Virus record (IMG/VR): IMGVR_UViG_3300032288_004964
Coordinates: 186,001 to 250,000 of that record
DNA: 64,000 nt
Reading direction: 5' to 3' (one strand)
Shown piece by piece: positions 1 through 64,000 of the stretch. The position numbers were made by a program, and so were the translations under genes. Positions within the stretch are counted from its first letter, which is position 1. Each line of letters starts with the position of its first letter. The notes under the pieces were generated by a model. That model was given only the letters and a program-made list of their open reading frames with translations, searched no databases and was not told the origin of the DNA.

Positions 1-1
1 T

Positions 2-2290
2 AATAATGATAACTTTGATTCTATTACTGGTAAAACAATAGATTTGACAGTAACTCCTGAATTACTTACTTGTAATGGTGGTACTCCAGATGTTGATATA
101 CAATATCTACAATCTAATAACACAGTAACTATTCATATACCAACTTCAATTACTTCATTTACTCCAACATCAGCTACTTTCTCAGGTACAACTGTTAGTG
201 TTGTGGGTAAAGGATTCTACGCCATTGATTCAGTAAAAATAGGTGGAGTTGAAGTTGCGACTTATTCACTTGATAGTTTTACTAATTTAAGTTTAGTTAC
301 AGGTACTGTTTCAGATGGTTCTGTTTCAATTACTGGTACTTATGGTTCAGCTTCCAAATCTGGATTTGAATGGGATGCTACCGTTAAGTTTAGTTATATT
401 GCCACTCCTTTAAATGTTTTACCAAATACTTGGACTGATTTATCGTCTTACTATAAAGATTTAGAAATTAAATCAGGCGTATCACTTGATACACTATATT
501 CAGTTTTATTTGATGGTAGTAATTCAGGATATGGAACTTCAAGTCAAATGACTGTAAAATACACAAATGGATTTACAATAGAAACTTGGGTTAATTTCTC
601 ATCATTAACATCTGCTAATTATATAATGCAGTTTGTTGATCAAGATTATACAAATACTAATCCAGATTTAACTCTACTTACTATTGATAATGATTTAAGA
701 ATTCAATCAAGTAATTCTGTTAGTTTTTCTACTAATATAACTGCTAATAAATTCATCAAGGCTGTTGTTACATATGATTCATCAAATGGTGAAACTAAAA
801 CATATATAAATGGTCAATTAACAAATACTAGTACACTTAATTTATCCACAAGCTATAAGAAAACAATTGGTAAACTTTTTGTTGGTAATATAGGATCTAA
901 TCAACCTATGAGAATAGGCATGTTAAACTTTGTAAATTATATACAAGATTCAACAACTATTCTTAATAATTATAACAATGAAAGAAACACTTATGATGAA
1001 GCTAAAGGAAGTTTCTTATTTAATTCATCAAGTAGTCAATACTTATCATCTAGCTCACCTGATTATGTAATTGGTACAAATAGCTTTACTTTAGAAGCAT
1101 TTGTTAAAACAACATCTCAAAGCGGTTATGATGGTGTGATTTCAATGTTAGATAACAATGCTCCATTTAATGGTGTTTCTATTAATATTTTTGATGGTAA
1201 TTTTGACTTCTATTCTAAAGGTGGTCAATATACTTCATATACTGCTTCTAATGATACATGGTACCATGTTGCTATAGCAAGAGATAATGGAACTATAAGT
1301 TATTTTGCTAATGGTAGATTGGTAGCTCAATACTCTGATTCTTATAATTATACTCTTCAAGATTTAGTTATAGGTAGATATTATACAGATCTTAATGACC
1401 ACTATATAGATGGTGTTATTGCACAACCTAGATTAACAATAGGCACTGCATTATATAATGGTACATTTAGTGTAACTCCTCCATTAACAAGCGGTTCTAA
1501 TACTAAATTATTATTATTAGATGCTTATAATAACCAATTATTAGATTCTTCTGGACTTACACACTCTGTTATCTCTAATAATAATGTTGGTTGGACAAGT
1601 AGTTTACCTTCAACTATAGGAAGTACTTATGTACAAGATGCTCTTCAGTTTTATGTAGATGCTTCATTAAATACATCTTATCCTGGTTCAGGTACAATTT
1701 GGTATGATATATCAGGAAACTCAAGAGATCTTTCTTGGGGTTATGGATTAACTTATGATTCTGCAAATGGTGGTAATATTCATTTTGATGGTACTAATAG
1801 AGCACTAAGTGGTTCTAACTATACAATTAACTTCTCTAATGGAATTACGGTTGAGGCGGTTGCTAAATATCATTCAGGTTTTTATGGTGGTGTATTTGCA
1901 TTCAATGGTGGTGGTGACTATATTAATGTTCAATTTATGTCTTCTGGTACACAACTTAGATTTGAGCTTGATGCGGGTCAATCCTTATACACAACTGGAG
2001 TCTCTCCTGATAATTGGTACCATATAATGTGTGTTTATGAAGGCGCTTCCAATGGTGGTAGTGCTACTGCTAGAATTTACATAAATGGAGTTCAAACTAC
2101 TTATACTACCTTATCTGCTAGTAGAAGTTATGGTAGTGTAAGTGGTGATCAAAATTCTCCTATCTATTTAGGTCTTCACGATGGTTATTTAAATGGTAAT
2201 ATTGGACTTTCAAGATTCTATAATAGAGCATTAAATTCTTCAGAAGTTCTACAAAACTTTAACTCATCAAAAGATAGATTTGGTTTATAA
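2..2290 (+). CDS. Virion structural/adhesin-like protein with an IPT/TIG-like segment and three LamG (concanavalin A-like) domains; 5' end truncated by the window
   Basis: Frame is open from position 2, so the TTG at 44 is not a real start; LamG hallmarks FTIETWVN, FTLEAFVK...WYHVAIAR, WYHIMCVY...RIYING, SRFYNRAL. Confidence 0.75.
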   Translation, partial: NNDNFDSITGKTIDLTVTPELLTCNGGTPDVDIQYLQSNNTVTIHIPTSITSFTPTSATFSGTTVSVVGKGFYAIDSVKIGGVEVATYSLDSFTNLSLVTGTVSDGSVSITGTYGSASKSGFEWDATVKFSYIATPLNVLPNTWTDLSSYYKDLEIKSGVSLDTLYSVLFDGSNSGYGTSSQMTVKYTNGFTIETWVNFSSLTSANYIMQFVDQDYTNTNPDLTLLTIDNDLRIQSSNSVSFSTNITANKFIKAVVTYDSSNGETKTYINGQLTNTSTLNLSTSYKKTIGKLFVGNIGSNQPMRIGMLNFVNYIQDSTTILNNYNNERNTYDEAKGSFLFNSSSSQYLSSSSPDYVIGTNSFTLEAFVKTTSQSGYDGVISMLDNNAPFNGVSINIFDGNFDFYSKGGQYTSYTASNDTWYHVAIARDNGTISYFANGRLVAQYSDSYNYTLQDLVIGRYYTDLNDHYIDGVIAQPRLTIGTALYNGTFSVTPPLTSGSNTKLLLLDAYNNQLLDSSGLTHSVISNNNVGWTSSLPSTIGSTYVQDALQFYVDASLNTSYPGSGTIWYDISGNSRDLSWGYGLTYDSANGGNIHFDGTNRALSGSNYTINFSNGITVEAVAKYHSGFYGGVFAFNGGGDYINVQFMSSGTQLRFELDAGQSLYTTGVSPDNWYHIMCVYEGASNGGSATARIYINGVQTTYTTLSASRSYGSVSGDQNSPIYLGLHDGYLNGNIGLSRFYNRALNSSEVLQNFNSSKDRFGL

Positions 2291-2307
2291 TTTTTAATAT
2301 ATAAACT

Positions 2308-3252
2308 ATGATTAAAAGATACTTTGAGTTTATAAAAGAAGATTTTAGTGGTTTTAATTCACTTGGTGAATGGGTTGAGTCTCTTATAGAAGATCAATAT
2401 GTTAAAAATATAATTAACCGTTATACACAAGATATTGATCCAGAGATTGAATTATCTAATGCTATTAACATTTTAGACAAAAGAATTCAAAATGAAATCA
2501 AAACTCAAATTGAAAACTATTTACAAAATGGTATTGATGAAAAAGAACCTGAAGTTTTAGCTTCTACTGATTTAGATATACTAACTGAATCTGCTGGTAA
2601 AGGTATATTTACTTCTTTTCTAAAAGCATTAACTGCTTTAGGTCAAAAAGAAACAAATCCTAATTGGGAAAAATGTCCTGATAACTTCTTATTATTTTAT
2701 TATTATCCTAATTTAGATGCTACTATTGTTAAACAAATATTCACAAGATTTAAATCACTTTCAATGTATTTAGATACTATTGACTATGGTAAAAATGAAG
2801 TTAATTTATACTTTGGATTAAAGTCAGATGGTGTATTTGAATATGGTATAGGTTATGATAACTTAACACCAATAGGTCAATTTAAAATAAATCAATCTAT
2901 TATTAAATGGATGTTAAGTTTAGAATCTAAATCAGCTCACTCATTAAAGAAAGAGTTAGTTAATTTGACTTTGGTTGATATTTTAACTTTAAGTAAAATT
3001 AAATCTGATATGAAAGAGTTTAATCCGGGATATCATGAAAAGAAAGGTCAAGTAATTATTAAAGATAGAATAATATCTTTTGCTTGGTATGGTGTTGGTA
3101 AATGGGATAATGGTAAGTTAGATGAAGGTGAGTTAATGAATATTAAAAACAATTTTACAAACTTTGTTTTAAGTAAGAAATGGGGAGAGAAAATATTAAT
3201 TTCTATAAAACCATCAAGCTTTTGGCTTAATATACACATCAAATTAAAGTAA
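2308..3252 (+). CDS. Hypothetical phage protein with capsid-targeting-like N-terminus (MIKRYFEFIKE)
   Basis: 314-aa ORF preceded by TAATATATA at 2295-2303. Confidence 0.6.
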   Translation: MIKRYFEFIKEDFSGFNSLGEWVESLIEDQYVKNIINRYTQDIDPEIELSNAINILDKRIQNEIKTQIENYLQNGIDEKEPEVLASTDLDILTESAGKGIFTSFLKALTALGQKETNPNWEKCPDNFLLFYYYPNLDATIVKQIFTRFKSLSMYLDTIDYGKNEVNLYFGLKSDGVFEYGIGYDNLTPIGQFKINQSIIKWMLSLESKSAHSLKKELVNLTLVDILTLSKIKSDMKEFNPGYHEKKGQVIIKDRIISFAWYGVGKWDNGKLDEGELMNIKNNFTNFVLSKKWGEKILISIKPSSFWLNIHIKLK

Positions 3253-3253
3253 T

Positions 3254-3997
3254 ATGAAAATTAAAAACTATAAACTATTCTTAGAATCAAATGAATTTGA
3301 TTTTGAATTTTTAGCAAATATTGGTAAAATGAAAGAAGCTATTCTTAAAATAGTCCAACTTCACGAACAAAAATGTTATGGTGATAATAAACTATCATCT
3401 TACGAAAGATTCAAAATTTCATTAAATGATCTAATAGATAGCGCTGTTAAAGGTGAATTTACAATTACTGAAGATTACTTATCTGTAATTAATTTATTCG
3501 AAAAAGAAGTTTATGGTAGGAGTTTACTAAATTCTTATGAGGAATCTATGTTTAGTCATATAGATGACTTAATATCTTGTTTTAATAGCTTATTAGATAA
3601 CAAGGAAAGAGATGAAGAAGATATTATGAGATTAGGTAAAGAAGCTGATCATTATTTAAATAAAATGGATGATACTTGGATTTATAGTTCAGAAGAATCT
3701 GATGATAGTGGTTCTGAAATTAATACTGATGGTATTGATGATGTTATTACCGGTTTGGAAGATAGATTATCTGAAGATGTTGATGATATGTGGACTTCTG
3801 AAGAAGATTTTGAAAAAGATATCGAAGGATATATTGGTAAAAAGATGGAAGATTTTGACTATTCTGAAAAACTTCAAGCTTATAAATATATTGAGAACAA
3901 ACAATGGGTAAAAAATATACTTGAAGGTGGTTCTCAAAAAGATAAAGATTTTGTTAATAATTTTCTTTCAGAAATGAAAGATTTATTTGAGCTATAA
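3254..3997 (+). CDS. Acidic hypothetical protein, putative head-internal protein (MKIKNYKLFLES)
   Basis: 247-aa ORF; N-terminal motif shared with several other ORFs in the window. Confidence 0.55.
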   Translation: MKIKNYKLFLESNEFDFEFLANIGKMKEAILKIVQLHEQKCYGDNKLSSYERFKISLNDLIDSAVKGEFTITEDYLSVINLFEKEVYGRSLLNSYEESMFSHIDDLISCFNSLLDNKERDEEDIMRLGKEADHYLNKMDDTWIYSSEESDDSGSEINTDGIDDVITGLEDRLSEDVDDMWTSEEDFEKDIEGYIGKKMEDFDYSEKLQAYKYIENKQWVKNILEGGSQKDKDFVNNFLSEMKDLFEL

Positions 3998-4012
3998 TTT
4001 AATATATACATT

Positions 4013-4237
4013 ATGAAATACTTAAAGAAATACAATGAATCTAATAGTTCAAAAATTGAAGAAATTGAATTAAAAATTCAAGACGCTGCTTATAGTTTGA
4101 AAACATTTGGAACTATGACTAAACAAGCATCATTTATAAACGGTGCTAAATGGGCTATTCACAATCTAACAGATGAAGAAATAAAACATTTAAGAGAAAA
4201 CTCGGATCCTGATGATCATAGTTTCTTTGGACTATAA
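4013..4237 (+). CDS. Small hypothetical protein, putative head-internal protein (MKYLKKYNE)
   Basis: 74-aa ORF; promoter-like motif plus first codons duplicated with the next gene. Confidence 0.6.
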   Translation: MKYLKKYNESNSSKIEEIELKIQDAAYSLKTFGTMTKQASFINGAKWAIHNLTDEEIKHLRENSDPDDHSFFGL

Positions 4238-4251
4238 TTAATATATACATT

Positions 4252-4563
4252 ATGAAATACTTAAAGAAATATAATGAGAATCAAGAACAACAAGATCCTA
4301 CCTTTGCTATTGCTAAAATTAAAGAAGAATATCCTGTTGCTAATGTAAAGGATATGTTAGAAAAAGAAATTAAAATGTGGGAACCTGAAGAATCGGATCC
4401 TGACTTTTATTCTACTTCAGGAAATGGTGAAGCAGAAGATGTTATTATCAATCAAATGATAGGTTGGTTTGAGAAAAAGTATTATTCTTTATCTGATGAA
4501 AACTTTGAAAGTGTAAAGGAACTGATTCTAAAAGAGTATGAATTCTTAAACTTTAACTACTAA
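4252..4563 (+). CDS. Small hypothetical protein, putative head-internal protein (MKYLKKYNE)
   Basis: 103-aa ORF; same first 9 aa as the preceding gene. Confidence 0.6.
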   Translation: MKYLKKYNENQEQQDPTFAIAKIKEEYPVANVKDMLEKEIKMWEPEESDPDFYSTSGNGEAEDVIINQMIGWFEKKYYSLSDENFESVKELILKEYEFLNFNY

Positions 4564-4573
4564 ACTAAAAACT

Positions 4574-4609
4574 AAAACTTTTCTATAATAAGAAAAGTTT
4601 TTTTGTTTT
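4574..4609 (+). terminator. Probable intrinsic terminator
   Basis: AAAACTTTTCT-ATAATA-AGAAAAGTTTT inverted repeat followed by TTTGTTTT; the stem is AT-rich. Confidence 0.5.
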
Positions 4610-5029
4610 ATGAATAAACCAAATAAAGAAGAAATAATGAAAAAATGGGCCAAGGCTTTAGGGTCTATTGAAGAAACTAAATCAGAAGAGTTTCCAAGTT
4701 TACTACCAATAGCTATGAAAGTATCCTCTAAACTAATATCAAATGATTTAATATTTGCTTCAAAAGAAGAAATTGATGCTGTAAAAAGTAGAGTACAATC
4801 TGATAACCGTGATGGTAAAATTGAAGCTATTATAGAAGATAAAGAATTTACGGAAAAGAAGTTAGAAGATGATGAAGAATATAAAGAGTTGATGAAAAAA
4901 GGAGTTACTCCAATGTCTGCCCCATCAGGTACTTTATTCTATTTAGATTATAAATATGGTGATGATTTACCTAAACCACACAAGAAAACAAGAAGAAGTA
5001 AAAAGAAGAAATCAAATGGGAGTATTTAA
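4610..5029 (+). CDS. Short protein resembling a fragment of a T4 gp23-like major capsid protein
   Basis: LLPIAMKV...ISNDL and PMSAPSGTLFYLDYKY resemble the N-terminal conserved block of gp23-type capsid proteins; only 139 aa. Confidence 0.5.
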   Translation: MNKPNKEEIMKKWAKALGSIEETKSEEFPSLLPIAMKVSSKLISNDLIFASKEEIDAVKSRVQSDNRDGKIEAIIEDKEFTEKKLEDDEEYKELMKKGVTPMSAPSGTLFYLDYKYGDDLPKPHKKTRRSKKKKSNGSI

Positions 5030-5198
5030 GAGTCCTGGTGTTTTTGTTAAAGAGGTAGATATATCTATTGTTAGACCTAATTTTTCTAAAAGATATTCAA
5101 GAAAAATAAAAATAGGTAAAATATTTGGAATAGATGTTCCTAATGTTATTATAACCTCTACACCAAAAGGACCAAACAACTTTCCACAAATCTGGTAG
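5016..5198 (+). CDS. Small protein with a tail-sheath-like N-terminus
   Basis: Likely start ATG 5016; MGVFKSPGVFVKEVDIS matches the SPGVxVxExDxS start typical of gp18-type sheath proteins; only 60 aa. Confidence 0.5.
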   Translation: MGVFKSPGVFVKEVDISIVRPNFSKRYSRKIKIGKIFGIDVPNVIITSTPKGPNNFPQIW

Positions 5199-5226
5199 GG
5201 AATCATGATGACAGAATATATACTCC

Positions 5227-5559
5227 ATGTATTTTGTCTATTTAATATGTGCTGAAATTGGAGGTGAAAGAGTTCATAAGATTGGTTATACCAGGAGAAC
5301 ACCAGAACAAAGAATTAAAGAGTTTAAGACTGGTAACGCATCTGATTTTTTTATTGTAGATTCATTTAAGTCTAAATGGGGTACTAAAATAGAAGCTAGT
5401 TTACACCGTTTATATAGAACAAAAAAGATAAATGGTGAGTGGTTTCTTTTAAATGAAGAAGAAATCAAGGATTTCAAACCACAATGTGAATTGTTACATA
5501 GAAATTTTGAAGCAATATCAACTCTGAATACCTACTACATAGATAGAGGTCACTTCTAA
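5227..5559 (+). CDS. GIY-YIG-superfamily (T5orf172-like) nuclease domain protein
   Basis: YFVYLI...HKIGYT..PEQRIKEF..GN...EASLH...NGEWF motif pattern. Confidence 0.75.
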   Translation: MYFVYLICAEIGGERVHKIGYTRRTPEQRIKEFKTGNASDFFIVDSFKSKWGTKIEASLHRLYRTKKINGEWFLLNEEEIKDFKPQCELLHRNFEAISTLNTYYIDRGHF

Positions 5560-5604
5560 ACAAATCATATATTTAATATATAAATAAAAAATAAACTTTC
5601 GAAT

Positions 5605-5877
5605 ATGAGCTCAATGAAAGAAATGGCAATCAGAGAATATGTATCTAATATTGATTTTAGCCATGATGATTGGAAACTATCAAAGATAAAAGAAGACATG
5701 AGAAGATTCTTAGGTGAAGAACCAGGAATTGAAGTTGTTTATAAAAAAGATGTAATGTTGAATGAGGTATCAGGAGAAGCAAAGGAATTTGTTGATGTTG
5801 ATAAGATTCAAATTATATTCACTGATACAGATGATAAATTCAAGAAATTAGAATTTATTGTTGGTCAAAAACTTTAA
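5605..5877 (+). CDS. Hypothetical protein
   Basis: 90-aa ORF after TAATATATA at 5574-5582. Confidence 0.6.
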   Translation: MSSMKEMAIREYVSNIDFSHDDWKLSKIKEDMRRFLGEEPGIEVVYKKDVMLNEVSGEAKEFVDVDKIQIIFTDTDDKFKKLEFIVGQKL

Positions 5878-5878
5878 T

Positions 5879-6091
5879 ATGAAAGTAGATAACTATTACT
5901 TAGATCTTAAAAAAGTATCTGAGATAAAAGACAAACAAGAAAGAGAGCAAATTCACTCTTATTACCGTGATATGTTACATTGTAACTTTGATGGTAGAAC
6001 CGAAATGGCTCAATCTTATATGAACACTCTTTTGAAATCTGGATATTTAGTTGATATAAGAAATGAAAAAATAGACCAAATTCTAAGCTAA
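5879..6091 (+). CDS. Small hypothetical protein with C-terminal RNEKIDQIL motif
   Basis: ATG at 5879 follows the previous stop; tightly coupled to the next gene. Confidence 0.55.
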   Translation: MKVDNYYLDLKKVSEIKDKQEREQIHSYYRDMLHCNFDGRTEMAQSYMNTLLKSGYLVDIRNEKIDQILS

Positions 6092-6447
6092 TGACTATAC
6101 AAACATCAATATTAGATTACATGGGAAAAATTGAACAAAGTATCTTTGTTTTAGTTTCTTTTGTTTATAATGATAAGTATTATGAAGGTATTTTTGTTTA
6201 TACAAATGAACAAATAATGCTTAATGTTGATGATGAATTAGAAGAAGTCTTAGGATGCACAATCAAGAAGCATAAGGAATATGAGGATATATTAAGATTC
6301 CTAATTAAAAATGTAGTTCCTTGGAGTGAAATGATAAATAGAATAGATGATATTGATTTATCAGTATATGAGCCGGTAACATCAGAAACGGTAGTTTTAG
6401 CTCAAGATATAGATAGTGACCAAATTACCTCAGCCACACAATCATAA
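6091..6447 (+). CDS. Hypothetical protein
   Basis: 118-aa ORF, stop/start overlap with the upstream gene. Confidence 0.6.
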   Translation: MTIQTSILDYMGKIEQSIFVLVSFVYNDKYYEGIFVYTNEQIMLNVDDELEEVLGCTIKKHKEYEDILRFLIKNVVPWSEMINRIDDIDLSVYEPVTSETVVLAQDIDSDQITSATQS

Positions 6448-6500
6448 TTACTAAACTTAAACTGGTTATTTCTATATAAAAATAAAAATAATCAATATTA

Positions 6501-8240
6501 ATGTTAATTAATGAACTAGGAATCAGAGGATTCAAAAGTTATGGCAATAACGAACAAATTTTAAAACTAAATACAGAAAGGGGGGAATTAATTCTCCTTG
6601 TTGGTAATAATGGTGCTGGTAAATCATCACTATTAGATTCATTTGATTATACAATTTACGGTAAAGTAAGAGGCCGTAAAAAAAGATGGGCTACACTTTC
6701 TACTCTGCCAAACCGTATAAACGGTGAACTATTAAATCGCATTAAATTTATTTCTAATGGAACTGAAGTTGAAATTAAAAGAGGTATATCTCCTAGTGTA
6801 TTAGAACTTTGGGAAAATGGAATTCTAAATGAAAGAGCCGGTAAATCTAATATAGATGAAAAGATTGAAGGATATGTTGGAATGGATATAGAAACATTCA
6901 AATCCTTTATCTCAATGTCAATAAATGATTTCAAAAATTTTATTTCACTTTCAAATGAAGAAAAACAATTACTACTTGATAAGTTATTTAACTTAGAAGT
7001 AATTAACATTCTTAACAATATCCTAAAAGATATTAACAAGAATAATAAAATCAGAATGGCTTCTCTGGATTCTGAAATCAGAACTTTAGATGATTCTATT
7101 GCTTCTATTAAAAGATCCATAGATAAAGCTATTGAAAGAGAAAAAGAAGAAGCTAGATTAGCAGCAGAAAGAGAAAAAGAAGATATTCAATCTGAAATTG
7201 ATAAGTTAGTTGAGGAAATGAACTCTAAAAAAGATGATTATAAAAGTCTTAAAGATAAGATGGATAAAATCAAAGAAAAAGAGAATGAACTCAATGAAGA
7301 GATTGATAAAGAAAAGAAGCAATATATCAATTGTCAAAATGATATTAAAAATGTTCAAAGAGAATTAGATTTATATGATTCTGGTAAATGTCCTACTTGT
7401 AAAACTGATTTTGATTCAGAACACTTTTCTAATTTAAGAACCGCTTTAGAAGAAAAGAAAAAAGGATTTGAAGATATTAAACTTGAAATTGAAGAGAATA
7501 TTAAAAAAGTTAAAGAAAGACAAGTTAAGTTAAAAACACTTTCTGAAAGCACAACAACTGCTTTTAATGATTTAAGTTATTTATTGAAAAATTACAAATC
7601 AGATATTGATAAGTTAACACAAAAGAAAGCTAATCAATCTGCTCAACCTGTTACAAAATCATCTGTTAATGTTCAAGAGTTTCAAAATACAATTACTGAA
7701 CTTGAAGATAAAAAAACAATTAGCTCAGATAGTGTTACTGTTTGTAAAGAGAAAGAACTTTACTACAAGGAAATGAATAGAATATTTGGTGAAGATGGTG
7801 TTAAAAAATCAATTATTGCTGGTATTATTAAACCAATCAACCACTTTATTTCCGAGAATATTAAGAAGATGGGTCTTAACTTTGAAGTTAAGTTAGATGA
7901 AACATTCACCGCTGAAATTAGACAATTAGGTTCAGTTATTGAACATGATTCTTTATCAACTGGAGAAACTAAAAAGATAAATATTGGCATCTTAATTGCT
8001 TACTTAAAATTAATTAGAACTAAGCGTCATATCAACATACTTTTCTTAGATGAGGTTTTCTCTTCAATTGACATAGAAGGTATAGATTCTATTTTGGCTC
8101 TCTTAAAATCATTTGCAAATGATTATAACATCAATATATTTGTTGTTCATCATGCTATTTTGAATCAAGAAATGTTTGATAGAATTCTGAAAATTAATAA
8201 AGAGGTTTTTTCTTCCATAGAGGAAGTTGTTTATGAATAA
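6501..8240 (+). CDS. Rad50/SbcC/T4 gp46-like recombination ATPase
   Basis: Walker A GNNGAGKSS, coiled coils with Zn-hook CPTC, signature LSTGE, Walker B LFLDEVFS and D-loop. Confidence 0.9.
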   Translation: MLINELGIRGFKSYGNNEQILKLNTERGELILLVGNNGAGKSSLLDSFDYTIYGKVRGRKKRWATLSTLPNRINGELLNRIKFISNGTEVEIKRGISPSVLELWENGILNERAGKSNIDEKIEGYVGMDIETFKSFISMSINDFKNFISLSNEEKQLLLDKLFNLEVINILNNILKDINKNNKIRMASLDSEIRTLDDSIASIKRSIDKAIEREKEEARLAAEREKEDIQSEIDKLVEEMNSKKDDYKSLKDKMDKIKEKENELNEEIDKEKKQYINCQNDIKNVQRELDLYDSGKCPTCKTDFDSEHFSNLRTALEEKKKGFEDIKLEIEENIKKVKERQVKLKTLSESTTTAFNDLSYLLKNYKSDIDKLTQKKANQSAQPVTKSSVNVQEFQNTITELEDKKTISSDSVTVCKEKELYYKEMNRIFGEDGVKKSIIAGIIKPINHFISENIKKMGLNFEVKLDETFTAEIRQLGSVIEHDSLSTGETKKINIGILIAYLKLIRTKRHINILFLDEVFSSIDIEGIDSILALLKSFANDYNINIFVVHHAILNQEMFDRILKINKEVFSSIEEVVYE

Positions 8241-8529
8241 GATAGATGAATTATTAATAGAAATGTTTGAATCTAAAAGATTGAAAAGTGAGGCTATAAG
8301 ATATCAGAAATATGAAGATGCTGCCTCTGCTAGAGATAAAGAAAGACAATTATCAGAACAGTTATATAAACTTATTATAGGAAGAGATGATGTTGGATTT
8401 ATTAAATGGGTTGAATGTGAGAAGGCGGTAGATGATTATTGTAAAGAAAAATATGGATTTTCATATATTGATTCTGATTCATTGGTTCAATTAAAAAGAC
8501 AAATTGCCCTTAAGAATTTAGGTATTTAA
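8233..8529 (+). CDS. UVR (UvrB/C-motif) domain small protein
   Basis: KSEAIRYQKYEDAASARDKERQL resembles the UVR coiled-coil motif. Confidence 0.5.
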   Translation: MNKIDELLIEMFESKRLKSEAIRYQKYEDAASARDKERQLSEQLYKLIIGRDDVGFIKWVECEKAVDDYCKEKYGFSYIDSDSLVQLKRQIALKNLGI

Positions 8530-8553
8530 TATATAAACAAAATTAAATCAAAT

Positions 8554-9246
8554 ATGAAATTAAAATTCACATTACTATTTTCACTAATTAGTTTATTAAG
8601 TTTTTCACAAGTAGACACAGTTACAATTAAACATTCAGGTTACACAACTCTTTGGAGTTCAACTTTAGATTATCCACTTATGGTTCAATGGTGGGACACA
8701 AAGTTAAGATGTGATTGTAATAGAATACCAAGAAAAGATGATTTTGGACCAGATCCGGCTTTGGTAAAACAAACAGATATTCAAAGTGAATATGATTCTG
8801 CTAATAAAACGGAAAAAGCTAAAGGTCTTAAAGGATTCGATAGAGGTCATATGACACCAGCGGCTGATAATCAATGTCCTTTAGTAAACAATGGTAAAAA
8901 AATTACTGCTGAAAAGTTACAAGAAGAGTGTTTTTATTTCACAAATATGGCTCCTCAATATCACTCATTAAATGCTGGTGATTGGAAAAAGCTAGAAGAA
9001 AGAACAAGAGAATTAACAACAACATATGATTCAGTTTATGTTTGGTGTGGTTCTGTGGGAACTAAAATGACAATTGATGGATTACATATTCCTACTAAAT
9101 GTTGGAAAGTTATTTACATTAAGAAAACTAAAACTTATGAATGTTATATCTTTAATAACACACCAGATAAACCAGTTGGTTTAGACAAGTGGAAAGTTAG
9201 AAAAGAGGAAGTTGAAAAATTAACAGGGTTTAAACTCAACTTATAA
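8554..9246 (+). CDS. Exported DNA/RNA non-specific endonuclease (NucA/EndoG family)
   Basis: N-terminal signal-like peptide; catalytic DRGH motif, FYFTNMAPQ...LNAGDWKKLE and IPTKCWKV motifs. Confidence 0.85.
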   Translation: MKLKFTLLFSLISLLSFSQVDTVTIKHSGYTTLWSSTLDYPLMVQWWDTKLRCDCNRIPRKDDFGPDPALVKQTDIQSEYDSANKTEKAKGLKGFDRGHMTPAADNQCPLVNNGKKITAEKLQEECFYFTNMAPQYHSLNAGDWKKLEERTRELTTTYDSVYVWCGSVGTKMTIDGLHIPTKCWKVIYIKKTKTYECYIFNNTPDKPVGLDKWKVRKEEVEKLTGFKLNL

Positions 9247-9268
9247 TTAACTTATTCATAAAATTAAA

Positions 9269-9496
9269 ATGAAAGCAAATATCCTAAATAATGTAATTGT
9301 GACTGGATCTGGAATTGCAATTGACAATTCTTCTGGATCAATAAATGTATCAATGAATTCTGATTTAATTCAGTTTCAGGAACTTATTTTAGCGGCACTT
9401 GGTGTTGACATCACATATGAGCAATTTTGTTCAATGTCAAATGATGAAAGAAAATCATTAATCAGAGATATAAAAATAAATAGAATATTATGTTAA
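9269..9496 (+). CDS. Small hypothetical protein with C-terminal RDIKINRIL motif
   Basis: 75-aa ORF. Confidence 0.5.
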   Translation: MKANILNNVIVTGSGIAIDNSSGSINVSMNSDLIQFQELILAALGVDITYEQFCSMSNDERKSLIRDIKINRILC

Positions 9497-9681
9497 TAAT
9501 AGAAGTTAATGAAAAGCAACCAATTGAGAAAGCTCTTAAAAAGTATAAGAAGAAATTTGACAAAATTAAAATTCTTAGAGAACTTAGAAACAGAAAAGAG
9601 TTTACTAAAAAATCTGTCAATAAAAGAGAGAAACTTAAAAAGGCTATTTATTTACAAAAGAAGTTTGGCAATAATGAGTAA
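9490..9681 (+). CDS. rpsU: 30S ribosomal protein bS21 (phage-encoded)
   Basis: MLIIEV..IEKALKKYKKKF...LRELRNRKEFTKKSV matches the Bacteroidota-type S21 pattern. Confidence 0.85.
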   Translation: MLIIEVNEKQPIEKALKKYKKKFDKIKILRELRNRKEFTKKSVNKREKLKKAIYLQKKFGNNE

Positions 9682-9919
9682 AGAATATATTGATATACCA
9701 CAATCACACTTATCAATGTGTTGTCCTAAATGTGGTTCTGAAAATGTCAAAAGAAGATTTATTGTATCTGTATCTAATTATGGACATTTACCAAATAAAA
9801 AACCAGTAGATATTTGTAGTGATTGTAGGTTCGAATCTATTGAATCCTTTACAGATATAAATTTTAGAAATAATAGAAATAAAAAAATTGAACAAATATT
9901 AAAAGAAGATGGGATTTAA
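9674..9919 (+). CDS. Small Zn-ribbon protein with C-terminal RNKKIEQIL motif
   Basis: Likely start ATG 9674 overlapping the rpsU end; CPKCGS...CSDC. Confidence 0.55.
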   Translation: MSKEYIDIPQSHLSMCCPKCGSENVKRRFIVSVSNYGHLPNKKPVDICSDCRFESIESFTDINFRNNRNKKIEQILKEDGI

Positions 9920-10109
9920 TAAAAGATATATCAATAAAGAAACATTGATGGAATATAAAAAACAGGGTTTGCAAAGTTTAATTAATTTTATTAAAAAGCC
10001 AGATTCTCTAATAATAGAAGATGAGTTTTCTCAAAAAGTTTGTAACATAGTATTAAAGACTGATGAAAAACTTCTTTTTGTTGAACTATCTAAAATAGGA
10101 TTTTACTAA
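9909..10109 (+). CDS. Hypothetical protein (MGFNKRYI)
   Basis: 66-aa ORF coupled to its neighbours. Confidence 0.55.
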   Translation: MGFNKRYINKETLMEYKKQGLQSLINFIKKPDSLIIEDEFSQKVCNIVLKTDEKLLFVELSKIGFY

Positions 10110-10816
10110 TGAATTTATCTAAAAACTACTACTCTATTCTTGGAGTAGATTCTCAGTCTGATGAGAAAACAATAAAAAAAGCCTACTATAAACTATCATT
10201 CACACACCACCCAGATAAAGGTGGTGATCAAGTTATTTTTGGTGATATTACAGAAGCATATGATGTTCTTTGTGGTGAACAGAGAGTAGATTATGATTTA
10301 AAAAGTAAATTTGGTAATAACTATAATGAATATTTTGAATTATTTGAAATTAAAATTGACTTAGACTATGATGCTGAGAAAGAAAGATACGAAACATTTA
10401 AAAAGAATGATGTTTATAATATTCATGTAAAAGTTGATGAAAATTTTGATGGTAATTTAGAATATGAAAGATGGGTTAAATGTAAAACTTGTGATGGTAC
10501 TGGAAAAGACCTTTCCTCTAAAATAGTAATAAGAGATATTAATGGTAATATAACTAAAACTTTTGATGCTGATGATGGTTGTGACTTTTGTGAAGGTACT
10601 GGAAAAGACTATATGGGTAATTCTTGTTCATTTTGTTCCGGTAAAGGCAAAGTAGGATTAACACCTTGTAAGACTTGTAAAGGTGAAAAAAGAATATTAG
10701 GTAAACAAAAACTTACAGGTATTAAATTAACTGGTAAAGAAACTAAAATAGAAGCTATGGGTCATTTTGCTAAAAATGAACCAGGTAAAGTAGGTTATTT
10801 GTTGATACTAAATTAA
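10109..10816 (+). CDS. DnaJ-like co-chaperone
   Basis: J domain with HPD motif (HHPDKGG) and four CxxCxGxG zinc-finger repeats. Confidence 0.85.
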   Translation: MNLSKNYYSILGVDSQSDEKTIKKAYYKLSFTHHPDKGGDQVIFGDITEAYDVLCGEQRVDYDLKSKFGNNYNEYFELFEIKIDLDYDAEKERYETFKKNDVYNIHVKVDENFDGNLEYERWVKCKTCDGTGKDLSSKIVIRDINGNITKTFDADDGCDFCEGTGKDYMGNSCSFCSGKGKVGLTPCKTCKGEKRILGKQKLTGIKLTGKETKIEAMGHFAKNEPGKVGYLLILN

Positions 10817-13800
10817 GGAGCACCTGGACCTTCGATATCAAATAATCCAAAGTCAAAATTAACCTGTGCAGACCCACCATCCACTACTATAACTCCACCA
10901 CCACTTTCTCCAACTGAAACACCAACTCCACTAACAGGTAAACTAGAGGAAACAACACTCACACTATCAAACCCTATTGATATATTATCAAGGAATGAAA
11001 AGTTAGAATTTGTATAATCTATAAAAGGAGCTACTCCTTGGAAAGGAATTTGAACAGATTTGTTAATATTAACTTCAGTAAAATATTTGAAGAATGGCAC
11101 CATGTCTATTTCAAAGAAATTTAAATTATCAATTATAAAAGTTGATAGAGAAGATCCGTATAATCCACTGCCTTTAAAATTCATTGATAGATTTGTTTTT
11201 CCATAAAAATACTCATACTTTCTTGTAGAGGGTATGTCTATTGTTTCATTAGATATATATTTACTGGTTGATAAGTGGTCAATATTTTGATATATTGGTA
11301 AATATGTTGCTGGTAAAACAGTTGGAACTATTGGACTAGCTGTTGCTCCAAGTGTGTTAAGATATGCTACGCTGTCATAGTAAACATCTCTAACTATAGT
11401 ATTTATATTATTAAAGTGTATAACTGGTTGTAACCAATTATCTCCTTTATTCTTTGATCCACCACTTTTTTTATTATCTTGTTCTAATACAAAATAGTCA
11501 GTATTAACAGAATATGTTAGTAAATCAAACTCAACAACTGTATATCTTTGTTTTTCTATTGATGATATACTTCTGTTTCTTATAATATTCGGTGGTTGTG
11601 TTATATTCAATATACCTCCATTTCCAAATGCCTCAACCTTTAACTCTTTTCCTGTTATAGGATCAATACCTGAGTCAGTTGTTCTAGAGAATGTTATAGA
11701 TCCGGTTATTGGAGTTGGGTTAAGAGCGTTAACGAATGATGCTGATGAATATGTCCATCCTTGGTCTACGAATAATTGAGCATCTGGTCCGGTAGGTCCA
11801 AAATAGTCTTCAAATTTAGAAGAGTCTCCAATATAGTCTTCAAATATTTTATATTTTGTTCCTAATTTATAATCTCTTTCAGTGATTGAAAAACTATCTC
11901 TAAATTTAGATGTACTTGATAAAACATCATATGTTGGCCATCCATATAAATTATTTTGTGAATATGATCTTCTAGATCCATCTAATAATGTTTGTGGTTT
12001 TCCTATATTAACAGCAGAATATGAATCAAAGTTAACATCTATCCATGAGTTATAAATAAAAACACTATCAGAATCAAGTGATGTAACTGATGTTATTGTT
12101 GACACATTATGACTTCTGAAGTCAAAATTTTGAACTAGTCCATTTGATATATGTGTATAAACCCATCCACTTTCACTTATATTTGTTGCTGTGCCCCAAT
12201 CTATATTAGTTATAATTTGATATTCACTAGGTACTTGCAATACAGTTGTCCATCCATTATATTGTGGATTTACACTGATATTATCTTTACTTATGTATAT
12301 GTTATCACCTACTGTTAATTTATGTGGTGTAGAAAAGGTTAATCCAACTTTAGATGATGGTCTTAACCCTACGGTAACTGATGAATATACAGTATTGCTA
12401 AATGTCATTCCTAATTGAGTGGCATTAAAGTGACCACCATCAAATACACCATCTATCCAATTTGATTCAAACATTTCTGTTATTAGAGGGTAACCTTTGA
12501 ATAATCCATAATTCCAAACACCTTTAAAATATCCATTTAGAAATGCTCCTGATAACCAAACATTTTTAGTTATAAGTATTCTATGATCTTCCGAATCTAT
12601 TTCAATTCTTCTTAATGGAAAATTATTTACAAGTTCAACTATAATATAATTTGATGTTGATAATGTAGTTGTTGTTGAATAATTAACTGATAATATTGTA
12701 AAATAATTCTTAATAAGCTTTCTATCCTCATTAATATCTATAGCTACTATATTACCGATAGATACTTTATCACCTACACTAAATTTAGAAACTGAAGATG
12801 GTGGTCCTGATATTACAAATTTCCAATTTTTACCTTTTGTATAATCATAATATTTATTTACCTCATAAAATTCATAAACACCATCATCATACCTCCAACC
12901 ACTATTCCAAACACCATTTTCCCAAATACCTGATTTAAATAATCCGTTTCCTATTTTAGAAAATAATTGACTAACATTTAATGATTGAGTAGCATTAATT
13001 GTATTCCCAACACCGATATATGTACTATATACTGCTGATGTTAATCCTATTGCTGACAGTGTTGTTGGATTTGAATATGTTGCAGAGTTTGTTAATAGAT
13101 ATTGTCTATTATTACCAGGATGATAACCACCATCTACTTTTAGATTACTCAATACTATTGATGAGTATGTTGCTGATTTATTAGCTACAATTAGTAAATA
13201 TTGGTTACCTAATAGTCCGTAAAATTGAGCATCTGCTGATGATTGAGTAATAGATGCAATTAAAGTGCCCCCTGGTGGTAAAGAAAATGTAGGCCCTGCC
13301 GATGATGGTAATGATGGTGATAAGTATACCTTAATACCATCATTTAATCCACCTTGAATCTTTTGATATATAAAACTTACATTAAAGAAAGGATAAGGTA
13401 TTAACTTACTTAGAAAATTATTACCTCTAAAGTCATATGATGGTGCTCCAATTTTACCAATAGAAGTATCTACAATACCACACGGGTAATATAAACTAGT
13501 TGAACTATCAAACCAAACATATGACTTACTATCATCATAATATGCCCAACCAAGTGTGTCACCACTTGGGAAATTAGGATTTGCATAAGTATTAGATAAT
13601 CTATAGAAAGAAAATCCTTGTATATAAAAATCTATTTCATGAATTTTTAAATCTACTAAACCCTCTGTTGGTGATGTATCTGGTCCAAATTTAGTATTGG
13701 CTTTATACACAGCATAAGTGTTTGATGAAACATCAGTACTTGGAGATGAATAAAAATGTAAATAACCATTGCCTGGTGACGCTGGTGTGGCTGTGGCATA

Positions 13801-14082
13801 TCCCGCAGGATACCCAGTTACTATTATTGGATAATTATCATACATGAAACTAATATTCCAAGGATTTGTTACCGAAAATGAAGTTCCGGTTGAGTAAAAA
13901 TTTTCTACTTGTGTTATATACTGATAGTTTTTATTACTATTAAATGTTTTTGCAGAATCAGTATATGTTAATGATGGATAGTCTAATAAATTAGAACTAG
14001 ACACTTTTAAACTACCGCTACTAAAAATCCAACTATTGTAATTAGTAGACATTGATGTATAATATGAAGATATCCAAGTCAT
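10813..14082 (-). CDS. Large virion structural protein with W/G/F-rich beta-solenoid-like repeats
   Basis: 1089 aa, S/T/G/N-rich; SGIWENGVWNSGW and WLSGAFLNGYFKGVW repeats; appears related to the adjacent gene. Confidence 0.5.
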   Translation of the reverse strand: MTWISSYYTSMSTNYNSWIFSSGSLKVSSSNLLDYPSLTYTDSAKTFNSNKNYQYITQVENFYSTGTSFSVTNPWNISFMYDNYPIIVTGYPAGYATATPASPGNGYLHFYSSPSTDVSSNTYAVYKANTKFGPDTSPTEGLVDLKIHEIDFYIQGFSFYRLSNTYANPNFPSGDTLGWAYYDDSKSYVWFDSSTSLYYPCGIVDTSIGKIGAPSYDFRGNNFLSKLIPYPFFNVSFIYQKIQGGLNDGIKVYLSPSLPSSAGPTFSLPPGGTLIASITQSSADAQFYGLLGNQYLLIVANKSATYSSIVLSNLKVDGGYHPGNNRQYLLTNSATYSNPTTLSAIGLTSAVYSTYIGVGNTINATQSLNVSQLFSKIGNGLFKSGIWENGVWNSGWRYDDGVYEFYEVNKYYDYTKGKNWKFVISGPPSSVSKFSVGDKVSIGNIVAIDINEDRKLIKNYFTILSVNYSTTTTLSTSNYIIVELVNNFPLRRIEIDSEDHRILITKNVWLSGAFLNGYFKGVWNYGLFKGYPLITEMFESNWIDGVFDGGHFNATQLGMTFSNTVYSSVTVGLRPSSKVGLTFSTPHKLTVGDNIYISKDNISVNPQYNGWTTVLQVPSEYQIITNIDWGTATNISESGWVYTHISNGLVQNFDFRSHNVSTITSVTSLDSDSVFIYNSWIDVNFDSYSAVNIGKPQTLLDGSRRSYSQNNLYGWPTYDVLSSTSKFRDSFSITERDYKLGTKYKIFEDYIGDSSKFEDYFGPTGPDAQLFVDQGWTYSSASFVNALNPTPITGSITFSRTTDSGIDPITGKELKVEAFGNGGILNITQPPNIIRNRSISSIEKQRYTVVEFDLLTYSVNTDYFVLEQDNKKSGGSKNKGDNWLQPVIHFNNINTIVRDVYYDSVAYLNTLGATASPIVPTVLPATYLPIYQNIDHLSTSKYISNETIDIPSTRKYEYFYGKTNLSMNFKGSGLYGSSLSTFIIDNLNFFEIDMVPFFKYFTEVNINKSVQIPFQGVAPFIDYTNSNFSFLDNISIGFDSVSVVSSSLPVSGVGVSVGESGGGVIVVDGGSAQVNFDFGLFDIEGPGAP

Positions 14083-14122
14083 TATTTTATATATTTATTT
14101 TTACTGTTTTATTAATTTTATT

Positions 14123-17100
14123 TTAAAGTTCTGTTTCCTCCGGTGCTACATAAGTTGGTGGATTAACTGGTGATCCTGGTGTTGCATCTATAACTAAAGT
14201 ATTACTTGAAGGATCTTCAAATATATTCCAAATATGACAAGATGAAGTTCCACTCCATGACATACCTCTAAATAATATTTGTCTAGTATAGTCGTCCGTT
14301 ACTGAACCATCAAATTCAAAAGATGAACCATACCAGTTACCATTTCTCCATAATCCATTTTCCCAAAATACATTAAAGGCATTCATATAGTTAGAAGTAC
14401 CATTCTGCCATATCATACCATTTGCTGTACCTAAAGTAAATAAACCATCATTCCATTTAGATATATTAAAATCACCACCACTAAACACACCATTTTTCCA
14501 AACACAAGTATCATCATTTATATTAAAAGAGTTTGTAAGTCCAAATTTATTTGATGAATCTAATCTTCTAACATAAGGATTAAAAGAACTATTATTAAAT
14601 GTTCCTTGTTCGAATGTACCATCTAACCAAACACAGTTATTCATTTGACCACTTCTATGACTAAAAGTCCCGGTGACCCATAAGGCATTTTTCATAGTTG
14701 CCCTTTTTCTATTAACCAATTCAGAAAATTTTATATTATTTGAGCTTCTCTCAACTGTTGTTAATAATTCTTTATTTTTAATAAATTTATCTTTTGTTTC
14801 AGTTACAAAACCATCTCTCCACAATCCATAATATGAATGTGTGAAAGAATCGACAAATGATATAGAATTTGACTGATATGGATCATCTAAATATTCTACA
14901 ATTGATAAATAACTTATAGCTAATGATCCGGCTTGAGGACCAGCACCATCATAAAATGCTCTTATATTAATAATATCCTCTGTACAAGTAACAACACCTG
15001 TGAATGTTCCGTTATATGAATATATATACGGACCACTTGTAAAATAAGATGTTGGTGTTACAATAAGCATATTATCCTCTCCTTCTATTGGAGAATATGT
15101 TGACGCTGATCCAAGAAATACAACAAGTCCAACAGGATCTGTTTCACCATAAGCATAATCAACTGTTATTGTTATTAAATACTTACTGCCTGGTGTTAGA
15201 TTCGCTGGTGTTGTATTATATATTGTTAGTGGTACCATATTTAGTGTTCTATAATACAATATATAGCCACCACTTTGAAAAACTCTACCAAATCTATCAT
15301 CACTTTCAGCATCTATTATAAAACTTCCTACTGATGAGAAAACATTAGATGTAAAGGAAGTACTTGGACAATATTCTATCAATGATTTTAAATTAGTAAC
15401 TGGACCAACAGATGACCAAGTAGAACCTCCTTGAAATTCACCAGATACTAATATTCCATTATTCCAAACTTTTCCCTTGAATATTCCTCCATGCATTTCA
15501 CCATTCCACCAATTAGAATTTGTTAGACCATCAGCGGTCCCGAATTCACCACCGTTAAATACGCCATTTTGCCAAGTATATTCAGATTGATTATTTGATA
15601 TAGTATATGTTGCCCCATAATAAGAAGTTAACTTACCACCATTAAATGTTCCATTTAACCAAACAGCTGTGTTTGTGAAATTTCCACCATTGAATGTTCC
15701 GCTGGCCCAAGTAGCAGTTGCTTGTGGATCATTAACATTATTTCCAAAAATACCTGATTGAAAAATACCATTTTGCCAATTTATTCCAGTAAATCCAGTT
15801 GAATATGTTCCACCTGAGTAAAAGTTTGAGTTAATTACAACACCACCACTAAATGTACCACCATAGAAGTTATTATCAGTAACATTAAATTTATCATCAC
15901 CAAAAATACCATCATAGAATATACCATCTGTCCATGTTGATTTATAAATTTTACCACCTTTAAATGAACCTCTTTCCCAAACAGACTCAAAAAACTGACC
16001 ATTATAAAATGTTCCATTTTCCCAAGTAAACCTATCATTTATCATAGCAAATGGAATGTTACCTGAACTCTTATAGTAGCTAGATTCCGAGTTATCAAAG
16101 AATAAATTATTATAAATAGATGTTTTATTTTGATAAAAAATTCCATTATTAAATGATCCATTTTTCCAATTAGATTCTACGAATGATCCATTATTAAAAT
16201 TAGCACCTTCCCATAAAGATCTCCAAAATACACCATTATACCATACATCATTATTAATATTACCTATTCTATTTATATAGCTTGTTGAAATTAATCCTGA
16301 CTTTATTGAATTTCCATTTTTTGAAAAAATAGAATCCATTATAACTAAACTTTTTAATTTAATTTTATCATTAAATAAATAATCAGAGTTATCAAATGTA
16401 TCTGAATATATTGTAGAATTAGATATAAAAGCTCTTCTAATTATTCCACTTTTAATAGTAGAATTATTAATTCTAACTTTATGTAAATAATTATATCTGT
16501 TTGTTCCAATTATACTACTTGTTAGTCCATCTGGTGATGTTAAAAATATACCACTACCTGTTAAAGATGATACTATTGTAGATGTTGTTCCAATTAAATA
16601 TTCACTTAATCTAAAAGGAAATATAGTATCAATTTTCCAAATATTTGTAAGTCTAGTTACACTATTACCATTATTGTAATCAATAGCATTAAGATAAACA
16701 ACATCACCAGCTTTGTAATATTCATCTTTTAGTCTAGTAGTATCAATTGGTAAAGTAGTTGATAATTGAGTAGATGAAACTACCGATATAGAATACGATC
16801 CATAGTTAGGATTACCATCAATTTTAGTATCTGAATTATAGTTATACAAATCACCACTGTTCCAATTAGACCTTTCAAATAAACCACTATTAAAGTAGGA
16901 ATCTACTATATAAGCATCTGATATATTTATATTGTTACCAATATAAGATAAAGTACCACCAATTGGTAAACTTTCAAATGTGTAGTTATAATCATTAGTG
17001 GTACTGAAAAATCCACCTATATATGATAAGTAAGGTTCGATTCTTACAGTTACATCAATAGACGGTAATTGAATATCATTTAATGAATATGTTCCAGTTA

Positions 17101-18820
17101 CATAAGTAATTCCCGTTAAGTAAGCACTTAATTTATAAGTATTTTCTGCTTTACTTGAAAGTTTACATGTAAAATCAATTGATTTTTTTGTAAATCCTGT
17201 AGTAGTTTCTACATCTTCATAATCTGAATAAGAATCTAATATAAATCCTCTATCAAAGAAATTTAATATCTTATTATATTTAAGTGTCCAATAATCTTCC
17301 GAATTTAATTTAAGTCCTTTTATAAAAAACTTATCTAAACTTTTCATTCTAGAATAATCTGATTCTGAAATATAAAATTTGTATATTTTATACTTAGTAT
17401 TGGAACTATTTCCATTTAAATGTGCGTTCCACTCATCATATGCTTGTATTTTAATAATATTATCACTATTATAATTTGATTTATAAAATACAGCATCAGT
17501 AAAATATGAGTTGATTGATTTTACATTTTCAAAATATGAGTTATTTGTTCTACTATTCTTAACAACAGAGTTATAAACATAAGAACTTTCAAAATCACAA
17601 GAAGTAAAATCACCTTTATTAATTTTATTTGAAACATCAACTGATAGATTTTGATAGTATTTATCAGCCACTGAATAAGTTGAACTAGCTAATCCTACAT
17701 TACAATGTATAAAATTACCATTATTAATTACAGATTTAGTAAAATCCATGTTTATAAAATAACTATATCCAAATCCTCTATTATTCACAATGTTATCTTT
17801 TTGAACTGGTAATCCAAACTCATCAAACTCAGCAAAATAACTTTTTTCAGGTATGAAGATTGAATTTATTGCTCCTGACTTCCATTCAGTATTTATAACA
17901 GTACCGTTATTCCAAGCTGAGTCAACACCTTCCCAATTTATCTTTTCATCATAAGATCCATAAACACCTTTATTCCACTTCCCCTTAAAATTACCTCTTC
18001 TAAAATTTGACTTAGTTATAAAAGGTCTCATATACTGTGGATCTATCTCCCAAGTATTTGTTGATGTTTTATAAAAATAAATATCATCTTCTCTAAACTC
18101 TTTACTACCATAAGTAAAATTCTCATTAATTACAATAACTCTACCATTATTACTAAAGTTAGTAGATAAATAAGAGGTTAAGTTATTAGATAAGAAATCA
18201 TTAGTTATATTAACCCAGTTAGCGGGTGAACTTGTATCTCTAACATAAAATCCAGACTGTGTTACACCACCATTATCACCTAAGTCTGTTAAAAGAGATG
18301 CTGGTGGTTTGCCATTATAAGCACCATCTACAAATATGATATTATTTTGACCAATTTCAAATTTATTAGCAAAAGAATCTCTAGCTATATATTGGTCATT
18401 AACATAATCAAATTCTCTTTGATTTCTAACATGGTGAACTTTAATAAAGTTATCATAATCATCTTCTATCCAAGGTAAATCACCGGTATAATCTAAATCA
18501 AGTGTGATTTTACATCTATCAATATCTAATATTTTATATCCATCTCTGCCTCTTTTATATCTATCAGCATCAATTAATAAATCACTATCATAATTACCAT
18601 TAATAATAAAAACTCTATCGCCTTTTTTTAGATTACTATCAATTTCAGTGTAAATAATAGTTTTTTCATACCCAGCAATAATAACAGGTTCAACCCAATT
18701 TATTAATCTAGGTGAAGCAGAAAGATTTGAATAATCAACAATAGCCCTTTTTCTAACAAGACTTCCTTCTGATTTTATGTTTCTACTAATATTTAAATTC
18801 CTTGTTGATAAATTAATCAT
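14123..18820 (-). CDS. Very large virion structural protein with WxxGxFxxG repeats
   Basis: 1565 aa; many W(E/Q/K)NGxFxGG-type 10-aa repeats. Confidence 0.55.
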   Translation of the reverse strand: MINLSTRNLNISRNIKSEGSLVRKRAIVDYSNLSASPRLINWVEPVIIAGYEKTIIYTEIDSNLKKGDRVFIINGNYDSDLLIDADRYKRGRDGYKILDIDRCKITLDLDYTGDLPWIEDDYDNFIKVHHVRNQREFDYVNDQYIARDSFANKFEIGQNNIIFVDGAYNGKPPASLLTDLGDNGGVTQSGFYVRDTSSPANWVNITNDFLSNNLTSYLSTNFSNNGRVIVINENFTYGSKEFREDDIYFYKTSTNTWEIDPQYMRPFITKSNFRRGNFKGKWNKGVYGSYDEKINWEGVDSAWNNGTVINTEWKSGAINSIFIPEKSYFAEFDEFGLPVQKDNIVNNRGFGYSYFINMDFTKSVINNGNFIHCNVGLASSTYSVADKYYQNLSVDVSNKINKGDFTSCDFESSYVYNSVVKNSRTNNSYFENVKSINSYFTDAVFYKSNYNSDNIIKIQAYDEWNAHLNGNSSNTKYKIYKFYISESDYSRMKSLDKFFIKGLKLNSEDYWTLKYNKILNFFDRGFILDSYSDYEDVETTTGFTKKSIDFTCKLSSKAENTYKLSAYLTGITYVTGTYSLNDIQLPSIDVTVRIEPYLSYIGGFFSTTNDYNYTFESLPIGGTLSYIGNNINISDAYIVDSYFNSGLFERSNWNSGDLYNYNSDTKIDGNPNYGSYSISVVSSTQLSTTLPIDTTRLKDEYYKAGDVVYLNAIDYNNGNSVTRLTNIWKIDTIFPFRLSEYLIGTTSTIVSSLTGSGIFLTSPDGLTSSIIGTNRYNYLHKVRINNSTIKSGIIRRAFISNSTIYSDTFDNSDYLFNDKIKLKSLVIMDSIFSKNGNSIKSGLISTSYINRIGNINNDVWYNGVFWRSLWEGANFNNGSFVESNWKNGSFNNGIFYQNKTSIYNNLFFDNSESSYYKSSGNIPFAMINDRFTWENGTFYNGQFFESVWERGSFKGGKIYKSTWTDGIFYDGIFGDDKFNVTDNNFYGGTFSGGVVINSNFYSGGTYSTGFTGINWQNGIFQSGIFGNNVNDPQATATWASGTFNGGNFTNTAVWLNGTFNGGKLTSYYGATYTISNNQSEYTWQNGVFNGGEFGTADGLTNSNWWNGEMHGGIFKGKVWNNGILVSGEFQGGSTWSSVGPVTNLKSLIEYCPSTSFTSNVFSSVGSFIIDAESDDRFGRVFQSGGYILYYRTLNMVPLTIYNTTPANLTPGSKYLITITVDYAYGETDPVGLVVFLGSASTYSPIEGEDNMLIVTPTSYFTSGPYIYSYNGTFTGVVTCTEDIINIRAFYDGAGPQAGSLAISYLSIVEYLDDPYQSNSISFVDSFTHSYYGLWRDGFVTETKDKFIKNKELLTTVERSSNNIKFSELVNRKRATMKNALWVTGTFSHRSGQMNNCVWLDGTFEQGTFNNSSFNPYVRRLDSSNKFGLTNSFNINDDTCVWKNGVFSGGDFNISKWNDGLFTLGTANGMIWQNGTSNYMNAFNVFWENGLWRNGNWYGSSFEFDGSVTDDYTRQILFRGMSWSGTSSCHIWNIFEDPSSNTLVIDATPGSPVNPPTYVAPEETEL

Positions 18821-18869
18821 TAACTAAATAGAATGTTTCTACTATATATAAATTTATTAATAGTTTCTA

Positions 18870-18900
18870 TTGTATAACTTGAGATTTTTACCTATCTTTG
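18870..18900 (+). promoter_or_regulatory. Bacteroidota-type sigma-A promoter (-33/-7)
   Basis: TTG (18870-72), 20-nt spacer, TATCTTTG (18893-900) upstream of the Sir2 gene. Confidence 0.65.
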
Positions 18901-18923
18901 TTATATAATTTCATATAAATTAA

Positions 18924-19664
18924 ATGAGAAAAAAAATATTAGTATTTACTGGGGCTGGAGTCTCTGCTGAAAGTGGAATACAGACCTTTAGAGACTTAAA
19001 TAACGGGCTTTGGTACAACTTCAAGGTTGAAGATGTAGCTACACCAGAAGGTTGGAAAAAAGATAGATTAAAGGTTCTTGATTTTTATAATCAAAGACGT
19101 TCTCAACTAAAAGATGTTCAACCTAATTTAGCACATAAAATAATTGCAGATTTAGAAAAAGAATTTGATGTTACTATTATTACACAGAATGTAGATGACT
19201 TACATGAAAGAGCTGGATCTACAAATGTTGTTCATCTTCATGGTGAACTAACAAAGGCAAGGGGATGTATGTATGACCAATCACTAGAATTAGATAATAT
19301 TATTGATATTGGATATAATCCTATTAATATAGGAGATAAATGTCCTAAAACTGGTTCTCAGTTAAGACCACATATTGTTTGGTTTGGTGAAATGTTAGAT
19401 TATGGAAATCTTGAATATTCAAGAAAAGTAGCCACAATGGCAGATGCTTGTGTTGTTATTGGGACTTCTATGCAAGTAACGCCTGCTAATATGATACCAT
19501 TCACAACAAAAGAAAATTGTTTGATTTACTATGTAGATCCAAGTGAGGTTGATTTTAAAATATCAGATTATAGAATGGCTTTCTTTTATCATTTTCAAGA
19601 AAAAGCAACAATTGGGATGAAAAAAGTATATGATGATTTAATTAACACTTTTAAAAATAAATAA
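18924..19664 (+). CDS. Sir2/CobB-family NAD-dependent protein deacylase
   Basis: GAGVSAESGIQTFR, TQNVDDLHERAG, HLHG, RPHIVWFGE and GTSMQV motifs. Confidence 0.9.
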   Translation: MRKKILVFTGAGVSAESGIQTFRDLNNGLWYNFKVEDVATPEGWKKDRLKVLDFYNQRRSQLKDVQPNLAHKIIADLEKEFDVTIITQNVDDLHERAGSTNVVHLHGELTKARGCMYDQSLELDNIIDIGYNPINIGDKCPKTGSQLRPHIVWFGEMLDYGNLEYSRKVATMADACVVIGTSMQVTPANMIPFTTKENCLIYYVDPSEVDFKISDYRMAFFYHFQEKATIGMKKVYDDLINTFKNK

Positions 19665-19665
19665 T

Positions 19666-20046
19666 ATGGAAAAGAAAAAAATCGAATTGGAATCACGTAT
19701 TTCCGAAATTATCAAAATGGATAATAAATGTCATGCTCATTTTGAATATAATAAATCTAATATCACCATAACAACATTTAATCCAATAAAGAATGAAACA
19801 TTCTTACTACTTAATATACCTTGTAGTAATGAAGTAGAAGGTTTGGAAAAAGCTTTAATTTGGGTTAAAGAACATTCAAGAGAAGAAGTATCTCATACAG
19901 TTATTTGGACAAAAAGAGGAGAAGCAAGTACATATAAATCATATTTTTACGCTTCAAATATGAGAAAAGTAATTGATAAATTTTATCATGATAAAAATGA
20001 ATTAGATTATATTATCTATGAAATTAAAGTAAATCCAATATCATGA
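19666..20046 (+). CDS. Hypothetical protein
   Basis: 126-aa ORF in operon. Confidence 0.55.
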   Translation: MEKKKIELESRISEIIKMDNKCHAHFEYNKSNITITTFNPIKNETFLLLNIPCSNEVEGLEKALIWVKEHSREEVSHTVIWTKRGEASTYKSYFYASNMRKVIDKFYHDKNELDYIIYEIKVNPIS

Positions 20047-20381
20047 TAAATATCTTAAAGTTTGATAATTATCGAGATGGTGGTACTATTGCTCTAAAGT
20101 GTAATATAGGTGGAACACAATGGTCTAAGTATCTATCTGACCATCATTTAAATAATGATGAGTATGAGATTTGCTTAGATGGAAGATCTGGTAAAGAACC
20201 TAAAATTTGGTTGGGTTATCCTGGTTCAGAAGACTCTCAATTAATTGAGGAAAAGGAACTGATTGATGATATTATTAAGAGAATAGAGTCATTTAAAAAG
20301 ACTCAAAATTGGAGAATGGATCAATTTATTAATTTTGAAGCAAATGTAAGAGATTGGAAAATTAAAAATATATTAAAATGA
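20043..20381 (+). CDS. Hypothetical protein with C-terminal RDWKIKNIL motif
   Basis: 112-aa ORF, ATGA overlap. Confidence 0.55.
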   Translation: MINILKFDNYRDGGTIALKCNIGGTQWSKYLSDHHLNNDEYEICLDGRSGKEPKIWLGYPGSEDSQLIEEKELIDDIIKRIESFKKTQNWRMDQFINFEANVRDWKIKNILK

Positions 20382-20656
20382 AAGAAGACTTTTTAGACAT
20401 ATATAAAAAATACTCAAAGAGTAAATTTGGAAAATATCATATCTCATATGATCCAGCTAATGAATCATTTGAAGTGAATGGATATCATGATAGTTCTAGT
20501 AGTTGGGGATATGAGGATTTAATTAAATATGCTACAGATTATTATAATGATCATACTATTGTAATGCCCGAAACTCCTGAAGAAAAAGCAGCTCGTGAGT
20601 TAAAAGAAAAGGCTATTAATCGAAATGAAAAAATAGATAAAATTTTAGGAGAATAA
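20378..20656 (+). CDS. Hypothetical protein with C-terminal RNEKIDKIL motif
   Basis: 92-aa ORF, ATGA overlap. Confidence 0.55.
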   Translation: MKEDFLDIYKKYSKSKFGKYHISYDPANESFEVNGYHDSSSSWGYEDLIKYATDYYNDHTIVMPETPEEKAARELKEKAINRNEKIDKILGE

Positions 20657-21216
20657 TGTCACAAATATCAATTATGAATTGGATTATGGCTTTTTTAATA
20701 GTAGTGCCTTTATTTGCTTTTTTTATTTCTATTCCAAGTTTCTCATCTATGTATAAGATTGGATTCAAATATTATTTTAAACAATTATCACTTCTAAGAA
20801 TAATGTTAAAGAAATTATCTCTTAGTTATAAAATTACTAAGCCTCAAACATATACATATACATATGGTAATTCTCAAATATCAAAATCTACAGTTATTGA
20901 AACCAATTACTTTTTTCCCATCTTTATTAATAAAGATCGCCTTTTAGTTATTTCTAAAAAAGAGGGAAAATTTAATACTTTGTATATTCAAGATTGTACT
21001 CAGAAAGATAGTGAATGGATAAGTAATAGTATTGAGATAAAAACATCTACCTGTTTATTAACACAAATTCTAAATGATAAGTTACAAAGAAAAGTTGATA
21101 ATCTTATGAAAGAATCTATTCAACTTGAAGATGTTGAAAATTTAAATGAATTATTGAATAGTGAAATAACTTCTATTAAAAGAGAAGATAAACTTAAAGC
21201 CTTGTTAGATGGATAA
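20656..21216 (+). CDS. Membrane-anchored hypothetical protein with C-terminal REDKLKALL motif
   Basis: N-terminal hydrophobic helix; 186 aa. Confidence 0.55.
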   Translation: MSQISIMNWIMAFLIVVPLFAFFISIPSFSSMYKIGFKYYFKQLSLLRIMLKKLSLSYKITKPQTYTYTYGNSQISKSTVIETNYFFPIFINKDRLLVISKKEGKFNTLYIQDCTQKDSEWISNSIEIKTSTCLLTQILNDKLQRKVDNLMKESIQLEDVENLNELLNSEITSIKREDKLKALLDG

Positions 21217-21373
21217 AAAAGATATTATTATAGTAGATCATATTAGTATGATAAGTCAGACTAAATATGATTCTAGTTTGATTGAGAGACTTAGTATAAA
21301 AGTTGCTAATATTCGTAAGTACAGAGGTAGAATTAATCGGAGAAAAGAAAAAATTAAAAGATTATATGAATAA
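21209..21373 (+). CDS. Small protein not in the ORF track; helicase Walker-B-like IIIVDHI segment
   Basis: Hand-translated 54 aa MDKKDIIIVDHISMISQTKY...RRKEKIKRLYE, overlapping both neighbours. Confidence 0.45.
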   Translation: MDKKDIIIVDHISMISQTKYDSSLIERLSIKVANIRKYRGRINRRKEKIKRLYE

Positions 21374-21554
21374 AGAAACTCTTGAGATATTTGGTCAATA
21401 TCTAAATGGTGGTAGGAAAATTATTATGTCAAAAGCTAGGCAAACTGGTAGATCAGATATAACTGTTTCTATAATGGCTTGGAAACATTTACATCATAAA
21501 TATGAAAGAAGATTATTAAGAAAAGAAACCATAAAACGGATCTTTAATATATAA
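21366..21554 (+). CDS. Small protein with a terminase Walker-A-like segment (IIMSKARQTGRS)
   Basis: Likely start ATG 21366; 62 aa. Confidence 0.45.
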   Translation: MNKETLEIFGQYLNGGRKIIMSKARQTGRSDITVSIMAWKHLHHKYERRLLRKETIKRIFNI

Positions 21555-21572
21555 TCAAACAAAAATAATTTT

Positions 21573-22133
21573 ATGAATTTACAGGAACTACTTAATAAAT
21601 GGAATATCAAATGTGATGTTAATACATTACTTTCAATGTGGAATGAATCACATAGAGCTTACCATACTTTAGATCATCTAAATGATGTTATAGACCAAAT
21701 AAATGAGAGTAAATCAAAATACTCTGAAAAAGAATATGAAAAGTTAATGCTAACAGCTCTTTTTCATGATTGTGTTTATGATCCTATGAGAAATGATAAT
21801 GAAGAAAAATCAGCTGATTTCTTTTTAGAATGTTGTTCAGATAAATCAAATTCAGACATTTTAGAAGTTAGACAAATGATTTTAGATACAAAGACTCATC
21901 AATCAACAACTAATCTTTCTGAGTCATTTAATCACTATGATATGAGTATTGTAGAAAGAAATTTTGACCAATTATTAGAGTGGGAAAATGGAATACATGA
22001 AGAGTTTAAAGGATATGGTAATGAAAAATATAAAGAAGGTAGATTGAAATTTTTAGAATCTATTTTAGACAAATATCCACATAACACCGACAACCTACTT
22101 AAATTAATTGATTGGGTAAAAGTTAACTACTAA
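21573..22133 (+). CDS. HD-superfamily metal-dependent phosphohydrolase
   Basis: RAYHTLDHL, ALFHDCVYDP..NDNEEKSA, ILDTKTH motifs. Confidence 0.8.
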   Translation: MNLQELLNKWNIKCDVNTLLSMWNESHRAYHTLDHLNDVIDQINESKSKYSEKEYEKLMLTALFHDCVYDPMRNDNEEKSADFFLECCSDKSNSDILEVRQMILDTKTHQSTTNLSESFNHYDMSIVERNFDQLLEWENGIHEEFKGYGNEKYKEGRLKFLESILDKYPHNTDNLLKLIDWVKVNY

Positions 22134-22555
22134 TGGAATACGGTATAATTTATATAAAAGTTTGTCCTGTTAAGGGTAGCAAAGCAGAATGGGTAAAATA
22201 CTGTCATATATTCTCATCAACTCCTCAATCATTTCAACAAAATGTTAAGGAAATTGCTAATGATATAAATACTAAATATTCTAGTGATATTGTAATACCT
22301 ATGGATATTAGAGTTCATCCTGGATGTACTACTACCTCGGAAAAAGTAGAAGAAATCGCTACTGATATGTATAATCAATTTCTAGAATTAGCTGATAGAC
22401 AAGGAATTCCTAACTCAGTTAGATGTGTCTATTCAATTGGTGAATTATCATATGTTGATGTTGATTCAACTCATAAATTAGGTAATGATGAGGTTATGAT
22501 AAAATTAGGAAGATTTTTAGATGAATCAGATGAACCAGGCATTTATAAGATATAA
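22133..22555 (+). CDS. Hypothetical protein
   Basis: 140-aa ORF, stop/start overlap. Confidence 0.55.
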   Translation: MEYGIIYIKVCPVKGSKAEWVKYCHIFSSTPQSFQQNVKEIANDINTKYSSDIVIPMDIRVHPGCTTTSEKVEEIATDMYNQFLELADRQGIPNSVRCVYSIGELSYVDVDSTHKLGNDEVMIKLGRFLDESDEPGIYKI

Positions 22556-22584
22556 AAAAACCTCTCAAAATTGAGAGGTTTTTT
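22555..22584. terminator. Bidirectional intrinsic terminator between convergent genes
   Basis: AAAAAA-CCTCTCA-AAAT-TGAGAGG-TTTTTT. Confidence 0.8.
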
Positions 22585-22592
22585 AATTAATA

Positions 22593-23168
22593 TTATTGAA
22601 ATATAGCAGCGTATCTAACACCGTTTGTTTCTTCATCCATGTGACTTTTTTGTAATTTCACTCCAAATGACTCTAATTCTTTTTTCAATAGTTCAGCTTT
22701 TGATTTGTGAACAATAACATCTAAATTTCCATTATCCCAAAGTTTAATATAGATATCAGGTTCACTATATTCACTTGATTGATCTACAGTTCTCATTTTA
22801 TTTTCTTTTGCCCAATTTACTAATTTATCAAAAGCTTCTTTGGCTGCTGGAATTTTATCACCTAATTCATTTTTTGGTTCTACAATTTTATTAACAGCAG
22901 ATAATTGTTTTTTAGTTTCTTCAACTATATAGGATGTATTTAATTGGTAAGTTTCACCTTTTTTCATTCCTTTATATTCAGTAGTTTTATTTTCTTCCAT
23001 TACTTCTCCAATGAAGTATTTATCATTGACAATTTTCACAACTTTAATTTTGAAAGGTGGATAATCTTGTACTCCTGATTTATAATTATATTCTTCACCA
23101 ACTTCTATATGAGCTGTTGAAGCCATTGCTTCATTTAAGAAATTTTCAAATAATTTAATATATTTCAT
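22593..23168 (-). CDS. Hypothetical protein, putative head-internal protein (MKYIKLFENFLNE)
   Basis: 191 aa; TAATATATA upstream on the minus strand (23191-23199). Confidence 0.6.
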   Translation of the reverse strand: MKYIKLFENFLNEAMASTAHIEVGEEYNYKSGVQDYPPFKIKVVKIVNDKYFIGEVMEENKTTEYKGMKKGETYQLNTSYIVEETKKQLSAVNKIVEPKNELGDKIPAAKEAFDKLVNWAKENKMRTVDQSSEYSEPDIYIKLWDNGNLDVIVHKSKAELLKKELESFGVKLQKSHMDEETNGVRYAAIFQ

Positions 23169-23201
23169 AATTTGTATTTTTTTTCTAATGTATATATTAA
23201 T

Positions 23202-23927
23202 TTAAAAATTCATAATTAGATACTCAGTGCCCATTATTGTAGCTTTTTTTTCAATTTTACAATTGGGATAAAGTTCTCTTAATCCATCAAAGTAAAAATA
23301 ACTTAAAAGAAATCTTCCTTTAATATTATTCAAAACTTTAGCTAATTCTAAATGTGAATCTTCTGTAAAATCATGGTTGATATAATATTTTTCCTTACCC
23401 ATATAAGGTGGATCAACATAAAAGAAAGCATCTTTAGAATCATACTTTTTAATAACATCTATATAATCTAATTTTTCAATTTCTGTTATTTTATCAACAT
23501 GATATTTATAAGCACCATATTTAATCTTGAATATGTCAAATTCTGAACTACCAACCCAAGAGTCTTCACCTACTTTATAAGGAGATGAACAAGTTAAAAT
23601 AACTAGCCAATAGAGTGAAAGCAATCTTTCATCTTTCTCTATAAATATATCTTTAAGACACTCTATATAAAATTCCTTATCAACCTTTGTGGATTTAACC
23701 AAGTCTATAAAATCTGAATCATCTTTAAGGTGTTTAAATAGTAGGTAGTTTAAATAGTTTTTATCATTATAGATAAAGTTGATATTCTTAAATTTAGTAA
23801 AATCTAAGCAAAAGAAAACACCAAACATCCCAGAGAATGGTTCTACATAAGTAGAAATATCTGTCGGAATGTAAGGTGTTATAAAATTAGCAAGTTTAGA
23901 TTTCTCACCAAGATATGGTATTAGCAT
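23202..23927 (-). CDS. Dam-like (D12 class) DNA adenine methyltransferase
   Basis: YxGxKS motif, YVEPFSG, catalytic FFYVDPPY. Confidence 0.8.
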   Translation of the reverse strand: MLIPYLGEKSKLANFITPYIPTDISTYVEPFSGMFGVFFCLDFTKFKNINFIYNDKNYLNYLLFKHLKDDSDFIDLVKSTKVDKEFYIECLKDIFIEKDERLLSLYWLVILTCSSPYKVGEDSWVGSSEFDIFKIKYGAYKYHVDKITEIEKLDYIDVIKKYDSKDAFFYVDPPYMGKEKYYINHDFTEDSHLELAKVLNNIKGRFLLSYFYFDGLRELYPNCKIEKKATIMGTEYLIMNF

Positions 23928-23936
23928 TCTTGATAA

Positions 23937-24179
23937 TTATTTTTTTCTAGACTCTTTAATTTCTTTGTGTAATTTCTTAAATACGGATTTTACTTCCCCG
24001 AACTTAATCTTACCACTTAGAGCTGCCATATAAGCAGTTTCTAAATTTGTCATTTTAGCACGAATTACTTTATTTACATCTAATTCTGCTTTCTTAACTA
24101 CTTTTTTAGTAGTTGTTTTCTTTTCAGCTTGAACAGGCTCTGCCTTAATTACTGCTGGTTTTTTTGTCTTTGTATTCAT
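23937..24179 (-). CDS. Small basic Lys-rich protein
   Basis: Likely start ATG 24179 (MNTKTKKPAVIKAE), immediately after the M16 gene stop. Confidence 0.5.
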   Translation of the reverse strand: MNTKTKKPAVIKAEPVQAEKKTTTKKVVKKAELDVNKVIRAKMTNLETAYMAALSGKIKFGEVKSVFKKLHKEIKESRKK

Positions 24180-24180
24180 T

Positions 24181-25299
24181 TTATTTGTTTTTACTTTTAA
24201 ATTCTTTCTTATCAGAAGAGATGTGAAATTTATCAAAGTCATAGTATTTATCATAGACTTCTCTAATTTTCTTTAGATTTACCTTATCTAAGATGTCATA
24301 TACTGACCAACCTTCTGGGTTAATCCACTGATTAACATTTTTATATCTTAAGATTTCATCTTTTTGTTTTCTTACTTTATAGTAATCTTTAACAAGGTCA
24401 AATCTTTCTTTTATTAAATACTTATCAGGATTATTAATTACTAATTTAGTAGCTTCTAAAACCTCATCAAAGTTTTTATTTGATGTTAAAGTTGAAATTG
24501 TATTAATTCCTTGATTATTCATTCTTGATTGATAACAATGAACATAGTAAACTAATCCTTTTTTCTCTCTAATTTCTTGATATAAAGGAGATTTCAAACC
24601 TAATGATAACATCGCATTTATGAAATGAACATAAGCAAAATCTTCTTCAATAATAGGTGAAAGAATAGCAATAGATGTTTTATCTTTGAATTCATTGTTT
24701 AACTCAAGTGTATTATTATAATCACCAAACTTAGTTACTTTTTCAATTTTTCTTTCAGCAAACTCAATAGTATTGTTTTTATATTGTTTGTTTTTAGAAA
24801 CATTTATAATTTTAGTTGGCTTAGCATATTGTAATTCAAAGAAATTAAGACAATCCATAAACTTAAGATTCTCTAAATCTTCATTAAGACCAATTGGGTC
24901 AAAATCATTAAATAATTTACGAGAAAGATTTAACATATGTGATTGAGTTTGGTCATTAAATGAATCCATATACTCTTCAAGAACAATATTTCTTTCATTT
25001 TCAAATTGTTCTTTAGTAACATTAAATTGACCAAGTAAGTTCATAAACTCACCTTTCCATTTATTTACTTTTTCATCTAATCCAGTTAAATAGAAAACAA
25101 TTTCATTTGATGATGTGTATGCGTTCCAGTCTATAGAATCCCTATCAAAGTCTTCTTGTAGATGATCAAAGTTCTTGCACATCAAATGTTCCATAAGATG
25201 ACTGATTCCATACCATCCCTTCTTCTCAAGGTTTGTTGAACCTTCGTATACAACATAGAACCCAGAAAGTTCTGTCTCGCTTTTTAAATTAATTATCAT
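24181..25299 (-). CDS. M16 (insulinase-family) zinc peptidase
   Basis: Inverted zinc motif HLMEH, NAYTS and ERNIVLEE motifs. Confidence 0.85.
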   Translation of the reverse strand: MIINLKSETELSGFYVVYEGSTNLEKKGWYGISHLMEHLMCKNFDHLQEDFDRDSIDWNAYTSSNEIVFYLTGLDEKVNKWKGEFMNLLGQFNVTKEQFENERNIVLEEYMDSFNDQTQSHMLNLSRKLFNDFDPIGLNEDLENLKFMDCLNFFELQYAKPTKIINVSKNKQYKNNTIEFAERKIEKVTKFGDYNNTLELNNEFKDKTSIAILSPIIEEDFAYVHFINAMLSLGLKSPLYQEIREKKGLVYYVHCYQSRMNNQGINTISTLTSNKNFDEVLEATKLVINNPDKYLIKERFDLVKDYYKVRKQKDEILRYKNVNQWINPEGWSVYDILDKVNLKKIREVYDKYYDFDKFHISSDKKEFKSKNK

Positions 25300-25453
25300 T
25301 TTCTTTTATATATTTTTTTATTAAAAATTCAATAAATCTTGACTTTTTATAGAATTTAGACTCCAATATCTTATCGACCTCTTTATTTAAAAGAGGATCA
25401 ATACTTATTGATATTTTAATTCTTTTTTCATCATCAGGTATTTTATTATTCAT
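25289..25453 (-). CDS. Ribbon-helix-helix DNA-binding protein (not in the ORF track)
   Basis: Hand-translated MNNKIPDDEKRIKISISIDPLLNKEVDKILESKFYKKSRFIEFLIKKYIKENDN: alternating beta-strand followed by two helices. Confidence 0.65.
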   Translation of the reverse strand: MNNKIPDDEKRIKISISIDPLLNKEVDKILESKFYKKSRFIEFLIKKYIKENDN

Positions 25454-25538
25454 TATATTTTATATAAATTAAATATTAAAAGTTTAAAATAAATACAAAA
25501 AAGTGTGTAGGAAAGTGGTAATTTTTAATATATAATAT

Positions 25539-26372
25539 ATGATTTTAGATAAGGAAGTTAGAATAAAAAATAATGGTAGAATTATTAATCACTATAGATC
25601 AATTGGATTAGATGTTAGTAGTGAATTCATAATAGTTCCAATAGGTCTCATAACAAACGGATCACATATAGAAGTATCTTGTTGTTGTGATACTTGTGGG
25701 ATGATTAATAGAATGATGTTTAAAACATATAAAGTTCATACAAAATATGACGGGTTATATTATTGCGAAAGATGTTCTTTGATAAAAAAGAGGAAAGTTA
25801 TTAGTGAAAAATATGGAGTAGATAGTTACACACAAACAGATGACTTTAAAAATAAATCAAAGGTTTCATGTTTAGAAAAATACGGAACTGAATTTTACCA
25901 AAGCTCTATTGAATATAAAGAACAGATTAGAAAGACATGCTTAGATAGGTATGGATGTGAGAATGTTATGCAAAGTTTTAGAATTTTTAATAATCAACAG
26001 AGTATTTCATATAATATCTACAAATATAAAGACACTGAAATAACTTATCAAGGAACTTATGAGTTAGATTTTTTAGAAAAATATTATAATGAAATAAAAA
26101 TTGAAAAAATAAATCCTGTTAAATATACTTTCAATGAAAAAGAACATTATTATCATCCGGACTTTTACTTACCTGATTATAATCTAATTGTTGAAATTAA
26201 ATCATCATATACTTATAACTATGATGTTAATAGAAATATATCAAAAAAAGACGAGTGTCTGAGAAAAGGATATAATTTTATATTTATAATAGATAAAAAC
26301 TATATTGAACTTAATGATATATTAAATTTCTTGGAACACTCAAGTAAATCTAGTTCAAGTCCCAAGGGTTGA
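25539..26372 (+). CDS. Putative homing endonuclease (Cys-rich N-terminus, EKYG repeats, PD-(D/E)xK C-terminal domain)
   Basis: CCCDTCG...YCERC, SEKYG/LEKYG/LDRYG repeats, YHPDFY...IVEIKS. Confidence 0.65.
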   Translation: MILDKEVRIKNNGRIINHYRSIGLDVSSEFIIVPIGLITNGSHIEVSCCCDTCGMINRMMFKTYKVHTKYDGLYYCERCSLIKKRKVISEKYGVDSYTQTDDFKNKSKVSCLEKYGTEFYQSSIEYKEQIRKTCLDRYGCENVMQSFRIFNNQQSISYNIYKYKDTEITYQGTYELDFLEKYYNEIKIEKINPVKYTFNEKEHYYHPDFYLPDYNLIVEIKSSYTYNYDVNRNISKKDECLRKGYNFIFIIDKNYIELNDILNFLEHSSKSSSSPKG

Positions 26373-26856
26373 AAGTATCAAAGCCAACCTCTGGATGCAT
26401 ATCACTTATTCTACTATAAACTTCTGATGTATTACTACTTACTTCTCTATAATCGCCTACTTGACCAACTACTATACAAAAAGTAATATTTAAACTAAGA
26501 TATCCTGATTTAAAACCATCTATAATTTCACTGATTGGTTTAGTAACCTCATTTGACCAATATAAGTTTTCTTCTATGTCTGGTGATTCAAATGAATATT
26601 CACCTCCTAATAAGTTTCCTTCAAATTCATTTTCTTTACTATGTAAATCTACTATAAATAATATTTTTTTATCCATTATAGTATTATCTTCATCATTATC
26701 ATCAGAGAATCTATTATCACTTACATGTCTTACATCTAAGTATTCCAATGAAACATCTTTTAAATCATAAAGAATATTAATCATATTACTTACTTCTAAG
26801 ACTTTATTTTCCCAATCTTCTCTGGAAAAACTCTCAAATAACTTCAGTCTTTTCAT
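26350..26856 (-). CDS. Hypothetical acidic protein (MKRLKLFESF), putative head-internal protein
   Basis: 168 aa; shared N-terminal motif. Confidence 0.55.
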   Translation of the reverse strand: MKRLKLFESFSREDWENKVLEVSNMINILYDLKDVSLEYLDVRHVSDNRFSDDNDEDNTIMDKKILFIVDLHSKENEFEGNLLGGEYSFESPDIEENLYWSNEVTKPISEIIDGFKSGYLSLNITFCIVVGQVGDYREVSSNTSEVYSRISDMHPEVGFDTFNPWDLN

Positions 26857-26859
26857 AGT

Positions 26860-26988
26860 CTACTTCTTTTCCTCTTTATTTATGTCTACTTTTTCAGTAG
26901 ATTCATCTACTGATTTTTCATCATAGAAATCAGGATCAATATATCCGACATCACTATCATTAAAAAAAATTTTAGTTTCCATATACAT
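26860..26988 (-). CDS. Possible 42-aa acidic peptide
   Basis: Fills the gap between two minus-strand genes; ends with TAG. Confidence 0.3.
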   Translation of the reverse strand: MYMETKIFFNDSDVGYIDPDFYDEKSVDESTEKVDINKEEKK

Positions 26989-27525
26989 TTAATTATTTCT
27001 AGATATAAAATCTTCAAAGTTGTAATTGGCGAGTTCTTGTAATCCTAATTCCTTAACCTTTGGTAAATAAACATCTGCTATTATACTAATAATATCCATA
27101 TAAGTTACTCCTTGTTCTTCAAAAGTTTCTAATTCTTCTTTATTATTAACATCATCAACATAGATATAAATATCATAATTATTCATAGAATTGATTTTAA
27201 TACCTAAAATCAATAGGTGTGTTTTTGACTCCACCATGAAGTTATAATAATCTTCTTCTTCATCATACTTTGTGTATAATTTAAAATTATCAAACTTAAT
27301 TTCACTATCATCATTATTAGTAGCATCAGTGAATGCTCTCATAAATGGATAATGTATATCTGATATTTTATTAATAAGATTTCCTATATTTTCAGTTTTG
27401 AAGTCATAATCTATTTTATTACCAAATGAATAAGAAGTATCTCCCGTTAATTTCATTAACTCATGCTCTGGTAAGTCTCTCAATTCTTCTGAATCAAAAA
27501 ATTCATTAAATTTCTTTAGTTTCAT
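26989..27525 (-). CDS. Hypothetical acidic protein (MKLKKFNEFF), putative head-internal protein
   Basis: Likely start ATG 27525; shared N-terminal motif. Confidence 0.55.
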   Translation of the reverse strand: MKLKKFNEFFDSEELRDLPEHELMKLTGDTSYSFGNKIDYDFKTENIGNLINKISDIHYPFMRAFTDATNNDDSEIKFDNFKLYTKYDEEEDYYNFMVESKTHLLILGIKINSMNNYDIYIYVDDVNNKEELETFEEQGVTYMDIISIIADVYLPKVKELGLQELANYNFEDFISRNN

Positions 27526-27580
27526 AGTTATTTGTTTTTTTAATTTATTATCTATATATTTGTATTCTAAAGTGTAAATT

Positions 27581-28207
27581 ATGATCAAAGTAGGACTAAC
27601 GGGAAATAGATATTCTGGAAAAGATACAGTAGCTTCTTTATTTAAGAAAATTAGTATTCCAGTATTTGATGCTGATGTTATTATTAAATTTCTTATAAAT
27701 CATAACTTTGAAATGGATTATAAGATTAAAAAGAAAATTGATAGTTCATTTTTTAAGAATGACCGATTGGATTTAAGTAAACTAACCGGTCCAGTTTTAG
27801 ATCAAATTATTGATATTGTTGAGTATGATTTATTTGATGCTTATAAAAAGTATGAATTAAAAAATATGAACTCTATTTATACCATTTTTCATTCCTCAGT
27901 CTTATTTGAAAGAGATTGGAATAAAAAAATGGATTTTACTATTTCTGTTTTTTCACCAATATCTGATAGAGTTGAAAGATGTCAGAAAGAATCCGATCTT
28001 AAATTAGCAAATATTTATAACTTATCACAAAGAGAAATGAAAGATCTTTCTAAAAATTCTCTTTCTGATTATGTTATACACAATTATAATGATGAAATTA
28101 ATCCATTTGGTGATATATTGACACAAGTAAATAAAATTGACCAAAGACTAATAGATAACTACTTGTCAAGCGAACGTAAACTTAGATTAAAAAATGGAAT
28201 GTATTAG
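27581..28207 (+). CDS. coaE: Dephospho-CoA kinase-like protein
   Basis: IKVGLTGNRYSGKDTV...IPVFDAD N-terminus, RVERCQKE lid, SDYVIHN C-terminus. Confidence 0.7.
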   Translation: MIKVGLTGNRYSGKDTVASLFKKISIPVFDADVIIKFLINHNFEMDYKIKKKIDSSFFKNDRLDLSKLTGPVLDQIIDIVEYDLFDAYKKYELKNMNSIYTIFHSSVLFERDWNKKMDFTISVFSPISDRVERCQKESDLKLANIYNLSQREMKDLSKNSLSDYVIHNYNDEINPFGDILTQVNKIDQRLIDNYLSSERKLRLKNGMY

Positions 28208-28595
28208 TATTAAATTGATTTATCCTTCAAATACCAAGCTAAAACTTGTTAAGTTGATTAAGGATTGTAGTGGTCTTGGTCTAAAAGACTCAAAAGATAT
28301 ATGTGATGAATTACACTCAAATCCTGGTAAGTCTGTTAAAATGCAAGTTCTACCTGTTGCATCTGATGGTACTAATTACATCAGGAAGTTTATCAATGAA
28401 CTGAAAGAGGTAGATGGTATGTTTGAAGTAACTGGTGGAAGAGAATGGCAAAGAAACTATAAAATGCTTGCTATTGGATTAGGTGATAAGTCTGAATATG
28501 TTGATTTTATAAGTGAACATATTTCTGACAATAGAACACTAGAGGAATCAAAAAATTTGATTAAATTTATAATTGAAAAACTTTCCGAAAAATAA
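28194..28595 (+). CDS. Protein with an N-terminal ribosomal L7/L12 C-terminal-like motif
   Basis: KLKLVKLIKDCSGLGLKDSKDICD resembles the L12 CTD KIxVIKxVRxxTGLGLKEAKDLVE. Confidence 0.55.
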   Translation: MECISIKLIYPSNTKLKLVKLIKDCSGLGLKDSKDICDELHSNPGKSVKMQVLPVASDGTNYIRKFINELKEVDGMFEVTGGREWQRNYKMLAIGLGDKSEYVDFISEHISDNRTLEESKNLIKFIIEKLSEK

Positions 28596-28630
28596 ATTCA
28601 AGAAGTTTTTTCTAAAATTAAAATTGACAT

Positions 28631-29359
28631 ATGATAGTTATTTGTAAAAAAGCAACAAAGAAAATGGTTAAAGGACTTCGATATGAAGTTTTAAATCTAC
28701 ATAATGACGGCACCAGTCAAAGATGGCAAGAAGGTAAGGTAGAAATTCTTGGATTTGGTAGATTTGTAGTAGGTAATTTTACAGACACTGATGGTAATCC
28801 TCTTCCAAAAATTAAAATAGTAAATCCTATTCCTCGTGTAGCAAATTTAGAATTTACTACCTTAAGAAAAGGTGATATACTTGTTTGTAAATCAGACCGT
28901 TATAAAACAATAGCTAAAGGAGCTATGTATAAAATAGAGTCTCTGAAAGAAGTAGTAACTACAAAGGTTGGATGGAATAAACAACCATATAATCATACTG
29001 AAAGAACTATTAAACTTGAAGGTCTACCAAGGTCTATGAAGTTTAAATCTTGGGTTTTTAGAAAATTAACACCTGAAGAAAGTAGAGAAATTAATTTAAA
29101 TAAAATTCTTCACAATGAAGATGCTAAAATAGTTACCGACTCTAAAACTAGAAAAATAGAATTAGTAATTAATAAAAATTTAGAATTAATGAAAAATCTT
29201 TCTAAATCTATTATAGATGAAAATAGACATCATCTTTCTATATTAGATTGGTCTTGTTATAAAACAGGATCTACAATGGGTATTGTAAAGGAAGACTACA
29301 ATGAACTTATGAATATGTCTCTAAAAGATATTTTAGGACTAATAGAAACTTCTAAATAA
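28631..29359 (+). CDS. Hypothetical protein
   Basis: 242-aa ORF. Confidence 0.6.
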   Translation: MIVICKKATKKMVKGLRYEVLNLHNDGTSQRWQEGKVEILGFGRFVVGNFTDTDGNPLPKIKIVNPIPRVANLEFTTLRKGDILVCKSDRYKTIAKGAMYKIESLKEVVTTKVGWNKQPYNHTERTIKLEGLPRSMKFKSWVFRKLTPEESREINLNKILHNEDAKIVTDSKTRKIELVINKNLELMKNLSKSIIDENRHHLSILDWSCYKTGSTMGIVKEDYNELMNMSLKDILGLIETSK

Positions 29360-29622
29360 TGAAGTATAACAAAGGTGATATTATAGTTTGTTCTAACAAT
29401 AAAATTAATTCATATGAATATAACCTTGTAGTAGGTGATAAATATGAGATTATTGGATCTATGCTAATTCACGGTGGTGGAAATGATGGACTTAGTAAAG
29501 TAGCATTAGATGTTAGAAAATGTAATAGTAATGACAATACTGTCCAATACATGCAGCCGGATAATTTATTTATACCACTTGATGTTTATAGAGAGTTTAA
29601 GTTAAGACAAATTTTGGATTAA
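29359..29622 (+). CDS. Small hypothetical protein with C-terminal REFKLRQIL motif
   Basis: 87 aa, stop/start overlap. Confidence 0.55.
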   Translation: MKYNKGDIIVCSNNKINSYEYNLVVGDKYEIIGSMLIHGGGNDGLSKVALDVRKCNSNDNTVQYMQPDNLFIPLDVYREFKLRQILD

Positions 29623-29647
29623 TATATTTTATCCTTATATTTACAAT

Positions 29648-30388
29648 ATGTATAATAAAATCTATGATTTTTGTAAAGTAAGAAATAAGGGAAGTATTTA
29701 TCAAAATGATAATAACCCTACACCAAGAGTTCAATTTCTAATGAGCCTTCTTGATAATGAATGTATTTCTTATGAGTTAGATAAATTTAATACTGATAAA
29801 GTAACTGGTTATAATATTATCATGAAAGGAAATTCTACTAGAATGGTAGTTGCTCATCATGATATTTCCAATCCAAATATTGACAATGCTAATGATAATT
29901 CAGCATCTGTTATCAATGCTATAATGATTAAGAAGTTAATGCCTGAGATGAATGTTGTTCTTTTGGATGGTGAAGAATGTGGTGGTATTGGTTCTCAAAG
30001 ATGTTCTGAAAGGATAAATGAAGGATATTTTGGAAAAATTGATTGGGTTCTTAACCTAGAGCTAACTGGTAGAGGGGGTAAACACTTTTTTATTGGTGAT
30101 TATCCTGGTACACTAACTAATCATATTAAATCTATATTTAACTGTCCTATTACAAGAACTCCTTATAATGATTCTGTTACTTTTAGAAAAAATGGAATTG
30201 ATTCTTGTGTTATTAATCCGCTACCACCTCTTAATGAAGGAACATCACAGGTTAAATGGGATGAAAATACTTATCTAGACTACTCTATGTTATTTAACTG
30301 CCATTCTTCTAAAGACACTATTGATACAATTGATATTAGTGATATGAAAGAATTTGTAGAAGATGTTGTTTTAAAGATACTTTCTTAA
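29648..30388 (+). CDS. M28-family aminopeptidase-like protein
   Basis: VVAHHD, ANDNSASV, DGEECGGIGS, LNLEL and C-terminal HSSKDT metal-ligand motifs. Confidence 0.8.
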   Translation: MYNKIYDFCKVRNKGSIYQNDNNPTPRVQFLMSLLDNECISYELDKFNTDKVTGYNIIMKGNSTRMVVAHHDISNPNIDNANDNSASVINAIMIKKLMPEMNVVLLDGEECGGIGSQRCSERINEGYFGKIDWVLNLELTGRGGKHFFIGDYPGTLTNHIKSIFNCPITRTPYNDSVTFRKNGIDSCVINPLPPLNEGTSQVKWDENTYLDYSMLFNCHSSKDTIDTIDISDMKEFVEDVVLKILS

Positions 30389-30423
30389 TTTAATATATAA
30401 TATATTAAAATAAAGAATTATTA

Positions 30424-30873
30424 ATGAAACATATTACTAAATTTGACCAGTTTATAAATGAAGAGTTTTATAAAAAAAATCAAAGCCTAACTTATCTTAA
30501 ACAACCTGTTGAAATCAGAATTGATGTTGAGAAAGTATCTCACGCAACTGATAGACAATTCAGACACGGTCTTTCTGATAAAATATCAAATGATGATATT
30601 ATTGAAACTATTGAACTTGCAATTGAACAAATAACTATTGATTTAATGCAAGATAACTTTGATATCTACCAAGATGAGGATAATTATCCATCAAAAGGTG
30701 TCAAAGCTGGAGAACCAAATAGATTTATAATTAAGAATAAAACAAATAACTTAAATGTTGTTTGTCAGTTAGAACCAGGTGATAATGAATTCACATTAAC
30801 AGTTATAACAGTTATGACTAAACCTGATTTCAAAGCTTATCCAGGACAATATATTGTTGAAGTACAATCTTAA
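30424..30873 (+). CDS. Hypothetical protein (MKHITKFDQFINE), putative head-internal protein
   Basis: 149 aa; TAATATATA at 30391-30399. Confidence 0.6.
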   Translation: MKHITKFDQFINEEFYKKNQSLTYLKQPVEIRIDVEKVSHATDRQFRHGLSDKISNDDIIETIELAIEQITIDLMQDNFDIYQDEDNYPSKGVKAGEPNRFIIKNKTNNLNVVCQLEPGDNEFTLTVITVMTKPDFKAYPGQYIVEVQS

Positions 30874-30876
30874 AAT

Positions 30877-30906
30877 AAAAAACCTCAGAGAAATCTGAGG
30901 TTTTTT
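30877..30906. terminator. Bidirectional intrinsic terminator between convergent genes
   Basis: AAAAAA-CCTCAGA-GAAA-TCTGAGG-TTTTTT. Confidence 0.85.
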
Positions 30907-30907
30907 A

Positions 30908-33900
30908 TTATCTTAGTAAAGTAACATGTCCGAATTTATCTACAACATCACCATCTGAAGTTTTGAATTTTATTCTATAAACATAAACTTCTTCTTTAGC
31001 AGGATTTCCTTTATAAAGACCATCCCATCCTTTTTTATAATCATTAGTACTGAATAGTAATGATCCCCATCTATCAAAAATCTCTAGTTGATAGAATCTC
31101 TGATCAAATCCATATGTAGTAAATACTGGTAGAAAAACATCATTCAATCCATCGTAGTTTGGAGTAAATGAATTTGGTATTGTTATATTAAAATCATTTT
31201 TAACTTCTACCCATTTAGTCATCCAATCTTTACAACCTTCTGGTGTAATTGATATTAAAGTTACTTCATACTTACCCACTTTAGGAAATACAACAATAGG
31301 ATTAACCTCATTTGAAGTAAAACTCATACTTGGTATTGACCAAGTGTAAGTGCAAGATCCTAGTATATTTGTTTTATTACTTAGTTGTAACTTTGGATCA
31401 GATATTAAAACATCATTAACTATAAAGTTAGTAACCGGCTTTGAGAAAACACTTACATTAGGAATTGATACTAAGTTAGCTACACAACCCTCAGCACTTA
31501 TGTAACTAAAATTAGCAGTATAAGTTCCATTTGATGTATAAGTATGTGATGTATATAATCCCTTAGACTCGCTACCATCATCAAATTTCCAAGAACCAAC
31601 ACCATCATTTCTATCAGTTCTAAATATAACTTGTAATGGATTACAACCTGATAATTCACTTGTTAAAACATTAACTGTTGGTGTCTCAGAAACAAATATA
31701 TTAATCATTGAACTATCTTTACAAACATTATTGATTGAGTTTGTCCAATAGATAACACGATTGTTACCAACATTGGCTAGGTTCGGATGAAACATATTAC
31801 CAATTACACCAGGACTACCTGACCAAGTATAGCCAGGATTTTGAACAAGTGAGTTAAGATTAAATGGAAATTCAGATCCTTTACAATAAGCCGATTTAGG
31901 ATATTTATCAAAATCAGCAGAGATAAACTTTTCAACACTGATAGTTGTTTGTGCATAAGCAACACAAGGACCAGCAGTGATACTATAATTAACAATGTTA
32001 TTACCATTTACACCAAATGCTGGGTTAAAGACACCATTTAGTGAAACGGCGTTATTATTAAACCCACCAAATATGCCACCAACTGGAGTTACTATTAACT
32101 GAAACGGTGTTGATGTGTTACAGATTCTATTCACACTTGTTATAATAGGAGAAGATAGTGAATAAACTTTAACCGCAACAGTTGAACTGTTAGGGCATAA
32201 CCCACTTGGTGAAGTAGATGTGCTGTGAGTTAATACAATGTTTCCAGTACCAGAAGTTGATGGATTAAATAGTGATCCAGAAATACCAGGACCAGACCAA
32301 ACACCTGATGATAAAGCATATGGTCCTAAATTTATAGCTGCGCTTGTATTACACAAATCAGGAATTTGATTTGTGATTGTAGATGGAACATAAGCTTCAA
32401 CATTAATAACTTTAGTTTGTTGAGCAAAACATGTATTTGTACCAACAACATAAGATACTTGATTAGAACCGATTGAAGCAAGACTTGGAGTAAATACGCC
32501 TGATGTTGATAGATATGAAGAAGCCACCCAGTTACCAGTATTTGGTGTGACTGATAATTGTATTGGAGAATTCATATTACAAACTGTAGGTACATTTTCT
32601 ATATTAGGCATTATAGGATTATAAACAGATACATTTATAGTTTTAGTATCTGGACATAAAGTAGAATTCGGTGTAGAAGTAGTGTTATAAGTTAATGTAT
32701 AAACACCAGTTGGTAAATTAGGATTAAGATAGTTATTACTAATATTAGGACCGTTCCAATATCCTGTAGTATTTTGAATAATGGCCATTAGATTAACTAA
32801 ACCACCATAAGAACACTGGTTGTTTACAGTACCTGTAATTATAGCTGGTCTGAAAATAGAAGGTGAAATTGAAGTAGATCCAGTATTAATACAAGGTCCT
32901 ATATTAACTGTGTAAGTAACTAATGTATTTTGAGGCGCAGAATTAGAAGGCGTTACTACACCAAGTGATGAAACAGCTTGATTTGAGCCCCAAGTACCAC
33001 CTGATGGACTAGCATTCATCACAAATGAAGAAGCATTTGTACAAAAAGGTGATATCTGTATAATACTAGGCACTAAAGTAGATGTCACTGATACATTTAG
33101 AATTGTACTTGATGGACAAACACTAGCATTTGGATTTGATTGAGTTGAATAAGTTAATTGATAATTACCAGTAGATAAACCACTTGGATTAAAGATACCA
33201 TTACTAACATTAGATCCTGTCCAAGTCCCTGTTGTGTTTTGAACTATTGTCATTAAATTAATAGTTGGGTTAGTAACACAAATAGGACTTACACTTGATG
33301 TTAAATTAGAGTTATTGAAATGATTTAACTGAAATGTTACTGAGTTAGAAGCTGAACAACTATTAGTTAAAGTTGAGTAAGTAATTAAGTTAGTTCCAAT
33401 TGTATATGTATTTGAAGTTGGTATAATAATACCATTAGGTATGTTAAAAGTACCACCAGATGGAGTAGCCTGAATAGTATAAGGATTTCCATTATCACAC
33501 ATATTAGGTATAGCAACAAATGTTGGAGTCATTGGATTTGTTACTAATAAAGACATTGTTTTTGTTTGAGGACAATTAATAACAGAAGGAGTAACTGTAA
33601 CTGAATAGGTTATAAGAGTTGAAGTACCTGGTGCCACACTTGCACTTATGATATTGTTTTGAAATGTACTACCAAATAACATAGTATTAGGAGTCCAATT
33701 GTATAAATATTGATTTGGTGAAACAACATATCCAAAACTAACACCACCAGCAATTTGTTGACCTTGACATAATGTGCTATTACCTGGTGATAAAGTCCAA
33801 GTAAAAATATGAGTAGGTACATTCAATGTTGTTGAATAAGAACAAGAACCATCAAATACATTAATGCTATAAGTACCTGCAGATAAGTTATTAAATGTAT

Positions 33901-35551
33901 AAGTTGTTAATGGTGTTGTTATTAAAGATGAAGTATATGCTAATGTGTTTGATGTAACAATAAAGTAATTTGTATTTGGCGGTGAACCAGCAGCAGGCGA
34001 TAGATTAATTGTTCCAGTGCCATTACTTCCATTCGGACAAACAGATGATGATGAAACTGAAATAGCACCCGGAGGAGAAGCCATTAGTGTATATGAGATA
34101 ACTTCATTACAATTATAAATTGATGTATAAGTTAGATTATAAACAGCACCATTTGTTGGAGATGTTACGGTATAACTTGATGCGATACCAGTTGATCCAG
34201 TTATTGCAGAATTACCAAGAAACCATTGAAAGTTAGTACCACCACCGGTTGTTAAATAAGCTTGACCATTACAGTAAGGCTTTAGAACATTCTGTGGAAT
34301 TGGTGTGCCAGATCCTACAGCAACTGTAGCTGAAGCTGTTCCACACATAGCATTACCCAAACCAGCAATAGTAACAGAATAAATACCCGCTGGTAAGTTT
34401 ACGGCAACAGATGAGTTACCAACAACAGAGTTTGATGAGTTTGTCCAGGTATAAGTATAACCTGAACCACTACCATTACCTTGTACCGTAGCAGAACCAG
34501 AAGAACCATTCAAACATGTTGTTGATGATCCAATACCAGCAATACTAATTGTTGATGTGTTTAAGGTATTGATTGACATTAATTGACAACCACCCTGAGA
34601 CATTAATTGAACTGTGTAAGTTTGACCGGGTATAGGATTTGTAACTGTTAATACAGGCATTGTTCCTTGAGGAGCAGCAATTATACCATTAGGTCCATAC
34701 CATTGATAAGTGTTATAACCTAAGGGTGCTGCGATTGTAGCAACACCTGAACCAGAACAATAAGAAACAGGTCCCGGTATTTGACCACCTGGTATTCCAC
34801 CAAGTCCTTGACCTATTAATTGACCACCACACATCGCATCAAAGAAAGTAGTACCATAGTGACCACCAAAGTTACAATCAGCAGTCCAAACTTCTATAGT
34901 AACACAACCTCCGATATAAGGTGTTAAATCGATAGCTTTTACTTGCCAGTTAGTCATCACACCAGCAGTTCCACAATTTGTGAAAGAAACATTGGCTAAT
35001 GAACCACAATTAGCGGCTAATGTCATTGAAGAGCATGAGGCAACGGTATTACCACTACAAGCATTAAGAACTCGTAAATAAAGTCCTGGTTGATCACAGC
35101 AACTATGACCACCATTTTCATAATAACCAGCAAAAGCAAATTGAAATAAAGTATTGGCTGATGTTACGTTAAATGTAGTAGCCATTTTATTTCTTGAATA
35201 ATTTGCTGTATTATCTCCAATCTTAGCAACTTGAGTGCCCCCAAAAGGAGAATTACCTAATATGAAAGAACACCCACCAGAAGAACTATTATAAGTTAAT
35301 GGTGTATTTACTATGTAGAATTCATTAGCACCTAAATTATAAGGTGTTCCTAAGTTAGCACAATTGTAACCAGCATTAGTAGCGTAGTTACCGTATAATG
35401 TCCAACTTGTTACAGCATAAGCATTACCAGATCCATTATAAGTCCCGGATGGTGTTTGTTCAAAGTTTATGTTTGTGGGACATTGAGCGTTTCCAAATAT
35501 AGTTACTAAACTAAAAAGAAAACTAATAAGTATTTTACTTAGATTCTTCAT
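30908..35551 (-). CDS. Large secreted surface protein with Ig/PKD-like repeats and a gliding-motility-associated (T9SS type B) C-terminal domain
   Basis: Sec signal peptide; PKD-like WKFDDG..SHTY; C-terminal IPNSFTPNYDGLNDVF...IFDRWG...GWDG...GHVTLLR. Confidence 0.85.
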   Translation of the reverse strand: MKNLSKILISFLFSLVTIFGNAQCPTNINFEQTPSGTYNGSGNAYAVTSWTLYGNYATNAGYNCANLGTPYNLGANEFYIVNTPLTYNSSSGGCSFILGNSPFGGTQVAKIGDNTANYSRNKMATTFNVTSANTLFQFAFAGYYENGGHSCCDQPGLYLRVLNACSGNTVASCSSMTLAANCGSLANVSFTNCGTAGVMTNWQVKAIDLTPYIGGCVTIEVWTADCNFGGHYGTTFFDAMCGGQLIGQGLGGIPGGQIPGPVSYCSGSGVATIAAPLGYNTYQWYGPNGIIAAPQGTMPVLTVTNPIPGQTYTVQLMSQGGCQLMSINTLNTSTISIAGIGSSTTCLNGSSGSATVQGNGSGSGYTYTWTNSSNSVVGNSSVAVNLPAGIYSVTIAGLGNAMCGTASATVAVGSGTPIPQNVLKPYCNGQAYLTTGGGTNFQWFLGNSAITGSTGIASSYTVTSPTNGAVYNLTYTSIYNCNEVISYTLMASPPGAISVSSSSVCPNGSNGTGTINLSPAAGSPPNTNYFIVTSNTLAYTSSLITTPLTTYTFNNLSAGTYSINVFDGSCSYSTTLNVPTHIFTWTLSPGNSTLCQGQQIAGGVSFGYVVSPNQYLYNWTPNTMLFGSTFQNNIISASVAPGTSTLITYSVTVTPSVINCPQTKTMSLLVTNPMTPTFVAIPNMCDNGNPYTIQATPSGGTFNIPNGIIIPTSNTYTIGTNLITYSTLTNSCSASNSVTFQLNHFNNSNLTSSVSPICVTNPTINLMTIVQNTTGTWTGSNVSNGIFNPSGLSTGNYQLTYSTQSNPNASVCPSSTILNVSVTSTLVPSIIQISPFCTNASSFVMNASPSGGTWGSNQAVSSLGVVTPSNSAPQNTLVTYTVNIGPCINTGSTSISPSIFRPAIITGTVNNQCSYGGLVNLMAIIQNTTGYWNGPNISNNYLNPNLPTGVYTLTYNTTSTPNSTLCPDTKTINVSVYNPIMPNIENVPTVCNMNSPIQLSVTPNTGNWVASSYLSTSGVFTPSLASIGSNQVSYVVGTNTCFAQQTKVINVEAYVPSTITNQIPDLCNTSAAINLGPYALSSGVWSGPGISGSLFNPSTSGTGNIVLTHSTSTSPSGLCPNSSTVAVKVYSLSSPIITSVNRICNTSTPFQLIVTPVGGIFGGFNNNAVSLNGVFNPAFGVNGNNIVNYSITAGPCVAYAQTTISVEKFISADFDKYPKSAYCKGSEFPFNLNSLVQNPGYTWSGSPGVIGNMFHPNLANVGNNRVIYWTNSINNVCKDSSMINIFVSETPTVNVLTSELSGCNPLQVIFRTDRNDGVGSWKFDDGSESKGLYTSHTYTSNGTYTANFSYISAEGCVANLVSIPNVSVFSKPVTNFIVNDVLISDPKLQLSNKTNILGSCTYTWSIPSMSFTSNEVNPIVVFPKVGKYEVTLISITPEGCKDWMTKWVEVKNDFNITIPNSFTPNYDGLNDVFLPVFTTYGFDQRFYQLEIFDRWGSLLFSTNDYKKGWDGLYKGNPAKEEVYVYRIKFKTSDGDVVDKFGHVTLLR

Positions 35552-35819
35552 CTTTCCTCCTAACTGTAAAAAACTTTTGATTTATGTAGTCTCTTTTAAG
35601 TTGCTTAATGTGATTCTCTAATTCTGAACCAACTACATTATTAAACTTTAGTTTTTCTCTTATTTCAGATTCATTGAACCCTTTCAAAGAGTCTATAGGA
35701 TATTTATCCATATCTGGAGTGAAGGTTTGTGACTTTATCACAAAAGGTAGTAGAATTGCGATGAATAATATTAGCCTTGCCAACTTCTCCATCTTTTTAA
35801 TTTTCATATTATTTTTCAT
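35535..35819 (-). CDS. Small exported protein
   Basis: Signal-like hydrophobic segment; directly upstream of the T9SS cargo gene. Confidence 0.5.
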   Translation of the reverse strand: MKNNMKIKKMEKLARLILFIAILLPFVIKSQTFTPDMDKYPIDSLKGFNESEIREKLKFNNVVGSELENHIKQLKRDYINQKFFTVRRKDEESK

Positions 35820-35896
35820 ACCTAAATTGATTTAGATGTTTATTTATATATTCTATGATATTATTGGACAAAGATATACACTAATCAGTGAGCAAT

Positions 35897-35924
35897 AAAA
35901 AACCCCTGATATAATCAGGGGTTT
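35897..35924 (-). terminator. Intrinsic terminator downstream of the S1-like gene
   Basis: Minus strand AAACCCCTGAT-TAT-ATCAGGGG-TTTTTT. Confidence 0.8.
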
Positions 35925-35980
35925 AGTGTTTTAGAATGTCCCACGGGTGAGTGAGTGATACTAGTTACTTAGCGAATGAA

Positions 35981-37054
35981 TTACCCTAAAGTTAAAAATA
36001 TCTTTCTATTCATTCTATCAACTGATAGAACTTTCACTTTCAACTGTTGACCAGATGTGAATCTTTTACCCAGTTTCTCCATTTCTGAAGTGTGAATAAG
36101 ACCAACAGTCTCGCTGTCTAAGTTGATAAGTGTACCAAATTGTTTGGTGTCTCTAACAACACCATCTAATACTTGGCCGTTCTTAATATTATCCCAAAGA
36201 GTTTCTCTTAAGATCTGAGTAAGAATAATCTTATCCTTAATCACTTCTTTAATATAAAACTGGATTTCAAATCCTGGTTTAATAGAAGTTAATTTCTCTT
36301 GCCACTCTGGGTCAACATTTGCTTTGTGGATCATTCCAGTCAAACACTCATTGAATTCAACGAATACTCCAAAAGGAGTTGTTCCTGTAACATGTCCATT
36401 GTAAACTTCACCACTTTGAAGTTCTTTGATTGCTGAAGGAATTAGTCCTTGTAGGTATCTGCGTCTACTTACAATATAGGTTCCTTCGTCACCTGAATAA
36501 GATTCAATCATAACCTCAAGTGTTTTACCAACAATAGAAGTTGGGTCATGAAGTTTATTGATACCAGCTAATGTGTTTGGCATAAATGCCGGTAGTGTTA
36601 CACCACCGTGTGATAACTCGATATCATAACCAGCTGGGTTAAGTGATTTGATATAAGCTGTCACTGATTGACCTTCTTCCAAAGTCATAAGATTGTGGTG
36701 AGCTCTTGATTCATAGATAGCAGCGATGCTACCTGTGATATAATAATTATCTTGGTCAATATCAAGAATTAGAACATCAATCATGTCACCAACATTAGAA
36801 TTCTTCAGATATTTAGACTCAGACAATCTGTCTTCAATTCTAATATCATCTTTGTATCCTAATACACTGAACAAGTGTTGGTCTGCTAATTTTCCGCGGT
36901 ATTTAGCAGAAACAACTCCTCCTTTTTCAGGAGATTTTGCTTCGTAAGCATCATAGAGCTTACTCATTTCAATAAATTTTGAAGTGTTTTTTGAACTTTC
37001 TTCTTCAAATAAGAAAGCTAATTCGGGATTACCCATTGTTTTTTCCATATACAT
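35981..37054 (-). CDS. rpsA: Ribosomal protein bS1-like multi-S1-domain RNA-binding protein
   Basis: Repeated S1 motifs (GEVYNGHVTGTTPFGVFVEF...GMIHK; DGVVRDTKQFGTLINL...GLIHTSE); YIVSRRRYL. Confidence 0.75.
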   Translation of the reverse strand: MYMEKTMGNPELAFLFEEESSKNTSKFIEMSKLYDAYEAKSPEKGGVVSAKYRGKLADQHLFSVLGYKDDIRIEDRLSESKYLKNSNVGDMIDVLILDIDQDNYYITGSIAAIYESRAHHNLMTLEEGQSVTAYIKSLNPAGYDIELSHGGVTLPAFMPNTLAGINKLHDPTSIVGKTLEVMIESYSGDEGTYIVSRRRYLQGLIPSAIKELQSGEVYNGHVTGTTPFGVFVEFNECLTGMIHKANVDPEWQEKLTSIKPGFEIQFYIKEVIKDKIILTQILRETLWDNIKNGQVLDGVVRDTKQFGTLINLDSETVGLIHTSEMEKLGKRFTSGQQLKVKVLSVDRMNRKIFLTLG

Positions 37055-37109
37055 AATTTTTAAAGTTACTTGGTTTGTAGTTGAAAATAATTCAGAAGTT
37101 TTAATTTAA

Positions 37110-37517
37110 TTAAAAATTATTTAATCTTTTTATTCCATTTTTCATCATATAATCTCTTACTCTAGCTGCCTCTTCAAACTTCTCTCCTTTAATAAGATTA
37201 TCTAATTTTTGATTAATGTCTTTAGTTAGTTCTTCTAAACTCTTTTCTTTTGATATTTGACTTATATCATCTAAAAATGAATCATAAAAATCATTCATTT
37301 GTGTTATATTGACAAAATATACTGGAATATTTACTGATTTATCAGAATCATCTGATATTTTTTTAAGTTTATCGCTATTTGTTAGCTTATTAATAAAATC
37401 ACTATTAAGTGCTGAATTTTCTATTAAATATTTAGCTAGATGATAAGGTCTATTCTTAAACATCTTTAGTAAGACAACTAAACTTTTATTTAATTCCTCA
37501 TTTTTATCCATAAACAT
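37110..37517 (-). CDS. Hypothetical protein with C-terminal UVR motif
   Basis: KLDNLIKGEKFEEAARVRD. Confidence 0.55.
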   Translation of the reverse strand: MFMDKNEELNKSLVVLLKMFKNRPYHLAKYLIENSALNSDFINKLTNSDKLKKISDDSDKSVNIPVYFVNITQMNDFYDSFLDDISQISKEKSLEELTKDINQKLDNLIKGEKFEEAARVRDYMMKNGIKRLNNF

Positions 37518-37540
37518 TTTATGGATTTTAATTAATAAGT

Positions 37541-38230
37541 TTAAATTTTTTCAAAGAAAAGATTAAAGTAGTAATTAAAACTATACTTGGAACTTGGTTG
37601 CTCCTGACTAAATGTTACTTTAACAGAAGAATAATCATATGCTGTCTCAGTTTGTATCTTTTTTAAAGCCGTACCCGTTTTTAAAATATCAACATTCCAA
37701 GAATTACTGTATTTTAATACATTTTGATCTCTTAAATCAATATACTTTATATACAACTCTAATTTAGAATATTTATATCTATTTAAAACATTTTTTGATA
37801 TGTAATCTTTCATTGCAAAATTAACATCATTATAAATAGTCATTCCGTTTCTAACACCTTCAAATGTTCTATTCTCCTTTAACTTAGCAAAAAGATAATT
37901 AGTAAGAATTTCATTTAGATTTATATCTAAAATCCATTTTGTATTATTATTCTTATCAAATTCAGTTTGAGCTTCATCTATTTTTATAGTATGATTAGCT
38001 AACTTATCATTACTTGAATTATAAATATAAGGTGTTAGAGTATTCTCTGTAGTTAAATCTATTTGTTCATTATTTAAATTTTGATAATAAATTAAATTAC
38101 CACTATCTATAGAAATAGAATCTTCTATTTCAAGCATTTTAGACCCAAAGAAAGAACTTTCTTCTTTCATATTGTATGTTCCATAAACCGGATTATATTT
38201 AAATTCAGGTGATATATAATGTCTTCTCAT
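37541..38230 (-). CDS. Putative virion structural protein
   Basis: Likely start ATG 38230 (MRRHYISPEF), just downstream of the previous structural gene. Confidence 0.55.
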   Translation of the reverse strand: MRRHYISPEFKYNPVYGTYNMKEESSFFGSKMLEIEDSISIDSGNLIYYQNLNNEQIDLTTENTLTPYIYNSSNDKLANHTIKIDEAQTEFDKNNNTKWILDINLNEILTNYLFAKLKENRTFEGVRNGMTIYNDVNFAMKDYISKNVLNRYKYSKLELYIKYIDLRDQNVLKYSNSWNVDILKTGTALKKIQTETAYDYSSVKVTFSQEQPSSKYSFNYYFNLFFEKI

Positions 38231-38243
38231 ATCTATTTTTATT

Positions 38244-41200
38244 TTATGATGGTAGTGGCCCTGGCGGAGGTGGAGTTGGTGGTGCTGTTGTAGTTGTAGT
38301 TGTATCAATTGATAATGTCAACTCACTTAACTCATTCATTATATTATTTGATATAAAGCTCATATTAATTGATTCTACAATATCTTCAGTTGCTCTACTA
38401 TTGGTATTTACATTTTCTAAACACTCATAGTGGTAATTAAAATCCCATGTTGATTTGAAAATAAAGAAATCTACTGTTGTATATCCAAATTCATCTAACA
38501 TTGGATATATTGATCTAAAATCATTTCTATCTTTAAGTTTTAAAATAGATTTCTTTCTATTTACTTTAGAGATTATTCTTTGTTTAACTCTACCAAAATT
38601 AGTTAATTCGGTATCAAATTTATAATTACCATATAAAGATGAAGTTATACCAGGTCTTTTGAATAAGTCTATTTCATAGAAAATAGGCATGTAATATCCA
38701 CTATGTCTATAAATGTTATTATAAACTATATTCTTAATTCCATGAGTACTTCTAGAAACCACTCTCATTGGTGGATTAGAAGCATCTGTTGCAGCCGTTG
38801 GATTTGTATTAAATTCACCCATTTTGCTTATTTTATAAGCCGGAATTAAACTATTATAGTAGTTTAACTTGCTGATATTATCTAAAATACCGCCAACTAG
38901 TGCTCTATTAGGTTTCATTAAATTTATAGGAGATAATTCCTCTTTATAGTTTAATGAGTCCACTCTTATATTTAACTCATCCGGATATTCACACTTTATC
39001 AGGTGTGTAAGTCCAGTCAAATTCTTATAGTTATAAGTTTTTGATGTACCGTCTTCACTTATAACTATATAGTTTAAATAATCAGTAAATCCATATTTAT
39101 TACTCAAGTCATTTATACAACTCATAACATTAGCAGCAGTTAATTTTACATTAACTGGACTATCTAATCCTACTGAATAAGTCATTCCAAGTTGATACAT
39201 ATTAAATCCATATAAATGGTCTCTATCTACATTTGAAATGTTTTTAATAGTGTTATCATCTATTGAAATATTTACTAATATATTTTTCCATTTTTTATTT
39301 ATATAGATGTTTATACCATTCTGTAATGTAGCATTAGATGTATTACTTTGTATAATATAGTATTTATCATTTAAATATATAACAGCATTATTTGAAGTGT
39401 TGTAAACAACATCAGTATCTGGTATTATAGAAGATACTCTACTCCAATGTTCTTTATTTGTAGGTGCTTTTGTATCAGTGCTTCCTGTAAAGTTAGAATT
39501 TATACACTTATAAACGACATCGTAATAAACAACAATATTATTTACAGAATATGTTTTATTAACATCATACAATTCAATTAATTCCCATTTACAATTATAG
39601 CTCGCATTGGATACTGTCCAATATTGGTTGACTCCTTTTTTTGTAACTTGACCTGATGATGGTCTATTAGTATTACTAGATGTTGATGATGCCCAAAAAA
39701 TTCCTTTATATAAAACAACATCACCAAGAGCGTATGTTGAATATGGATTCCATAGAGAATGTGTTGATCCTGGACTAACATATTTATAATATTCACCACT
39801 ATTATAAATAACATCATTTATTGAATAACTTCCACCTAATTCATAGTTAGGATTCCAAAGTAATGATCCGGTAACTCCTGGATGATTGTATGTTGACCAA
39901 CCAGAATATAACCAAGGACAAAATTGATTACCTAATATAGTGGTAATTGGACCAGATTGCGTTGATACTTGAAATAACATGTCATCAAAAACAACTATAG
40001 ATCCTGGGTAATATATTTCTTTATTATTCCACTCATCAACAATATACCAACTCATATCATTATCAACATTATCCGATAATAATATAGAAAATTTATAATC
40101 AGAAAATGTATTAGAAGTCTTTAAACTAATATCAGTAAGATTACCATTCTCATATTTAATATTTTCAACATCATACATTAAGAATTTAATATTTCTAAAT
40201 AAGGTAATATTTGGAGTATCTTTATCTCCTAAATTAAATTCAGAATACTTTTTAGTGTTTTTAACTATATTTCCATTATTAAAATATGTCTTCTTTCCAA
40301 AGAAATAAGAAAAATAATCAAAACTATAAGTTGCTGATGATGTACCAATAGAATATGTTCCAGTATTTAAATACTTATCTAATTCAAATCTAAAATTTGT
40401 ATTTAGATATCCATTTGTATGATCCTCAACATGTAAAGTGTGATGTATATAAGAGGAAGTAGATGAGTTAACAGTATAGAAATAATCTAAATTTCTTTCA
40501 ATCCTTGATGGAATTGGTAAAAATAAATTAGCACTTCTGTTAAAGTCTTCAAATAAATCCGAGTTATTTAAAAGGTATGGTTGATCATTTGCTGAAAGTG
40601 ATCCTTCGAATCCCCATCTAGAATAAACCGCATTTTTTCTCCATATTTCTGTTAAATCATTATTAACAATTCTAAATGTTTCAAGACCTGATGTATATTC
40701 AGATGCTGATGGTATATTAATAACATCTCCATTGTAAACATAGTCATCATAATCATTAGGAAATGACTTACTTCTTAAGTCAGGAAAATACATTTTAGTC
40801 TCATCAGTATCTGTAAGTGAGGTTGATTTTTCATATTCATATTTAGAATACTCAGTGTCTATTATTGCGGTATCAAAATCTTTAATGTCTAAAAAGTTAA
40901 GTCTGTATATTTTAAAGTTTTTAGGTACATTATTAAAATCAACGGTTAAGTCAACCTTTTTTGTATATGATGTATCTGACTGATTTATATAATATTTATA
41001 ACTATCTATTGTGAATTCAAAAGCATAATCAGTGTTAACTTTTAATTTACCACCATCATTAATAATATTGTGCATTTTACTATCAATCTCAATTAACCAA
41101 ACATCGACATCATCAAATCCATCAATAGTAAATGATGAATAATCTGAATATTTAATTATATGATTTGTACTATCAAATAAACAAATATTCTTGTTAATGT

Positions 41201-42386
41201 AAGATTCTTTACCATAAAGGCTAATATTACTTACAATTTTATAAGTATATAACTCAGGTTGAGTAAATTGTTCAACAGTTACTGGATTTTTAGTATTACT
41301 AGTAAATTTTTTAACAGTTGGTACTTTTGTTTTAGTAAGGGGTTGTTTTACTTTATACTGCTCTACTTTATAGAAATTACCTAAATATTCAACATAATAA
41401 TATCTATCACCAAATGTGTCTTCACTTTTTTTATCATTAAATGGATAGTTTCCAGTAGATAATGATTTAATATTATTATTTGAATCAATATAAATATCAG
41501 ATTTTAATTGAATAGGTATATAAGGAGATATTGAAGTAACCAATTCTATATCTTTTAAATAAAATCCAAAATATCTATTTAAACTCCATTTTCTTAGTGA
41601 TGTTGGAGTTGCGGGTGTATCATCAAATAAAAATGAAAAATTAATAATATTAGGAAATACTACTTTATTTCTTTGATATCCATCAAATACAAACTTTTCT
41701 AAATCAAAAATAGGATTTTCATATTCTAAAGTTTCATTTAAAAAAGCTGATTTGTAAGAATAACCACCTGTTGTAAAATCTATACCATACCATCTAGTAA
41801 ATTCATCTCTTCTGAAATCAACTTCTAATGGAGTGTCTGGGAATAAGGTATTTTTTGTAAAGTTTTTTTCAACCCATTGACCAAGTAATGTATTTCTTGT
41901 TAGGTCAAATATTTTAATACATTTTAATTTATTAATTATTTCAGATTTAAAATTATCTTTATTTAGATTAATTAATCCCGGTCCATCAGCTCTGAATATT
42001 ATAAAATATTTAGGGAATTTACTTTTAGTGAAATAAATTGGTGCAAAAAATTCAAATTCTTCTGTATAACTTTTATTATTATCAATGTTTCTAGCACCCA
42101 TTTGATATAAATCATCATATTGATTCTCAAAAGTAGTGAATTGATTATCATTATCATCTTCATATTTAATATGAAATGCTATTTCAGCAGGTAGATTCTT
42201 ATAAAAGAAAGAAAAAAACTCATCAAAATAATTATCTTTATTGAATCTAACTCTTTTAAATTTAGATGCAGACAATTCAGTAGCAGAGTCAATACTCTCC
42301 ATGAATAATCCATAGTTTGAGTCAACAACTATTTTTAGATTGGTTGTTAGACCTACATTTGTTTTAAGTATAGAAAAACTATCCAT
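38244..42386 (-). CDS. Large virion structural protein with CBM5/12-like aromatic repeats and a Thr/Pro-rich tail
   Basis: 1380 aa; WxxxxxYxxGxxVxYxxxxY repeats; C-terminal TTTTTTAPPTPPPPGPLPS. Confidence 0.55.
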   Translation of the reverse strand: MDSFSILKTNVGLTTNLKIVVDSNYGLFMESIDSATELSASKFKRVRFNKDNYFDEFFSFFYKNLPAEIAFHIKYEDDNDNQFTTFENQYDDLYQMGARNIDNNKSYTEEFEFFAPIYFTKSKFPKYFIIFRADGPGLINLNKDNFKSEIINKLKCIKIFDLTRNTLLGQWVEKNFTKNTLFPDTPLEVDFRRDEFTRWYGIDFTTGGYSYKSAFLNETLEYENPIFDLEKFVFDGYQRNKVVFPNIINFSFLFDDTPATPTSLRKWSLNRYFGFYLKDIELVTSISPYIPIQLKSDIYIDSNNNIKSLSTGNYPFNDKKSEDTFGDRYYYVEYLGNFYKVEQYKVKQPLTKTKVPTVKKFTSNTKNPVTVEQFTQPELYTYKIVSNISLYGKESYINKNICLFDSTNHIIKYSDYSSFTIDGFDDVDVWLIEIDSKMHNIINDGGKLKVNTDYAFEFTIDSYKYYINQSDTSYTKKVDLTVDFNNVPKNFKIYRLNFLDIKDFDTAIIDTEYSKYEYEKSTSLTDTDETKMYFPDLRSKSFPNDYDDYVYNGDVINIPSASEYTSGLETFRIVNNDLTEIWRKNAVYSRWGFEGSLSANDQPYLLNNSDLFEDFNRSANLFLPIPSRIERNLDYFYTVNSSTSSYIHHTLHVEDHTNGYLNTNFRFELDKYLNTGTYSIGTSSATYSFDYFSYFFGKKTYFNNGNIVKNTKKYSEFNLGDKDTPNITLFRNIKFLMYDVENIKYENGNLTDISLKTSNTFSDYKFSILLSDNVDNDMSWYIVDEWNNKEIYYPGSIVVFDDMLFQVSTQSGPITTILGNQFCPWLYSGWSTYNHPGVTGSLLWNPNYELGGSYSINDVIYNSGEYYKYVSPGSTHSLWNPYSTYALGDVVLYKGIFWASSTSSNTNRPSSGQVTKKGVNQYWTVSNASYNCKWELIELYDVNKTYSVNNIVVYYDVVYKCINSNFTGSTDTKAPTNKEHWSRVSSIIPDTDVVYNTSNNAVIYLNDKYYIIQSNTSNATLQNGINIYINKKWKNILVNISIDDNTIKNISNVDRDHLYGFNMYQLGMTYSVGLDSPVNVKLTAANVMSCINDLSNKYGFTDYLNYIVISEDGTSKTYNYKNLTGLTHLIKCEYPDELNIRVDSLNYKEELSPINLMKPNRALVGGILDNISKLNYYNSLIPAYKISKMGEFNTNPTAATDASNPPMRVVSRSTHGIKNIVYNNIYRHSGYYMPIFYEIDLFKRPGITSSLYGNYKFDTELTNFGRVKQRIISKVNRKKSILKLKDRNDFRSIYPMLDEFGYTTVDFFIFKSTWDFNYHYECLENVNTNSRATEDIVESINMSFISNNIMNELSELTLSIDTTTTTTAPPTPPPPGPLPS

Positions 42387-45300
42387 TATCTAGTTTCTTG
42401 ATTTGCTGGGCTAGCTGTCTTTCTAACAACTACCTGACTTCTGTTAATGATAAATTTAATGGAAAATTGGAATGCTTTATTATCAGCTTCATTTTCTAAG
42501 AAAAATTTCACTTTTTTAATATGTTTAATTGTGCTTCTAGTTGAATTTAAATCAATGAATTCATAATTCAATCCAGAATTAGTAGGATCAAGAGAATTCA
42601 TTTTAAAGTATATGTTTATTGGAACTAAAATAGCTTTATTATCACCACCATTTACTGTTTTTACTTTTTCTGTATTTGTTTCAGTTAAATCCTCTAAAGT
42701 TGGAGTAACTGGATGAATAGTAGTTAATAGCTTACTTTGAGAAGTAGCAGTAGGAACAGTATCTATCCACTTTTTAGTATCTAATAATGATTTATTATTA
42801 CCAACAAATGATAATAAAGTTGTTTCATTATACCCAACATTAAATTCACTTGATGCTAAAACCGAAGTAATAGAATTTGAATTATTAGTAACAAACGCAT
42901 TTCCTATATTTTCAGATAGCTTTGTAACTATTGTCTGTGAATCATTTACAGTTTCAAAGTTAACATTCCATAAGAATTGATTGTTTAACTGAGATCTTGT
43001 TTGACCAGTTGCTGCTGAAGCTAATAACTCATCTTTATCATTTACCCAGAACACTTGAGGTGCTCCGGTGTTATACATATCTGAGTTTTGAACATAACTT
43101 CTATTTGAAAGTAGACCTAATGGTGAATCAATAGAGTTATTTCTAACCTTAACAACAAAATCTTTAATAACATAAATATTATTAGCATAAATTCTTCCTG
43201 CTTGAACTTGCCTAGATAGAGCAGATCCAACAAATTTATCTAAATAGTCTTCACATTCTATATTGAATGTAACTTCAGCTCCATTATCAACAATAAATTC
43301 TTTATTGTTTCTAAGAATAACAACTTGAAGCTCACCTTTAACTCTTTTAATTTTATCTTCTAATGAAGAAATTCTATCCTGAAGAGACTTTAAATATGTT
43401 AATAGATCAAGTGATACACCATTAGCATCTTTGAATCCTGATAAAATAGCATCAGCCGTATGATTATATGTTTTATTACCAACAACTATTGTTCCGGATA
43501 AATGCTGATCTAATCCTTTAGCAGAAAGTTCAGCATTTAATCCAGTTTTTAATTCTTCTTTTGATGCTTCCTTTAGAATAAAGTCATTCTCATTTAAAAC
43601 ATTGTTTAAATCATCTGGAAACTGAACAGTTAATACATCAGACCAATCTGATTCAACTGCTGATTCAGGCCAACCAACTTCAGAGATAGATTTAATTCTA
43701 ATTTCAACCTTTTCATTTGACTGAATTGGAATATCTATCTGATTAATATTTGGAGTATCAGCATTTTCAATATCTTCTATTTGCCAAGTATAAGTTCCAT
43801 TAGTTGTATTATAAACTCTTTTTCTGGCATCTGTTTTAAATTCAGTCCAGTTAGAAAAAACTGCTGTTTGGTTTTTACCAGCTAAACTTTTTACTTTGAA
43901 AGTTTCAGTAGGAGTTTCTTTACCATCTTTAGAAATATATCTATATTGAACTCTAAACTGAACAATTTCTTGCGGAGCGGTTCCTTTAGTTATAATAGCC
44001 TCTGGTATGTTCCAAAAGCCTCTAACAGAGAATTTTGGTTGTATTTTAGTAAGAGAAGGTGATTTTGAAAGATCAATAATCTCTTGAGTAATAGTAGATA
44101 ATAATTTAGATTTACTTTCTCTTTGCTTTGTAAGTAAATCTTTTTCTAAATCTATTTGTTTTCTTTCAGAATCTGAGGTAAATCTTTGTACTTTAGATTT
44201 TTTATTCTTAGACTCAATTGATTCATTAATCTGAGTAACTTCAGACTTCAAAGACATCATTAAATTATGTTTTGTCTTTATTAAATTTGAATCAGGAGAA
44301 TCTGTTAAATGTTTATTAATCTGAACAACTTTAAAGTTTTCAGAGTTTAATGTTGGAGCAACTGGTGTACCAGCTAATTTATTAGGAGTTTTCTTTGCTA
44401 CCAAATCTTGTAGAACTTCACCATAATCATATACATAATCAATATAATATTGTTCCATAGTAAGACCATTACTATTATCAGTAGATGATAGTCTTAAATC
44501 ATTAGTCCAAAATGCAGTACCACCACTCCAATTCTTAGCCATTAAATTAGTTTCAGCATTCATTGGTTTTAAGAAAATAACATTTCTCTCATTATAACCA
44601 ACACTTACTTTAACAGTTTTTGTATAAACAACCGGTGAGTATATTTTCAAAGTACCTAATCCTACTGGAATTGGCTGATTTCCTTCTACTCTTTCAAATC
44701 TAACTCTGTAGTTGGATTCAACTTTAGAAAGTTCAATAATTTTATATCTTGTATTAGATTGTGCTGTATTTATAATTACTTCATCATTAAGAGATAATTG
44801 TCTTACTTCATTTGTATCAGTAACTAAATAGTCAAATGTATTTAAATAATACCAAAGTTTTCTATTTAATTTATCTTCTTCTGTACCTAATACACTAAAA
44901 ACACCATCATATAATAATTGATTAGGATCTAAATCAAAAACTTGCTCATCATAATTTGGATTTGTTGGATTTACTAACCCAGCGGTTGTGGAATACCAAT
45001 CAACAAAGTCATCAATATTAATATTAGATTTACCACTAAATTTTGTATTAAAACTATTAAGTGCTGACTGACCAAGTGGTGTTAGATTACCAGCTGCATC
45101 TACTGCAAAATCAACAATATATCTTCTAACTAAACATTTTCTAACATTATCTTCAACTTTACCAGAAAGATCTATCTCAACAGAGAGCATTGGGTTCATT
45201 AAACCATCAAATATCCAGTTTTTGCTTGATTTAAATGTAGTTAAAGTTTGAAGTTCAGCAATAGGAGAAGGTTCTTTATTAAGATCAATAGTAATAACCT

Positions 45301-45583
45301 TCTTAAATTTATTAGCAGAGGTTCCAGATACTAGAGCACCTGATGTATTTAAATTATAAAGTGAATTTATATTATTATTAAGCCTATCAATTTCACCTTT
45401 CAAATATGAAAAAGATGGTAATGAATATTGAGTAATAACACCACTTGCATCAACTATTTGAACATTAATTACAGGTTCTGTAGTTGTTGTAAGCGAATTT
45501 ATTTTTGAAAGAACTTCAGTTAAATTCTTATTATATGTTATTATTTGTTCTGCTACTGCTGGAAATGAACTTCTTGCTGACAT
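42386..45583 (-). CDS. Large virion structural protein with coiled-coil segments
   Basis: 1065 aa; TAATATATA upstream on the minus strand (45605-45613). Confidence 0.55.
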   Translation of the reverse strand: MSARSSFPAVAEQIITYNKNLTEVLSKINSLTTTTEPVINVQIVDASGVITQYSLPSFSYLKGEIDRLNNNINSLYNLNTSGALVSGTSANKFKKVITIDLNKEPSPIAELQTLTTFKSSKNWIFDGLMNPMLSVEIDLSGKVEDNVRKCLVRRYIVDFAVDAAGNLTPLGQSALNSFNTKFSGKSNINIDDFVDWYSTTAGLVNPTNPNYDEQVFDLDPNQLLYDGVFSVLGTEEDKLNRKLWYYLNTFDYLVTDTNEVRQLSLNDEVIINTAQSNTRYKIIELSKVESNYRVRFERVEGNQPIPVGLGTLKIYSPVVYTKTVKVSVGYNERNVIFLKPMNAETNLMAKNWSGGTAFWTNDLRLSSTDNSNGLTMEQYYIDYVYDYGEVLQDLVAKKTPNKLAGTPVAPTLNSENFKVVQINKHLTDSPDSNLIKTKHNLMMSLKSEVTQINESIESKNKKSKVQRFTSDSERKQIDLEKDLLTKQRESKSKLLSTITQEIIDLSKSPSLTKIQPKFSVRGFWNIPEAIITKGTAPQEIVQFRVQYRYISKDGKETPTETFKVKSLAGKNQTAVFSNWTEFKTDARKRVYNTTNGTYTWQIEDIENADTPNINQIDIPIQSNEKVEIRIKSISEVGWPESAVESDWSDVLTVQFPDDLNNVLNENDFILKEASKEELKTGLNAELSAKGLDQHLSGTIVVGNKTYNHTADAILSGFKDANGVSLDLLTYLKSLQDRISSLEDKIKRVKGELQVVILRNNKEFIVDNGAEVTFNIECEDYLDKFVGSALSRQVQAGRIYANNIYVIKDFVVKVRNNSIDSPLGLLSNRSYVQNSDMYNTGAPQVFWVNDKDELLASAATGQTRSQLNNQFLWNVNFETVNDSQTIVTKLSENIGNAFVTNNSNSITSVLASSEFNVGYNETTLLSFVGNNKSLLDTKKWIDTVPTATSQSKLLTTIHPVTPTLEDLTETNTEKVKTVNGGDNKAILVPINIYFKMNSLDPTNSGLNYEFIDLNSTRSTIKHIKKVKFFLENEADNKAFQFSIKFIINRSQVVVRKTASPANQETR

Positions 45584-45663
45584 TTTAATCTAATGATTTT
45601 TTATTATATATTAAATTCTCTCTTTTTCTTTATTATTTGTTTATTTATTTTTATATTTGTATT

Positions 45664-45903
45664 ATGTTAAAAATATGGACAGTTACATTTAATGATGGTG
45701 GTTGGCATAGTTCCAGACCCGAATATCAAGTAGTAGCCGAATCAAAAGAAGTGGCTATTGAAAAAGTTTTACAAGAAAATCCTCGATACAGAACAGGACA
45801 TGATAAATGGGCCTATGAGTTCAAAATTGAAGGATATGTAATTGAGGTTTATGATGAAAAAACATATAATCGTGATAAAAATTTAGAAAAGCTTGATATT
45901 TAA
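45664..45903 (+). CDS. Small hypothetical protein
   Basis: Likely start ATG 45664 just after TATATTTG (45652-59). Confidence 0.55.
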   Translation: MLKIWTVTFNDGGWHSSRPEYQVVAESKEVAIEKVLQENPRYRTGHDKWAYEFKIEGYVIEVYDEKTYNRDKNLEKLDI

Positions 45904-45922
45904 AAATAATTACTTATCTTTG
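45893..45922 (+). promoter_or_regulatory. Bacteroidota-type sigma-A promoter (-33/-7)
   Basis: TTG, 19-nt spacer, TATCTTTG immediately before the ligase start, suggesting a nearly leaderless mRNA. Confidence 0.6.
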
Positions 45923-45926
45923 TAAT

Positions 45927-47795
45927 ATGATAGAACAATTAAAAGAACAGATTATTAAAGCCAATGATGCTTATCGCTCTGGTAAATCTATAATTTCAGA
46001 TGTTAAATATGACCAACTAATTGAAGAATTATCTTTACTATCACCTGATGATGAACTACTTACAAAAGTAGGACATGTGGTTGTTGATGAAACTCGTAAG
46101 AGTAAACTACCTATTGAAATGGCTTCAATGAATAAAATTAAGTCTATGGGAGACATAGATAATTGGACTCGTCTTAAAGGAATAAATCAAAATGAATTAG
46201 TTATAATGACACCTAAGTTTGATGGTCTTTCTCTTTGTGTTAAAGAAGATGATAATGAAGCTTGGACTCGTGGTGATGGTGAATTTGGTCAAAAATCTGA
46301 CGAACACTATAAACTAATTCAAAATCACTTATATGAAGATGGATTTACTGATGATACAACCGATCCATTTGCACCCATTGAATTCAAATATACTTATGGT
46401 GAGGTGATGATGCCTAAGAAAGTATTCATTGATAAATATTCTACTGACTTTGCTAATCCAAGAAACTTGGTAGCTGGTCTTATTAATAATAAAGAAGCTA
46501 CAAATCCTTTATCAGATTGTCAGTATATTAAATATGGTGGAATGCCTTCCAAAGCTTTTAATCCAAAAACTAAAAAAGAAATACTTGATACTCTTAACAA
46601 TGGCCAGAGAAGTAAAGTAAACTATCATATCTGTAAAGTTTCTGAATTAACAGAAGAACTACTAATCGGATTATTCCATAAGTGGTCTGTTGATTTTGAA
46701 ATTGATGGAATTATTATTGAAATTAATGACTTAACATTACAAAATAAATTAGGTCGCGAAACCTCATCAAACAATCCTGTTTGGGCTCGCGCTTTCAAAC
46801 ATCCTTCTTTTGAACAATCTGCTGAAACAGATGTTATTGGAATCTCTTGGAATATTTCTAAACAAGGTTTATTAAAACCAACTCTACATATTAATCCTGT
46901 TAAATTAGACGGTGTTACAGTGTCTAATGTTACTGGTAACAATGCTCGTTTTGTAAAAGACTTAGGACTTGGTGTAGGTGCTAAAGTAGTTGTAAAACGC
47001 TCAGGAATGGTTATTCCAATCATTGCTGATGTTATCAAACCCGTTGATTTTGTTCAACCTACTATTGATGGAGTTGAAATAGATTGGAATGAGGCTGGCA
47101 TTGAGTTAATTACTTTAACAGAAACTGACGATCAAAAATTAAAAAAGATTGTTGCTTTCTTTGAAATCTTAGAAGCAGACAATGTGTCAGAAGGAGTTAT
47201 TACTCAACTATGGGATGCTGGTTATAAAACAATAAAAGATATTTTAAGTCTAAAAACTTCTGACTTAGAAAAAATTGACAGATTTGGTAAGCGTAAGGCT
47301 CAAATTGTTTTTGATTCAATTCAAAAATCTGTTAGTAATGTTCAGTTGTCTAAACTACAACACGCTACTGGTATCTTCAAAGGATTAGGATCTAAGAAAT
47401 TAGTTCTTTTAGAAGATTTCAAAACTAAACCAACTATTGACCAAGTAATGTCAATTGAAGGATTTGCTGAAGTATCTGCTAAATCATATATTGATTCATA
47501 TGATGTATTCTTTGATTTTATCAAAGATTTGCCTGTCACAATTGTAGAAAAAGTAGAAGCTGCAAAAGTTGGCACGGATCTTGATGGTAAACAATTTGTA
47601 TTTACTGGAGTAAGACGTGCTGATTTAGAATCAGTTATTGAATCCCGTGGTGGTAAGATTGGTAGTGGTGTATCTAAAAATACAACATATTTAGTTATGA
47701 AAGCAGTAGGTAGTGGTTCTTCTAAAGAGAAGAAGGCTATTGAATTGGGAGTACAAGTTATTACAGTTGAACAATTAGAAAAATTATTATCATGA
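45927..47795 (+). CDS. ligA: NAD-dependent DNA ligase
   Basis: Adenylation motif PKFDG, TRGDGEFG, NPRNLVAG, EIDGIII, OB fold (RSGMVIP), HhH motifs, C-terminal BRCT (GKQFVFTG...GVSKNT); no Zn-finger cysteines. Confidence 0.92.
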   Translation: MIEQLKEQIIKANDAYRSGKSIISDVKYDQLIEELSLLSPDDELLTKVGHVVVDETRKSKLPIEMASMNKIKSMGDIDNWTRLKGINQNELVIMTPKFDGLSLCVKEDDNEAWTRGDGEFGQKSDEHYKLIQNHLYEDGFTDDTTDPFAPIEFKYTYGEVMMPKKVFIDKYSTDFANPRNLVAGLINNKEATNPLSDCQYIKYGGMPSKAFNPKTKKEILDTLNNGQRSKVNYHICKVSELTEELLIGLFHKWSVDFEIDGIIIEINDLTLQNKLGRETSSNNPVWARAFKHPSFEQSAETDVIGISWNISKQGLLKPTLHINPVKLDGVTVSNVTGNNARFVKDLGLGVGAKVVVKRSGMVIPIIADVIKPVDFVQPTIDGVEIDWNEAGIELITLTETDDQKLKKIVAFFEILEADNVSEGVITQLWDAGYKTIKDILSLKTSDLEKIDRFGKRKAQIVFDSIQKSVSNVQLSKLQHATGIFKGLGSKKLVLLEDFKTKPTIDQVMSIEGFAEVSAKSYIDSYDVFFDFIKDLPVTIVEKVEAAKVGTDLDGKQFVFTGVRRADLESVIESRGGKIGSGVSKNTTYLVMKAVGSGSSKEKKAIELGVQVITVEQLEKLLS

Positions 47796-48166
47796 TATTA
47801 TTTTTAGGAATTATTATAGGATTTATATTAGGTCTTCCAATTGGTTTTATCAAGTGGAAGAAAAAACCCGCTATTGAGAAATACTCAAGAAGGGGTTTAT
47901 TAGAAAAGAGTTTTTCTGTTATGGGTATGGTTGAAAAAGAAACAGTTGATGTTTTATTTGAGATTGGTGAGTTAGAATCAACTGATGTATTATCAAAAAT
48001 TGAAGTCATTAATCTCAAACCAAATAAGTCAGAGTATAATTCAGAGTATAATAAAAAAAGATTAACGGATATGGTTGATAATTCTTGGGTAAATAGTAAA
48101 GATATTACCTGGATTACAACTGCTGCTGATACAAGAAATAAAAAAATAGACCAAATACTTAATTAA
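47792..48166 (+). CDS. Membrane-anchored hypothetical protein with C-terminal RNKKIDQIL motif
   Basis: N-terminal TM helix; ATGA overlap. Confidence 0.55.
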   Translation: MILFLGIIIGFILGLPIGFIKWKKKPAIEKYSRRGLLEKSFSVMGMVEKETVDVLFEIGELESTDVLSKIEVINLKPNKSEYNSEYNKKRLTDMVDNSWVNSKDITWITTAADTRNKKIDQILN

Positions 48167-48167
48167 T

Positions 48168-48464
48168 ATGAATTTTGAAGATTTAGTACTTCCTCATATT
48201 ATGTATATTTCTTTTCCTGATTCTGAAAGGATAGGGCTGTGGTACTTAGGTGGAGAACCAGAGGAAAATCATAGTAGATTAACTGTTGGTAAATTGTATC
48301 ATCTTAATACAAAGCTATACTCACCAACCAGAGATATAGAAAGAGTTAAGGTTTGGACTACAGAAGATAATGAAAATAGAGGAAGACTTTGTAAAGTTAA
48401 GTTAGAAAATTTTGGTACCTTAGCTGACTTAAGAAATAAAAAAATAGAACAAATATTAAAATAA
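48168..48464 (+). CDS. Hypothetical protein with C-terminal RNKKIEQIL motif
   Basis: 98 aa. Confidence 0.55.
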   Translation: MNFEDLVLPHIMYISFPDSERIGLWYLGGEPEENHSRLTVGKLYHLNTKLYSPTRDIERVKVWTTEDNENRGRLCKVKLENFGTLADLRNKKIEQILK

Positions 48465-48863
48465 ATGGCACTGACTTGTCCTAAATGTGAAAAAACAAAC
48501 AAATGTGATTGTAAAACTTGCAACCCAGATGGTACCGCAACTGATTTAGTTATTATACTTGAAGATGAAAGACTTTATCAATGTTGTTTTTGTGGTCATA
48601 AGTTTGATGAACAAGACTCATTAGATTTTGACTGGGATAGAATGATTGCTCATATTGCTGAAAAAGCAACACCCGAATTGTGTTTAGAGTGGTTGTCATT
48701 AGTTCATAAGGAAAGAATTGCTTTAGAGGAAAAGGTTGGTGTAGGTGAGTTTGGATTTGAACAAGCATTTAGATATCATTTCAAAATGAATTGGGGTGAT
48801 TGCGATAGAGCAACATTTATAACACTTAAAAGAGATTTAAAAATAAATAAAATTATAAATTAA
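48465..48863 (+). CDS. Cys-rich Zn-binding hypothetical protein with C-terminal RDLKINKII motif
   Basis: CPKC..CDCKTC...CCFC. Confidence 0.55.
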   Translation: MALTCPKCEKTNKCDCKTCNPDGTATDLVIILEDERLYQCCFCGHKFDEQDSLDFDWDRMIAHIAEKATPELCLEWLSLVHKERIALEEKVGVGEFGFEQAFRYHFKMNWGDCDRATFITLKRDLKINKIIN

Positions 48864-48864
48864 T

Positions 48865-49380
48865 ATGGGTTGTGACATACACTTTTTTACCGAAAGATGG
48901 ACTTCAGACAATAAATATGAAGGTCCAAAAGATTTAGCTGAAGATAGAGATTCTAAGCTAGAAGAAATATTAGAAAATACCGAACCTACTTATAGGTGGG
49001 TTTCTGCTGATAAGTGGTCCACTGATAGATATGGTGATGATAGTTGGTCTGCGGATGAACTTTATGGTGGTAGAAACTATTTTCTATTTGCTGTTTTAGC
49101 TGATGTAAGAAATGGATACGATATAGATCCGATAGATTACCCAAGGGGAATACCTGATGATTTATCATCTGGATATAAGTATATTACAAATAGATGGGAT
49201 GGTGATGGACATTCACACTCTTATTTTACTTTAGATGAATTACTAAATGTTAATTGGTCAAAATATGAAAAATCGGATAGAGTAGGTTGGTTATATGAGT
49301 TTATGGAAACTATTGAACAAATGAAATCTATTGATCCTGATCCAAAAAATGTAAGATGTTGTTTCTTTTTTGACAACTAA
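48865..49380 (+). CDS. Conserved phage hypothetical protein (MGCDIH...RNYFLFAVLADVRN...FFFDN)
   Basis: Motif pattern commonly seen in phage hypothetical proteins; 171 aa. Confidence 0.6.
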   Translation: MGCDIHFFTERWTSDNKYEGPKDLAEDRDSKLEEILENTEPTYRWVSADKWSTDRYGDDSWSADELYGGRNYFLFAVLADVRNGYDIDPIDYPRGIPDDLSSGYKYITNRWDGDGHSHSYFTLDELLNVNWSKYEKSDRVGWLYEFMETIEQMKSIDPDPKNVRCCFFFDN

Positions 49381-49405
49381 ATATTAAATTACTAAAACCA
49401 GATAT

Positions 49406-49606
49406 ATGAAACAGAAAAAATTAAAAAAACTCGGATACGGAGTAGCTATTCATTATAATGAATATAAGGGTATCTTTGAAGTTTATCAGATTGGTACTTA
49501 CAATCCAAGTGATCCAAGTATTAATAAGGAATCACAAATTGTGACTAAAAATAAAAGCCTGAAGAAAGCTGTTAAAAGTTTTCAAAATTACCGTAAATTA
49601 GTTTAA
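49406..49606 (+). CDS. Small basic hypothetical protein
   Basis: 66 aa. Confidence 0.5.
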   Translation: MKQKKLKKLGYGVAIHYNEYKGIFEVYQIGTYNPSDPSINKESQIVTKNKSLKKAVKSFQNYRKLV

Positions 49607-49739
49607 AGGAGTTGAAACTTTTTTATATATATTTTATATAAATTATTCCAATAAACGGAAATTAACGGCAATAAAAAGAAATTAAAAACCCAAATTGATA
49701 GCTAATAAAGGCAGTCAACAAAAAAATAAATGGCAATAT

Positions 49740-50348
49740 ATGCAATCTAAAGCAAAGACAACAATTCTATTCTCTGAACAAGAGAAAGTTTTCAAAGAAA
49801 GAACAGGAAAAGACTTTAACAGTCTTTACACAAAGTACTACCCTAAATTAGTTTACTTCACTTCTAAAATCTGTAATGATACTCAAAAAGCTGAAGACAT
49901 TTCAACAGAATCATTTTTATCAGCATTTGATAAAATTGAAAAATATGAAAAAGACAAATCACAATTTTCTACTTGGCTTTTTACAATAGCCAAAAACTTA
50001 GCACTTCAAGAAATTAAAATTCAAAAGAAAACAACTTCTATGGATCTTGAATATGATGAGGAAGGAACAACTATGAAAGACTTTATTCAAGAAGATGAAG
50101 ACTATTCATATCTACATGAGGTACATGCTAAAAAGGCAGATATCATGAAAAGTAAAATATCTCAATTAAAAAACCCATATAAAAAGGTGATTGAAATGAG
50201 AGAAATTAAAAAGATGTCATATAAAGATATCTCTGATGAATTAAATCTTAATTTATCAACAGTTAAATCACAAATTAGAAACGGAAGAGCTATCCTTATC
50301 AAAGAAACTCAAAAGGAATTTGATGAGATAGATGAAATGTATTTATAA
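49740..50348 (+). CDS. Sigma-70-family (ECF-like) RNA polymerase sigma factor
   Basis: Likely start ATG 49740; region 2 ([16 protein letters not shown]...[11 protein letters not shown]) and region 4 ([24 protein letters not shown]). Confidence 0.85.
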
Positions 50349-50362
50349 ATAATAAATACCTT

Positions 50363-50450
50363 GGAGAAATGGCAGAGTGGTCGATTGCGGCAGTCTTGAA
50401 AACTGTTGAACCGTGAGGTTCCTGGGGTTCGAATCCCTATTTCTCCGCCA
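50363..50450 (+). tRNA. tRNA-Ser(UGA), canonical type II
   Basis: GGAGAAA/TTTCTCC acceptor, CT-TGA-AA loop, long variable arm, TTCGAAT T-loop, G73 and encoded CCA. Confidence 0.95.
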
Positions 50451-50474
50451 AGGTATTTTTTAAACCTAGTAAAA

Positions 50475-51776
50475 ATGAATATAGAATCTTTAGGCAGACA
50501 AGCTATAGACAGGATTAAATCTCAATGGGGTTTACCTAAAAATGGTTTTATCGCCGGTGGGTCAATCGCCAACATTGTTTGGGAATTGGTATCTGGTAAT
50601 AAAGCTATCATTAATGATATTGATGTTTTTGTTTTTGATGGTATTCAAGACGAGTTAGATAAATCTGACAAATCTTCATTATTTAACTATCAAGAAAAAG
50701 AAACCAAATATGGTGAAGATTATACTGGTATGTGTTTCAATACATATACTAAGGACTTTTATTCTATAGTTGAGTCTACTAAAGATGATATATTTAATAT
50801 TGTTAAATACAAATCAAATAGTAAAGATCCTTCTTTAATTATTAAATCATTTGATATTAACTCAACAAGAATTGGATATTCTATCGAGAAAGATGAAATA
50901 TACTGGACTCCTGATTTTGAAGAGTTCTTAAAAACAGGTGAGTTAAAAATCACAAATCTTATGACACCTTCTCATACAGCAGTAAGAATTGCTAAGAAAA
51001 GTAAAGAGTTAAAAGCTAAAATAGACATTTTTGAATTTAAACTTTTACAATATGCGCTTTGCCATGGATTTTCTGATAGAATTAAGTTTAGATTTAAGGA
51101 AAGATATCACCAGATGTATAAAGATAACTTAGATATACTTGATAGTATGTTTTGTTTATCTAGAGATACTGAGGCTGAACAATATGTTAGATCTCAATAT
51201 GGTGATATTACTGAACTTTATTACTTAAGTCCTAAAGTAGAAGATGGTAATCCAGAACTTGAAATTCCTCATTATATTAATACTAGTCCTTCTTTTGGTA
51301 AAATTTTTGGAGAATCAGATAATAATGTTAATATTATAAGTAAGTCTATAGATTTTTTATTTTATATGAGAAATATCTGGGGTAATGAAAATCTTCAAAA
51401 CATTTGGAAAAATGTTTATTACTTCTTTACTGATGTTAATTATATTGATAGAGAGATAAATAATGAGGATTTAGAATTGTTATCAAGGTTTTCACAATAT
51501 GCTCCTAAATCTATTGAGAATCTTAAAGGAATGAAAATATCTGAACAAATTGATATCATTAAAACATTTTTAGATAAATTTAAAGATGATCCTTTAGTTG
51601 CCATTTCCATAATAGAGAAGATTAAAGTAACTAAAGACTTGATATTGGATGATGAAACAACTCTTATTTTAGAATTATCTGTTAGAAAAGAAATTGTAAA
51701 TGATACAAGAAATAAGGTTAGAAGAATTTTGAATAATGAAAATGATAGAAATCAAAACTTTTTAGCAGATTTTTAA
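50475..51776 (+). CDS. Nucleotidyltransferase-superfamily protein (poly(A) polymerase/CCA-enzyme-like head)
   Basis: Likely start ATG 50475; GFIAGGS...NDIDVF and downstream FDIN motifs. Confidence 0.55.
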   Translation: MNIESLGRQAIDRIKSQWGLPKNGFIAGGSIANIVWELVSGNKAIINDIDVFVFDGIQDELDKSDKSSLFNYQEKETKYGEDYTGMCFNTYTKDFYSIVESTKDDIFNIVKYKSNSKDPSLIIKSFDINSTRIGYSIEKDEIYWTPDFEEFLKTGELKITNLMTPSHTAVRIAKKSKELKAKIDIFEFKLLQYALCHGFSDRIKFRFKERYHQMYKDNLDILDSMFCLSRDTEAEQYVRSQYGDITELYYLSPKVEDGNPELEIPHYINTSPSFGKIFGESDNNVNIISKSIDFLFYMRNIWGNENLQNIWKNVYYFFTDVNYIDREINNEDLELLSRFSQYAPKSIENLKGMKISEQIDIIKTFLDKFKDDPLVAISIIEKIKVTKDLILDDETTLILELSVRKEIVNDTRNKVRRILNNENDRNQNFLADF

Positions 51777-51800
51777 TATAAAAAAGAAAAATATAAAATT

Positions 51801-52127
51801 ATGGTGGTTTATACAACTGAATTAAATAATGAAAACTATAATACATTCGTAGGATCTAATTTGGCTCTTGTGGATGTTTGGGCAACTTGGTGTGGTCCTT
51901 GTAGAATGATCTCTCCTATTGTAGATGAAATTTCTTCTGAATATCATGATAAAGGATTATCTGTTGGTAAATTAGATGCAGATGCTAATAGAGAAACTGT
52001 TACTGAACTTGGAATTAGAAACATCCCAACAATTCTTCTTTATAAGAATGGTGAGATTGTTGACAAAAGCACAGGTGCTGTAACCAAACAAAAATTAGTA
52101 GAAATGATTGATAAACACCTTTCTTAA
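51801..52127 (+). CDS. trxA: Thioredoxin
   Basis: WATWCGPC active site, IRNIPT cis-Pro motif. Confidence 0.92.
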   Translation: MVVYTTELNNENYNTFVGSNLALVDVWATWCGPCRMISPIVDEISSEYHDKGLSVGKLDADANRETVTELGIRNIPTILLYKNGEIVDKSTGAVTKQKLVEMIDKHLS

Positions 52128-52705
52128 TGAAAGATATTAATTATCTATTTGATCTATTAAAGCAATCTAATGTATCTCTTTTAGGATATACATTTAGACA
52201 AGAAAGACTCAAAGACGAGATTATTTCAAAATTACCTCATGTTGTAATTCCGGAAATAGACTCGTCTTTTTCTTTTAAATCTTTTTTAAGAGATTTGAAA
52301 TTAAAATCAATTTTAGAAACTGGAGAGATTGTAAATAATCCAGAGTATTTTGTTTTAGATTTAAATAATATCAGATCTGTTGAGTCTGATATAATTGGTA
52401 GACAAAGACAAATAAAGAGTATTGTAAATAACATTGTGGTGAGTAGCATGTCTATGTCTCATTCTTATAAACTTTTATTACTTACTACACTATATAAAAG
52501 TGGAACTAATACAGATAATTCTGATATTACAAATTTTTCAGGAGGTAGTCAACCAATCTATATGAGTGATATTGCTATTGTAATGAAAGATAAATCTATG
52601 AAGGTAATAAAAAATAGATTTGGTAATGATGGTGATGATATATTAATATCATTTGATAAATTAAAAGAATATAATTACATTTGTAACTATGAACATAACA
52701 ACTAA
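52127..52705 (+). CDS. Hypothetical protein with a DnaB/RecA-like helicase C-terminal-like segment
   Basis: SGGSQPIYMSD...KVIKNRFG; no Walker A motif. Confidence 0.45.
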   Translation: MKDINYLFDLLKQSNVSLLGYTFRQERLKDEIISKLPHVVIPEIDSSFSFKSFLRDLKLKSILETGEIVNNPEYFVLDLNNIRSVESDIIGRQRQIKSIVNNIVVSSMSMSHSYKLLLLTTLYKSGTNTDNSDITNFSGGSQPIYMSDIAIVMKDKSMKVIKNRFGNDGDDILISFDKLKEYNYICNYEHNN

Positions 52706-53123
52706 TAGAAAAGCACATTATGAATTCTCAATACTTCAAGAGTTTGAGGCAGGTATTGTGCTTATAGGAACTGAAGTTAAATCTATTAGAAAAGGTGATG
52801 TAACTATTGGTGATTCCTTTATCTATATTAAAAATGGTGAAGTTTGGGCCAAAAATGTCAAAGTAGCTAAATACAAACAATCTTATTCTGGAGATACTCA
52901 CGATGATAACCGTGATAAAAAACTACTACTAAACAGATCTGAAATTAATAAAATAGAAAAACTTCTTCAAGATAAAGGAGTAACTATTGTTCCCTTAAGT
53001 ATTTTTACTTTAAACAATAAAATCAAAATGAAGATTGCTGTTGTAAAAGGTAAAAAGATGTATGATAAAAGGGAAACTATCAAAAAGAGAGATGTTGAAA
53101 GAGATTTAAGAAGAGTTGCTTAA
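52689..53123 (+). CDS. smpB: SsrA-binding protein SmpB
   Basis: NRKAHYEF...EAGIVLIGTEVKSIR...RDKKLLL...GKKMYDKRETIKKRDVER. Confidence 0.95.
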   Translation: MNITTNRKAHYEFSILQEFEAGIVLIGTEVKSIRKGDVTIGDSFIYIKNGEVWAKNVKVAKYKQSYSGDTHDDNRDKKLLLNRSEINKIEKLLQDKGVTIVPLSIFTLNNKIKMKIAVVKGKKMYDKRETIKKRDVERDLRRVA

Positions 53124-53125
53124 TC

Positions 53126-53491
53126 ATGAAAAGAGAAGAGAAATTTCAACAAGTATTAAAGCTTTTAGAGAACTCTCAAAATGAGGAAGAAGTTATTTCT
53201 CATCTTACTAAAATGCTTAAAGAATTTAGTATCTACTTTTATAAAGATATTATCTTTTCAAATCCTTACTTTAAATCCCTTATTCCTGAAATAAAAGAAG
53301 TTGTTAAAATAGATTTATTATCAGTGAAGAAATCTATTTTAGATGAGTTAAAATCTATTCAAAAAGAAATAGATATGTTTAAGGGATATGGTAATGTTAA
53401 TAATTTAGAAAAATACAAAGATCTTAAAAGAGATTGTTTATTACTATTAGATGAAGTTATTGAAAGAGAGAAGGAATTAGACTCACTTTAA
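53126..53491 (+). CDS. Hypothetical protein
   Basis: 121 aa. Confidence 0.5.
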   Translation: MKREEKFQQVLKLLENSQNEEEVISHLTKMLKEFSIYFYKDIIFSNPYFKSLIPEIKEVVKIDLLSVKKSILDELKSIQKEIDMFKGYGNVNNLEKYKDLKRDCLLLLDEVIEREKELDSL

Positions 53492-55105
53492 TATAGAGTT
53501 AATTGCCTTTTCAATATGTTTTAGTCTTTCTTTAGTTTCCTCTAAATCTTTCTTATTTACTCTATCCATGTAATAGCTAACATCTGATAAATCATTGAAG
53601 TATTTTAATATAGCTTGAACTCTATCTGGCAACAAAAAGACATCTTCATTTATTATATTTCTAATAGTATCTACTTTAGATTTAATAACTCTCATATCTT
53701 CAATACTATTAGCTTCTTGAGAGTAAATTATATCAAATATTTTAGAACCGATTTCTGTACATTTAGATATAATTTCCCTAATTAAAACATCTTCTTCACT
53801 TTCACTATTGTGATTTTTCATAATCCAATTGTATGATTTTTCATATTCTTTTTTAAAATTTGAAGACCTATTATAAATTGTTTTATATTGTTCCATTAAT
53901 TCTTTAAAATAGTACTGTCTATCTTCTTGACTATTTTTAAAATGTCTTATAAAATTATATAAGTAGTTTATAAAATTATCAACTGGTTTATAACTACCAG
54001 AATAAATAGAAAACAATGAATATTTACCAACTAGTGAGGTTGCAATAACCTTTTGTAAATTTTTAACATCTGACTTATCTACTGAGACTCCAAATTTTAA
54101 TATCAATTGATTTAAATATCTTTCTAAATTAACCTTTTTGATTTCTTCATCAGACATTAGTTTAAGAGCTCCTTTACGAGATTCCTTTCTTTCTTTTGAA
54201 ATATCAGAAGGCATTTCATAGAATGCTGCTTTATCTGGGTTAATCATATCATCAAAGAATAAAATTATTGAAAAGTCTGCTTCTTGTAATAAACCATCAT
54301 TATCTATACTTGAAAAGGAATTTTCCCATTTTGTTATTGTACCATCTGATCTAACTGGTAGATTCCAATCTAATGGGTTTTCTAAATCTTCAATAATATC
54401 ACTTTCTAATCTAAAAGGTTTATCATCTATAATATAATGGTGTAATTTACAATGATCATCTCCTATATTATTTAATCTACCAAGATTCCAACTATATCTA
54501 CCAAATTGATTCCAGTCTATATAATCACTTGGAGAATCTCCATCAGCAACATTCTGTATAGCAAATAATCTATCTCTTTCTAATATAATAGTAGCCGGTG
54601 CTGTGTAATCTTTTTCTGGATAACTCGCAAAACAACCAACCACTTCATCACCTGTTTTAAGTGATGAGTAATTTTTTACAGGAACTAACTTACCAGAGTT
54701 ATAATCAAATTTATTTTTTATAAATTCCAACTCACTTTCACTGAAAGGTTCATTTTTACCCGGTTTTGACAATGTGTATTTATAATTCTTATTTGATGTG
54801 GCTGTATATCCTAAATATCCTGATTCTAATGAAAACCAAAACTTTAAGCAATATATACCCCAACGGTTATTTAATTCACCATCAAATTTTATTTTAAGAG
54901 CTTCTTTTCTATTTGTGTATTTTATGAAAGAATCATCTATTTTATCAATTGGATAATCATAATTATCCTTCATTTTTCTTAATACTTTAAGAAATTGTTC
55001 CTTAGATTTTTTAGACCTTTTATCTAAAAATCCTAATGTTTTTGAAATAGCTTTTGAATCAAAAGCTTCATTTAAAAATTGATATCTTTGTTTGATATAT
55101 TTCAT
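53483..55105 (-). CDS. Hypothetical protein (MKYIKQRYQFLNE), putative head-internal protein
   Basis: 540 aa; TAATATATA upstream on the minus strand (55112-55120). Confidence 0.6.
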   Translation of the reverse strand: MKYIKQRYQFLNEAFDSKAISKTLGFLDKRSKKSKEQFLKVLRKMKDNYDYPIDKIDDSFIKYTNRKEALKIKFDGELNNRWGIYCLKFWFSLESGYLGYTATSNKNYKYTLSKPGKNEPFSESELEFIKNKFDYNSGKLVPVKNYSSLKTGDEVVGCFASYPEKDYTAPATIILERDRLFAIQNVADGDSPSDYIDWNQFGRYSWNLGRLNNIGDDHCKLHHYIIDDKPFRLESDIIEDLENPLDWNLPVRSDGTITKWENSFSSIDNDGLLQEADFSIILFFDDMINPDKAAFYEMPSDISKERKESRKGALKLMSDEEIKKVNLERYLNQLILKFGVSVDKSDVKNLQKVIATSLVGKYSLFSIYSGSYKPVDNFINYLYNFIRHFKNSQEDRQYYFKELMEQYKTIYNRSSNFKKEYEKSYNWIMKNHNSESEEDVLIREIISKCTEIGSKIFDIIYSQEANSIEDMRVIKSKVDTIRNIINEDVFLLPDRVQAILKYFNDLSDVSYYMDRVNKKDLEETKERLKHIEKAINSILK

Positions 55106-55127
55106 GTTACTTATATATTAAAATTTT

Positions 55128-55159
55128 TTTGGATAATTAAAACTTTAACTCTATATTTG
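55128..55159 (+). promoter_or_regulatory. Bacteroidota-type sigma-A promoter (-33/-7)
   Basis: TTTG, 20-nt spacer, TATATTTG; followed by about 410 nt without a convincing ORF. Confidence 0.7.
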
Positions 55160-55164
55160 TGTAA

Positions 55165-55535
55165 TAATAAAATAAGTTATTAGAATAGTATCACAATAGA
55201 TTTTTGATATGATTTCTTTTAATGTTTATGGTAGTAAGTAGCTGTTAAATAAGTTAATACCCTTGTTAAACACAGTGAACTACCTTGTATTATAATATAT
55301 GATATAAGTTAAGGGTGTAGGCATTGAAGTTGTATTGGTGATAGATGTCTCAAATTATAATGTAGTAAATCCAATATTGTGAAGATTAATTCGAGTAGAA
55401 TGGTAACACTACTCAACCAAAGACCGAATAGACTGGATCGAAAGGTTTTTAAGAGATAAGTCCAAGTGATTAGATCACTAAAAGTTAGGTTAAGGTTATA
55501 GGCTTTCGACCATACCTAACAGAAGTTCCAACAAT
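55165..55535 (+). ncRNA. Candidate structured non-coding RNA or long 5' leader, class unknown
   Basis: Own promoter; several helices in a locally G/C-enriched stretch (see findings). Confidence 0.35.
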
Positions 55536-55571
55536 TTTCACATTAATATTAAACAATTAAAATAAAATAAA

Positions 55572-55997
55572 ATGACACTAAAAGAAAGAATAAATGCTGA
55601 CTATATTAAAGCATTTAAGGAAAAGAACAGTATTGAAAAGAATTTGCTTTCAGTAGTAAAAGCTGAAATCACTACAATTGAAAAAAATACCTCGGTTGAG
55701 AATCTTTCGGATGCTGATGTTACAAAGATTCTTAATAAAACAGCTAAATCACTGAATGAAACTATTAAATCTTTAACATCTACTGATCATAGTGAAAATT
55801 TAGTACAAGCTTGTATGGAATTGGATATCATTCAAAGTTATCTTCCAAAACAAATGTCTAAAGAAGAAGTTGATGCAAAAGTAAATGAACTTGTTACATC
55901 TGGTATTACTCAAATTGGTGCTATTATGAAAGAATTTGCAACTTTACCAGTCGACAAGAAAATGGTTTCTGAGTCAATAAAAGAAATTGTAAAATAA
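55572..55997 (+). CDS. GatB/YqeY domain protein
   Basis: MTLKERINADYIKAFKEKN...YLPKQMSKEEV...IGAIMK. Confidence 0.85.
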   Translation: MTLKERINADYIKAFKEKNSIEKNLLSVVKAEITTIEKNTSVENLSDADVTKILNKTAKSLNETIKSLTSTDHSENLVQACMELDIIQSYLPKQMSKEEVDAKVNELVTSGITQIGAIMKEFATLPVDKKMVSESIKEIVK

Positions 55998-56045
55998 AAT
56001 AAACAAAAAGAATATTTTTGAATATATAAAATAAAATATAATTTT

Positions 56046-56255
56046 ATGAGTCTTAGAAATAACGGAATAATTTCAGAATCTGAATACAAAGGAAAAACCA
56101 TTGAAGAAGCTAAAAGATATGCTGAAGAAGGTGGATTTGTTACTAGAGTAGTAGAAGAAAATGGAATTGCTCTTATGTTAGACATGACTGCTAAATCTAA
56201 CAGAATTAACTTTAGAGTTAGAGATGGATTTGTAACCGCAGCATTTGGCGGATAA
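56046..56255 (+). CDS. Small protein resembling I78/potato-I-type peptidase inhibitors
   Basis: RVVEENG...DMTAKSNRINFRVRDGFV...GG pattern. Confidence 0.45.
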   Translation: MSLRNNGIISESEYKGKTIEEAKRYAEEGGFVTRVVEENGIALMLDMTAKSNRINFRVRDGFVTAAFGG

Positions 56256-56275
56256 TTTTTAATATATATAATAAT

Positions 56276-56320
56276 ATGATGTAGATTTTAACATATAACA
56301 ACTTAGAAAGACCTCCTTAA
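56276..56320 (+). promoter_or_regulatory. Leader ORF with internal amber codon: MM*ILTYNNLERPP (stop TAA)
   Basis: ATG ATG TAG ATT TTA ACA TAT AAC AAC TTA GAA AGA CCT CCT TAA after TAATATATA (56260-68); its last codons overlap the 5' arm of the terminator. Confidence 0.65.
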
Positions 56321-56385
56321 TAGGAATTTAACTGACTAGCTAAATAGCACTCGGTTAGACACTTATTATGGAGGTATTTTATTTT
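56311..56385 (+). terminator. Attenuator-type terminator upstream of the Pth2-like gene
   Basis: ACCTCCTTAATAGG (56311-24) pairs with CTTATTATGGAGGT (56362-75) with one mismatch, enclosing TAACTGA/TCGGTTA; followed by ATTTTATTTT. Confidence 0.6.
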
Positions 56386-56407
56386 AAACAAAAACAAAAA
56401 AACAATT

Positions 56408-56764
56408 ATGAACAATTAGATTAATGAAACAAAATTAATAGTTATCACAAGAAGTGATATCTCAAATGGCTACCAAGTAGTACAATCAACACATTCAATA
56501 GCAGACTTTGCCTTTGAATTTCCTCAAACATTCTCCCAATGGAAAGGAGAATCAAATTCTATTATCTGCCTTTCAGTTAAAAATGAATTTGAATTACAAA
56601 AACTTTATCATAAATACAAAGACCTGACCGAAACAGTTATGTTTTTTGAACCTGATGTAGATCAGTTTACATCACTGTGTCTTTATGGTACACCAAAAAT
56701 CCGTAAAAGCCTTTCTCACTTACCCCTGGCTCTAAAAAATAAAAATCAAGAAAATGAAATTTAA
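56408..56764 (+). CDS. Peptidyl-tRNA hydrolase 2 (Pth2)-like protein with in-frame TAG at codon 4 (not in the ORF track)
   Basis: MNN*INETKLIVITRSDISNGYQVVQSTHSIADF...W..ESNSIICLSV..EFEL...FFEPD...TSLCL...LPLAL; 118 codons with no other stop. Confidence 0.7.
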
Positions 56765-57437
56765 TTTATTCAAAAAAAAGGAAAAAGTGGTAGAACCAGT
56801 TTTACCTAAACCAGTAATATACACAGTTAATAATACAAATTATACTATAGAAGATAGTTTTCCAATAAAGATACAATCACAAGCTGGTGATGTTTCTGTA
56901 TATGGTTATACATTAGAAGTTAGATGGAAAGACCAAAAAGGAGAATGGTATAGTTGGATGACTTACTGGAATCATAGAATCTATGTTAGTAGAAGTTCAG
57001 CTTTAGATGCTGCTATTAAAGTATTCCCAAGCTATAGAGATGGATATGAATGGAGAATAACTCCACTTTACAAAATGACTGAACCAGAATACAGAGATTA
57101 TAAAATTGACCAATTATTATCAGAGAAAAAAGTTAATAGAGAACCAATTGTATATGAGATTAAAGCTTGGAAAGTAAAAGATGATTGTGAAATTCATTAT
57201 GAAAAAACAAACCATACTTACAAATACTCAAAAGGAACTTTATTCATCCAAATGGAGAATGGTAATATTGTAACAATAAAGGATCCAAGGACTTTTGTTG
57301 GATATGGTAGTAGACATCATCTATTTAATGAATTGGTTAAAGATGAAAGAGTAGAAGAAGTAGACATTCAAAATGAAAAGTGGGCACATCCTCACTTATG
57401 TAAAGAATTAAAAACAAAAATAAAAAATAAAAACTAA
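56754..57437 (+). CDS. Hypothetical protein with internal RDYKIDQLL motif
   Basis: 227 aa; overlaps the end of the Pth2-like gene. Confidence 0.6.
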   Translation: MKFNLFKKKEKVVEPVLPKPVIYTVNNTNYTIEDSFPIKIQSQAGDVSVYGYTLEVRWKDQKGEWYSWMTYWNHRIYVSRSSALDAAIKVFPSYRDGYEWRITPLYKMTEPEYRDYKIDQLLSEKKVNREPIVYEIKAWKVKDDCEIHYEKTNHTYKYSKGTLFIQMENGNIVTIKDPRTFVGYGSRHHLFNELVKDERVEEVDIQNEKWAHPHLCKELKTKIKNKN

Positions 57438-57441
57438 AATT

Positions 57442-58029
57442 ATGTTGTAGATTACAAAACAAGAATTAAGTCAAAAAATGACTGAATGTTATCAGACCAA
57501 AGGTCAGTCTGTTTTAGAACACGGCATTTCAGTTAAAAATTACTTATTTGATTTAGTCAATCATTTAAGAAGTAATGATCCATTACAATATGAATGGAAT
57601 CTACCAGATTGGTTATTGCAAAATAAAGACCTTATTTTATCATCATCACCAGATGATGAAACTCTAGAACTATACACAGTCTATCATGATTGTGGTAAAC
57701 CCTTTTGTACAGAAATAGATGAAAATGGTAAGAGACATTTTCCAAATCACGCGGAAGTATCTTATAACTATTTCAACCAAGTATTTAGTAACCCAGTCGC
57801 TGCAGATTTAATACTACATGATATGGACATTCATTTATTGAAATCCGATGGTGTTGTAGAATTCTGTCAGAATCCTCAAGCTTTAACTTTATTATTAACA
57901 GGTTTAGCCGAGTTACATTCAAATGCTCAAATGTTTGGTGGTACTCAATCAACCTCTTTCAAGATTAAATGGAAGAGTATTAATCAAAGAGGTAAACAAA
58001 TTATTAATCAACTAAAAAATAAAAACTAA
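57442..58029 (+). CDS. HD-domain hydrolase; probable true start 57442 with in-frame TAG at codon 3
   Basis: EHG...YHDCGKPF...HFPNHAEVS...HDMDIH motifs; ATG TTG TAG ATT is in frame with the annotated ATG at 57478. Confidence 0.7.
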
Positions 58030-58033
58030 AATT

Positions 58034-58417
58034 ATGAAAACAACAGAACAAATCAAATCAGAAATCGTTAATTATTTAACAAAAACATCAATTCACACTT
58101 TTGCGAAACCAAAATCAACTTATAAATATGGAAAAGAAGGTTCATATTATGAGTATGACTATGAAAACTTTACTTATTTCAAAGTATTTAAAAAAGATGA
58201 AGACTTTTATGTATTAGAGAATAGCAATGGTCAAAATACACCTACAACTTATAAGTTGAGAAAAATTGATATTGATTATTATATAACTTATTATGGTAAT
58301 AATGCTAAATGTGTTATTAGTAATAATTTATTCTTAGATAAAAAAATGAAGAGCACTAAGAAGAACAAGTATGTTATGTCTGAGATTGATGAAATTACTA
58401 AAAATATTACAAAATAA
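58034..58417 (+). CDS. Hypothetical protein
   Basis: 127 aa. Confidence 0.55.
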   Translation: MKTTEQIKSEIVNYLTKTSIHTFAKPKSTYKYGKEGSYYEYDYENFTYFKVFKKDEDFYVLENSNGQNTPTTYKLRKIDIDYYITYYGNNAKCVISNNLFLDKKMKSTKKNKYVMSEIDEITKNITK

Positions 58418-58449
58418 TTTGGTGGGTTAAAAAATTCATCTTATATTTG
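58418..58449 (+). promoter_or_regulatory. Bacteroidota-type sigma-A promoter (-33/-7)
   Basis: TTTG, 20-nt spacer, TATATTTG. Confidence 0.7.
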
Positions 58450-58455
58450 TATTCA

Positions 58456-58535
58456 TAAGGGTGTTAGTATAATACGCAAAACTTAATTATGATAAGCGCT
58501 TCCCATCTCGAAGGATAAAATCATAACCCTTTTTT
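58456..58535 (+). ncRNA. Candidate stand-alone small RNA of about 80 nt
   Basis: Starts about 7 nt after the -7 element; 5' AAGGG pairs with 3' CCCTT, TTATGAT pairs with ATCATAA, ends in a T-run. Confidence 0.45.
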
Positions 58536-58643
58536 GAAAAAAAATTAAAAAATATTAGGTAGATATAAAACTTTTATCTATATTTGTATAAAATAAGAAA
58601 AAAATAACAAAAGAGAGAATAATTTTTTAATATATAAGAAATA

Positions 58644-58739
58644 ATGACAACAATTCGCACACATAAACATTTTAGTAAATCGAGTAAGTGGTTTAGTCTC
58701 CACGGGTTCGGTACTAATAGCGTATTGTTTAAATTTTAA
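58644..58739 (+). promoter_or_regulatory. His/Phe/Trp(/Lys)-containing leader peptide MTTIRTHKHFSKSSKWFSLHGFGTNSVLFKF
   Basis: 31-aa ORF after TATATTTG (58579-86) and TAATATATA (58628-36), upstream of a terminator and tRNA-His/Phe/His/Trp. Confidence 0.75.
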
Positions 58740-58774
58740 GTATGATAAAATTATAAATTGACAATATTCAAATT

Positions 58775-58810
58775 AAGTCCGAACTAAAAAGTTCGGACTT
58801 TTTTGTTTTT
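58775..58810 (+). terminator. Intrinsic terminator (attenuator) directly upstream of the first tRNA
   Basis: AAGTCCGAACT-AAAA-AGTTCGGACTT perfect 11-bp stem plus TTTTGTTTTT, 4 nt before tRNA-His. Confidence 0.85.
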
Positions 58811-58814
58811 ATAT

Positions 58815-58906
58815 GGTATCGTTAATGTTAGCGGTTAGTGTTGAGAAATCAACCAGCATATGGCTCTGTGAAAGCCAAGGGATGGATTCGAATTCCATAC
58901 GATACC
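58815..58906 (+). tRNA. tRNA-His(GUG) with G-1 and a hairpin insertion in the D-loop
   Basis: GGTATCGT/ACGATACC, TGGCT-CTGTGAA-AGCCA, ATGGA-TTCGAAT-TCCAT; D-loop contains GTTGA-GAAA-TCAAC. Confidence 0.85.
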
Positions 58907-58911
58907 CAAAA

Positions 58912-58987
58912 GGAACCTAAGCTAATCAGGTGAAAGCACTAGACTGAAAATCTAGGGAGCCCGGATCGATACCGGGAGGTTCCACCA
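58912..58987 (+). tRNA. tRNA-Phe(GAA)
   Basis: GGAACCT/AGGTTCC, CTAGA-CTGAAAA-TCTAG, CCCGG-ATCGATA-CCGGG, encoded ACCA. Confidence 0.92.
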
Positions 58988-58993
58988 AAATAT

Positions 58994-59067
58994 GGTGTGT
59001 GTAGCTCAATCGGTAGAGCGTTGGTTTGTGGAGCCAAAGGCAGCGGGATCGTAACCCGTCACACACC
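58994..59067 (+). tRNA. tRNA-His(GUG), second copy
   Basis: GGTGTGTG/CACACACC (G-1:C73), GCTC/GAGC D-stem, TTGGT-TTGTGGA-GCCAA, GCGGG-ATCGTAA-CCCGT. Confidence 0.9.
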
Positions 59068-59185
59068 CTGTAAGGATGGTAATCCCCTACTTTGAGTGAA
59101 AAGTAACGATGTGACGACAATCACAGAAGAGTGAAAAGTAACAAAAAAAGTAAAATTGTACTCCTCTCTTGTCGGAGAGGTAAAT

Positions 59186-59256
59186 ACGTCATACAGACAA
59201 GGTGTCGGTCAGGTCTCCAAAACCTCGATGGCTGGGTTCGATTCCTGGATGGCGTG
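59186..59256 (+). tRNA. tRNA-Trp(CCA)
   Basis: ACGTCAT/ATGGCGT acceptor, AGGT-CTCCAAA-ACCT, CTGGG-TTCGATT-CCTGG, G73. Confidence 0.85.
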
Positions 59257-59262
59257 CAAAAA

Positions 59263-59307
59263 ATGAAATATAAAAAAATGAAAACTAAAATGAAATATAA
59301 ACGATAG
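59263..59307 (+). promoter_or_regulatory. Lys-rich mini-ORF MKYKKMKTKMKYKR followed by an 11-bp hairpin, upstream of three tRNA-Lys genes
   Basis: 7 AAA codons in 14; stop TAG overlaps GGCAACGGTTC-ATAC-GGATCGTTGCC (59307-59332). Confidence 0.45.
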
Positions 59308-59345
59308 GCAACGGTTCATACGGATCGTTGCCCAAACAAGACAAT

Positions 59346-59418
59346 GATTCCGTAGCTCAATTGGTGGAGCTTCTGGCTTTTAACCAGAAGGTTGTGGGTT
59401 CAAACCCCACCGGGATCA
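59346..59418 (+). tRNA. tRNA-Lys(UUU), canonical type I
   Basis: GATTCCG/CGGGATC, TCTGG-CTTTTAA-CCAGA, GTGGG-TTCAAAC-CCCAC. Confidence 0.92.
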
Positions 59419-59427
59419 CTAAAAATA

Positions 59428-59512
59428 GATCCTGTCGCTTAGCGGCTATAGCAACTGGCTTTTAACCAGTAGAGAGAAATCTCAACCGTGGGTTCGAGTC
59501 CCACCAGGATCA
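59428..59512 (+). tRNA. tRNA-Lys(UUU) with long variable arm
   Basis: GATCCTG/CAGGATC, ACTGG-CTTTTAA-CCAGT, 17-nt variable region A-GAGA-GAAA-TCTC-AACC. Confidence 0.88.
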
Positions 59513-59517
59513 CTAAA

Positions 59518-59598
59518 GCTTTCGTCGCTTAGTGGCTATAGCAACTGGCTCTTAACCAGTCGAGAAATCAACCGTGGGTTCGAGTCCCACCGAAAGCA
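59518..59598 (+). tRNA. tRNA-Lys(CUU) with extended variable arm
   Basis: GCTTTCG/CGAAAGC, ACTGG-CTCTTAA-CCAGT, 13-nt variable region C-GA-GAAA-TC-AACC. Confidence 0.88.
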
Positions 59599-59607
59599 CA
59601 AATATAT

Positions 59608-59737
59608 GGGGAGTTAGCTCAGTGGTAGAGTATATATAACCTCTTTTGAAATTTTACCTCACAAGAGTGTTGATTAAAAGAGTTACTTCGTTTGAATTGA
59701 AATCAAAAGGTCATAGGTTCGAATCCTATACTCCCCG
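59608..59737 (+). tRNA. Interrupted tRNA-like gene of uncertain identity, with a 58-nt insertion between the D-arm and anticodon arm
   Basis: GGGGAGT/ACTCCCC acceptor, GCTC-AGTGGTA-GAGT D-arm, ATAGG-TTCGAAT-CCTAT T-arm, TTTGA-ATTGAAA-TCAAA arm. Confidence 0.6.
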
Positions 59738-59756
59738 CAAAAAAGAAAAATAAATT

Positions 59757-59831
59757 ATGAAAAATATTAATACATCAAAGTCGTCAAGTAGTCGCTCGTC
59801 AAGAATGAGTGAGATTCGATTGTATTCATAA
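59757..59831 (+). promoter_or_regulatory. Ser/Arg-rich leader peptide MKNINTSKSSSSRSSRMSEIRLYS
   Basis: 24 aa with 9 Ser and 3 Arg codons, upstream of a terminator and tRNA-Arg plus three tRNA-Ser. Confidence 0.8.
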
Positions 59832-59850
59832 TAGTCAGAAGATATTTATG

Positions 59851-59888
59851 AAACCCTCGAATCTAATGATTTGAGGGTTTTTTATTTT
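59851..59888 (+). terminator. Intrinsic terminator (attenuator) directly upstream of tRNA-Arg
   Basis: AAACCCTCGAATC-TAAT-GATTTGAGGGTTT 13-bp stem (one G-U) plus TTTATTTT. Confidence 0.85.
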
Positions 59889-59893
59889 AATAT

Positions 59894-59967
59894 GGTTCCA
59901 TCGTTCAACTGGATAGGACACTCGGCTACGAACCGAGAGATTGGGGATTCGAATTCCTCTGGAACTA
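59894..59967 (+). tRNA. tRNA-Arg(ACG)
   Basis: GGTTCCA/TGGAACT, CTCGG-CTACGAA-CCGAG, GGGGA-TTCGAAT-TCCTC. Confidence 0.92.
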
Positions 59968-59972
59968 CAAAA

Positions 59973-60059
59973 GGAAAAGTAACTTAGCCGGCGCTAAGCA
60001 CAGTCTTGAAAACTGCTGGTACCTACGGGTATGGGGATCGACACCTCACTTTTTCGCCA
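59973..60059 (+). tRNA. tRNA-Ser(UGA), atypical (6-bp D-stem, can fold 8/4)
   Basis: GGAAAAGT/ACTTTTTC, CTTAGC-CGGC-GCTAAG, CAGT-CTTGAAA-ACTG, long variable arm, GCCA end. Confidence 0.85.
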
Positions 60060-60062
60060 AAT

Positions 60063-60148
60063 GGAGAGTAATCTAGTCTGGTGACTAGCACCGCCTGCTA
60101 AGCGTGTGGTACGTTTAATCGTATGGAGTTCAATTCTTCTACTCTCCG
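60063..60148 (+). tRNA. tRNA-Ser(GCU), 8/4 cloverleaf
   Basis: GGAGAGTA/TACTCTCC 8-bp acceptor, GGAG-TTCAATT-CTTC 4-bp T-stem, CTAGTC-TGGT-GACTAG D-arm, CT-GCT-AA loop. Confidence 0.85.
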
Positions 60149-60153
60149 CAAAA

Positions 60154-60239
60154 GGAAGATAATCTAGTCTGGTGACTAGCCACGCCTGGAAAGCGTTGGG
60201 TGCGTTCAATCGCATGGGATTCGATTTCTCTATCTTCCG
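60154..60239 (+). tRNA. tRNA-Ser(GGA), 8/4 cloverleaf
   Basis: GGAAGATA/TATCTTCC 8-bp acceptor, GGGA-TTCGATT-TCTC 4-bp T-stem, same D-arm, CT-GGA-AA loop. Confidence 0.85.
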
Positions 60240-60242
60240 CAA

Positions 60243-60539
60243 ATGGTAGCAATAGTTAAAATAAAAATTACATACTTTAGAAAGTCAGCAAGTGCTGAAG
60301 ATGGTAGTATTATTTGGGTTTATAAAACTAAAGATGAATCATTACATAACGGTAGTGGAATAAGTGAATCAGCTTTAGACAGAAGTGGTTATAAATTAAT
60401 GAAATATAATAGTGATTTAGAACAATATGCAATTGACTTATCATTTAATGGTAAAAAAGATATAATTTATTCATCAATTGAAAGTGAAATTAGACCTTTA
60501 TTAAGAAACAAATTATTAACAGAATTATTAGAATATTAA
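60243..60539 (+). CDS. Hypothetical protein with C-terminal RNKLLTELL motif
   Basis: 98 aa starting just after the last tRNA. Confidence 0.5.
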   Translation: MVAIVKIKITYFRKSASAEDGSIIWVYKTKDESLHNGSGISESALDRSGYKLMKYNSDLEQYAIDLSFNGKKDIIYSSIESEIRPLLRNKLLTELLEY

Positions 60540-60540
60540 A

Positions 60541-60852
60541 ATGGAAACAATATATTTAAGACATAGAAGAGGTTCTACCTCATTTGAAGGAACTTTGAGT
60601 TTACTTCAAGATTTATTAACATCTAGATTACTTCCTGGATATAGAAGAATTTGGGTACAAGGTAGTAACTCAGGTAGAGCAAATTTAGTATTTACTATTT
60701 TTCAAGATGGTAGAGATTATAGAATGGAGTTTTTAACTATTTCAAGTTTTAGACAATGGAGACCTGACGGTGACATTGAAACAGAAATTAGATTAATTGA
60801 AGAATTGATTGATAGATTAAAATCGGATATTTTATCAAAAATTATAGAATAA
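60541..60852 (+). CDS. Hypothetical protein
   Basis: 103 aa. Confidence 0.5.
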   Translation: METIYLRHRRGSTSFEGTLSLLQDLLTSRLLPGYRRIWVQGSNSGRANLVFTIFQDGRDYRMEFLTISSFRQWRPDGDIETEIRLIEELIDRLKSDILSKIIE

Positions 60853-60958
60853 AGAAAGGATAAATGATATATAGAATTATGAAAGTCATAAAATATATCA
60901 TTTATCCCTTTGTTTATTATATTCAATGTAGAATTGAATCTAGAAAGAACTTTTAAAA

Positions 60959-63900
60959 CTAATCATATACTCTTATTTCAATTGATGCTCCCATGAGGCC
61001 GTCAACTAATACATTAAAATTGAAATAAGTAGCTAATAATATTTGAGATGTATAAACTGCCGGTACAACTGTTCTATCAGGTGCTGCAGTATTAGTAATA
61101 AAAACAACACATTTAGTTGGATCAAACAACACATTTGTTGCTTGATAGACACCAGTTGATACATAGTCCCATGTTGGATTAAATCCAAGTGTATTTTTAA
61201 AAACCTGTGTTGTTGTTAATGATGATGTAACACCATATCCATTACCAATTAGATTGGCAACATATACTTTATATCCATTGGATAAATTAGATGATGCTGT
61301 CCAAGTACCAACACCATTAGTATCAGATACTAAAACATAACCATCTGATTGTGTTGTATCTTCTAATCTAAATGCTCCTGATTGTGTAGCATAAACATGC
61401 AATTTAGCAGTAGATGATGCTGTTCCTATACCCACTTGACCATTAAATACATATTTATGTAGAGTACCAGATTCTCCAAAATTAAATTCATTATCTTGTG
61501 TAGTTATAGAATTATATCCAATTGCCCAAGAGTTATTATGTGATGACACAGCATTTCTACCTATTGCTACACCTCTAACACTTGAGTTAACAGTCGATGA
61601 TCTACCAATTGCTATACCATCTGTTGTACCTGAAACAATATTTGAAAATAAACCAACCGCTATACCATCATCAGATGAGACTACACCAGACCCAATAGCA
61701 ATAGCTCCACCATTTCCAGAGTCATTAAGTGTATTACCATTACCTATTGATATATTAGGTGCTCCAAATCCTTGACTCATCTTAATAGCTGTATAAGATC
61801 CAATATTATATGAACTAGAAAGTCCTGATAATTTAATATTACCACTTACTTCTAATTTTTCGGAAGGAGTTGTGGTTCCAATTCCAACATTTGAGCCAGT
61901 TACATAAATAGAACTTGTTGATGAAAGTGTTGTAGATGATGTATAATAAGGCACATAATTAGTACTTCCTGATAATGAAGTGCTTGATGTTGCTATCAAT
62001 AATCCATCAACACTTACTGCTACAAGACAAGAAACTGATGATGTCATAGATGTTATAATGATATCATTAGCATGAGCCGTATATTGTCTACTTGCGGTTA
62101 TGTTAGATCCTAAAATAGAAGATCCTGTCATACCATTTGTAGTATTATTACATCCACCAATTATAGAACCAAATGGTGCATTTGAAGTATTACAATAACC
62201 CCCACCTATAGCAGAATAAGATGAGCAATATCCAGAAATTGTATTTTGTTGACCACCTCCTATTGTTGAAAATGATGAATTAGTACCTGATATTGTATTT
62301 GCTATACCACCTCCTATTGTTGAATTAATTGAAGAATACCCAGAGATTGTATTTGAATTACCACCATTTATAGTTGAGTGATACGAATAATAACCTGAGA
62401 TTGTATTTTGTTGACCACCACCTATATTTGAGTTATTTGAATATTGACCACTTATTGAGTTTAATGATCCACCATTTATAGTTGAGTTGTATGAGTTGAA
62501 TCCAGATATTGTATTTTGTTGACCACCTCCTACTGTTGAACTATATGAATTAAATCCAGATATTGTATTTAATGTACCACCGCTTATAGTTGATCTATAT
62601 GAATTTGTACCAGATATTACGTTTTGAACACCTCCGCTTATAGTTGAGCAATGTGAATAAGTACCACATATTTTGTTTAAGCGTCCGCCTCCTATTGTTG
62701 AATCTATTGAGCAGTATCCAGATATTTCGTTTTGTCTACCACCAGATATAGTTGATTGATGAGAGAATTGACCTGAGATTGTATTTTGACATCCACCACT
62801 TATAGTTGAAGAGTTACTAGTAGCTCCAGAGATAATATTACAAGAACCTCCACTTATTGTTGAATAATATGAAATATTTCCAGAGATTAAATTACAATAT
62901 CCACCGCTTATAGTTGAAATAGTAGAAGTATTACCAGAGATTGTATTAAGTTTACCACCACCTATAAATGATTGATATGAGTAAAGACCAGAAACTATAT
63001 TATAATAACCACCACTTATAGTTGAAAAACATGAATTGGTACCAGAAATTGAATTAGATCTACCACCGCTTATAGTTGAATATTCCGAATTAATTCCAGA
63101 TATTATATTGGCGTTTCCTCCTCCTATTGCTGAAAAAAATGAGTTAGAACCAGAGATTGTATTACAAGAACCTCCTCCTATTGTCGAATTATCTGAATTA
63201 GGACCAGATATTGTGTTCGTCTGTCCACCGGATATAGTAGAGTAATATGAATTAATTCCAGAAATTGTATTATCACATCCACCACTTATAGTTGATTGAT
63301 ATGAATTTGTACCTGAAATTTTATTTAATTGACCACCAGATATAGTGGAATAATAAGAAGATTTACCAGAGATTGTATTAGTACTACCACCACCTATAGC
63401 TGAGTAATATGAACATTCTCCAGAGATTGTATTTGTTAGACCACCACTTATTGTAGATCTATATGAATTTGTACCTGAAATTATATTATTATAACCCCCA
63501 CCTATAGTAGAAGAATCTGAATTATATCCTGATATTGTATTAGTACCACCACCACTTATAGTTGATTGATATGAATAACAACCAGAGATTGTATTAGTAC
63601 TACCACCACTTATAGTTGATTTTTGTGAGTAAAAACCAGAGATTGTATTAGTACTACCACCACTTATAGTTGATTTTTGTGAATAATATCCAGATATTGT
63701 ATTTTGCTGACCACCTCCTATAGTTGATAAGCACGCACTGTAGTATGATGAAACTGTATTACAACATCCACCACTTATAGTTGATAAACATGAACTCTCT
63801 ATACAATTACAATAACCACCACTTATAGTTGAACAATTTGAGCTAGATATATAATTAAAATAACCACCACTTATAGTTGATCTATATGAATAAGAGCAGA

Positions 63901-64000
63901 TCATATTTGCTTCACCACCACTTATAGTTGATAAGCATGAGTCAGTTATACAATTATTCCAACCGCCGCCTATATTAGAGTAATTTGATGCTCTTATTGT
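60959..64000 (-). CDS. Tail fibre/adhesin-like protein with many STISGGxxNxISG repeats and a YadA-head-like segment; 5' end truncated by the window
   Basis: Frame remains open from 63904 to 64000; about 17-18-aa tandem repeats, AIAIG/GIAVG/GIAIG/GVAIG motifs, NVGIGTTTPSEKLEV motif. Confidence 0.75.
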   Translation of the reverse strand, partial: TIRASNYSNIGGGWNNCITDSCLSTISGGEANMICSYSYRSTISGGYFNYISSSNCSTISGGYCNCIESSCLSTISGGCCNTVSSYYSACLSTIGGGQQNTISGYYSQKSTISGGSTNTISGFYSQKSTISGGSTNTISGCYSYQSTISGGGTNTISGYNSDSSTIGGGYNNIISGTNSYRSTISGGLTNTISGECSYYSAIGGGSTNTISGKSSYYSTISGGQLNKISGTNSYQSTISGGCDNTISGINSYYSTISGGQTNTISGPNSDNSTIGGGSCNTISGSNSFFSAIGGGNANIISGINSEYSTISGGRSNSISGTNSCFSTISGGYYNIVSGLYSYQSFIGGGKLNTISGNTSTISTISGGYCNLISGNISYYSTISGGSCNIISGATSNSSTISGGCQNTISGQFSHQSTISGGRQNEISGYCSIDSTIGGGRLNKICGTYSHCSTISGGVQNVISGTNSYRSTISGGTLNTISGFNSYSSTVGGGQQNTISGFNSYNSTINGGSLNSISGQYSNNSNIGGGQQNTISGYYSYHSTINGGNSNTISGYSSINSTIGGGIANTISGTNSSFSTIGGGQQNTISGYCSSYSAIGGGYCNTSNAPFGSIIGGCNNTTNGMTGSSILGSNITASRQYTAHANDIIITSMTSSVSCLVAVSVDGLLIATSSTSLSGSTNYVPYYTSSTTLSSTSSIYVTGSNVGIGTTTPSEKLEVSGNIKLSGLSSSYNIGSYTAIKMSQGFGAPNISIGNGNTLNDSGNGGAIAIGSGVVSSDDGIAVGLFSNIVSGTTDGIAIGRSSTVNSSVRGVAIGRNAVSSHNNSWAIGYNSITTQDNEFNFGESGTLHKYVFNGQVGIGTASSTAKLHVYATQSGAFRLEDTTQSDGYVLVSDTNGVGTWTASSNLSNGYKVYVANLIGNGYGVTSSLTTTQVFKNTLGFNPTWDYVSTGVYQATNVLFDPTKCVVFITNTAAPDRTVVPAVYTSQILLATYFNFNVLVDGLMGASIEIRVYD

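What the first reader, a model, noticed from the sequence alone, without database searches (positions are those of the whole stretch)
5879..60539. Shared R-x-x-K-(I/L)-x-x-(I/L)-(I/L) tag on about 20 unrelated proteins
The same short basic-amphipathic motif ends many small ORFs: RNEKIDQIL (5879), RDIKINRIL (9269), RNKKIEQIL (9674, 48168), RDWKIKNIL (20043), RNEKIDKIL (20378), REDKLKALL (20656), REFKLRQIL (29359), RNKKIDQIL (47792), RDLKINKII (48465), with looser variants RKETIKRIF (21366), RDKNLEKLD (45664) and RNKLLTELL (60243). It also occurs internally in 4610 (RDGKIEAII), 28631 (REINLNKIL), 48865 (RDSKLEEIL), 52127 (RDLKLKSIL) and 56754 (RDYKIDQLL). It attaches to Zn-ribbon, membrane-anchored and fragment-like domains, so it behaves like a portable docking, localisation or degradation signal. 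It is largely complementary in distribution to the N-terminal capsid-targeting motif, hinting at two parallel protein-addressing systems.
Basis: partly seen in the sequence, partly recalled or inferred. Interest (0 to 1): 0.7.

Follow-up and report, generated by a model that had tools for sequence, protein, structure and literature searches.

The report
Shared C-terminal helix tag, phage proteins
About one in ten proteins of this 385-kb Bacteroidota phage and its huge relatives are small and mutually unrelated, sit mostly in operons with host-type promoters, and end in the same nine-residue amphipathic helix (R-D/N/E-x-K-I-x-x-I-L); this is a real, strongly selected, portable address tag whose reader is still unknown.

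Summary
In the window, 10 ORFs end in R-[DNE]-x-K-[IL]-x-x-[IL]-[IL], 1-5 residues before the stop. In the whole 385-kb genome there are 22 such ORFs, against 0.02 expected from shuffled proteins.

- **Unrelated bodies:** the tagged proteins share no detectable similarity outside the tag.
- **Selection on the peptide:** synonymous codons at the fixed positions follow genome usage, so the peptide is selected, not the DNA.
- **Conservation:** orthologues at 40-65% identity keep the tag.
- **Relatives:** LR745206 and LR756502 are tag-rich (77 tagged ORFs counted in LR745206), as are many IMG/VR fragments. LR756504 uses a second form (R-K-x-[IKR]-I-x-x-L-L, over 100 ORFs). LR756501 uses a third (R-T-x-L-I-D-x-V-L).
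- **Cellular genomes:** the same DNA word is almost never C-terminal there.
- **Timing:** tagged genes lie in runs led by a Bacteroidetes-type promoter motif, not the motif found before head genes.
- **Second tag:** tagged proteins never also carry a T4-CTS-like N-terminal motif found on 40-68 other proteins.

My best reading is a portable docking helix on early proteins, read by one shared partner. That partner may be the phage's own protein-quality-control set (a Clp ATPase without its N-domain, or an M16 peptidase).

The parts
5879..6091 (+). 70-aa ORF ending in the tag RNEKIDQIL-S (tag nt 6059-6085)
   Evidence: Orthologues keep the tag behind a linker of variable length. The AF2 model puts the tag in helix 60-69, with lower confidence than the body.
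9269..9496 (+). 75-aa ORF ending RDIKINRIL-C (tag nt 9464-9490)
   Evidence: The LR745206 orthologue ends RDIKIKRVL.
9509..9919 (+). 136-aa CxxC (Zn-ribbon-like) ORF ending RNKKIEQIL-KEDGI (tag nt 9875-9901)
20043..20381 (+). 112-aa ORF ending RDWKIKNIL-K (tag nt 20349-20375)
20378..20656 (+). 92-aa ORF ending RNEKIDKIL-GE (tag nt 20621-20647)
20656..21216 (+). 186-aa ORF with an N-terminal membrane helix, ending REDKLKALL-DG (tag nt 21181-21207)
   Evidence: The LR745206 orthologue ends RDSKLNLLI.
29359..29622 (+). 87-aa ORF ending REFKLRQIL-D (tag nt 29590-29616)
   Evidence: The orthologue ends REWKLRKIL.
47792..48166 (+). 124-aa ORF with an N-terminal membrane helix, ending RNKKIDQIL-N (tag nt 48134-48160)
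   Evidence: The orthologue ends RNDKIDQIL.
48168..48464 (+). 98-aa ORF ending RNKKIEQIL-K (tag nt 48432-48458)
48465..48863 (+). 132-aa Zn-ribbon plus helical protein ending RDLKINKII-N (tag nt 48831-48857)
   Evidence: Of 116 homologues at 47-100% identity, all but one keep a tag. In the AF2 model (pLDDT 94) the tag lies inside terminal helix 115-131.
4808..4834 (+). Internal copy RDGKIEAII in ORF 4610-5029
   Evidence: Aligned to RDRKIDSIT in the LR745206 orthologue.
29084..29110 (+). Internal loose copy REINLNKIL in ORF 28631-29359
   Evidence: Aligned to REISLNHIL in the orthologue.
48946..48972 (+). Internal copy RDSKLEEIL in ORF 48865-49380
   Evidence: No orthologue was found in LR745206.
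52289..52315 (+). Internal copy RDLKLKSIL in ORF 52127-52705
   Evidence: Aligned to RDIKINQIL in the orthologue.
57093..57119 (+). Internal copy RDYKIDQLL in ORF 56754-57437
   Evidence: Aligned to RDYKINKIL in the orthologue.
24181..25299 (-). M16 zinc peptidase (HLMEH motif), a candidate reader or processor of the tag. This is inference only.
   Evidence: Pfam M16 plus M16_C; sequence. Present in all five complete tag-bearing genomes and absent from four tag-free ones. Preceded by the late-type promoter motif. The complex prediction gave no answer.

Best explanation
The motif is a portable short linear motif that acts at the protein level. It is a C-terminal amphipathic alpha-helix, about 13 residues long with a nine-residue core. 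R1, K4, I5, I8 and L9 lie on one face. It has been appended, through linkers of variable length, to roughly 8-13% of the proteins of a clade of huge T4-like phages of Bacteroidota.

The carriers are small (median about 100 aa), mutually unrelated and turn over quickly. They sit mostly in tightly packed operons led by a host-type promoter motif, so they are probably early accessory proteins.

The tag is read in trans by one shared partner. That partner co-evolves with the tag, which gives three clade-specific forms of it (dialects).

My preferred guess for the consequence is common handling of early proteins (turnover, unfolding or C-terminal processing) by the phage's own protein-quality-control set. 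That set is a Clp/Hsp100 ATPase that has lost its N-domain but keeps a ClpP-docking V-G-F loop, an M16 peptidase, and Hsp70.

Shown: the motif exists, is enriched, is selected as a peptide, is portable, is predicted helical, has dialects, is associated with one promoter type, and excludes the N-terminal tag.

Inferred: that a single reader exists, what it is, and what it does.

For: **Enrichment.**
- 22 C-terminal copies against 0.02 expected.
- 37, 118 and 119 tagged ORFs in three genomes against 1.0, 2.3 and 2.7 expected.

**Peptide-level selection.**
- Synonymous codon use at the fixed positions matches genome usage.
- 12 of 13 orthologue pairs keep the tag at 40-65% identity.
- 115 of 116 members of one family keep it.
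- Internal copies are conserved in orthologues.

**Portability.**
- 273 tagged bodies fall into 221 BLAST clusters.
- Indels occur between body and tag.
- One 58-aa ORF carries two tandem copies.

**Helix.**
- The fixed positions follow i, i+3, i+4, i+7, i+8 spacing.
- AF2 predicts helix 60-69 and helix 115-131 in two carriers.

**Phage speciality.** 54 of 120 matches to the DNA word are C-terminal in viral contigs, against 3 of 120 in cellular genomes.

**Dialects.**

**Timing.** Tagged genes lie under P2 (TAnnTTTG), not P1 (AATATATA, the motif before the capsid, portal and protease genes). G000: 6 P1 / 15 P2 against 209 / 103 for untagged genes (p = 7e-4). LR745206: 13 / 52 against 341 / 239 (p = 2e-9).

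**Candidate readers.**
- No ClpP in the phage.
- The Clp ATPase lacks Clp_N in all tag-rich phages and keeps it in tag-free ones.
- 26 of the 28 tags found next to Clp genes lie beside the N-domain-less form.
- The M16 peptidase is present in 5 of 5 tag-bearing complete genomes and 0 of 4 tag-free ones.
Against: - No reader has been shown.
- The presence/absence profile still fits 59 genes. It is confounded by phylogeny, amounting to about one or two independent events.
- Clp homologues at about 60% identity occur in tag-free jumbo phages.
- LR756501 keeps Clp_N and still has some tags.
- Helical periodicity argues against recognition as an extended peptide by an AAA+ pore or by the Hsp70 substrate groove.
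- Typical Clp degrons are unstructured termini, whereas this helix runs to within 0-2 residues of the end.
- 'Early' and 'late' are inferred from promoter-like motifs only, and the P2 pattern is loose.
- The M16 gene itself carries the late-type motif.
Confidence: 0.45

Rival explanations
1. The tag docks onto a host hub. The many early effectors use one handle to reach a host machine such as RNA polymerase, the ribosome, a sliding clamp, a chaperone or a host protease. The dialects then track different hosts.
For:
- The bodies are orphans that turn over fast, as is typical of takeover or anti-defence genes.
- The I5-x-x-I8-L9 spacing, with D/N/E three residues before I5, echoes the spacing of a clamp-binding PIP box (my own knowledge of PIP boxes).
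Against: - It is unclear why about 100 different proteins would need the same host site.
- No cellular proteins with a C-terminal copy turned up, although that scan was specific to one set of codons.
- The host is unknown, so nothing could be tested.
Confidence: 0.2
2. The tag is a capsid-interior packaging signal. It would work like the T4 capsid targeting sequence (CTS), the C-terminal cargo peptides of encapsulins, or the C-terminal coat-binding helix of scaffolding proteins, loading small proteins into the prohead for ejection.
For: - The phage has a T4-type head module: gp20, gp21 and gp23 homologues.
- In T4, diverse internal proteins share only a short targeting sequence (PMC3012670).
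- A tagged 243-aa partial paralogue of the capsid protein exists in LR745206.
Against: - The phage already has a separate N-terminal CTS-like motif ending in I/F-x-E. It sits on 40-68 proteins, many behind the late-type promoter, and never on a C-tagged protein.
- C-tagged genes are depleted behind the promoter motif that precedes the head genes.
Confidence: 0.1
3. The tag is a self-association module. The helix makes the small proteins form oligomers with themselves or with each other, and there is no dedicated reader.
For: - It is a short amphipathic helix with charged residues beside a hydrophobic stripe.
- One ORF carries two copies in tandem.
Against: - Nine to thirteen residues with three or four hydrophobic positions make a weak oligomerisation unit.
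- R1 and K4 in the middle of the hydrophobic face would repel each other in a homomeric bundle.
- A promiscuous shared zipper would cross-link about 100 unrelated proteins.
- This was not tested by modelling.
Confidence: 0.1
4. The constraint is on the nucleic acid or on translation. The last codons would serve as the leader or re-initiation signal for the abutting downstream gene, or the nascent peptide would act in the ribosome tunnel at termination.
For: - Tagged genes abut or overlap the next gene more often than other small genes do. The fraction with a gap of 5 nt or less is 0.69-0.72 against 0.44-0.53 (p = 0.03 to 2e-6).
- The codons are rich in A and T.
Against: - Synonymous sites vary as in the rest of the genome.
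- The distance from tag to stop varies from 0 to 8 residues.
- Internal copies more than 60 residues from any stop are conserved.
- Tight spacing is expected anyway for genes inside early operon arrays.
Confidence: 0.05
5. The pattern is chance, composition or hidden paralogy. It would be a by-product of K/I/N-rich proteins, or the last conserved remnant of one diverged family.
For: - The proteome is rich in I, K, N and L.
- In LR756504, some tagged genes form small paralogue arrays.
Against: - Shuffles give 0.02 expected against 22 observed.
- Control motifs give 0-2.
- There are 221 BLAST clusters among 273 bodies.
- The bodies include Zn-ribbon, membrane-anchored and all-helical types.
- Lengths range from 41 to 254 aa, with one of 731 aa.
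Confidence: 0.03

Closest known systems
T4 capsid targeting sequence (CTS) of internal proteins
   Same: A short conserved terminal peptide shared by otherwise unrelated, fast-evolving small phage proteins encoded in plastic gene arrays. The host phage has a T4-type head.
   Different: The CTS is N-terminal, is cleaved at L/I-x-E by gp21, and acts late. This tag is C-terminal, lacks that cleavage site, sits behind host-type promoter motifs, and coexists with a separate CTS-like N-terminal motif on other proteins.
C-terminal degrons read by Clp/AAA+ unfoldases (ssrA tag; MuA-type basic C-motif)
   Same: A short C-terminal signal on many unrelated proteins. The phage encodes a Clp/Hsp100 ATPase with a ClpP-docking loop.
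   Different: Known degrons are unstructured and are read at the very end of the chain. This motif has helical periodicity, may be followed by 0-8 residues, and also occurs internally. No degradation has been shown.
Mitochondrial presequences with Tom20 and the M16 processing peptidases MPP and PreP
   Same: An amphipathic helix with Arg/Lys, a hydrophobic phi-x-x-phi-phi core and an invariant Arg. An M16 peptidase co-occurs with the tag.
   Different: Presequences are N-terminal, longer and degenerate in sequence. There is no organelle here. Cleavage by the phage M16 enzyme is untested, and the complex prediction gave no answer.
Encapsulation peptides of bacterial microcompartments and cargo-loading peptides of encapsulins
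   Same: A terminal short peptide or helix joined by a poorly conserved linker, which addresses unrelated cargo to one protein shell.
   Different: No shell genes were identified here. The encapsulin motif (G-S-L-x-I-G-S-L) is unlike this one. The inferred timing points to early, not assembly-stage, expression.
Helical docking motifs such as MIM1 (binds MIT domains) and the PIP box (binds sliding clamps)
   Same: C-terminal placement and one-face spacing: [RK]-[IL]-x-x-[IL] as in MIM1, and polar-x-x-phi-x-x-psi-psi as in PIP boxes.
   Different: The tag lacks the aromatic pair of a PIP box and the leucine and acidic pattern of MIM1. No MIT-domain protein was found, and clamp binding was not tested.

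Membership tests
T4-type capsid targeting sequence | N-terminal position directly after Met | tested here: not met
   The tag lies 0-8 residues from the C-terminus, or internally.
T4-type capsid targeting sequence | Ends in a prohead-protease site L/I-x-E | tested here: not met
   No such site appears in the logo. The separate N-terminal motif does end in I/F-x-E.
T4-type capsid targeting sequence | Carriers are made together with head proteins | tested here: not met
   Tagged genes are depleted behind the promoter motif that precedes the capsid, portal and protease genes. This rests on promoter motifs, not on expression data.
Clp/AAA+ C-terminal degron | A cognate unfoldase is present | tested here: met
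   A Clp/Hsp100 ATPase (AAA_2, ClpB_D2-small, UVR, V-G-F loop) is found in all tag-bearing genomes. The phage has no ClpP.
Clp/AAA+ C-terminal degron | Unstructured extreme C-terminal signal | tested here: not met
   The spacing is helical and AF2 predicts a helix up to the last residue or two. Internal copies exist.
Clp/AAA+ C-terminal degron | The tag shortens protein half-life in a Clp-dependent way | not testable with these tools
   This needs a reporter assay.
Presequence-like signal processed by an M16 peptidase | Amphipathic basic helix with a phi-x-x-phi-phi core | tested here: met
   R1, K4, I5, I8 and L9 lie on one helical face. The comparison with presequences rests on my own knowledge.
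Presequence-like signal processed by an M16 peptidase | N-terminal position and removal after use | tested here: not met
   The tag is C-terminal. Removal could not be tested.
Presequence-like signal processed by an M16 peptidase | The M16 enzyme binds or cleaves the signal | tested here: inconclusive
   The enzyme co-occurs with the tag: 5 of 5 tag-bearing against 0 of 4 tag-free genomes. This is confounded by clade. The complex prediction scored 0.00, which is 'no answer'.
PIP-box or clamp-binding motif | Q-x-x-[ILM]-x-x-[FY]-[FY] with an aromatic pair | tested here: not met
   Positions 8 and 9 are I/L/V, and position 2 is D/E/N, never Q.
Encapsulin cargo-loading peptide | C-terminal G-S-L-x-I-G-S-L-like motif | tested here: not met
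   The logo bears no resemblance to it.
Membrane-targeting amphipathic helix (MinD/FtsA type) | A degenerate hydrophobic/basic helix without fixed residues, usually with aromatic residues | tested here: not met
   R1 and K4 are invariant, position 2 is acidic or amide, and there are no aromatic residues. Membrane binding itself was not tested.

The most novel reading that the evidence does not exclude
Huge T4-like phages of Bacteroidota run their own protein-addressing system. About 100 early proteins per genome carry a presequence-like C-terminal helix. A phage-encoded machine reads it: the Clp unfoldase that has lost its N-domain, working with host ClpP, and/or the M16 peptidase. Tag and reader co-evolve into clade-specific dialects. 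This runs alongside a T4-like N-terminal capsid-targeting tag on late proteins. The phage could then clear or process its whole early proteome in a programmed way.
Probability: 0.25. Interest if true: 0.85.

Novelty: new variant of a known kind. Interest (0 to 1): 0.74.

Why it matters
Terminal address tags shared by many unrelated proteins are known for secretion, organelle import, degradation and T4 capsid loading. I found no report of one that marks about a tenth of a phage proteome, or that comes in clade-specific forms.

If a single reader exists, the tag has three uses:
- It labels a whole functional class among the orphan genes of huge phages, which are otherwise impossible to annotate.
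- It gives a nine-residue handle for pull-downs and reporter fusions.
- It may show how very large phages organise or time their early programme.

It is also a simple sequence marker for this phage clade in metagenomes.

Tried and rejected
- **Family searches.** Pfam and PHROGs on the 22 tagged proteins and on 20 larger tagged proteins from relatives gave nothing, except one weak Zn-ribbon hit and one NUMOD4 hit.
- **Fold search.** Foldseek against the PDB with the Zn-ribbon model found nothing significant.
- **Literature.** Six searches found no description of such a tag. The 'moraphage' paper on large aquatic Bacteroidota phages does not mention one.
- **First complex prediction.** Those rows were not re-sent.
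- **Second complex prediction.** Two copies of the M16 peptidase plus the 70-aa tagged protein gave 'no answer' with a score of 0.00. This is not evidence either way.
- **Too-narrow DNA pattern.** A pattern that required TAA right after the motif was too narrow to be informative.
- **Tags next to Clp genes.** Counting tags in the 10-kb flanks of Clp genes was only weakly informative, because the Clp neighbourhood is poor in small genes.
- **Presence/absence profiling.** Pfam on 30 of them added only methylases, tRNA synthetases, NUDIX and RNA-repair enzymes.
- **Hsp70 as reader.** I consider it unlikely. It is also present in the tag-free Lak-A1 phage, and helical spacing does not suit its substrate groove.
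- **DNA-level element.** A promoter or mobile cassette at the DNA level is rejected by the synonymous-codon test.

Full report
**What the window is.**
- The window is 28% GC. It lies at 186001-250000 of a single 385,333-bp virus contig rated 95% complete.
- Its nearest public relatives are the 'uncultured phage' genomes LR745206 (634,780 bp) and LR756502 (642,428 bp).
- The genome has a T4-type head module: gp20-like portal, gp21-like prohead protease and gp23-like capsid protein. It also has a gp46-like nuclease.
- One window protein carries a CHU_C type IX secretion sorting domain. This points to a Bacteroidota host. That fits a paper on large aquatic Bacteroidota phages whose shared genes include a ClpA-like ATPase and a peptidase (PMC12619734); I did not check whether those phages are the same lineage.

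**Check of the observation.**
- A six-frame scan for R-x-x-K-[IL]-x-x-[IL]-[IL] gives 17 hits in the window. Ten lie 1-5 residues before the stop of a + strand ORF of 70-186 aa. Four lie inside longer ORFs. Three are in short non-coding frames.
- Position 2 is always D, N or E.
- In the whole genome (462 crude ORFs) there are 29 matches, 22 of them within 8 residues of the C-terminus. The expectation from 200 per-protein shuffles is 0.27 and 0.02. Reversed or re-spaced control motifs give 0-2.
- The N-terminal bodies have no BLAST similarity to each other.
- They have no Pfam or PHROG family apart from one weak Zn-ribbon hit.

**Protein or DNA?**
- At the fixed positions, synonymous codons (AGA/AGG/CGN, AAA/AAG, ATA/ATT/ATC, TTA/TTG/CTN) occur in the same proportions as in the genome at large. 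This holds both here and in LR745206.
- The tag follows gene orientation on both strands.
- Orthologous pairs between this genome and LR745206 are 40-65% identical overall, yet 12 of 13 keep the tag.
- In one family of 116 homologues (47-100% identity), all but one keep it. R1 is more than 90% conserved, and K4 is sometimes T or I.
- Internal copies are conserved at aligned positions in the four carriers that have an orthologue.
- Selection therefore acts on the peptide.

**Anatomy of the tag.** A logo from 220 non-redundant tagged proteins reads:
- position -3: K/L/I/T; position -2: S/Q/E; position 0: I/L;
- R1, [D>E>N]2, x, K4, [I>L]5, [N/D/K/E]6, x, [I>L]8, [L>I]9, [K/N/D]10;
- then 0-8 more residues, most often one.

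The fixed positions have i, i+3, i+4, i+7, i+8 spacing, which puts them on one face of a helix. Orthologues differ by insertions just upstream of R1. AF2 models of two carriers put the tag in a terminal helix:
- residues 60-69 of the 70-aa protein, where the body has pLDDT 86-96 and the tag about 67;
- residues 115-131 of the Zn-ribbon protein, with overall pLDDT 94.

One 58-aa ORF carries two copies in tandem, RDYKIDYIL-RNEKIKNIL. This fits a nine-residue unit.

**Scale and distribution.**
- LR745206 has 77 C-terminal copies among 947 ORFs.
- A degenerate DNA pattern gives 79 and 71 matches in LR745206 and LR756502, against 7 and 4 for the reversed control.
- A single-codon-choice DNA word finds more than 116 IMG/VR contigs. 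Of 120 matches, 54 are in frame behind an ORF of at least 30 aa and within 8 residues of a stop. One 7.8-kb stretch holds nine tagged ORFs. Five of the tag-rich contigs were checked, and all are 8-52% complete fragments of phages of roughly 200-330 kb.
- The same word occurs 120 or more times in prokaryotic genomes, but only 3 of 120 matches are C-terminal. The rest lie inside ordinary proteins.
- The more distant LR756504 lacks this form. De novo enrichment shows its own form, R-K-x-[I/K/R]-I-x-x-L-[L/I/N], at the very C-terminus. 'R...I..L' occurs in 108 of 907 C-termini against 2 expected.
- LR756501 has a third form, R-T-x-L-I-D-x-[V/A/M]-L, with six copies in the 255 kb sampled.
- No enrichment of the R-type tag patterns was found in LR756500, Lak-A1 or four unrelated complete jumbo phages; de novo C-terminal enrichment, run on LR756500 and one of the four, found no tag either.
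- With a wider regex, 37 of 462, 118 of 947 and 119 of 928 ORFs are tagged, against 1.0, 2.3 and 2.7 in shuffles. The 273 bodies form 221 BLAST clusters.
- Very few tagged proteins are shared between the first clade and LR756504. The bodies turn over while the tag persists.

**Context of the tagged genes.**
- Upstream regions hold two enriched motifs.
  - P1, (T)AATATATA, lies 12-35 nt before the start of the capsid, portal and protease genes and of many large genes. I read it as a late promoter.
  - P2, TAnnTTTG, matches what I know as the Bacteroidetes -7 promoter element. I read it as host-dependent and early.
- Each gene was assigned to the nearest upstream motif in its same-strand run. 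Tagged genes are 6 P1 / 15 P2 against 209 / 103 for the rest here (p = 7e-4). In LR745206 the figures are 13 / 52 against 341 / 239 (p = 2e-9). LR756504 shows the same trend without significance.
- Tagged genes abut or overlap the next gene more often than other small genes do, as expected inside tight early arrays.
- A second motif, M-[KR]-[HY]-[LI]-K-x-[YF]-x-x-F-E, sits at the N-terminus of 40 proteins here and 68 in LR745206. It resembles the T4 capsid targeting sequence and ends in a gp21-like I/F-x-E site. Many of its carriers have P1. None carries the C-terminal tag, where 2.4 and 6.7 overlaps were expected.
It argues against capsid loading as the job of the C-terminal tag. In T4, diverse internal proteins likewise share only the CTS (PMC3012670).

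Sixty-nine genes are present in this genome, LR745206 and LR756504 but absent from tag-free LR756500. Those with a recognisable function include a proteostasis set:
- **Hsp70.** It also occurs in tag-free Lak-A1.
- **A 711-aa Clp/Hsp100 ATPase** (AAA_2, AAA_lid_9, ClpB_D2-small, UVR motif).
  - It has a V-G-F loop, which I know as the ClpP-docking loop of ClpC-type proteins. The phage has no ClpP.
  - It is present in every tag-bearing genome tested and absent from LR756500 and Lak-A1.
  - Homologues at about 60% identity exist in tag-free jumbo phages.
  - All phages rich in the first two tag forms have a version without the Clp_N domain (648-729 aa). The tag-free phages, and LR756501 with its few tags, keep Clp_N (744-907 aa).
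  - Of 28 tags found within 10 kb of 80 viral Clp genes, 26 lie beside the N-domain-less form.
- **A 372-aa M16 zinc peptidase** with the HLMEH motif, inside the window.
  - It is present in all five complete tag-bearing genomes and in none of the four tag-free ones.
  - It is very conserved, at 82-100% identity over more than 120 clusters.
  - It is preceded by P1.

These associations are suggestive but confounded by phylogeny, and 59 genes still fit the strict profile. The single complex prediction available (M16 dimer plus a tagged protein) gave no answer.

**Conclusion.** The tag is real. It is a portable, helical, peptide-level signal on about a tenth of the proteome of a clade of huge phages, and it comes in clade-specific forms. 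It marks a class of probably early proteins distinct from the CTS-like late class. That it is read by one shared partner is the most economical inference. The identity of that partner and the outcome (turnover, processing, recruitment) remain open. My preference for the phage's own Clp or M16 machinery is a hypothesis with roughly one-in-four odds.

Noticed in passing
window 2308-3252, 3254-3997, 22593-23168(-), 26350-26856(-), 26989-27525(-), 30424-30873; genome-wide in G000 and LR745206: An N-terminal motif M-[KR]-[HY]-[LI]-K-x-[YF]-x-x-F-E sits on 40 ORFs here and 68 in LR745206. It resembles the T4 capsid targeting sequence and ends in a gp21-like I/F-x-E site. Many carriers have the late-type promoter motif. 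None has the C-terminal tag.
   Followed up: partly
upstream of window genes, e.g. those starting at 2308, 4013, 4252, 5227, 5605, 8554, 21573, 25539 and 30424; genome-wide: A promoter-like motif (T)AATATATA lies 12-35 nt before about 115 start codons. These include the capsid, portal and prohead protease genes. It is probably the late promoter of this phage group. A second class, TAnnTTTG, looks like the Bacteroidetes -7 element.
   Followed up: partly
LR756500.1 (loci L326-L349), e.g. record positions 11706-17016: A different C-terminal motif, ...YEHLxNADDFGFFDN, ends at least 14 ORFs of 160-370 aa in this tag-free relative. It may be a paralogue family or another tail-type docking motif.
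   Followed up: no
   Followed up: no
L029:7176-7907 (LR745206 207176-207907); also L078, L092, L099: A tagged protein of about 245 aa is a partial paralogue (26-28% identity) of the gp23-like major capsid protein. The gene is absent from the syntenic position in G000; similar-length tagged ORFs with a like C-terminus occur on several IMG/VR contigs.
   Followed up: no
L012:15157-17292 (G000 285157-287292): The phage Clp/Hsp100 ATPase lacks the Clp_N domain. It keeps the acidic linker and a V-G-F loop, and the phage has no ClpP. Homologues in other jumbo phages keep Clp_N.
   Followed up: partly
window 24181-25299 (-): A short (372-aa) M16 peptidase with an intact HxxEH site is unusually conserved, at 82-100% identity across more than 120 sequence clusters. 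187 cluster representatives of this short subfamily are found at E below 1e-30.
   Followed up: partly
window 50363-50450 and 58912-59968: Seven tRNA genes: Ser(tga), Phe, His, Lys(ttt) twice, Lys(ctt) and Arg(acg). Six of them form one cluster.
   Followed up: no
window 30908-35551 (-): A 1547-aa protein carries a PKD domain and a C-terminal CHU_C type IX secretion sorting domain. This is a host-like feature that points to Bacteroidota.
   Followed up: no
G000 264465-265922, 271877-273511, 332913-334802: The phage encodes two class I Glu/Gln-type tRNA synthetases and a full-length Hsp70.
   Followed up: no

Follow-up and report, generated by a model that had tools for sequence, protein, structure and literature searches.

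The window examined in this study was a 64,000-nt stretch of a huge bacteriophage contig (IMGVR_UViG_3300032288_004964, positions 186,001 to 250,000), and all coordinates below refer to it unless stated otherwise; the parts of the locus described lie on the + strand. The upstream neighbor of the locus is a YqeY-like gene at 55572..55997 (Pfam PF09424, E 2e-19), which has a translation-related context and is conserved next to the locus in LR745206.1 and LR756502.1. It is followed by a promoter-like element at 56256..56275, directly before the ATG of a leader ORF. This element is the phage motif TTTAATATATA, which also lies 5-20 nt upstream of many ATGs in the window, and it overlaps a sigma-70-like match at 56245-56272 (TTGGCG-16-TATAAT, 10 of 12 in a consensus scan).

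The leader ORF (56276..56320) comprises 15 codons. It opens with ATG ATG TAG ATT (56276-56287; the amber codon is at 56282-56284), is read as M M (UAG) I L T Y N N L E R P P stop, and ends in CCT CCT TAA. These last codons form the 5' base of a long, imperfect hairpin at 56311..56375 (base CCUCC.../...GGAGG) that is followed by a U-rich run at 56376-56387. The Pth2-like gene starts at 56408..56419 with ATG AAC AAT and then TAG (56417-56419), with ATT as the next codon, and the body of the ORF occupies 56420..56764 (114 codons plus TAA). An ordinary gene of unknown function, orf227 (56754..57437), overlaps the end of the Pth2-like ORF by 11 nt; it has a normal ATG start, and it is present between the two TAG-bearing genes in close relatives but absent in others (e.g. 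the related locus L005). The HD gene starts at 57442..57450 with ATG TTG and then TAG (57448-57450), again followed by ATT (57442-57453 in all), and its body occupies 57451..58029 (192 codons plus TAA). The last gene of the run, orf127 (58034..58417), has an ordinary ATG 5 nt after the HD stop codon; the junction sequence AAAAATAAAAACTAAAATTATG is repeated at 57421 and 58013. A tRNA gene cluster (Phe, His, Trp-like, 3 Lys, Arg, 3 Ser) lies downstream at 58810..60240, and none of its members has a CUA anticodon.

The predicted products of the two genes were examined by profile searches and structural modeling. The Pth2-like protein matched the Pth2 peptidyl-tRNA hydrolase families only below the curated cut-offs (PF01981, 20.4 bits against 23; TIGR00283 in NCBIfam, 21 bits against 82), although some homologs carry a precomputed PF01981 hit. 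A profile search of the PDB found Pth2 chains at E 0.003-0.6. The AlphaFold model (pLDDT 78) had Pth2 structures as its best fold matches (2zv3, probability 0.99, TM 0.45-0.51, E 2e-3; also 1rlk), but the rmsd was high. Residues T10, R11, D13, Q19, H25, E77, P78 and D79 were invariant in an alignment of the family. For the HD protein, the match to PF01966 was weak (E 5e-4, 20.8 bits against a cut-off of 22); H24, H79, D80, H100, D124 and H128 were invariant in its alignment. The model had a pLDDT of 96; a fold search gave only weak HD-superfamily matches and no significant PDB match. A profile match to the HDxGKP region of A-/CCA-adding enzymes (3wfp-type nucleotidyltransferases, E 0.005) is the sole and weak support for the original prediction that this protein acts on RNA ends.

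The motif count alone is weak evidence for a special arrangement. The bare hexamer TAGATT occurs 141 times in the window against about 108 expected, and ATGNNNTAGATT occurs 6 times against about 2 expected. The significance comes from comparison with related loci. An ATG, 0-7 codons, and then TAG (TAG is codon 2-9, mode 3) precede the Pth2-like ORF in 96 of 101 distinct contexts, from 100% down to about 30-40% identity, and the HD ORF in 47 of 48. The minigene codons vary freely, while the stop is always TAG and the next base is always a purine. Across 129 related loci, an ATG minigene, a stop, and then an ORF of at least 80 codons occurred 207 times with TAG (121 Pth2-like, 58 HD, 28 mostly noise), but only 27 times with TAA and 13 times with TGA. 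The possibility that the TAGs are nonsense mutations or sequencing errors in decaying genes is refuted by these data: the feature is found in more than 140 distinct contexts from independent assemblies, including a Sanger-checked cultured phage (Tenacibaculum phage pT24), and the downstream ORFs are intact and conserved.

Reassignment of TAG throughout the genome (code 15, as in Lak or crAss-like phages) was also considered. Public gene callers translated many homologs with Q at this position, i.e. they applied code 15, and the relatives are huge phages, a group in which recoding is known. However, no long gene body in the window contains TAG, and 3 of 35 ORFs of at least 150 codons end in TAG. 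Treating TAG as sense added less ORF length than treating TGA as sense. In LR745206.1, 32 of 459 long ORFs end in TAG and none continues for 60 or more codons; in pT24, 28 of 240 long ORFs end in TAG, and a Pth2-HD fusion is the only minigene-TAG-ORF case in the genome. TAG thus terminates 7-12% of long ORFs in these two phages, with ordinary downstream-stop spacing, and TAA is the usual stop. Recoding of the whole genome is therefore very unlikely, and the original prediction that the window otherwise reads cleanly in code 11, with TAG a rare stop, holds. A search of LR745206.1, pT24 and the 129 loci for other gene families with such a start found none that is convincing; one weak candidate lies at LR745206.1 57949.

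The original prediction offered termination at UAG followed by reinitiation at the adjacent AUU as an alternative to read-through. ATT follows the TAG in 78 of 96 Pth2-like contexts, in 39 of 47 HD contexts, and in every leader, and AUU may act as a weak start codon, as in infC. This mechanism nonetheless does not hold in general. The next codon is GTA, GTT, AAC or ACA in 15 of 96 Pth2-like contexts and GTT or GTA in 4 of 47 HD contexts, and most of these are not near-cognate starts. The stop is always TAG, although TAA would serve reinitiation equally well. The 735-kb phage LR756501.1 carries a second in-frame TAG-ATT at codon 37, inside the conserved Pth2-like domain, where restarting would cut off conserved residues. 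Initiation further downstream is likewise excluded in many cases. Many Pth2-like ORFs have no ATG, GTG or TTG after the TAG; that in the window has none until 56639. The HD ORF in the window has an internal ATG at 57478, but two related loci (L107 and L074) lack it, and the model places residues 3-12, which lie upstream of it, in a confident helix. Reinitiation is thus improbable as the main route, although the frequency of AUU after UAG (about 82%) would also fit a minor contribution from it. Ribosomal bypassing, as in T4 gene 60, was rejected because the HD and leader starts have no matching codon pair flanking TAG ATT. A role for TAGATT as a Bacteroidota -7 promoter element (TAnnTTTG) does not explain the strict frame relation or the mid-domain TAG-ATT.

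A candidate decoder was sought among the tRNA genes. A canonical tRNA(CUA) is present on the window's own contig, outside the window and about 128 kb away (about 370132-370204 of the contig, equivalent to L171:221-293), and scores 59.5 bits against the Rfam tRNA model. Among the related loci, tRNA(CUA) is the commonest tRNA within 2.5 kb of the Pth2-like gene, with 19 calls in about 17 distinct loci. LR756500.1 and LR756501.1 have tRNA(CUA) 1-2.4 kb away. In pT24, one of only four annotated tRNAs is a tRNA-Sup, and it lies 2.5 kb upstream of the TAG-bearing Pth2-HD fusion. In LR745206.1, by contrast, ARAGORN with default settings found no CUA tRNA; only an unusual tRNA-like gene with a CUA loop was detected, using the relaxed setting and a 28.5-bit Rfam tRNA-Sec match that is below the 47-bit threshold, and a working decoder is therefore not certain in every genome. 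Moreover, most related loci were seen only as 5-kb pieces, so the co-occurrence of the early TAG and the suppressor in a given genome was assessed in only a few cases. A synteny search around the LR745206.1 candidate led to the suppressor on the window's contig, but to no tRNA in six other contigs. Exact-pattern scans of IMG/VR with suppressor anticodon arms returned only the window's own contig or unrelated contigs, the suppressor sequences being too diverse for this approach. Similarity to the phage's other tRNAs revealed no clear parent for the suppressor, and its amino acid could not be assigned.

All 143 of the early TAGs are followed by a purine, whereas true TAG stops are followed by T in 43% and by A in 40% of cases. 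A 3' purine appears to favor amber suppression in E. coli, and the invariable purine, usually as part of AUU, is read here as a context that favors the suppressor tRNA over release factor 1. The same observations could accommodate read-through by near-cognate tRNAs when release factor 1 is limiting or inhibited, in which case the operon would sense RF1 activity, as prfB senses RF2, and the linked tRNA(CUA) would be incidental. The absence of a canonical CUA tRNA in LR745206.1 and the conserved purine context are compatible with this view, as would be poor termination at stop codons very close to the start; in any case, competition between RF1 and the tRNA sets the output, so the RF1 level must influence it. 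Against it stand the linkage of tRNA(CUA) to these genes, its presence on the window's contig, and the arrangement in pT24; near-cognate read-through would also give very low yields for two conserved enzymes. Read-through without a dedicated suppressor is accordingly considered unlikely.

The leader and its hairpin were analyzed separately. The peptide pattern MM(stop)I.TY....PP(stop) is kept in about 30 distinct loci, and ATGATGTAGAT and CCTCC are invariant in the leader alignment; however, 92 of the loci examined lack the leader, which is thus absent from most lineages. The predicted fold is stable (MFE -29.8 kcal/mol, z -4.9), and four outer-stem pairs, including one at the third base of the second Pro codon, keep pairing through changes on both sides. 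Rfam gave no match at 56276-56400. A simple terminator scan did not call the hairpin, because the loop rule was exceeded, and the structure could act on translation or RNA stability instead. It is regarded as a candidate intrinsic terminator, and the transcriptional layer of control put forward in the original prediction is plausible but inferred.

Taken together, these results support the core of the original prediction, i.e. local, programmed control by UAG read-through rather than genome recoding, possibly driven by a suppressor tRNA. With fair confidence, although without experimental evidence of any kind, the locus is interpreted as an amber-suppressor-dependent expression module. The Pth2-like and HD genes each begin with an ordinary ATG, followed after 1-2 sense codons by a UAG that the ribosome apparently must decode to make the protein; if release factor 1 wins instead, only a di- or tripeptide is made. 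The decoder is most likely the phage's own tRNA(CUA). In this sub-lineage, a ribosome that reads through the UAG of the leader would reach and occupy the 5' base of the hairpin, preventing its formation and allowing transcription to continue, whereas a ribosome released at the UAG would leave the hairpin free to terminate transcription. The two enzymes would thus be produced in proportion to amber-suppressor activity in the infected cell.

No description of this arrangement was found in a literature search that was not exhaustive. Stop-codon recoding in phages with suppressor tRNAs, including a "code change module", has been proposed to time late and lysis genes (Borges et al., bioRxiv 10.1101/2021.08.26.457843), and that paper also notes standard-code phages carrying suppressor tRNAs. 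In both situations, a phage-encoded suppressor tRNA makes some genes translatable only after the translation environment of the cell has changed. Here, however, the genome stays in the standard code, and only one two-gene module (or a fusion of the two) carries the codon, a single UAG always within the first 2-9 codons and in a fixed UAG-purine context; it is conserved over a whole protein family and physically linked to the tRNA gene, and the products appear to be tRNA-related enzymes rather than lysis or structural proteins. The terms "peptidyl-tRNA hydrolase" and "N-termin" do not occur in that paper. In prfB, an early in-frame stop also makes output depend on the efficiency of termination, but a +1 frameshift at UGA is used and the product is the sensed factor itself; here, the event would be in-frame decoding of UAG by a tRNA. 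The leader resembles those of attenuators of the pyrBI type, in which a ribosome translating to the end of the leader blocks the terminator, and tnaC, which stalls at a stop, in that a short ORF runs into the 5' arm of a terminator-like hairpin; the controlling codon, however, would be a UAG read by a suppressor tRNA rather than a run of codons sensing a charged amino-acid tRNA or a nucleotide pool. The bar minigenes of phage lambda are likewise two- to three-codon ORFs linked by function to a peptidyl-tRNA hydrolase (here, a protein that is only Pth2-like), but they are free-standing, end in UAA or UGA, and act by starving a Pth-defective host of tRNA, whereas the minigene here is simply the unsuppressed reading of the enzyme's own start. 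The best sequence and fold matches of the two proteins are archaeal and eukaryotic Pth2 and the HD domain of class-II CCA-/A-adding enzymes, both below the curated family thresholds.

A more speculative, tentative possibility is that the tRNA(CUA) and the enzyme pair form a self-governing amber-suppression circuit. The phage would deploy the suppressor for a purpose other than reading its own genes, for example to disturb host termination or to evade a host defense, and the enzymes would act on that tRNA or its by-products, e.g. by recycling dropped-off or non-stop peptidyl-tRNA, deacylating the suppressor, or trimming or repairing its 3' end. Because synthesis of the enzymes would be a direct read-out of suppressor activity, the loop would hold suppression at a set level, a tRNA-level analog of prfB autoregulation. 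The occurrence of Pth2-HD fusions (in pT24 and at the related loci L102/L120), the presence in pT24 of the suppressor plus exactly one TAG-gated gene, and the location of distant, ungated Pth2-like genes beside tRNA(UUA) or tRNA(CUA) genes are consistent with this idea.

These genes are systematically mis-annotated: they are either truncated at downstream starts (JGI calls; gp293 of pT24) or force a whole contig to be called as code 15. The leader peptide, if its proposed role were confirmed, would represent an attenuator that senses a suppressor tRNA. The Pth2-like/HD enzyme family travels with these tRNAs and is present in the largest known phage genomes (462-735 kb), and the early TAG is kept in more than a hundred related phages. 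One of these, pT24, is cultured and carries the minimal version, i.e. one tRNA-Sup and one gated fusion gene, making the system tractable. Many phage genomes carry suppressor tRNAs with no obvious use, and this module may offer one. It would show that phages with an otherwise standard genetic code keep an amber suppressor tRNA wired to one dedicated module through a single early UAG, which would act as a regulatory switch rather than as a recoded sense codon.

The DNA analyzed is 28.7% G+C and densely coding in the standard code; it is part of the 385-kb contig IMGVR_UViG_3300032288_004964, and its nearest DNA relatives are the uncultured huge phages LR745206.1 (634 kb) and LR756502.1 (642 kb). 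The three early in-frame TAG-ATT codons of the original prediction were confirmed in the sequence. At 56276, ATG ATG TAG ATT opens a 15-codon ORF (the leader) that ends CCT CCT TAA at 56320. At 56408, ATG AAC AAT TAG ATT is in frame with a 114-codon ORF (Pth2-like) that has no ATG, GTG, or TTG until 56639. At 57442, ATG TTG TAG ATT is in frame with a 192-codon ORF (HD) that has an internal ATG at 57478. The hexamer TAGATT is frequent in this A+T-rich DNA (141 copies against ca. 108 expected). Motif counts alone are therefore not convincing, and the case rests on comparison with relatives. Two consecutive gene junctions (57421-57444 and 58013-58036) share the sequence AAAAATAAAAACTAAAATTATG, so both upstream proteins end in KNKN; the Pth2-like ORF ends with a related LKNKNQ.

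In LR745206.1, at about 70% DNA identity, all three features recur, although the HD minigene there is one codon longer and uses different codons. A protein search with the piece downstream of the stop identified 189 relatives. Those from ENA, Logan, and NCBI-derived gene calls begin MKQI..., MNNQI..., or MLQI..., whereas JGI calls begin at Val or Leu inside the first β-strand. Examination of the underlying DNA showed that the “Q” is a TAG that the gene caller had read under code 15. A total of 129 loci were then collected from metagenomes and IMG/VR, and the sequence upstream of each match was inspected. The Pth2-like gene was gated (i.e. its ORF was preceded by an ATG and an early in-frame TAG) in 96 of 101 distinct contexts, with the TAG at codons 2-9 (mode 3, counting ATG as 1) and followed by ATT in 78, GTA in 9, AAC in 4, ATA in 3, GTT in 1, and ACA in 1. 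The HD gene was gated in 47 of 48 distinct contexts, with the TAG at codons 3-8 (mode 3) and followed by ATT in 39, ATA in 4, GTT in 3, and GTA in 1. The codon before the TAG varies widely, but the stop is never TAA or TGA. Only the most distant Pth2-like relatives (34–40% identity) have plain ATG starts. Over all loci, an ATG minigene, a stop, and then an ORF of at least 80 codons occurs 207 times with TAG (121 Pth2-like, 58 HD, the rest mostly antisense noise), but 27 times with TAA and 13 times with TGA.

These data were taken to indicate read-through rather than reinitiation, error, or general recoding. Read-through is required for several reasons. Many Pth2-like ORFs have no ATG, GTG, or TTG anywhere after the TAG, and two HD relatives (loci L107 and L074) lack the internal Met codon. 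The alternative offered in the original prediction, termination followed by reinitiation at the adjacent AUU, is refuted as a general mechanism, as the codon after the TAG is often not a near-cognate start. Further, in the 735-kb phage LR756501.1, the gene has the usual ATG TCG TAG ATT and also a second TAG ATT at codon 37, inside the conserved domain. Finally, the AlphaFold model of the HD protein (pLDDT 96) places residues 3–12, encoded between the TAG and the internal ATG, in a confident helix.

The genomes are not code 15. No long gene body in the window contains TAG. In LR745206.1, which was scanned whole in 13 pieces, 32 of 459 ORFs of at least 150 codons end in TAG, and none of them runs on for 60 or more codons. 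Only the two genes under study are convincing gated cases in that genome; a possible third gated gene is located at 57937-58570 of LR745206.1, where ATG ATA AAT TCA TAG ATA is followed by a 206-codon ORF with an ATG at codon 8. The TAG context also differs from that of real stops: all 143 gated TAGs are followed by a purine, whereas true TAG stops are followed by T in 43% and A in 40% of cases. In E. coli, a 3′ purine probably favors amber suppressors over RF1. The repeated TAG-ATT, including the mid-gene one, fits a decoding context rather than a start codon.

The tRNA cluster of the window (58810-60240) has no CUA anticodon. Two tRNA-Lys genes in this cluster (59428-59513 and 59518-59599; anticodons UUU and CUU) carry an extra stem-loop in the variable region, giving 86 and 82 nt, which is unusual for tRNA-Lys; LR745206.1 has similar ones at 343293-343558. 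Three long-variable-arm tRNAs (59973-60055, 60062-60148, and 60154-60238) were missed by ARAGORN and scored by Rfam as tRNA-Sec-like (41–51 bits), but their anticodon loops read UGA, GCU, and GGA, so they look like tRNA-Ser genes. At 59608-59735 and 58810-58905 there are tRNA-like genes with good acceptor and T arms but large insertions, possibly introns; ARAGORN calls one only in intron mode, and Rfam matches only the 3′ half.

Default ARAGORN also finds no CUA anticodon among the 59 tRNAs of LR745206.1. A relaxed scan, however, found an odd tRNA-like gene at LR745206.1 507340-507420 (L016:17340-17420) that features a 7-bp acceptor stem, a 6-bp D stem, a canonical T arm, and a CUA loop; it scores 28.5 bits against Rfam tRNA-Sec, below the 47-bit threshold of that family. 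It belongs to a family of atypical tRNA(CUA)-like genes, also found in three of the collected loci (L056:2367-2438, L075:2373-2447, and L080:65-137), that have a 7–9 bp acceptor stem, a 6–9 nt linker before a long D stem, in most members a 6-bp anticodon stem, and a normal T arm. In L075, one sits in tandem with a canonical tRNA(CUA). Searching for the gene next to the LR745206.1 candidate led to the syntenic place on the window's own contig, which holds a canonical tRNA with the anticodon loop CUCUAAA (L171:221-293, contig ca. 370132-370204). This tRNA scores 59.5 bits against Rfam tRNA, has a TAnnTTTG-type promoter upstream, and lies about 128 kb from the gated genes. When ARAGORN was run over the 5-kb loci, tRNA(CUA) was the commonest tRNA next to the Pth2-like gene, with 19 calls in about 17 distinct loci, sometimes in tandem pairs and often within a few hundred bases.

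A tblastn search of GenBank phages found the family in five further huge-phage records (LR756500-LR756504), in Tenacibaculum phage pT24, and in Bixzunavirus mycobacteriophages. Every huge-phage copy that was opened is gated (LR756502.1, LR756504.1, LR756501.1, and LR756500.1; LR756503.1, which gave the same match at the same coordinates as LR756501.1, was not among these), and two of them, LR756500.1 and LR756501.1, have tRNA(CUA) 1–2.4 kb away. In pT24 (NC_049383.1; 234,670 bp), the two proteins are fused into one ORF of 314 codons, preceded by ATG AAA TAG ATA at 194083. GenBank annotates only a truncated CDS (HYP10_gp293) starting at 194218, which cuts off the first 42 codons after the amber codon, including the conserved first strand of the Pth2-like domain. 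An annotated tRNA-Sup lies at 191520-191593. A whole-genome census of pT24 gave TAA 204, TAG 28, and TGA 8 as stops of ORFs of at least 100 codons, and the fusion is the only minigene-TAG-ORF case in the genome. The genome announcement reports 4 tRNAs and does not mention suppression. The same fusion occurs in the loci L102/L120. In Mycobacterium phage HyRo (NC_028869.1), the annotated peptidyl-tRNA hydrolase (91619-91999) starts at GTG and is directly preceded in frame by ATG TAG; ARAGORN finds an unannotated tRNA(CUA) about 250 nt downstream (ca. 92250-92323).

About 30 distinct loci carry the leader ORF, with the pattern M M (UAG) I x T Y ... P P stop. In an alignment of the leaders (A2), the stretches ATGATGTAGAT and CCTCC are invariant. 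RNAalifold pairs CCUCC(N)U..UAG with its partner ending GGAGG, and four pairs keep pairing through changes on both sides. One of these involves the third base of the second Pro codon, so the peptide and the helix are both under constraint. A small invariant stem (AUGU / ACAU; window 56279-56294) places the UAG of the leader in its loop in all 24 aligned leaders, but it shows no covariation. In the window, the hairpin spans 56311-56375 (-29.8 kcal/mol, z -4.9) and is followed by a U-rich run. It is inferred, although it was not shown, that a ribosome that passes the UAG and sits on Pro-Pro-stop keeps the base of the hairpin open, so that transcription continues, whereas a ribosome released at codon 3 lets the hairpin terminate transcription. 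The leader is confined to one sub-lineage; in other lineages, the phage promoter motif or a tRNA directly precedes the gated ATG. This motif, TTTAATATATA(A), lies 5–20 nt upstream of many start codons in the window (e.g. 2290-2307, 4000-4012, 25520-25538, 55106-55125 on the minus strand, and 56256-56275) and is probably a phage-specific promoter that gives very short leaders. The tRNA genes and some other genes instead have a Bacteroidota-type TAnnTTTG element.

The first protein appears to be a distant Pth2 relative: its sequence matches fall below the curated thresholds, and the best fold matches of its predicted structure are Pth2 structures at TM about 0.5. The second has invariant His and Asp residues in a pattern resembling that of an HD hydrolase, with a weak profile match to the HDxGKP region of class-II A-/CCA-adding enzymes and no significant fold match. 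Their activities are unknown, but their fusion in two lineages argues that the two act together.

The general idea that phage suppressor tRNAs and in-frame stops can regulate gene expression has been published, and standard-code phages carrying suppressors are noted in that work. In the literature examined, no description was found of a single early UAG conserved across a protein family, in phages that otherwise use the standard code, physically linked to the tRNA(CUA) gene, gating tRNA-related enzymes, and with an amber-codon leader peptide in front of a terminator-like hairpin. The original prediction of local gating by UAG read-through is supported in its core, and a prfB-like feedback remains an open and attractive possibility. 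Distant Pth2-like genes with ordinary ATG starts lie beside tRNA(CUA) (loci L150 and L151) or beside tRNA genes with the ochre-type anticodon UUA (L145:3092-3167, L146:3092-3167, and L147:3099-3174 and 3596-3669), and next to another distant, ungated Pth2-like gene lies an ORF with a GGQ release-factor-type motif (L144:4847-5260). With ordinary-start members found beside tRNA(UUA) as well, the enzyme family seems to accompany suppressor tRNAs in general.

What the first reader, a model, noticed from the sequence alone, without database searches (positions are those of the whole stretch)
56408..56764. Hidden Pth2-like gene missed by ORF calling
The 118-codon frame has no ATG, GTG or TTG start between the TAG and the conserved first beta-strand (KLIVITRSD), so a full-length product needs readthrough or an AUU start. 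The A-rich initiation region sits in front of ATG 56408. The canonical Pth2 catalytic Lys (GK) is not evident (NGYQ), so activity may differ from archaeal and mitochondrial Pth2.
Basis: partly seen in the sequence, partly recalled or inferred. Interest (0 to 1): 0.75.

Follow-up and report, generated by a model that had tools for sequence, protein, structure and literature searches.

The report
Amber-gated tRNA-end enzyme genes in phages
A hidden phage gene for a peptidyl-tRNA-hydrolase-like enzyme, and the HD-enzyme gene beside it, each carry a conserved UAG stop two or three codons after the start, and phages with these genes nearly always encode a UAG-reading tRNA, usually next door, so that tRNA probably switches the genes on.

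Summary
Window 56408-56764 reads ATG AAC AAT TAG ATT..., followed by 114 open codons with no ATG, GTG or TTG before the conserved first strand. The product has a Pth2 fold (AF2 pLDDT 93.7; every significant PDB match is Pth2), with the catalytic Lys replaced by Tyr.

The TAG is not damage. In 76 of 80 IMG/VR relatives the first in-frame stop upstream of the domain is TAG, and 64 of these have an ATG 1-4 codons before it. The same leader occurs in cultured jumbo phages of Proteobacteria, Bacteroidota and Mycobacterium.

The neighbouring HD gene (leader ATG 57442, TAG 57448) has the same leader. Its domain resembles the HD part of a tRNA A-adding enzyme. The two domains are often fused in other phages.

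All seven genomes examined whole or by synteny carry a tRNA with a CUA anticodon or a candidate for one. In this genome it lies about 128 kb away. Of the 80 loci, 50 have one within 10 kb on the same strand.

Restart at AUU fails as a general explanation: the next codon can be GTA, AAC or CTT, and some relatives have TAGs inside the domains.

Best reading: a gene-specific amber gate opened by the phage's own suppressor tRNA. This gives targets to the 'orphan' suppressor tRNAs of standard-code jumbo phages. Translation and the purpose of the gate remain untested.

The parts
56311..56375 (+). Long hairpin followed by a U-run, between the upstream 69-aa ORF and the leader. It looks like a terminator or a processing site.
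   Evidence: RNAfold gives -28.8 kcal/mol, z = -6.4 against shuffles. The outer stem CCTCCTTAA...TTAAGGAGG is also present in L001 and L002. No Rfam family matches.
56386..56407 (+). A-rich, unstructured translation leader without a Shine-Dalgarno sequence.
   Evidence: Sequence read. In 50 distinct leaders the positions upstream are mostly A, with A at -3 of the ATG in 43 of 50. The link to Bacteroidota-type initiation is my inference from general knowledge.
56408..56419 (+). Gate: ATG AAC AAT TAG. This is a start codon, two sense codons and an in-frame amber codon.
   Evidence: The same ATG + 1-2 codons + TAG arrangement is in all six huge-phage and pT24 relatives, in 64 of 80 IMG/VR loci, and in GAP32, XbC2, CBB, ME3, Arash and HyRo.
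56420..56764 (+). Pth2-like domain: 114 codons plus TAA, in frame with the gate.
   Evidence: Pfam PTH2 scores 20.4 bits, below the cut-off of 23. A family profile against PDB hits Pth2 2zv3 at E 6e-9 over the full length. AF2 pLDDT is 93.7 and all 15 significant Foldseek hits are Pth2 or DUF2000 structures, TM 0.55-0.75. Invariant residues are Q22, H25, F30, W41, F75, E77, D79 and T84.
56754..57437 (+). 227-aa ORF of unknown function between the two gated genes. Its ATG overlaps the Pth2-like stop.
   Evidence: No Pfam, PHROG or NCBIfam hit. A 231-aa counterpart sits in the same place in L163-L166.
57442..57450 (+). Second gate: ATG TTG TAG, in frame with the HD gene.
   Evidence: The same leader precedes the HD gene in LR745206, in 13 of the 15 IMG/VR loci with a full-length HD match, and in XacN1, Xoo-sp13, RAS14 and RsoM2USA.
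57451..58029 (+). HD-domain protein: ITKQELSQK followed by the 183 aa from ATG 57478.
   Evidence: Pfam HD scores 20.9 bits, below the cut-off of 22. phrog_14850, a 270-position profile, matches the Pth2-like protein in its first part and this protein in its last part, as a fusion family would. The profile against PDB gives the Aquifex A-adding enzyme HD region at E 4e-6. AF2 pLDDT is 97.8, and the only probability-1.0 Foldseek hits are that enzyme.
55572..55997 (+). YqeY/GatB-like protein, a conserved upstream neighbour of the module.
   Evidence: Pfam YqeY at E 2e-19 and phrog_1460. The same neighbour occurs in L167, XacN1 ORF360 and Xoo-sp13_324.
58912..59968 (+). tRNA cluster (Phe, His, 3 x Lys, Arg) about 0.9 kb downstream. 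The tRNA(CUA) itself lies outside the window, at G000 370132-370204.
   Evidence: ARAGORN. The tRNA(CUA) scores 59.5 bits against RF00005, cut-off 29.

Best explanation
Two neighbouring phage genes each begin with a tiny leader: ATG, one or two codons, then UAG. One encodes a divergent Pth2-fold hydrolase. The other encodes an HD phosphohydrolase related to the HD part of a class II tRNA nucleotidyltransferase. The phage's own tRNA with anticodon CUA reads the UAG as a sense codon, so full-length protein is made only when that tRNA is expressed, processed and charged. Without it, the ribosome makes only a di- or tripeptide. The gate sits in the variable N-terminal tail, where any inserted amino acid is tolerated. 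It is followed by a conserved purine-U context. Shown here: the leader, its conservation, the two folds, the fusions and the tRNA(CUA) linkage. Inferred: that the tRNA decodes these UAGs, and that both enzymes act on tRNA 3' ends (ester hydrolysis and phosphoester hydrolysis). More speculative: the tRNA(CUA) is a dedicated key or sensor, which either times the enzymes' appearance or ties their synthesis to the state of the tRNA pool they act on.
For: 1. The TAG leader is conserved across 32-86% protein identity (figures in the observation check). It is also in huge uncultured phages, pT24, GAP32, XbC2, CBB, ME3, Arash and the mycobacteriophage HyRo (ATG TAG GTG). Database proteins begin M-x-Q, and the Q is TAG in every DNA locus checked.
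2. The HD gene carries the same leader. When the two domains are fused, only the N-terminus carries it (pT24, XacN1, Xoo-sp13, RAS14).
3. Additional TAGs inside the domains need readthrough: LR756501 Pth2-like, the HD genes of GAP32, XbC2 and CBB, and L229.
4. A tRNA(CUA) is present in G000. LR756501 has two, 2 kb away. LR756500 has one 0.8 kb away, and pT24 one 2.6 kb away. ME3, Arash, HyRo, GAP32 and RsoM2USA have one 0.25-12 kb away. Of the 80 IMG/VR loci, 50 have one within 10 kb on the same strand, and CUA is the commonest anticodon there (51 of 582 tRNAs).
5. The genome otherwise uses the standard code: ORFs of 100 aa or more cover 89% and TAG is in use as a stop. Only these two leaders are found genome-wide.
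6. Both folds have tRNA-related relatives. Among the 150 top HD representatives, 42 are fusions of the two domains.
7. The XacN1 authors found two tRNA(CUA) genes and no target genes (PMC5852040). XacN1 ORF364 has the leader.
Against: There is no direct evidence of translation or of UAG decoding. The only RNA found is one 172-nt metatranscriptome contig inside the 227-aa ORF. In this genome the tRNA(CUA) lies about 128 kb from the genes. Its acceptor stem has an A3-C70 mismatch. In LR745206 and LR756502 ARAGORN finds no tRNA(CUA); there is only an atypical 81-82 nt tRNA-like gene at the syntenic site. RAS14 has no tRNA within 20 kb. The HD gene has an in-frame ATG nine codons after the TAG (57478), so it could be made without readthrough. 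The codon after TAG is mostly ATT or ATA, which also fits restart at a weak start codon. The inserted amino acid is unknown. The complex prediction gave no answer. TAG-ended genes of this phage show no backup-stop adaptation.
Confidence: 0.72

Rival explanations
1. The leader is a mini-ORF. The ribosome terminates at UAG and restarts at the adjacent AUU, AUA or GUG, so the protein begins at the codon after the TAG and no suppressor tRNA is needed.
For: ATT follows the TAG in 29 of 50 distinct leaders and ATA in 5. HyRo has ATG TAG GTG, and GenBank annotates the GTG as the start. ARAGORN finds no tRNA(CUA) in LR745206 or LR756502.
Against: GTA (8), GTT, AAC, CTT, ACA and AGC also follow the TAG, and none is a start codon. 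Restart cannot rescue the TAGs inside the domains. It explains neither why the stop is always TAG in genomes that strongly prefer TAA, nor the tRNA(CUA) linkage.
Confidence: 0.1
2. Low-level leaky readthrough by host near-cognate tRNAs keeps a potentially toxic hydrolase at trace levels. The nearby tRNA(CUA) would be incidental.
For: The purine after UAG (49 of 50 leaders) is, from general knowledge, a weak-termination context. This genome's tRNA(CUA) is about 128 kb away.
Against: 50 of 80 loci have a same-strand tRNA(CUA) within 10 kb, often within 0.1-2 kb. The tRNA is kept even where few tRNAs are found: ARAGORN finds only three in the whole pT24 genome, one of them CUA.
Confidence: 0.08
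3. The phage, or a block of its genome, uses genetic code 15 (TAG = Gln) in general, and these genes are just two examples.
For: The large protein database translates these genes with TAG = Q. Code-15 phages with suppressor tRNAs are well known (bioRxiv 10.1101/2021.08.26.457843).
Against: Standard-code ORFs cover 89% of the genome, including ORFs of more than 1500 aa, and 33 ORFs of 100 aa or more end in TAG. A scan for conserved in-frame stops gave no excess for TAG over the TAA and TGA controls. Only two leader-type TAGs exist in each of G000 and LR745206.
Confidence: 0.03
4. The gene is a decaying pseudogene, or the TAG is an assembly error.
For: Annotators of several GenBank genomes left the gene truncated or split.
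Against: The TAG is at the same place in dozens of diverged lineages, with the domain intact behind it. Two metagenome runs other than the likely source sample carry the same letters.
Confidence: 0.01

Closest known systems
Archaeal/eukaryotic peptidyl-tRNA hydrolase 2 (Pth2, PF01981; e.g. M. jannaschii 2zv3, human Bit1 1q7s)
   Same: Same fold over the full length (TM 0.7-0.75). The Q..H motif of helix 1 and the Thr of the C-terminal strand are shared.
   Different: Pfam and NCBIfam scores are below cut-off. The Lys of the GK motif is Tyr or Gln. The Asp of DAG.T aligns with Glu77 in an invariant E-P-D motif. The gene carries an amber gate. The canonical Pth2 of GAP32 (GK present) has an ordinary start.
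HD region of a bacterial class II tRNA nucleotidyltransferase (Aquifex aeolicus A-adding enzyme, 3wfo-3wfs)
   Same: The 'HDxGKP ... F..H' motif is shared, and the fold aligns over about 185 columns.
   Different: It is a stand-alone 183-aa protein without the nucleotidyltransferase head. Identity is only 16-19%. The activity is untested.
Stop-codon recoding by suppressor tRNAs in alternatively coded phages (code 15 crAss-like, Lak and others)
   Same: A phage-encoded tRNA(CUA) reads UAG in phage genes while the host uses the standard code.
   Different: Here the genome keeps the standard code and uses TAG as a stop. Only two functionally linked genes carry the codon, at codon 3-4, and the tRNA is usually adjacent to them.
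Autoregulatory recoding of prfB (RF2 +1 frameshift at an early UGA), and lambda bar minigenes (AUG-AUA-stop)
   Same: An early in-frame stop makes synthesis of a translation factor depend on a recoding event. The unsuppressed leader has the form of a two-codon minigene, whose product would be a Pth substrate. Both comparisons rest on general knowledge.
   Different: The frame does not shift. The event depends on a dedicated tRNA. A feedback role is only a hypothesis.

Membership tests
Pth2 (PF01981 / TIGR00283) | Sequence score over the curated cut-off | tested here: not met
   Pfam 20.4 bits against 23. TIGR00283 21 bits against 82. NF003314 20.8 bits against 126. Some close homologues do carry a precomputed PF01981 hit.
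Pth2 (PF01981 / TIGR00283) | Pth2 alpha/beta fold | tested here: met
   AF2 pLDDT 93.7. All 15 Foldseek hits at E of 1e-3 or better are Pth2 or DUF2000 structures. The profile hits 2zv3 at E 6e-9.
Pth2 (PF01981 / TIGR00283) | Catalytic Lys of the GK motif and Asp of the DAG.T motif (catalytic roles taken from the Pth2 literature, from memory) | tested here: not met
   In the profile alignment to 2zv3, Lys aligns with Tyr18, and the pT24 homologue has Gln at the aligned position. Asp aligns with the invariant Glu77.
Pth2 (PF01981 / TIGR00283) | Peptidyl-tRNA hydrolase activity | not testable with these tools
   Needs an enzyme assay or complementation of pth(ts).
HD phosphohydrolase superfamily (PF01966) | H...HD...D metal-binding motif and helical HD fold | tested here: met
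   H15, H70, D71, H91, D115 and H119 are invariant in 79 sequences. The model is all-helical at pLDDT 97.8. The Pfam score itself is just under cut-off, 20.9 against 22.
Phage stop-codon recoding (code 15) | Many genes with in-frame TAG and low coding density in code 11 | tested here: not met
   Coding density is 89% in code 11. Only two gated genes were found.
Phage stop-codon recoding (code 15) | Phage-encoded suppressor tRNA(CUA) | tested here: met
   G000 370132-370204, 59.5 bits to RF00005.
Programmed readthrough via a suppressor tRNA (gene-specific) | The UAG is decoded as sense in vivo | not testable with these tools
   No proteomic or ribosome-profiling data are available. The case rests on conservation and linkage only.

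The most novel reading that the evidence does not exclude
The tRNA(CUA) of standard-code jumbo phages is not a general suppressor. It is a dedicated key and sensor for one module. Two enzymes that act on tRNA 3' ends (a Pth2-like ester hydrolase and a CCA-enzyme-type HD phosphoesterase) can be synthesised only through a private codon read by a private tRNA. That tRNA is itself a substrate, or a proxy, for the pool the enzymes act on. This would give a self-limiting or self-timed circuit, a tRNA-based counterpart of prfB autoregulation, conserved from mycobacteriophages to 735-kb phages.
Probability: 0.3. Interest if true: 0.9.

Novelty: new variant of a known kind. Interest (0 to 1): 0.82.

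Why it matters
Suppressor tRNAs in phages that otherwise use the standard code have been a puzzle. The XacN1 authors looked for targets and found none (PMC5852040), and the phiKp24 authors left the purpose open (bioRxiv 10.1101/2021.03.02.433402). This finding names two conserved target genes. It explains why they are mis-annotated, truncated or split in GenBank records of well-known cultured phages such as GAP32, CBB, ME3, Arash, pT24 and Bixzunaviruses. It also offers a natural, compact, portable amber switch (tRNA plus a 9-12 nt leader) that can be tested directly in laboratory phage-host pairs. It may represent the earliest stage of stop-codon recoding in phages: one codon, one tRNA, one module. 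It points as well to an uncharacterised two-enzyme system acting on tRNA ends. I found no paper describing it in five full-text searches.

Tried and rejected
- A loose pattern search for CUA anticodon loops in relatives gave no more matches than its control.
- BLAST with this genome's tRNA(CUA) against relatives found no orthologue by sequence. Synteny plus tblastx was needed.
- A genome-wide scan for conserved in-frame TAGs, with X at the stop and tblastn against relatives, was confounded by shadow frames and gene junctions. TAG gave no excess over the TAA and TGA controls.
- I tested for backup stops after TAG-ended genes and found none.
- Translational hopping from AAT to AAT across TAG ATT is rejected. 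The matching landing codon is absent in LR756502 and others.
- +1 decoding of UAGA by the 8-nt-loop tRNAs is rejected for this gene, because the +1 frame closes at once.
- An initiator-like tRNA(CUA) starting at UAG was considered. G000's tRNA lacks the three G-C pairs in the anticodon stem and the 1-72 mismatch (initiator features from memory).
- Rfam has no family for the upstream hairpin.
- The sigma-70 promoter scan was uninformative.
- The complex prediction for Pth2-like with HD returned 'no answer'.
- The RNA-run search gave one small contig outside the gene.
- The tRNA's amino-acid identity could not be assigned from similarity to other phage tRNAs.

Full report
**What is in the window.** The frame at 56408-56764 reads ATG AAC AAT TAG ATT AAT GAA ACA AAA TTA ATA GTT ATC ACA AGA, that is M N N * I N E T K L I V I T R. 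It runs open for 114 codons to TAA 56762-56764. Mechanical ORF listing sees only a 41-aa ORF from ATG 56639. The first ATG/GTG/TTG after the TAG is at codon 73. The window lies at 186001-250000 of a 385,333-bp phage genome with 28.7% G+C and 37 tRNA genes. Contigs from two metagenome runs other than the likely source sample span the leader with no difference listed at the TAG.

**The protein.** On its own the 114-aa piece falls just short of the Pfam and NCBIfam Pth2 cut-offs (20.4 against 23 bits). It matches phrog_1866, of unknown function, at E 7.5e-11. A profile of 51 family members finds archaeal Pth2 structures over the full length (2zv3 at E 6e-9). The AlphaFold model has pLDDT 93.7, and its only significant PDB matches are Pth2 proteins and the Pth2-like DUF2000 protein 2gax, with TM 0.55-0.75. 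The fold is therefore Pth2. In the alignment to 2zv3, the Lys of the 'GK' motif corresponds to Tyr18. The homologue from Tenacibaculum phage pT24 has Gln there. The Asp of 'DAG.T' corresponds to the invariant Glu77 of an E-P-D motif. This is a divergent Pth2-fold family, not an orthodox Pth2.

**The TAG is a conserved feature.** tblastn found relatives in six huge uncultured phages (462-735 kb), in pT24 and in Mycobacterium Bixzunaviruses. In the five distinct huge phages examined and in pT24 the gene starts the same way: ATG, one or two codons, TAG, then ATT or ATA.
- In 80 IMG/VR loci with 32-86% identity, the first in-frame stop upstream of the domain is TAG in 76.
- In 64 of those an ATG lies 1-4 codons before it, and in 49 the form is exactly ATG-NNN-TAG.
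- The large protein database holds these genes translated with TAG = Q (proteins starting MNNQINETKL..., MKQINE...). In all five DNA loci checked the Q is a TAG.
- Cultured phages of Proteobacteria show the same pattern. GAP32 and CBB have M A Q TAG N E K T W I Y V F V R; XbC2 has M A H TAG followed by the same residues. ME3 has M T TAG I H E N. Arash has M L TAG N K H W.
- The mycobacteriophage HyRo has ATG TAG GTG.
- GenBank annotations are truncated accordingly. Arash gp84c 'peptidyl-tRNA hydrolase' is 50 aa, GAP32_397 is 78 aa, and pT24 BPT24_235 starts 81 nt too late.
- In this genome TAG ends only 33 of 377 long ORFs, against 294 for TAA. A TAG at this spot in nearly every relative cannot be chance or decay.

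**A second gated gene.** A genome-wide scan for ATG + up to 6 codons + TAG + a long open frame found a leader of this form (A-rich run, ATG, one or two codons, TAG ATT) at only two places in this genome, and the same two in LR745206. One is the Pth2-like gene. The other is the HD-domain gene 1 kb downstream (ATG 57442, TTG, TAG 57448-57450, ATT...).
- The HD leader recurs in 13 of the 15 IMG/VR loci with a full-length HD match.
- It is also in XacN1 (M K TAG T I K A M...), Xoo-sp13, RAS14 and RsoM2USA.
- The two domains are often fused, in either order. pT24 and 36 of the 150 top HD representatives have Pth2-like then HD. XacN1, Xoo-sp13, RAS14 and 6 representatives have HD then Pth2-like. A fusion carries a single gate at its N-terminus.
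- The HD protein has an invariant H..HD..H..D..H set and a confident helical model (pLDDT 97.8).
- By both profile and fold, its only clear solved relative is the HD-containing part of the Aquifex tRNA A-adding enzyme. The 'HDxGKP' motif is shared, E is 4e-6, Foldseek probability is 1.0 and TM about 0.6.
- A YqeY/GatB-like gene is a third conserved neighbour.
- Both enzymes therefore have tRNA-related relatives. I infer, without having shown it, that they act on tRNA 3' ends.

**How the TAG is passed.** This phage encodes a tRNA with anticodon CUA at 370132-370204. It scores 59.5 bits against the Rfam tRNA model, has one A3-C70 mismatch, and is preceded by TACATTTG, which from memory fits the Bacteroidota -7 promoter box.
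- A tRNA(CUA) is found in LR756501 (two copies, 2 kb downstream of the gene), LR756500 (0.8 kb downstream) and pT24 (2.6 kb upstream).
- It is found in ME3 (0.45 kb upstream, annotated 'anticodon CTA'), Arash (0.46 kb downstream, annotated tRNA-Phe), HyRo (0.25 kb downstream, not annotated), GAP32 ('Sup-tRNA', 2.3 kb downstream) and RsoM2USA (12 kb away).
- Of the 80 IMG/VR loci, 50 carry one within 10 kb, always on the gene's strand and mostly within 2 kb. CUA is the commonest of all anticodons there, 51 of 582.
- LR756504 has a tRNA with the 8-nt loop AUUCUAAC.
- In LR745206 and LR756502 ARAGORN finds none. At the position syntenic to this genome's tRNA(CUA) there is an 81-82 nt tRNA-like gene with a [C/A]UUCUAAC loop and a 6-bp D stem. 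Whether it functions is open.

**Restart at AUU is not sufficient.** ATT is the commonest next codon (29 of 50 distinct leaders), but GTA, GTT, AAC, CTT, ACA and AGC also occur. LR756501 has a second TAG inside the Pth2-like domain, aligned with Q/D/E/V/T in relatives. The GAP32, XbC2 and CBB HD genes have a TAG inside the domain, aligned with Val in ME3 and Arash. The conserved context is UAG followed by a purine (49 of 50) and then U (46 of 50).

**General code 15 is excluded.** Coding density is 89% in code 11, TAG is in use as a stop, and conserved in-frame TAGs show no excess over the TAA and TGA controls.

**Interpretation.** The best-supported reading is a gene-specific amber gate. Full-length Pth2-like and HD proteins are made only when the phage's tRNA(CUA) decodes the UAG at codon 3-4. 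I put this at about 0.7.

Why the gate exists is not shown. The codon sits where any amino acid is tolerated, and where failure yields only a di- or tripeptide. The tRNA is kept even where few tRNAs are found; ARAGORN finds only three in the whole pT24 genome, one of them CUA. The gated enzymes look like tRNA-end enzymes. Together these points suggest a dedicated key or sensor tRNA that times or self-limits the enzymes. That step is speculative, at about 0.3.

Caveats:
- No translation data exist.
- The HD gene has an in-frame ATG nine codons after its TAG, so it may be made without readthrough.
- The tRNA is distant from the genes in this genome.
- The inserted amino acid is unknown.
- The complex prediction gave no answer.

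**Novelty.** Jumbo-phage reviews note Pth2 genes but mention neither an amber codon nor a suppressor link (PMC7824862). The XacN1 paper reports two tRNA(CUA) genes with no identifiable targets. XacN1 ORF364 has the leader. Five full-text searches found no description of this arrangement. Suppressor-tRNA recoding in phages is known, so I class this as a new variant of a known kind. It has high interest because it is widespread, explains orphan suppressor tRNAs, corrects many annotations and can be tested directly in cultured phages.

Noticed in passing
LR745206 about 507340-507421 (in L087, 9840-9919); LR756502 reverse strand near 609700; LR756504 reverse strand 281045-281120 (L050): These are atypical tRNA-like genes with a [C/A]UUCUAAC(C) anticodon loop. 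In the two 630-640 kb phages they are 81-82 nt long, with a 6-bp D stem and an 8-9 nt spacer after the acceptor stem. They sit at the position syntenic to this genome's canonical tRNA(CUA). ARAGORN misses them, and the best Rfam hit is tRNA-Sec at 28.5 bits, below the cut-off.
   Followed up: partly
GenBank records: L179 20961-21035 (Arash), L181 20602-20675 (HyRo), L180 (RsoM2USA), L171 1462-2028 (GAP32): The Arash tRNA(CUA) is annotated as tRNA-Phe. The HyRo tRNA(CUA) is not annotated. RsoM2USA has 27 tRNAs by ARAGORN in a 40-kb stretch where none is annotated. The GAP32 HD gene is split into three CDS (398, 398A, 399) around an internal TAG.
   Followed up: partly
window 56754-57437: A 227-aa ORF lies between the two gated genes. 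Its ATG overlaps the Pth2-like stop codon (ATGAAATTTAA), which suggests translational coupling. No family hit was found. A 231-aa counterpart is present in close relatives (L163-L166) but absent where the two domains are adjacent or fused.
   Followed up: partly
window 56311-56375: A very stable long hairpin (z = -6.4) followed by a U-run lies just upstream of the leader. Its outer stem CCTCCTTAA/TTAAGGAGG is conserved in two relatives. It could be a terminator, an attenuator or a processing site. No Rfam match.
   Followed up: partly
L168 2209-3336 (RsoM2USA_92 and _91): In the Ralstonia phage RsoM2USA, the TAG of the HD leader (M K S TAG I S K E E L) is also the annotated stop of the upstream 186-aa gene, in the same frame. 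Readthrough would therefore also give a gp92-gp91 fusion protein. A few IMG/VR loci (L208, L211, L213, L223-type, L254) likewise have a TAG with no ATG within six codons upstream.
   Followed up: no
L178 12855-13283 (GAP32_382): GAP32 also has a canonical Pth2, with the GK motif and a Pfam PTH2 hit noted in the record. It has an ordinary ATG start and no TAG leader, so the gate belongs to the divergent family. One HD representative (P0279) starts with a GK-type Pth2-like motif (GKLASQVSHA) and carries the HD domain at residues 135-317, so it looks like a fusion to a canonical-type Pth2.
   Followed up: partly
protein database hits P0001-P0120: The 5.8-billion-protein collection holds these genes translated with TAG = Gln, on short contigs. 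Readers could mistake these for real Gln codons. Other entries for the same family start inside the first beta-strand.
   Followed up: yes
window 59346-59599 and G000 tRNA list: Several tRNAs in this genome are long (81-88 nt) or have odd anticodon loops as read by ARAGORN: Lys-ttt of 86 nt, and '???' entries with acat, agta and attc. They may have introns or unusual structures.
   Followed up: no
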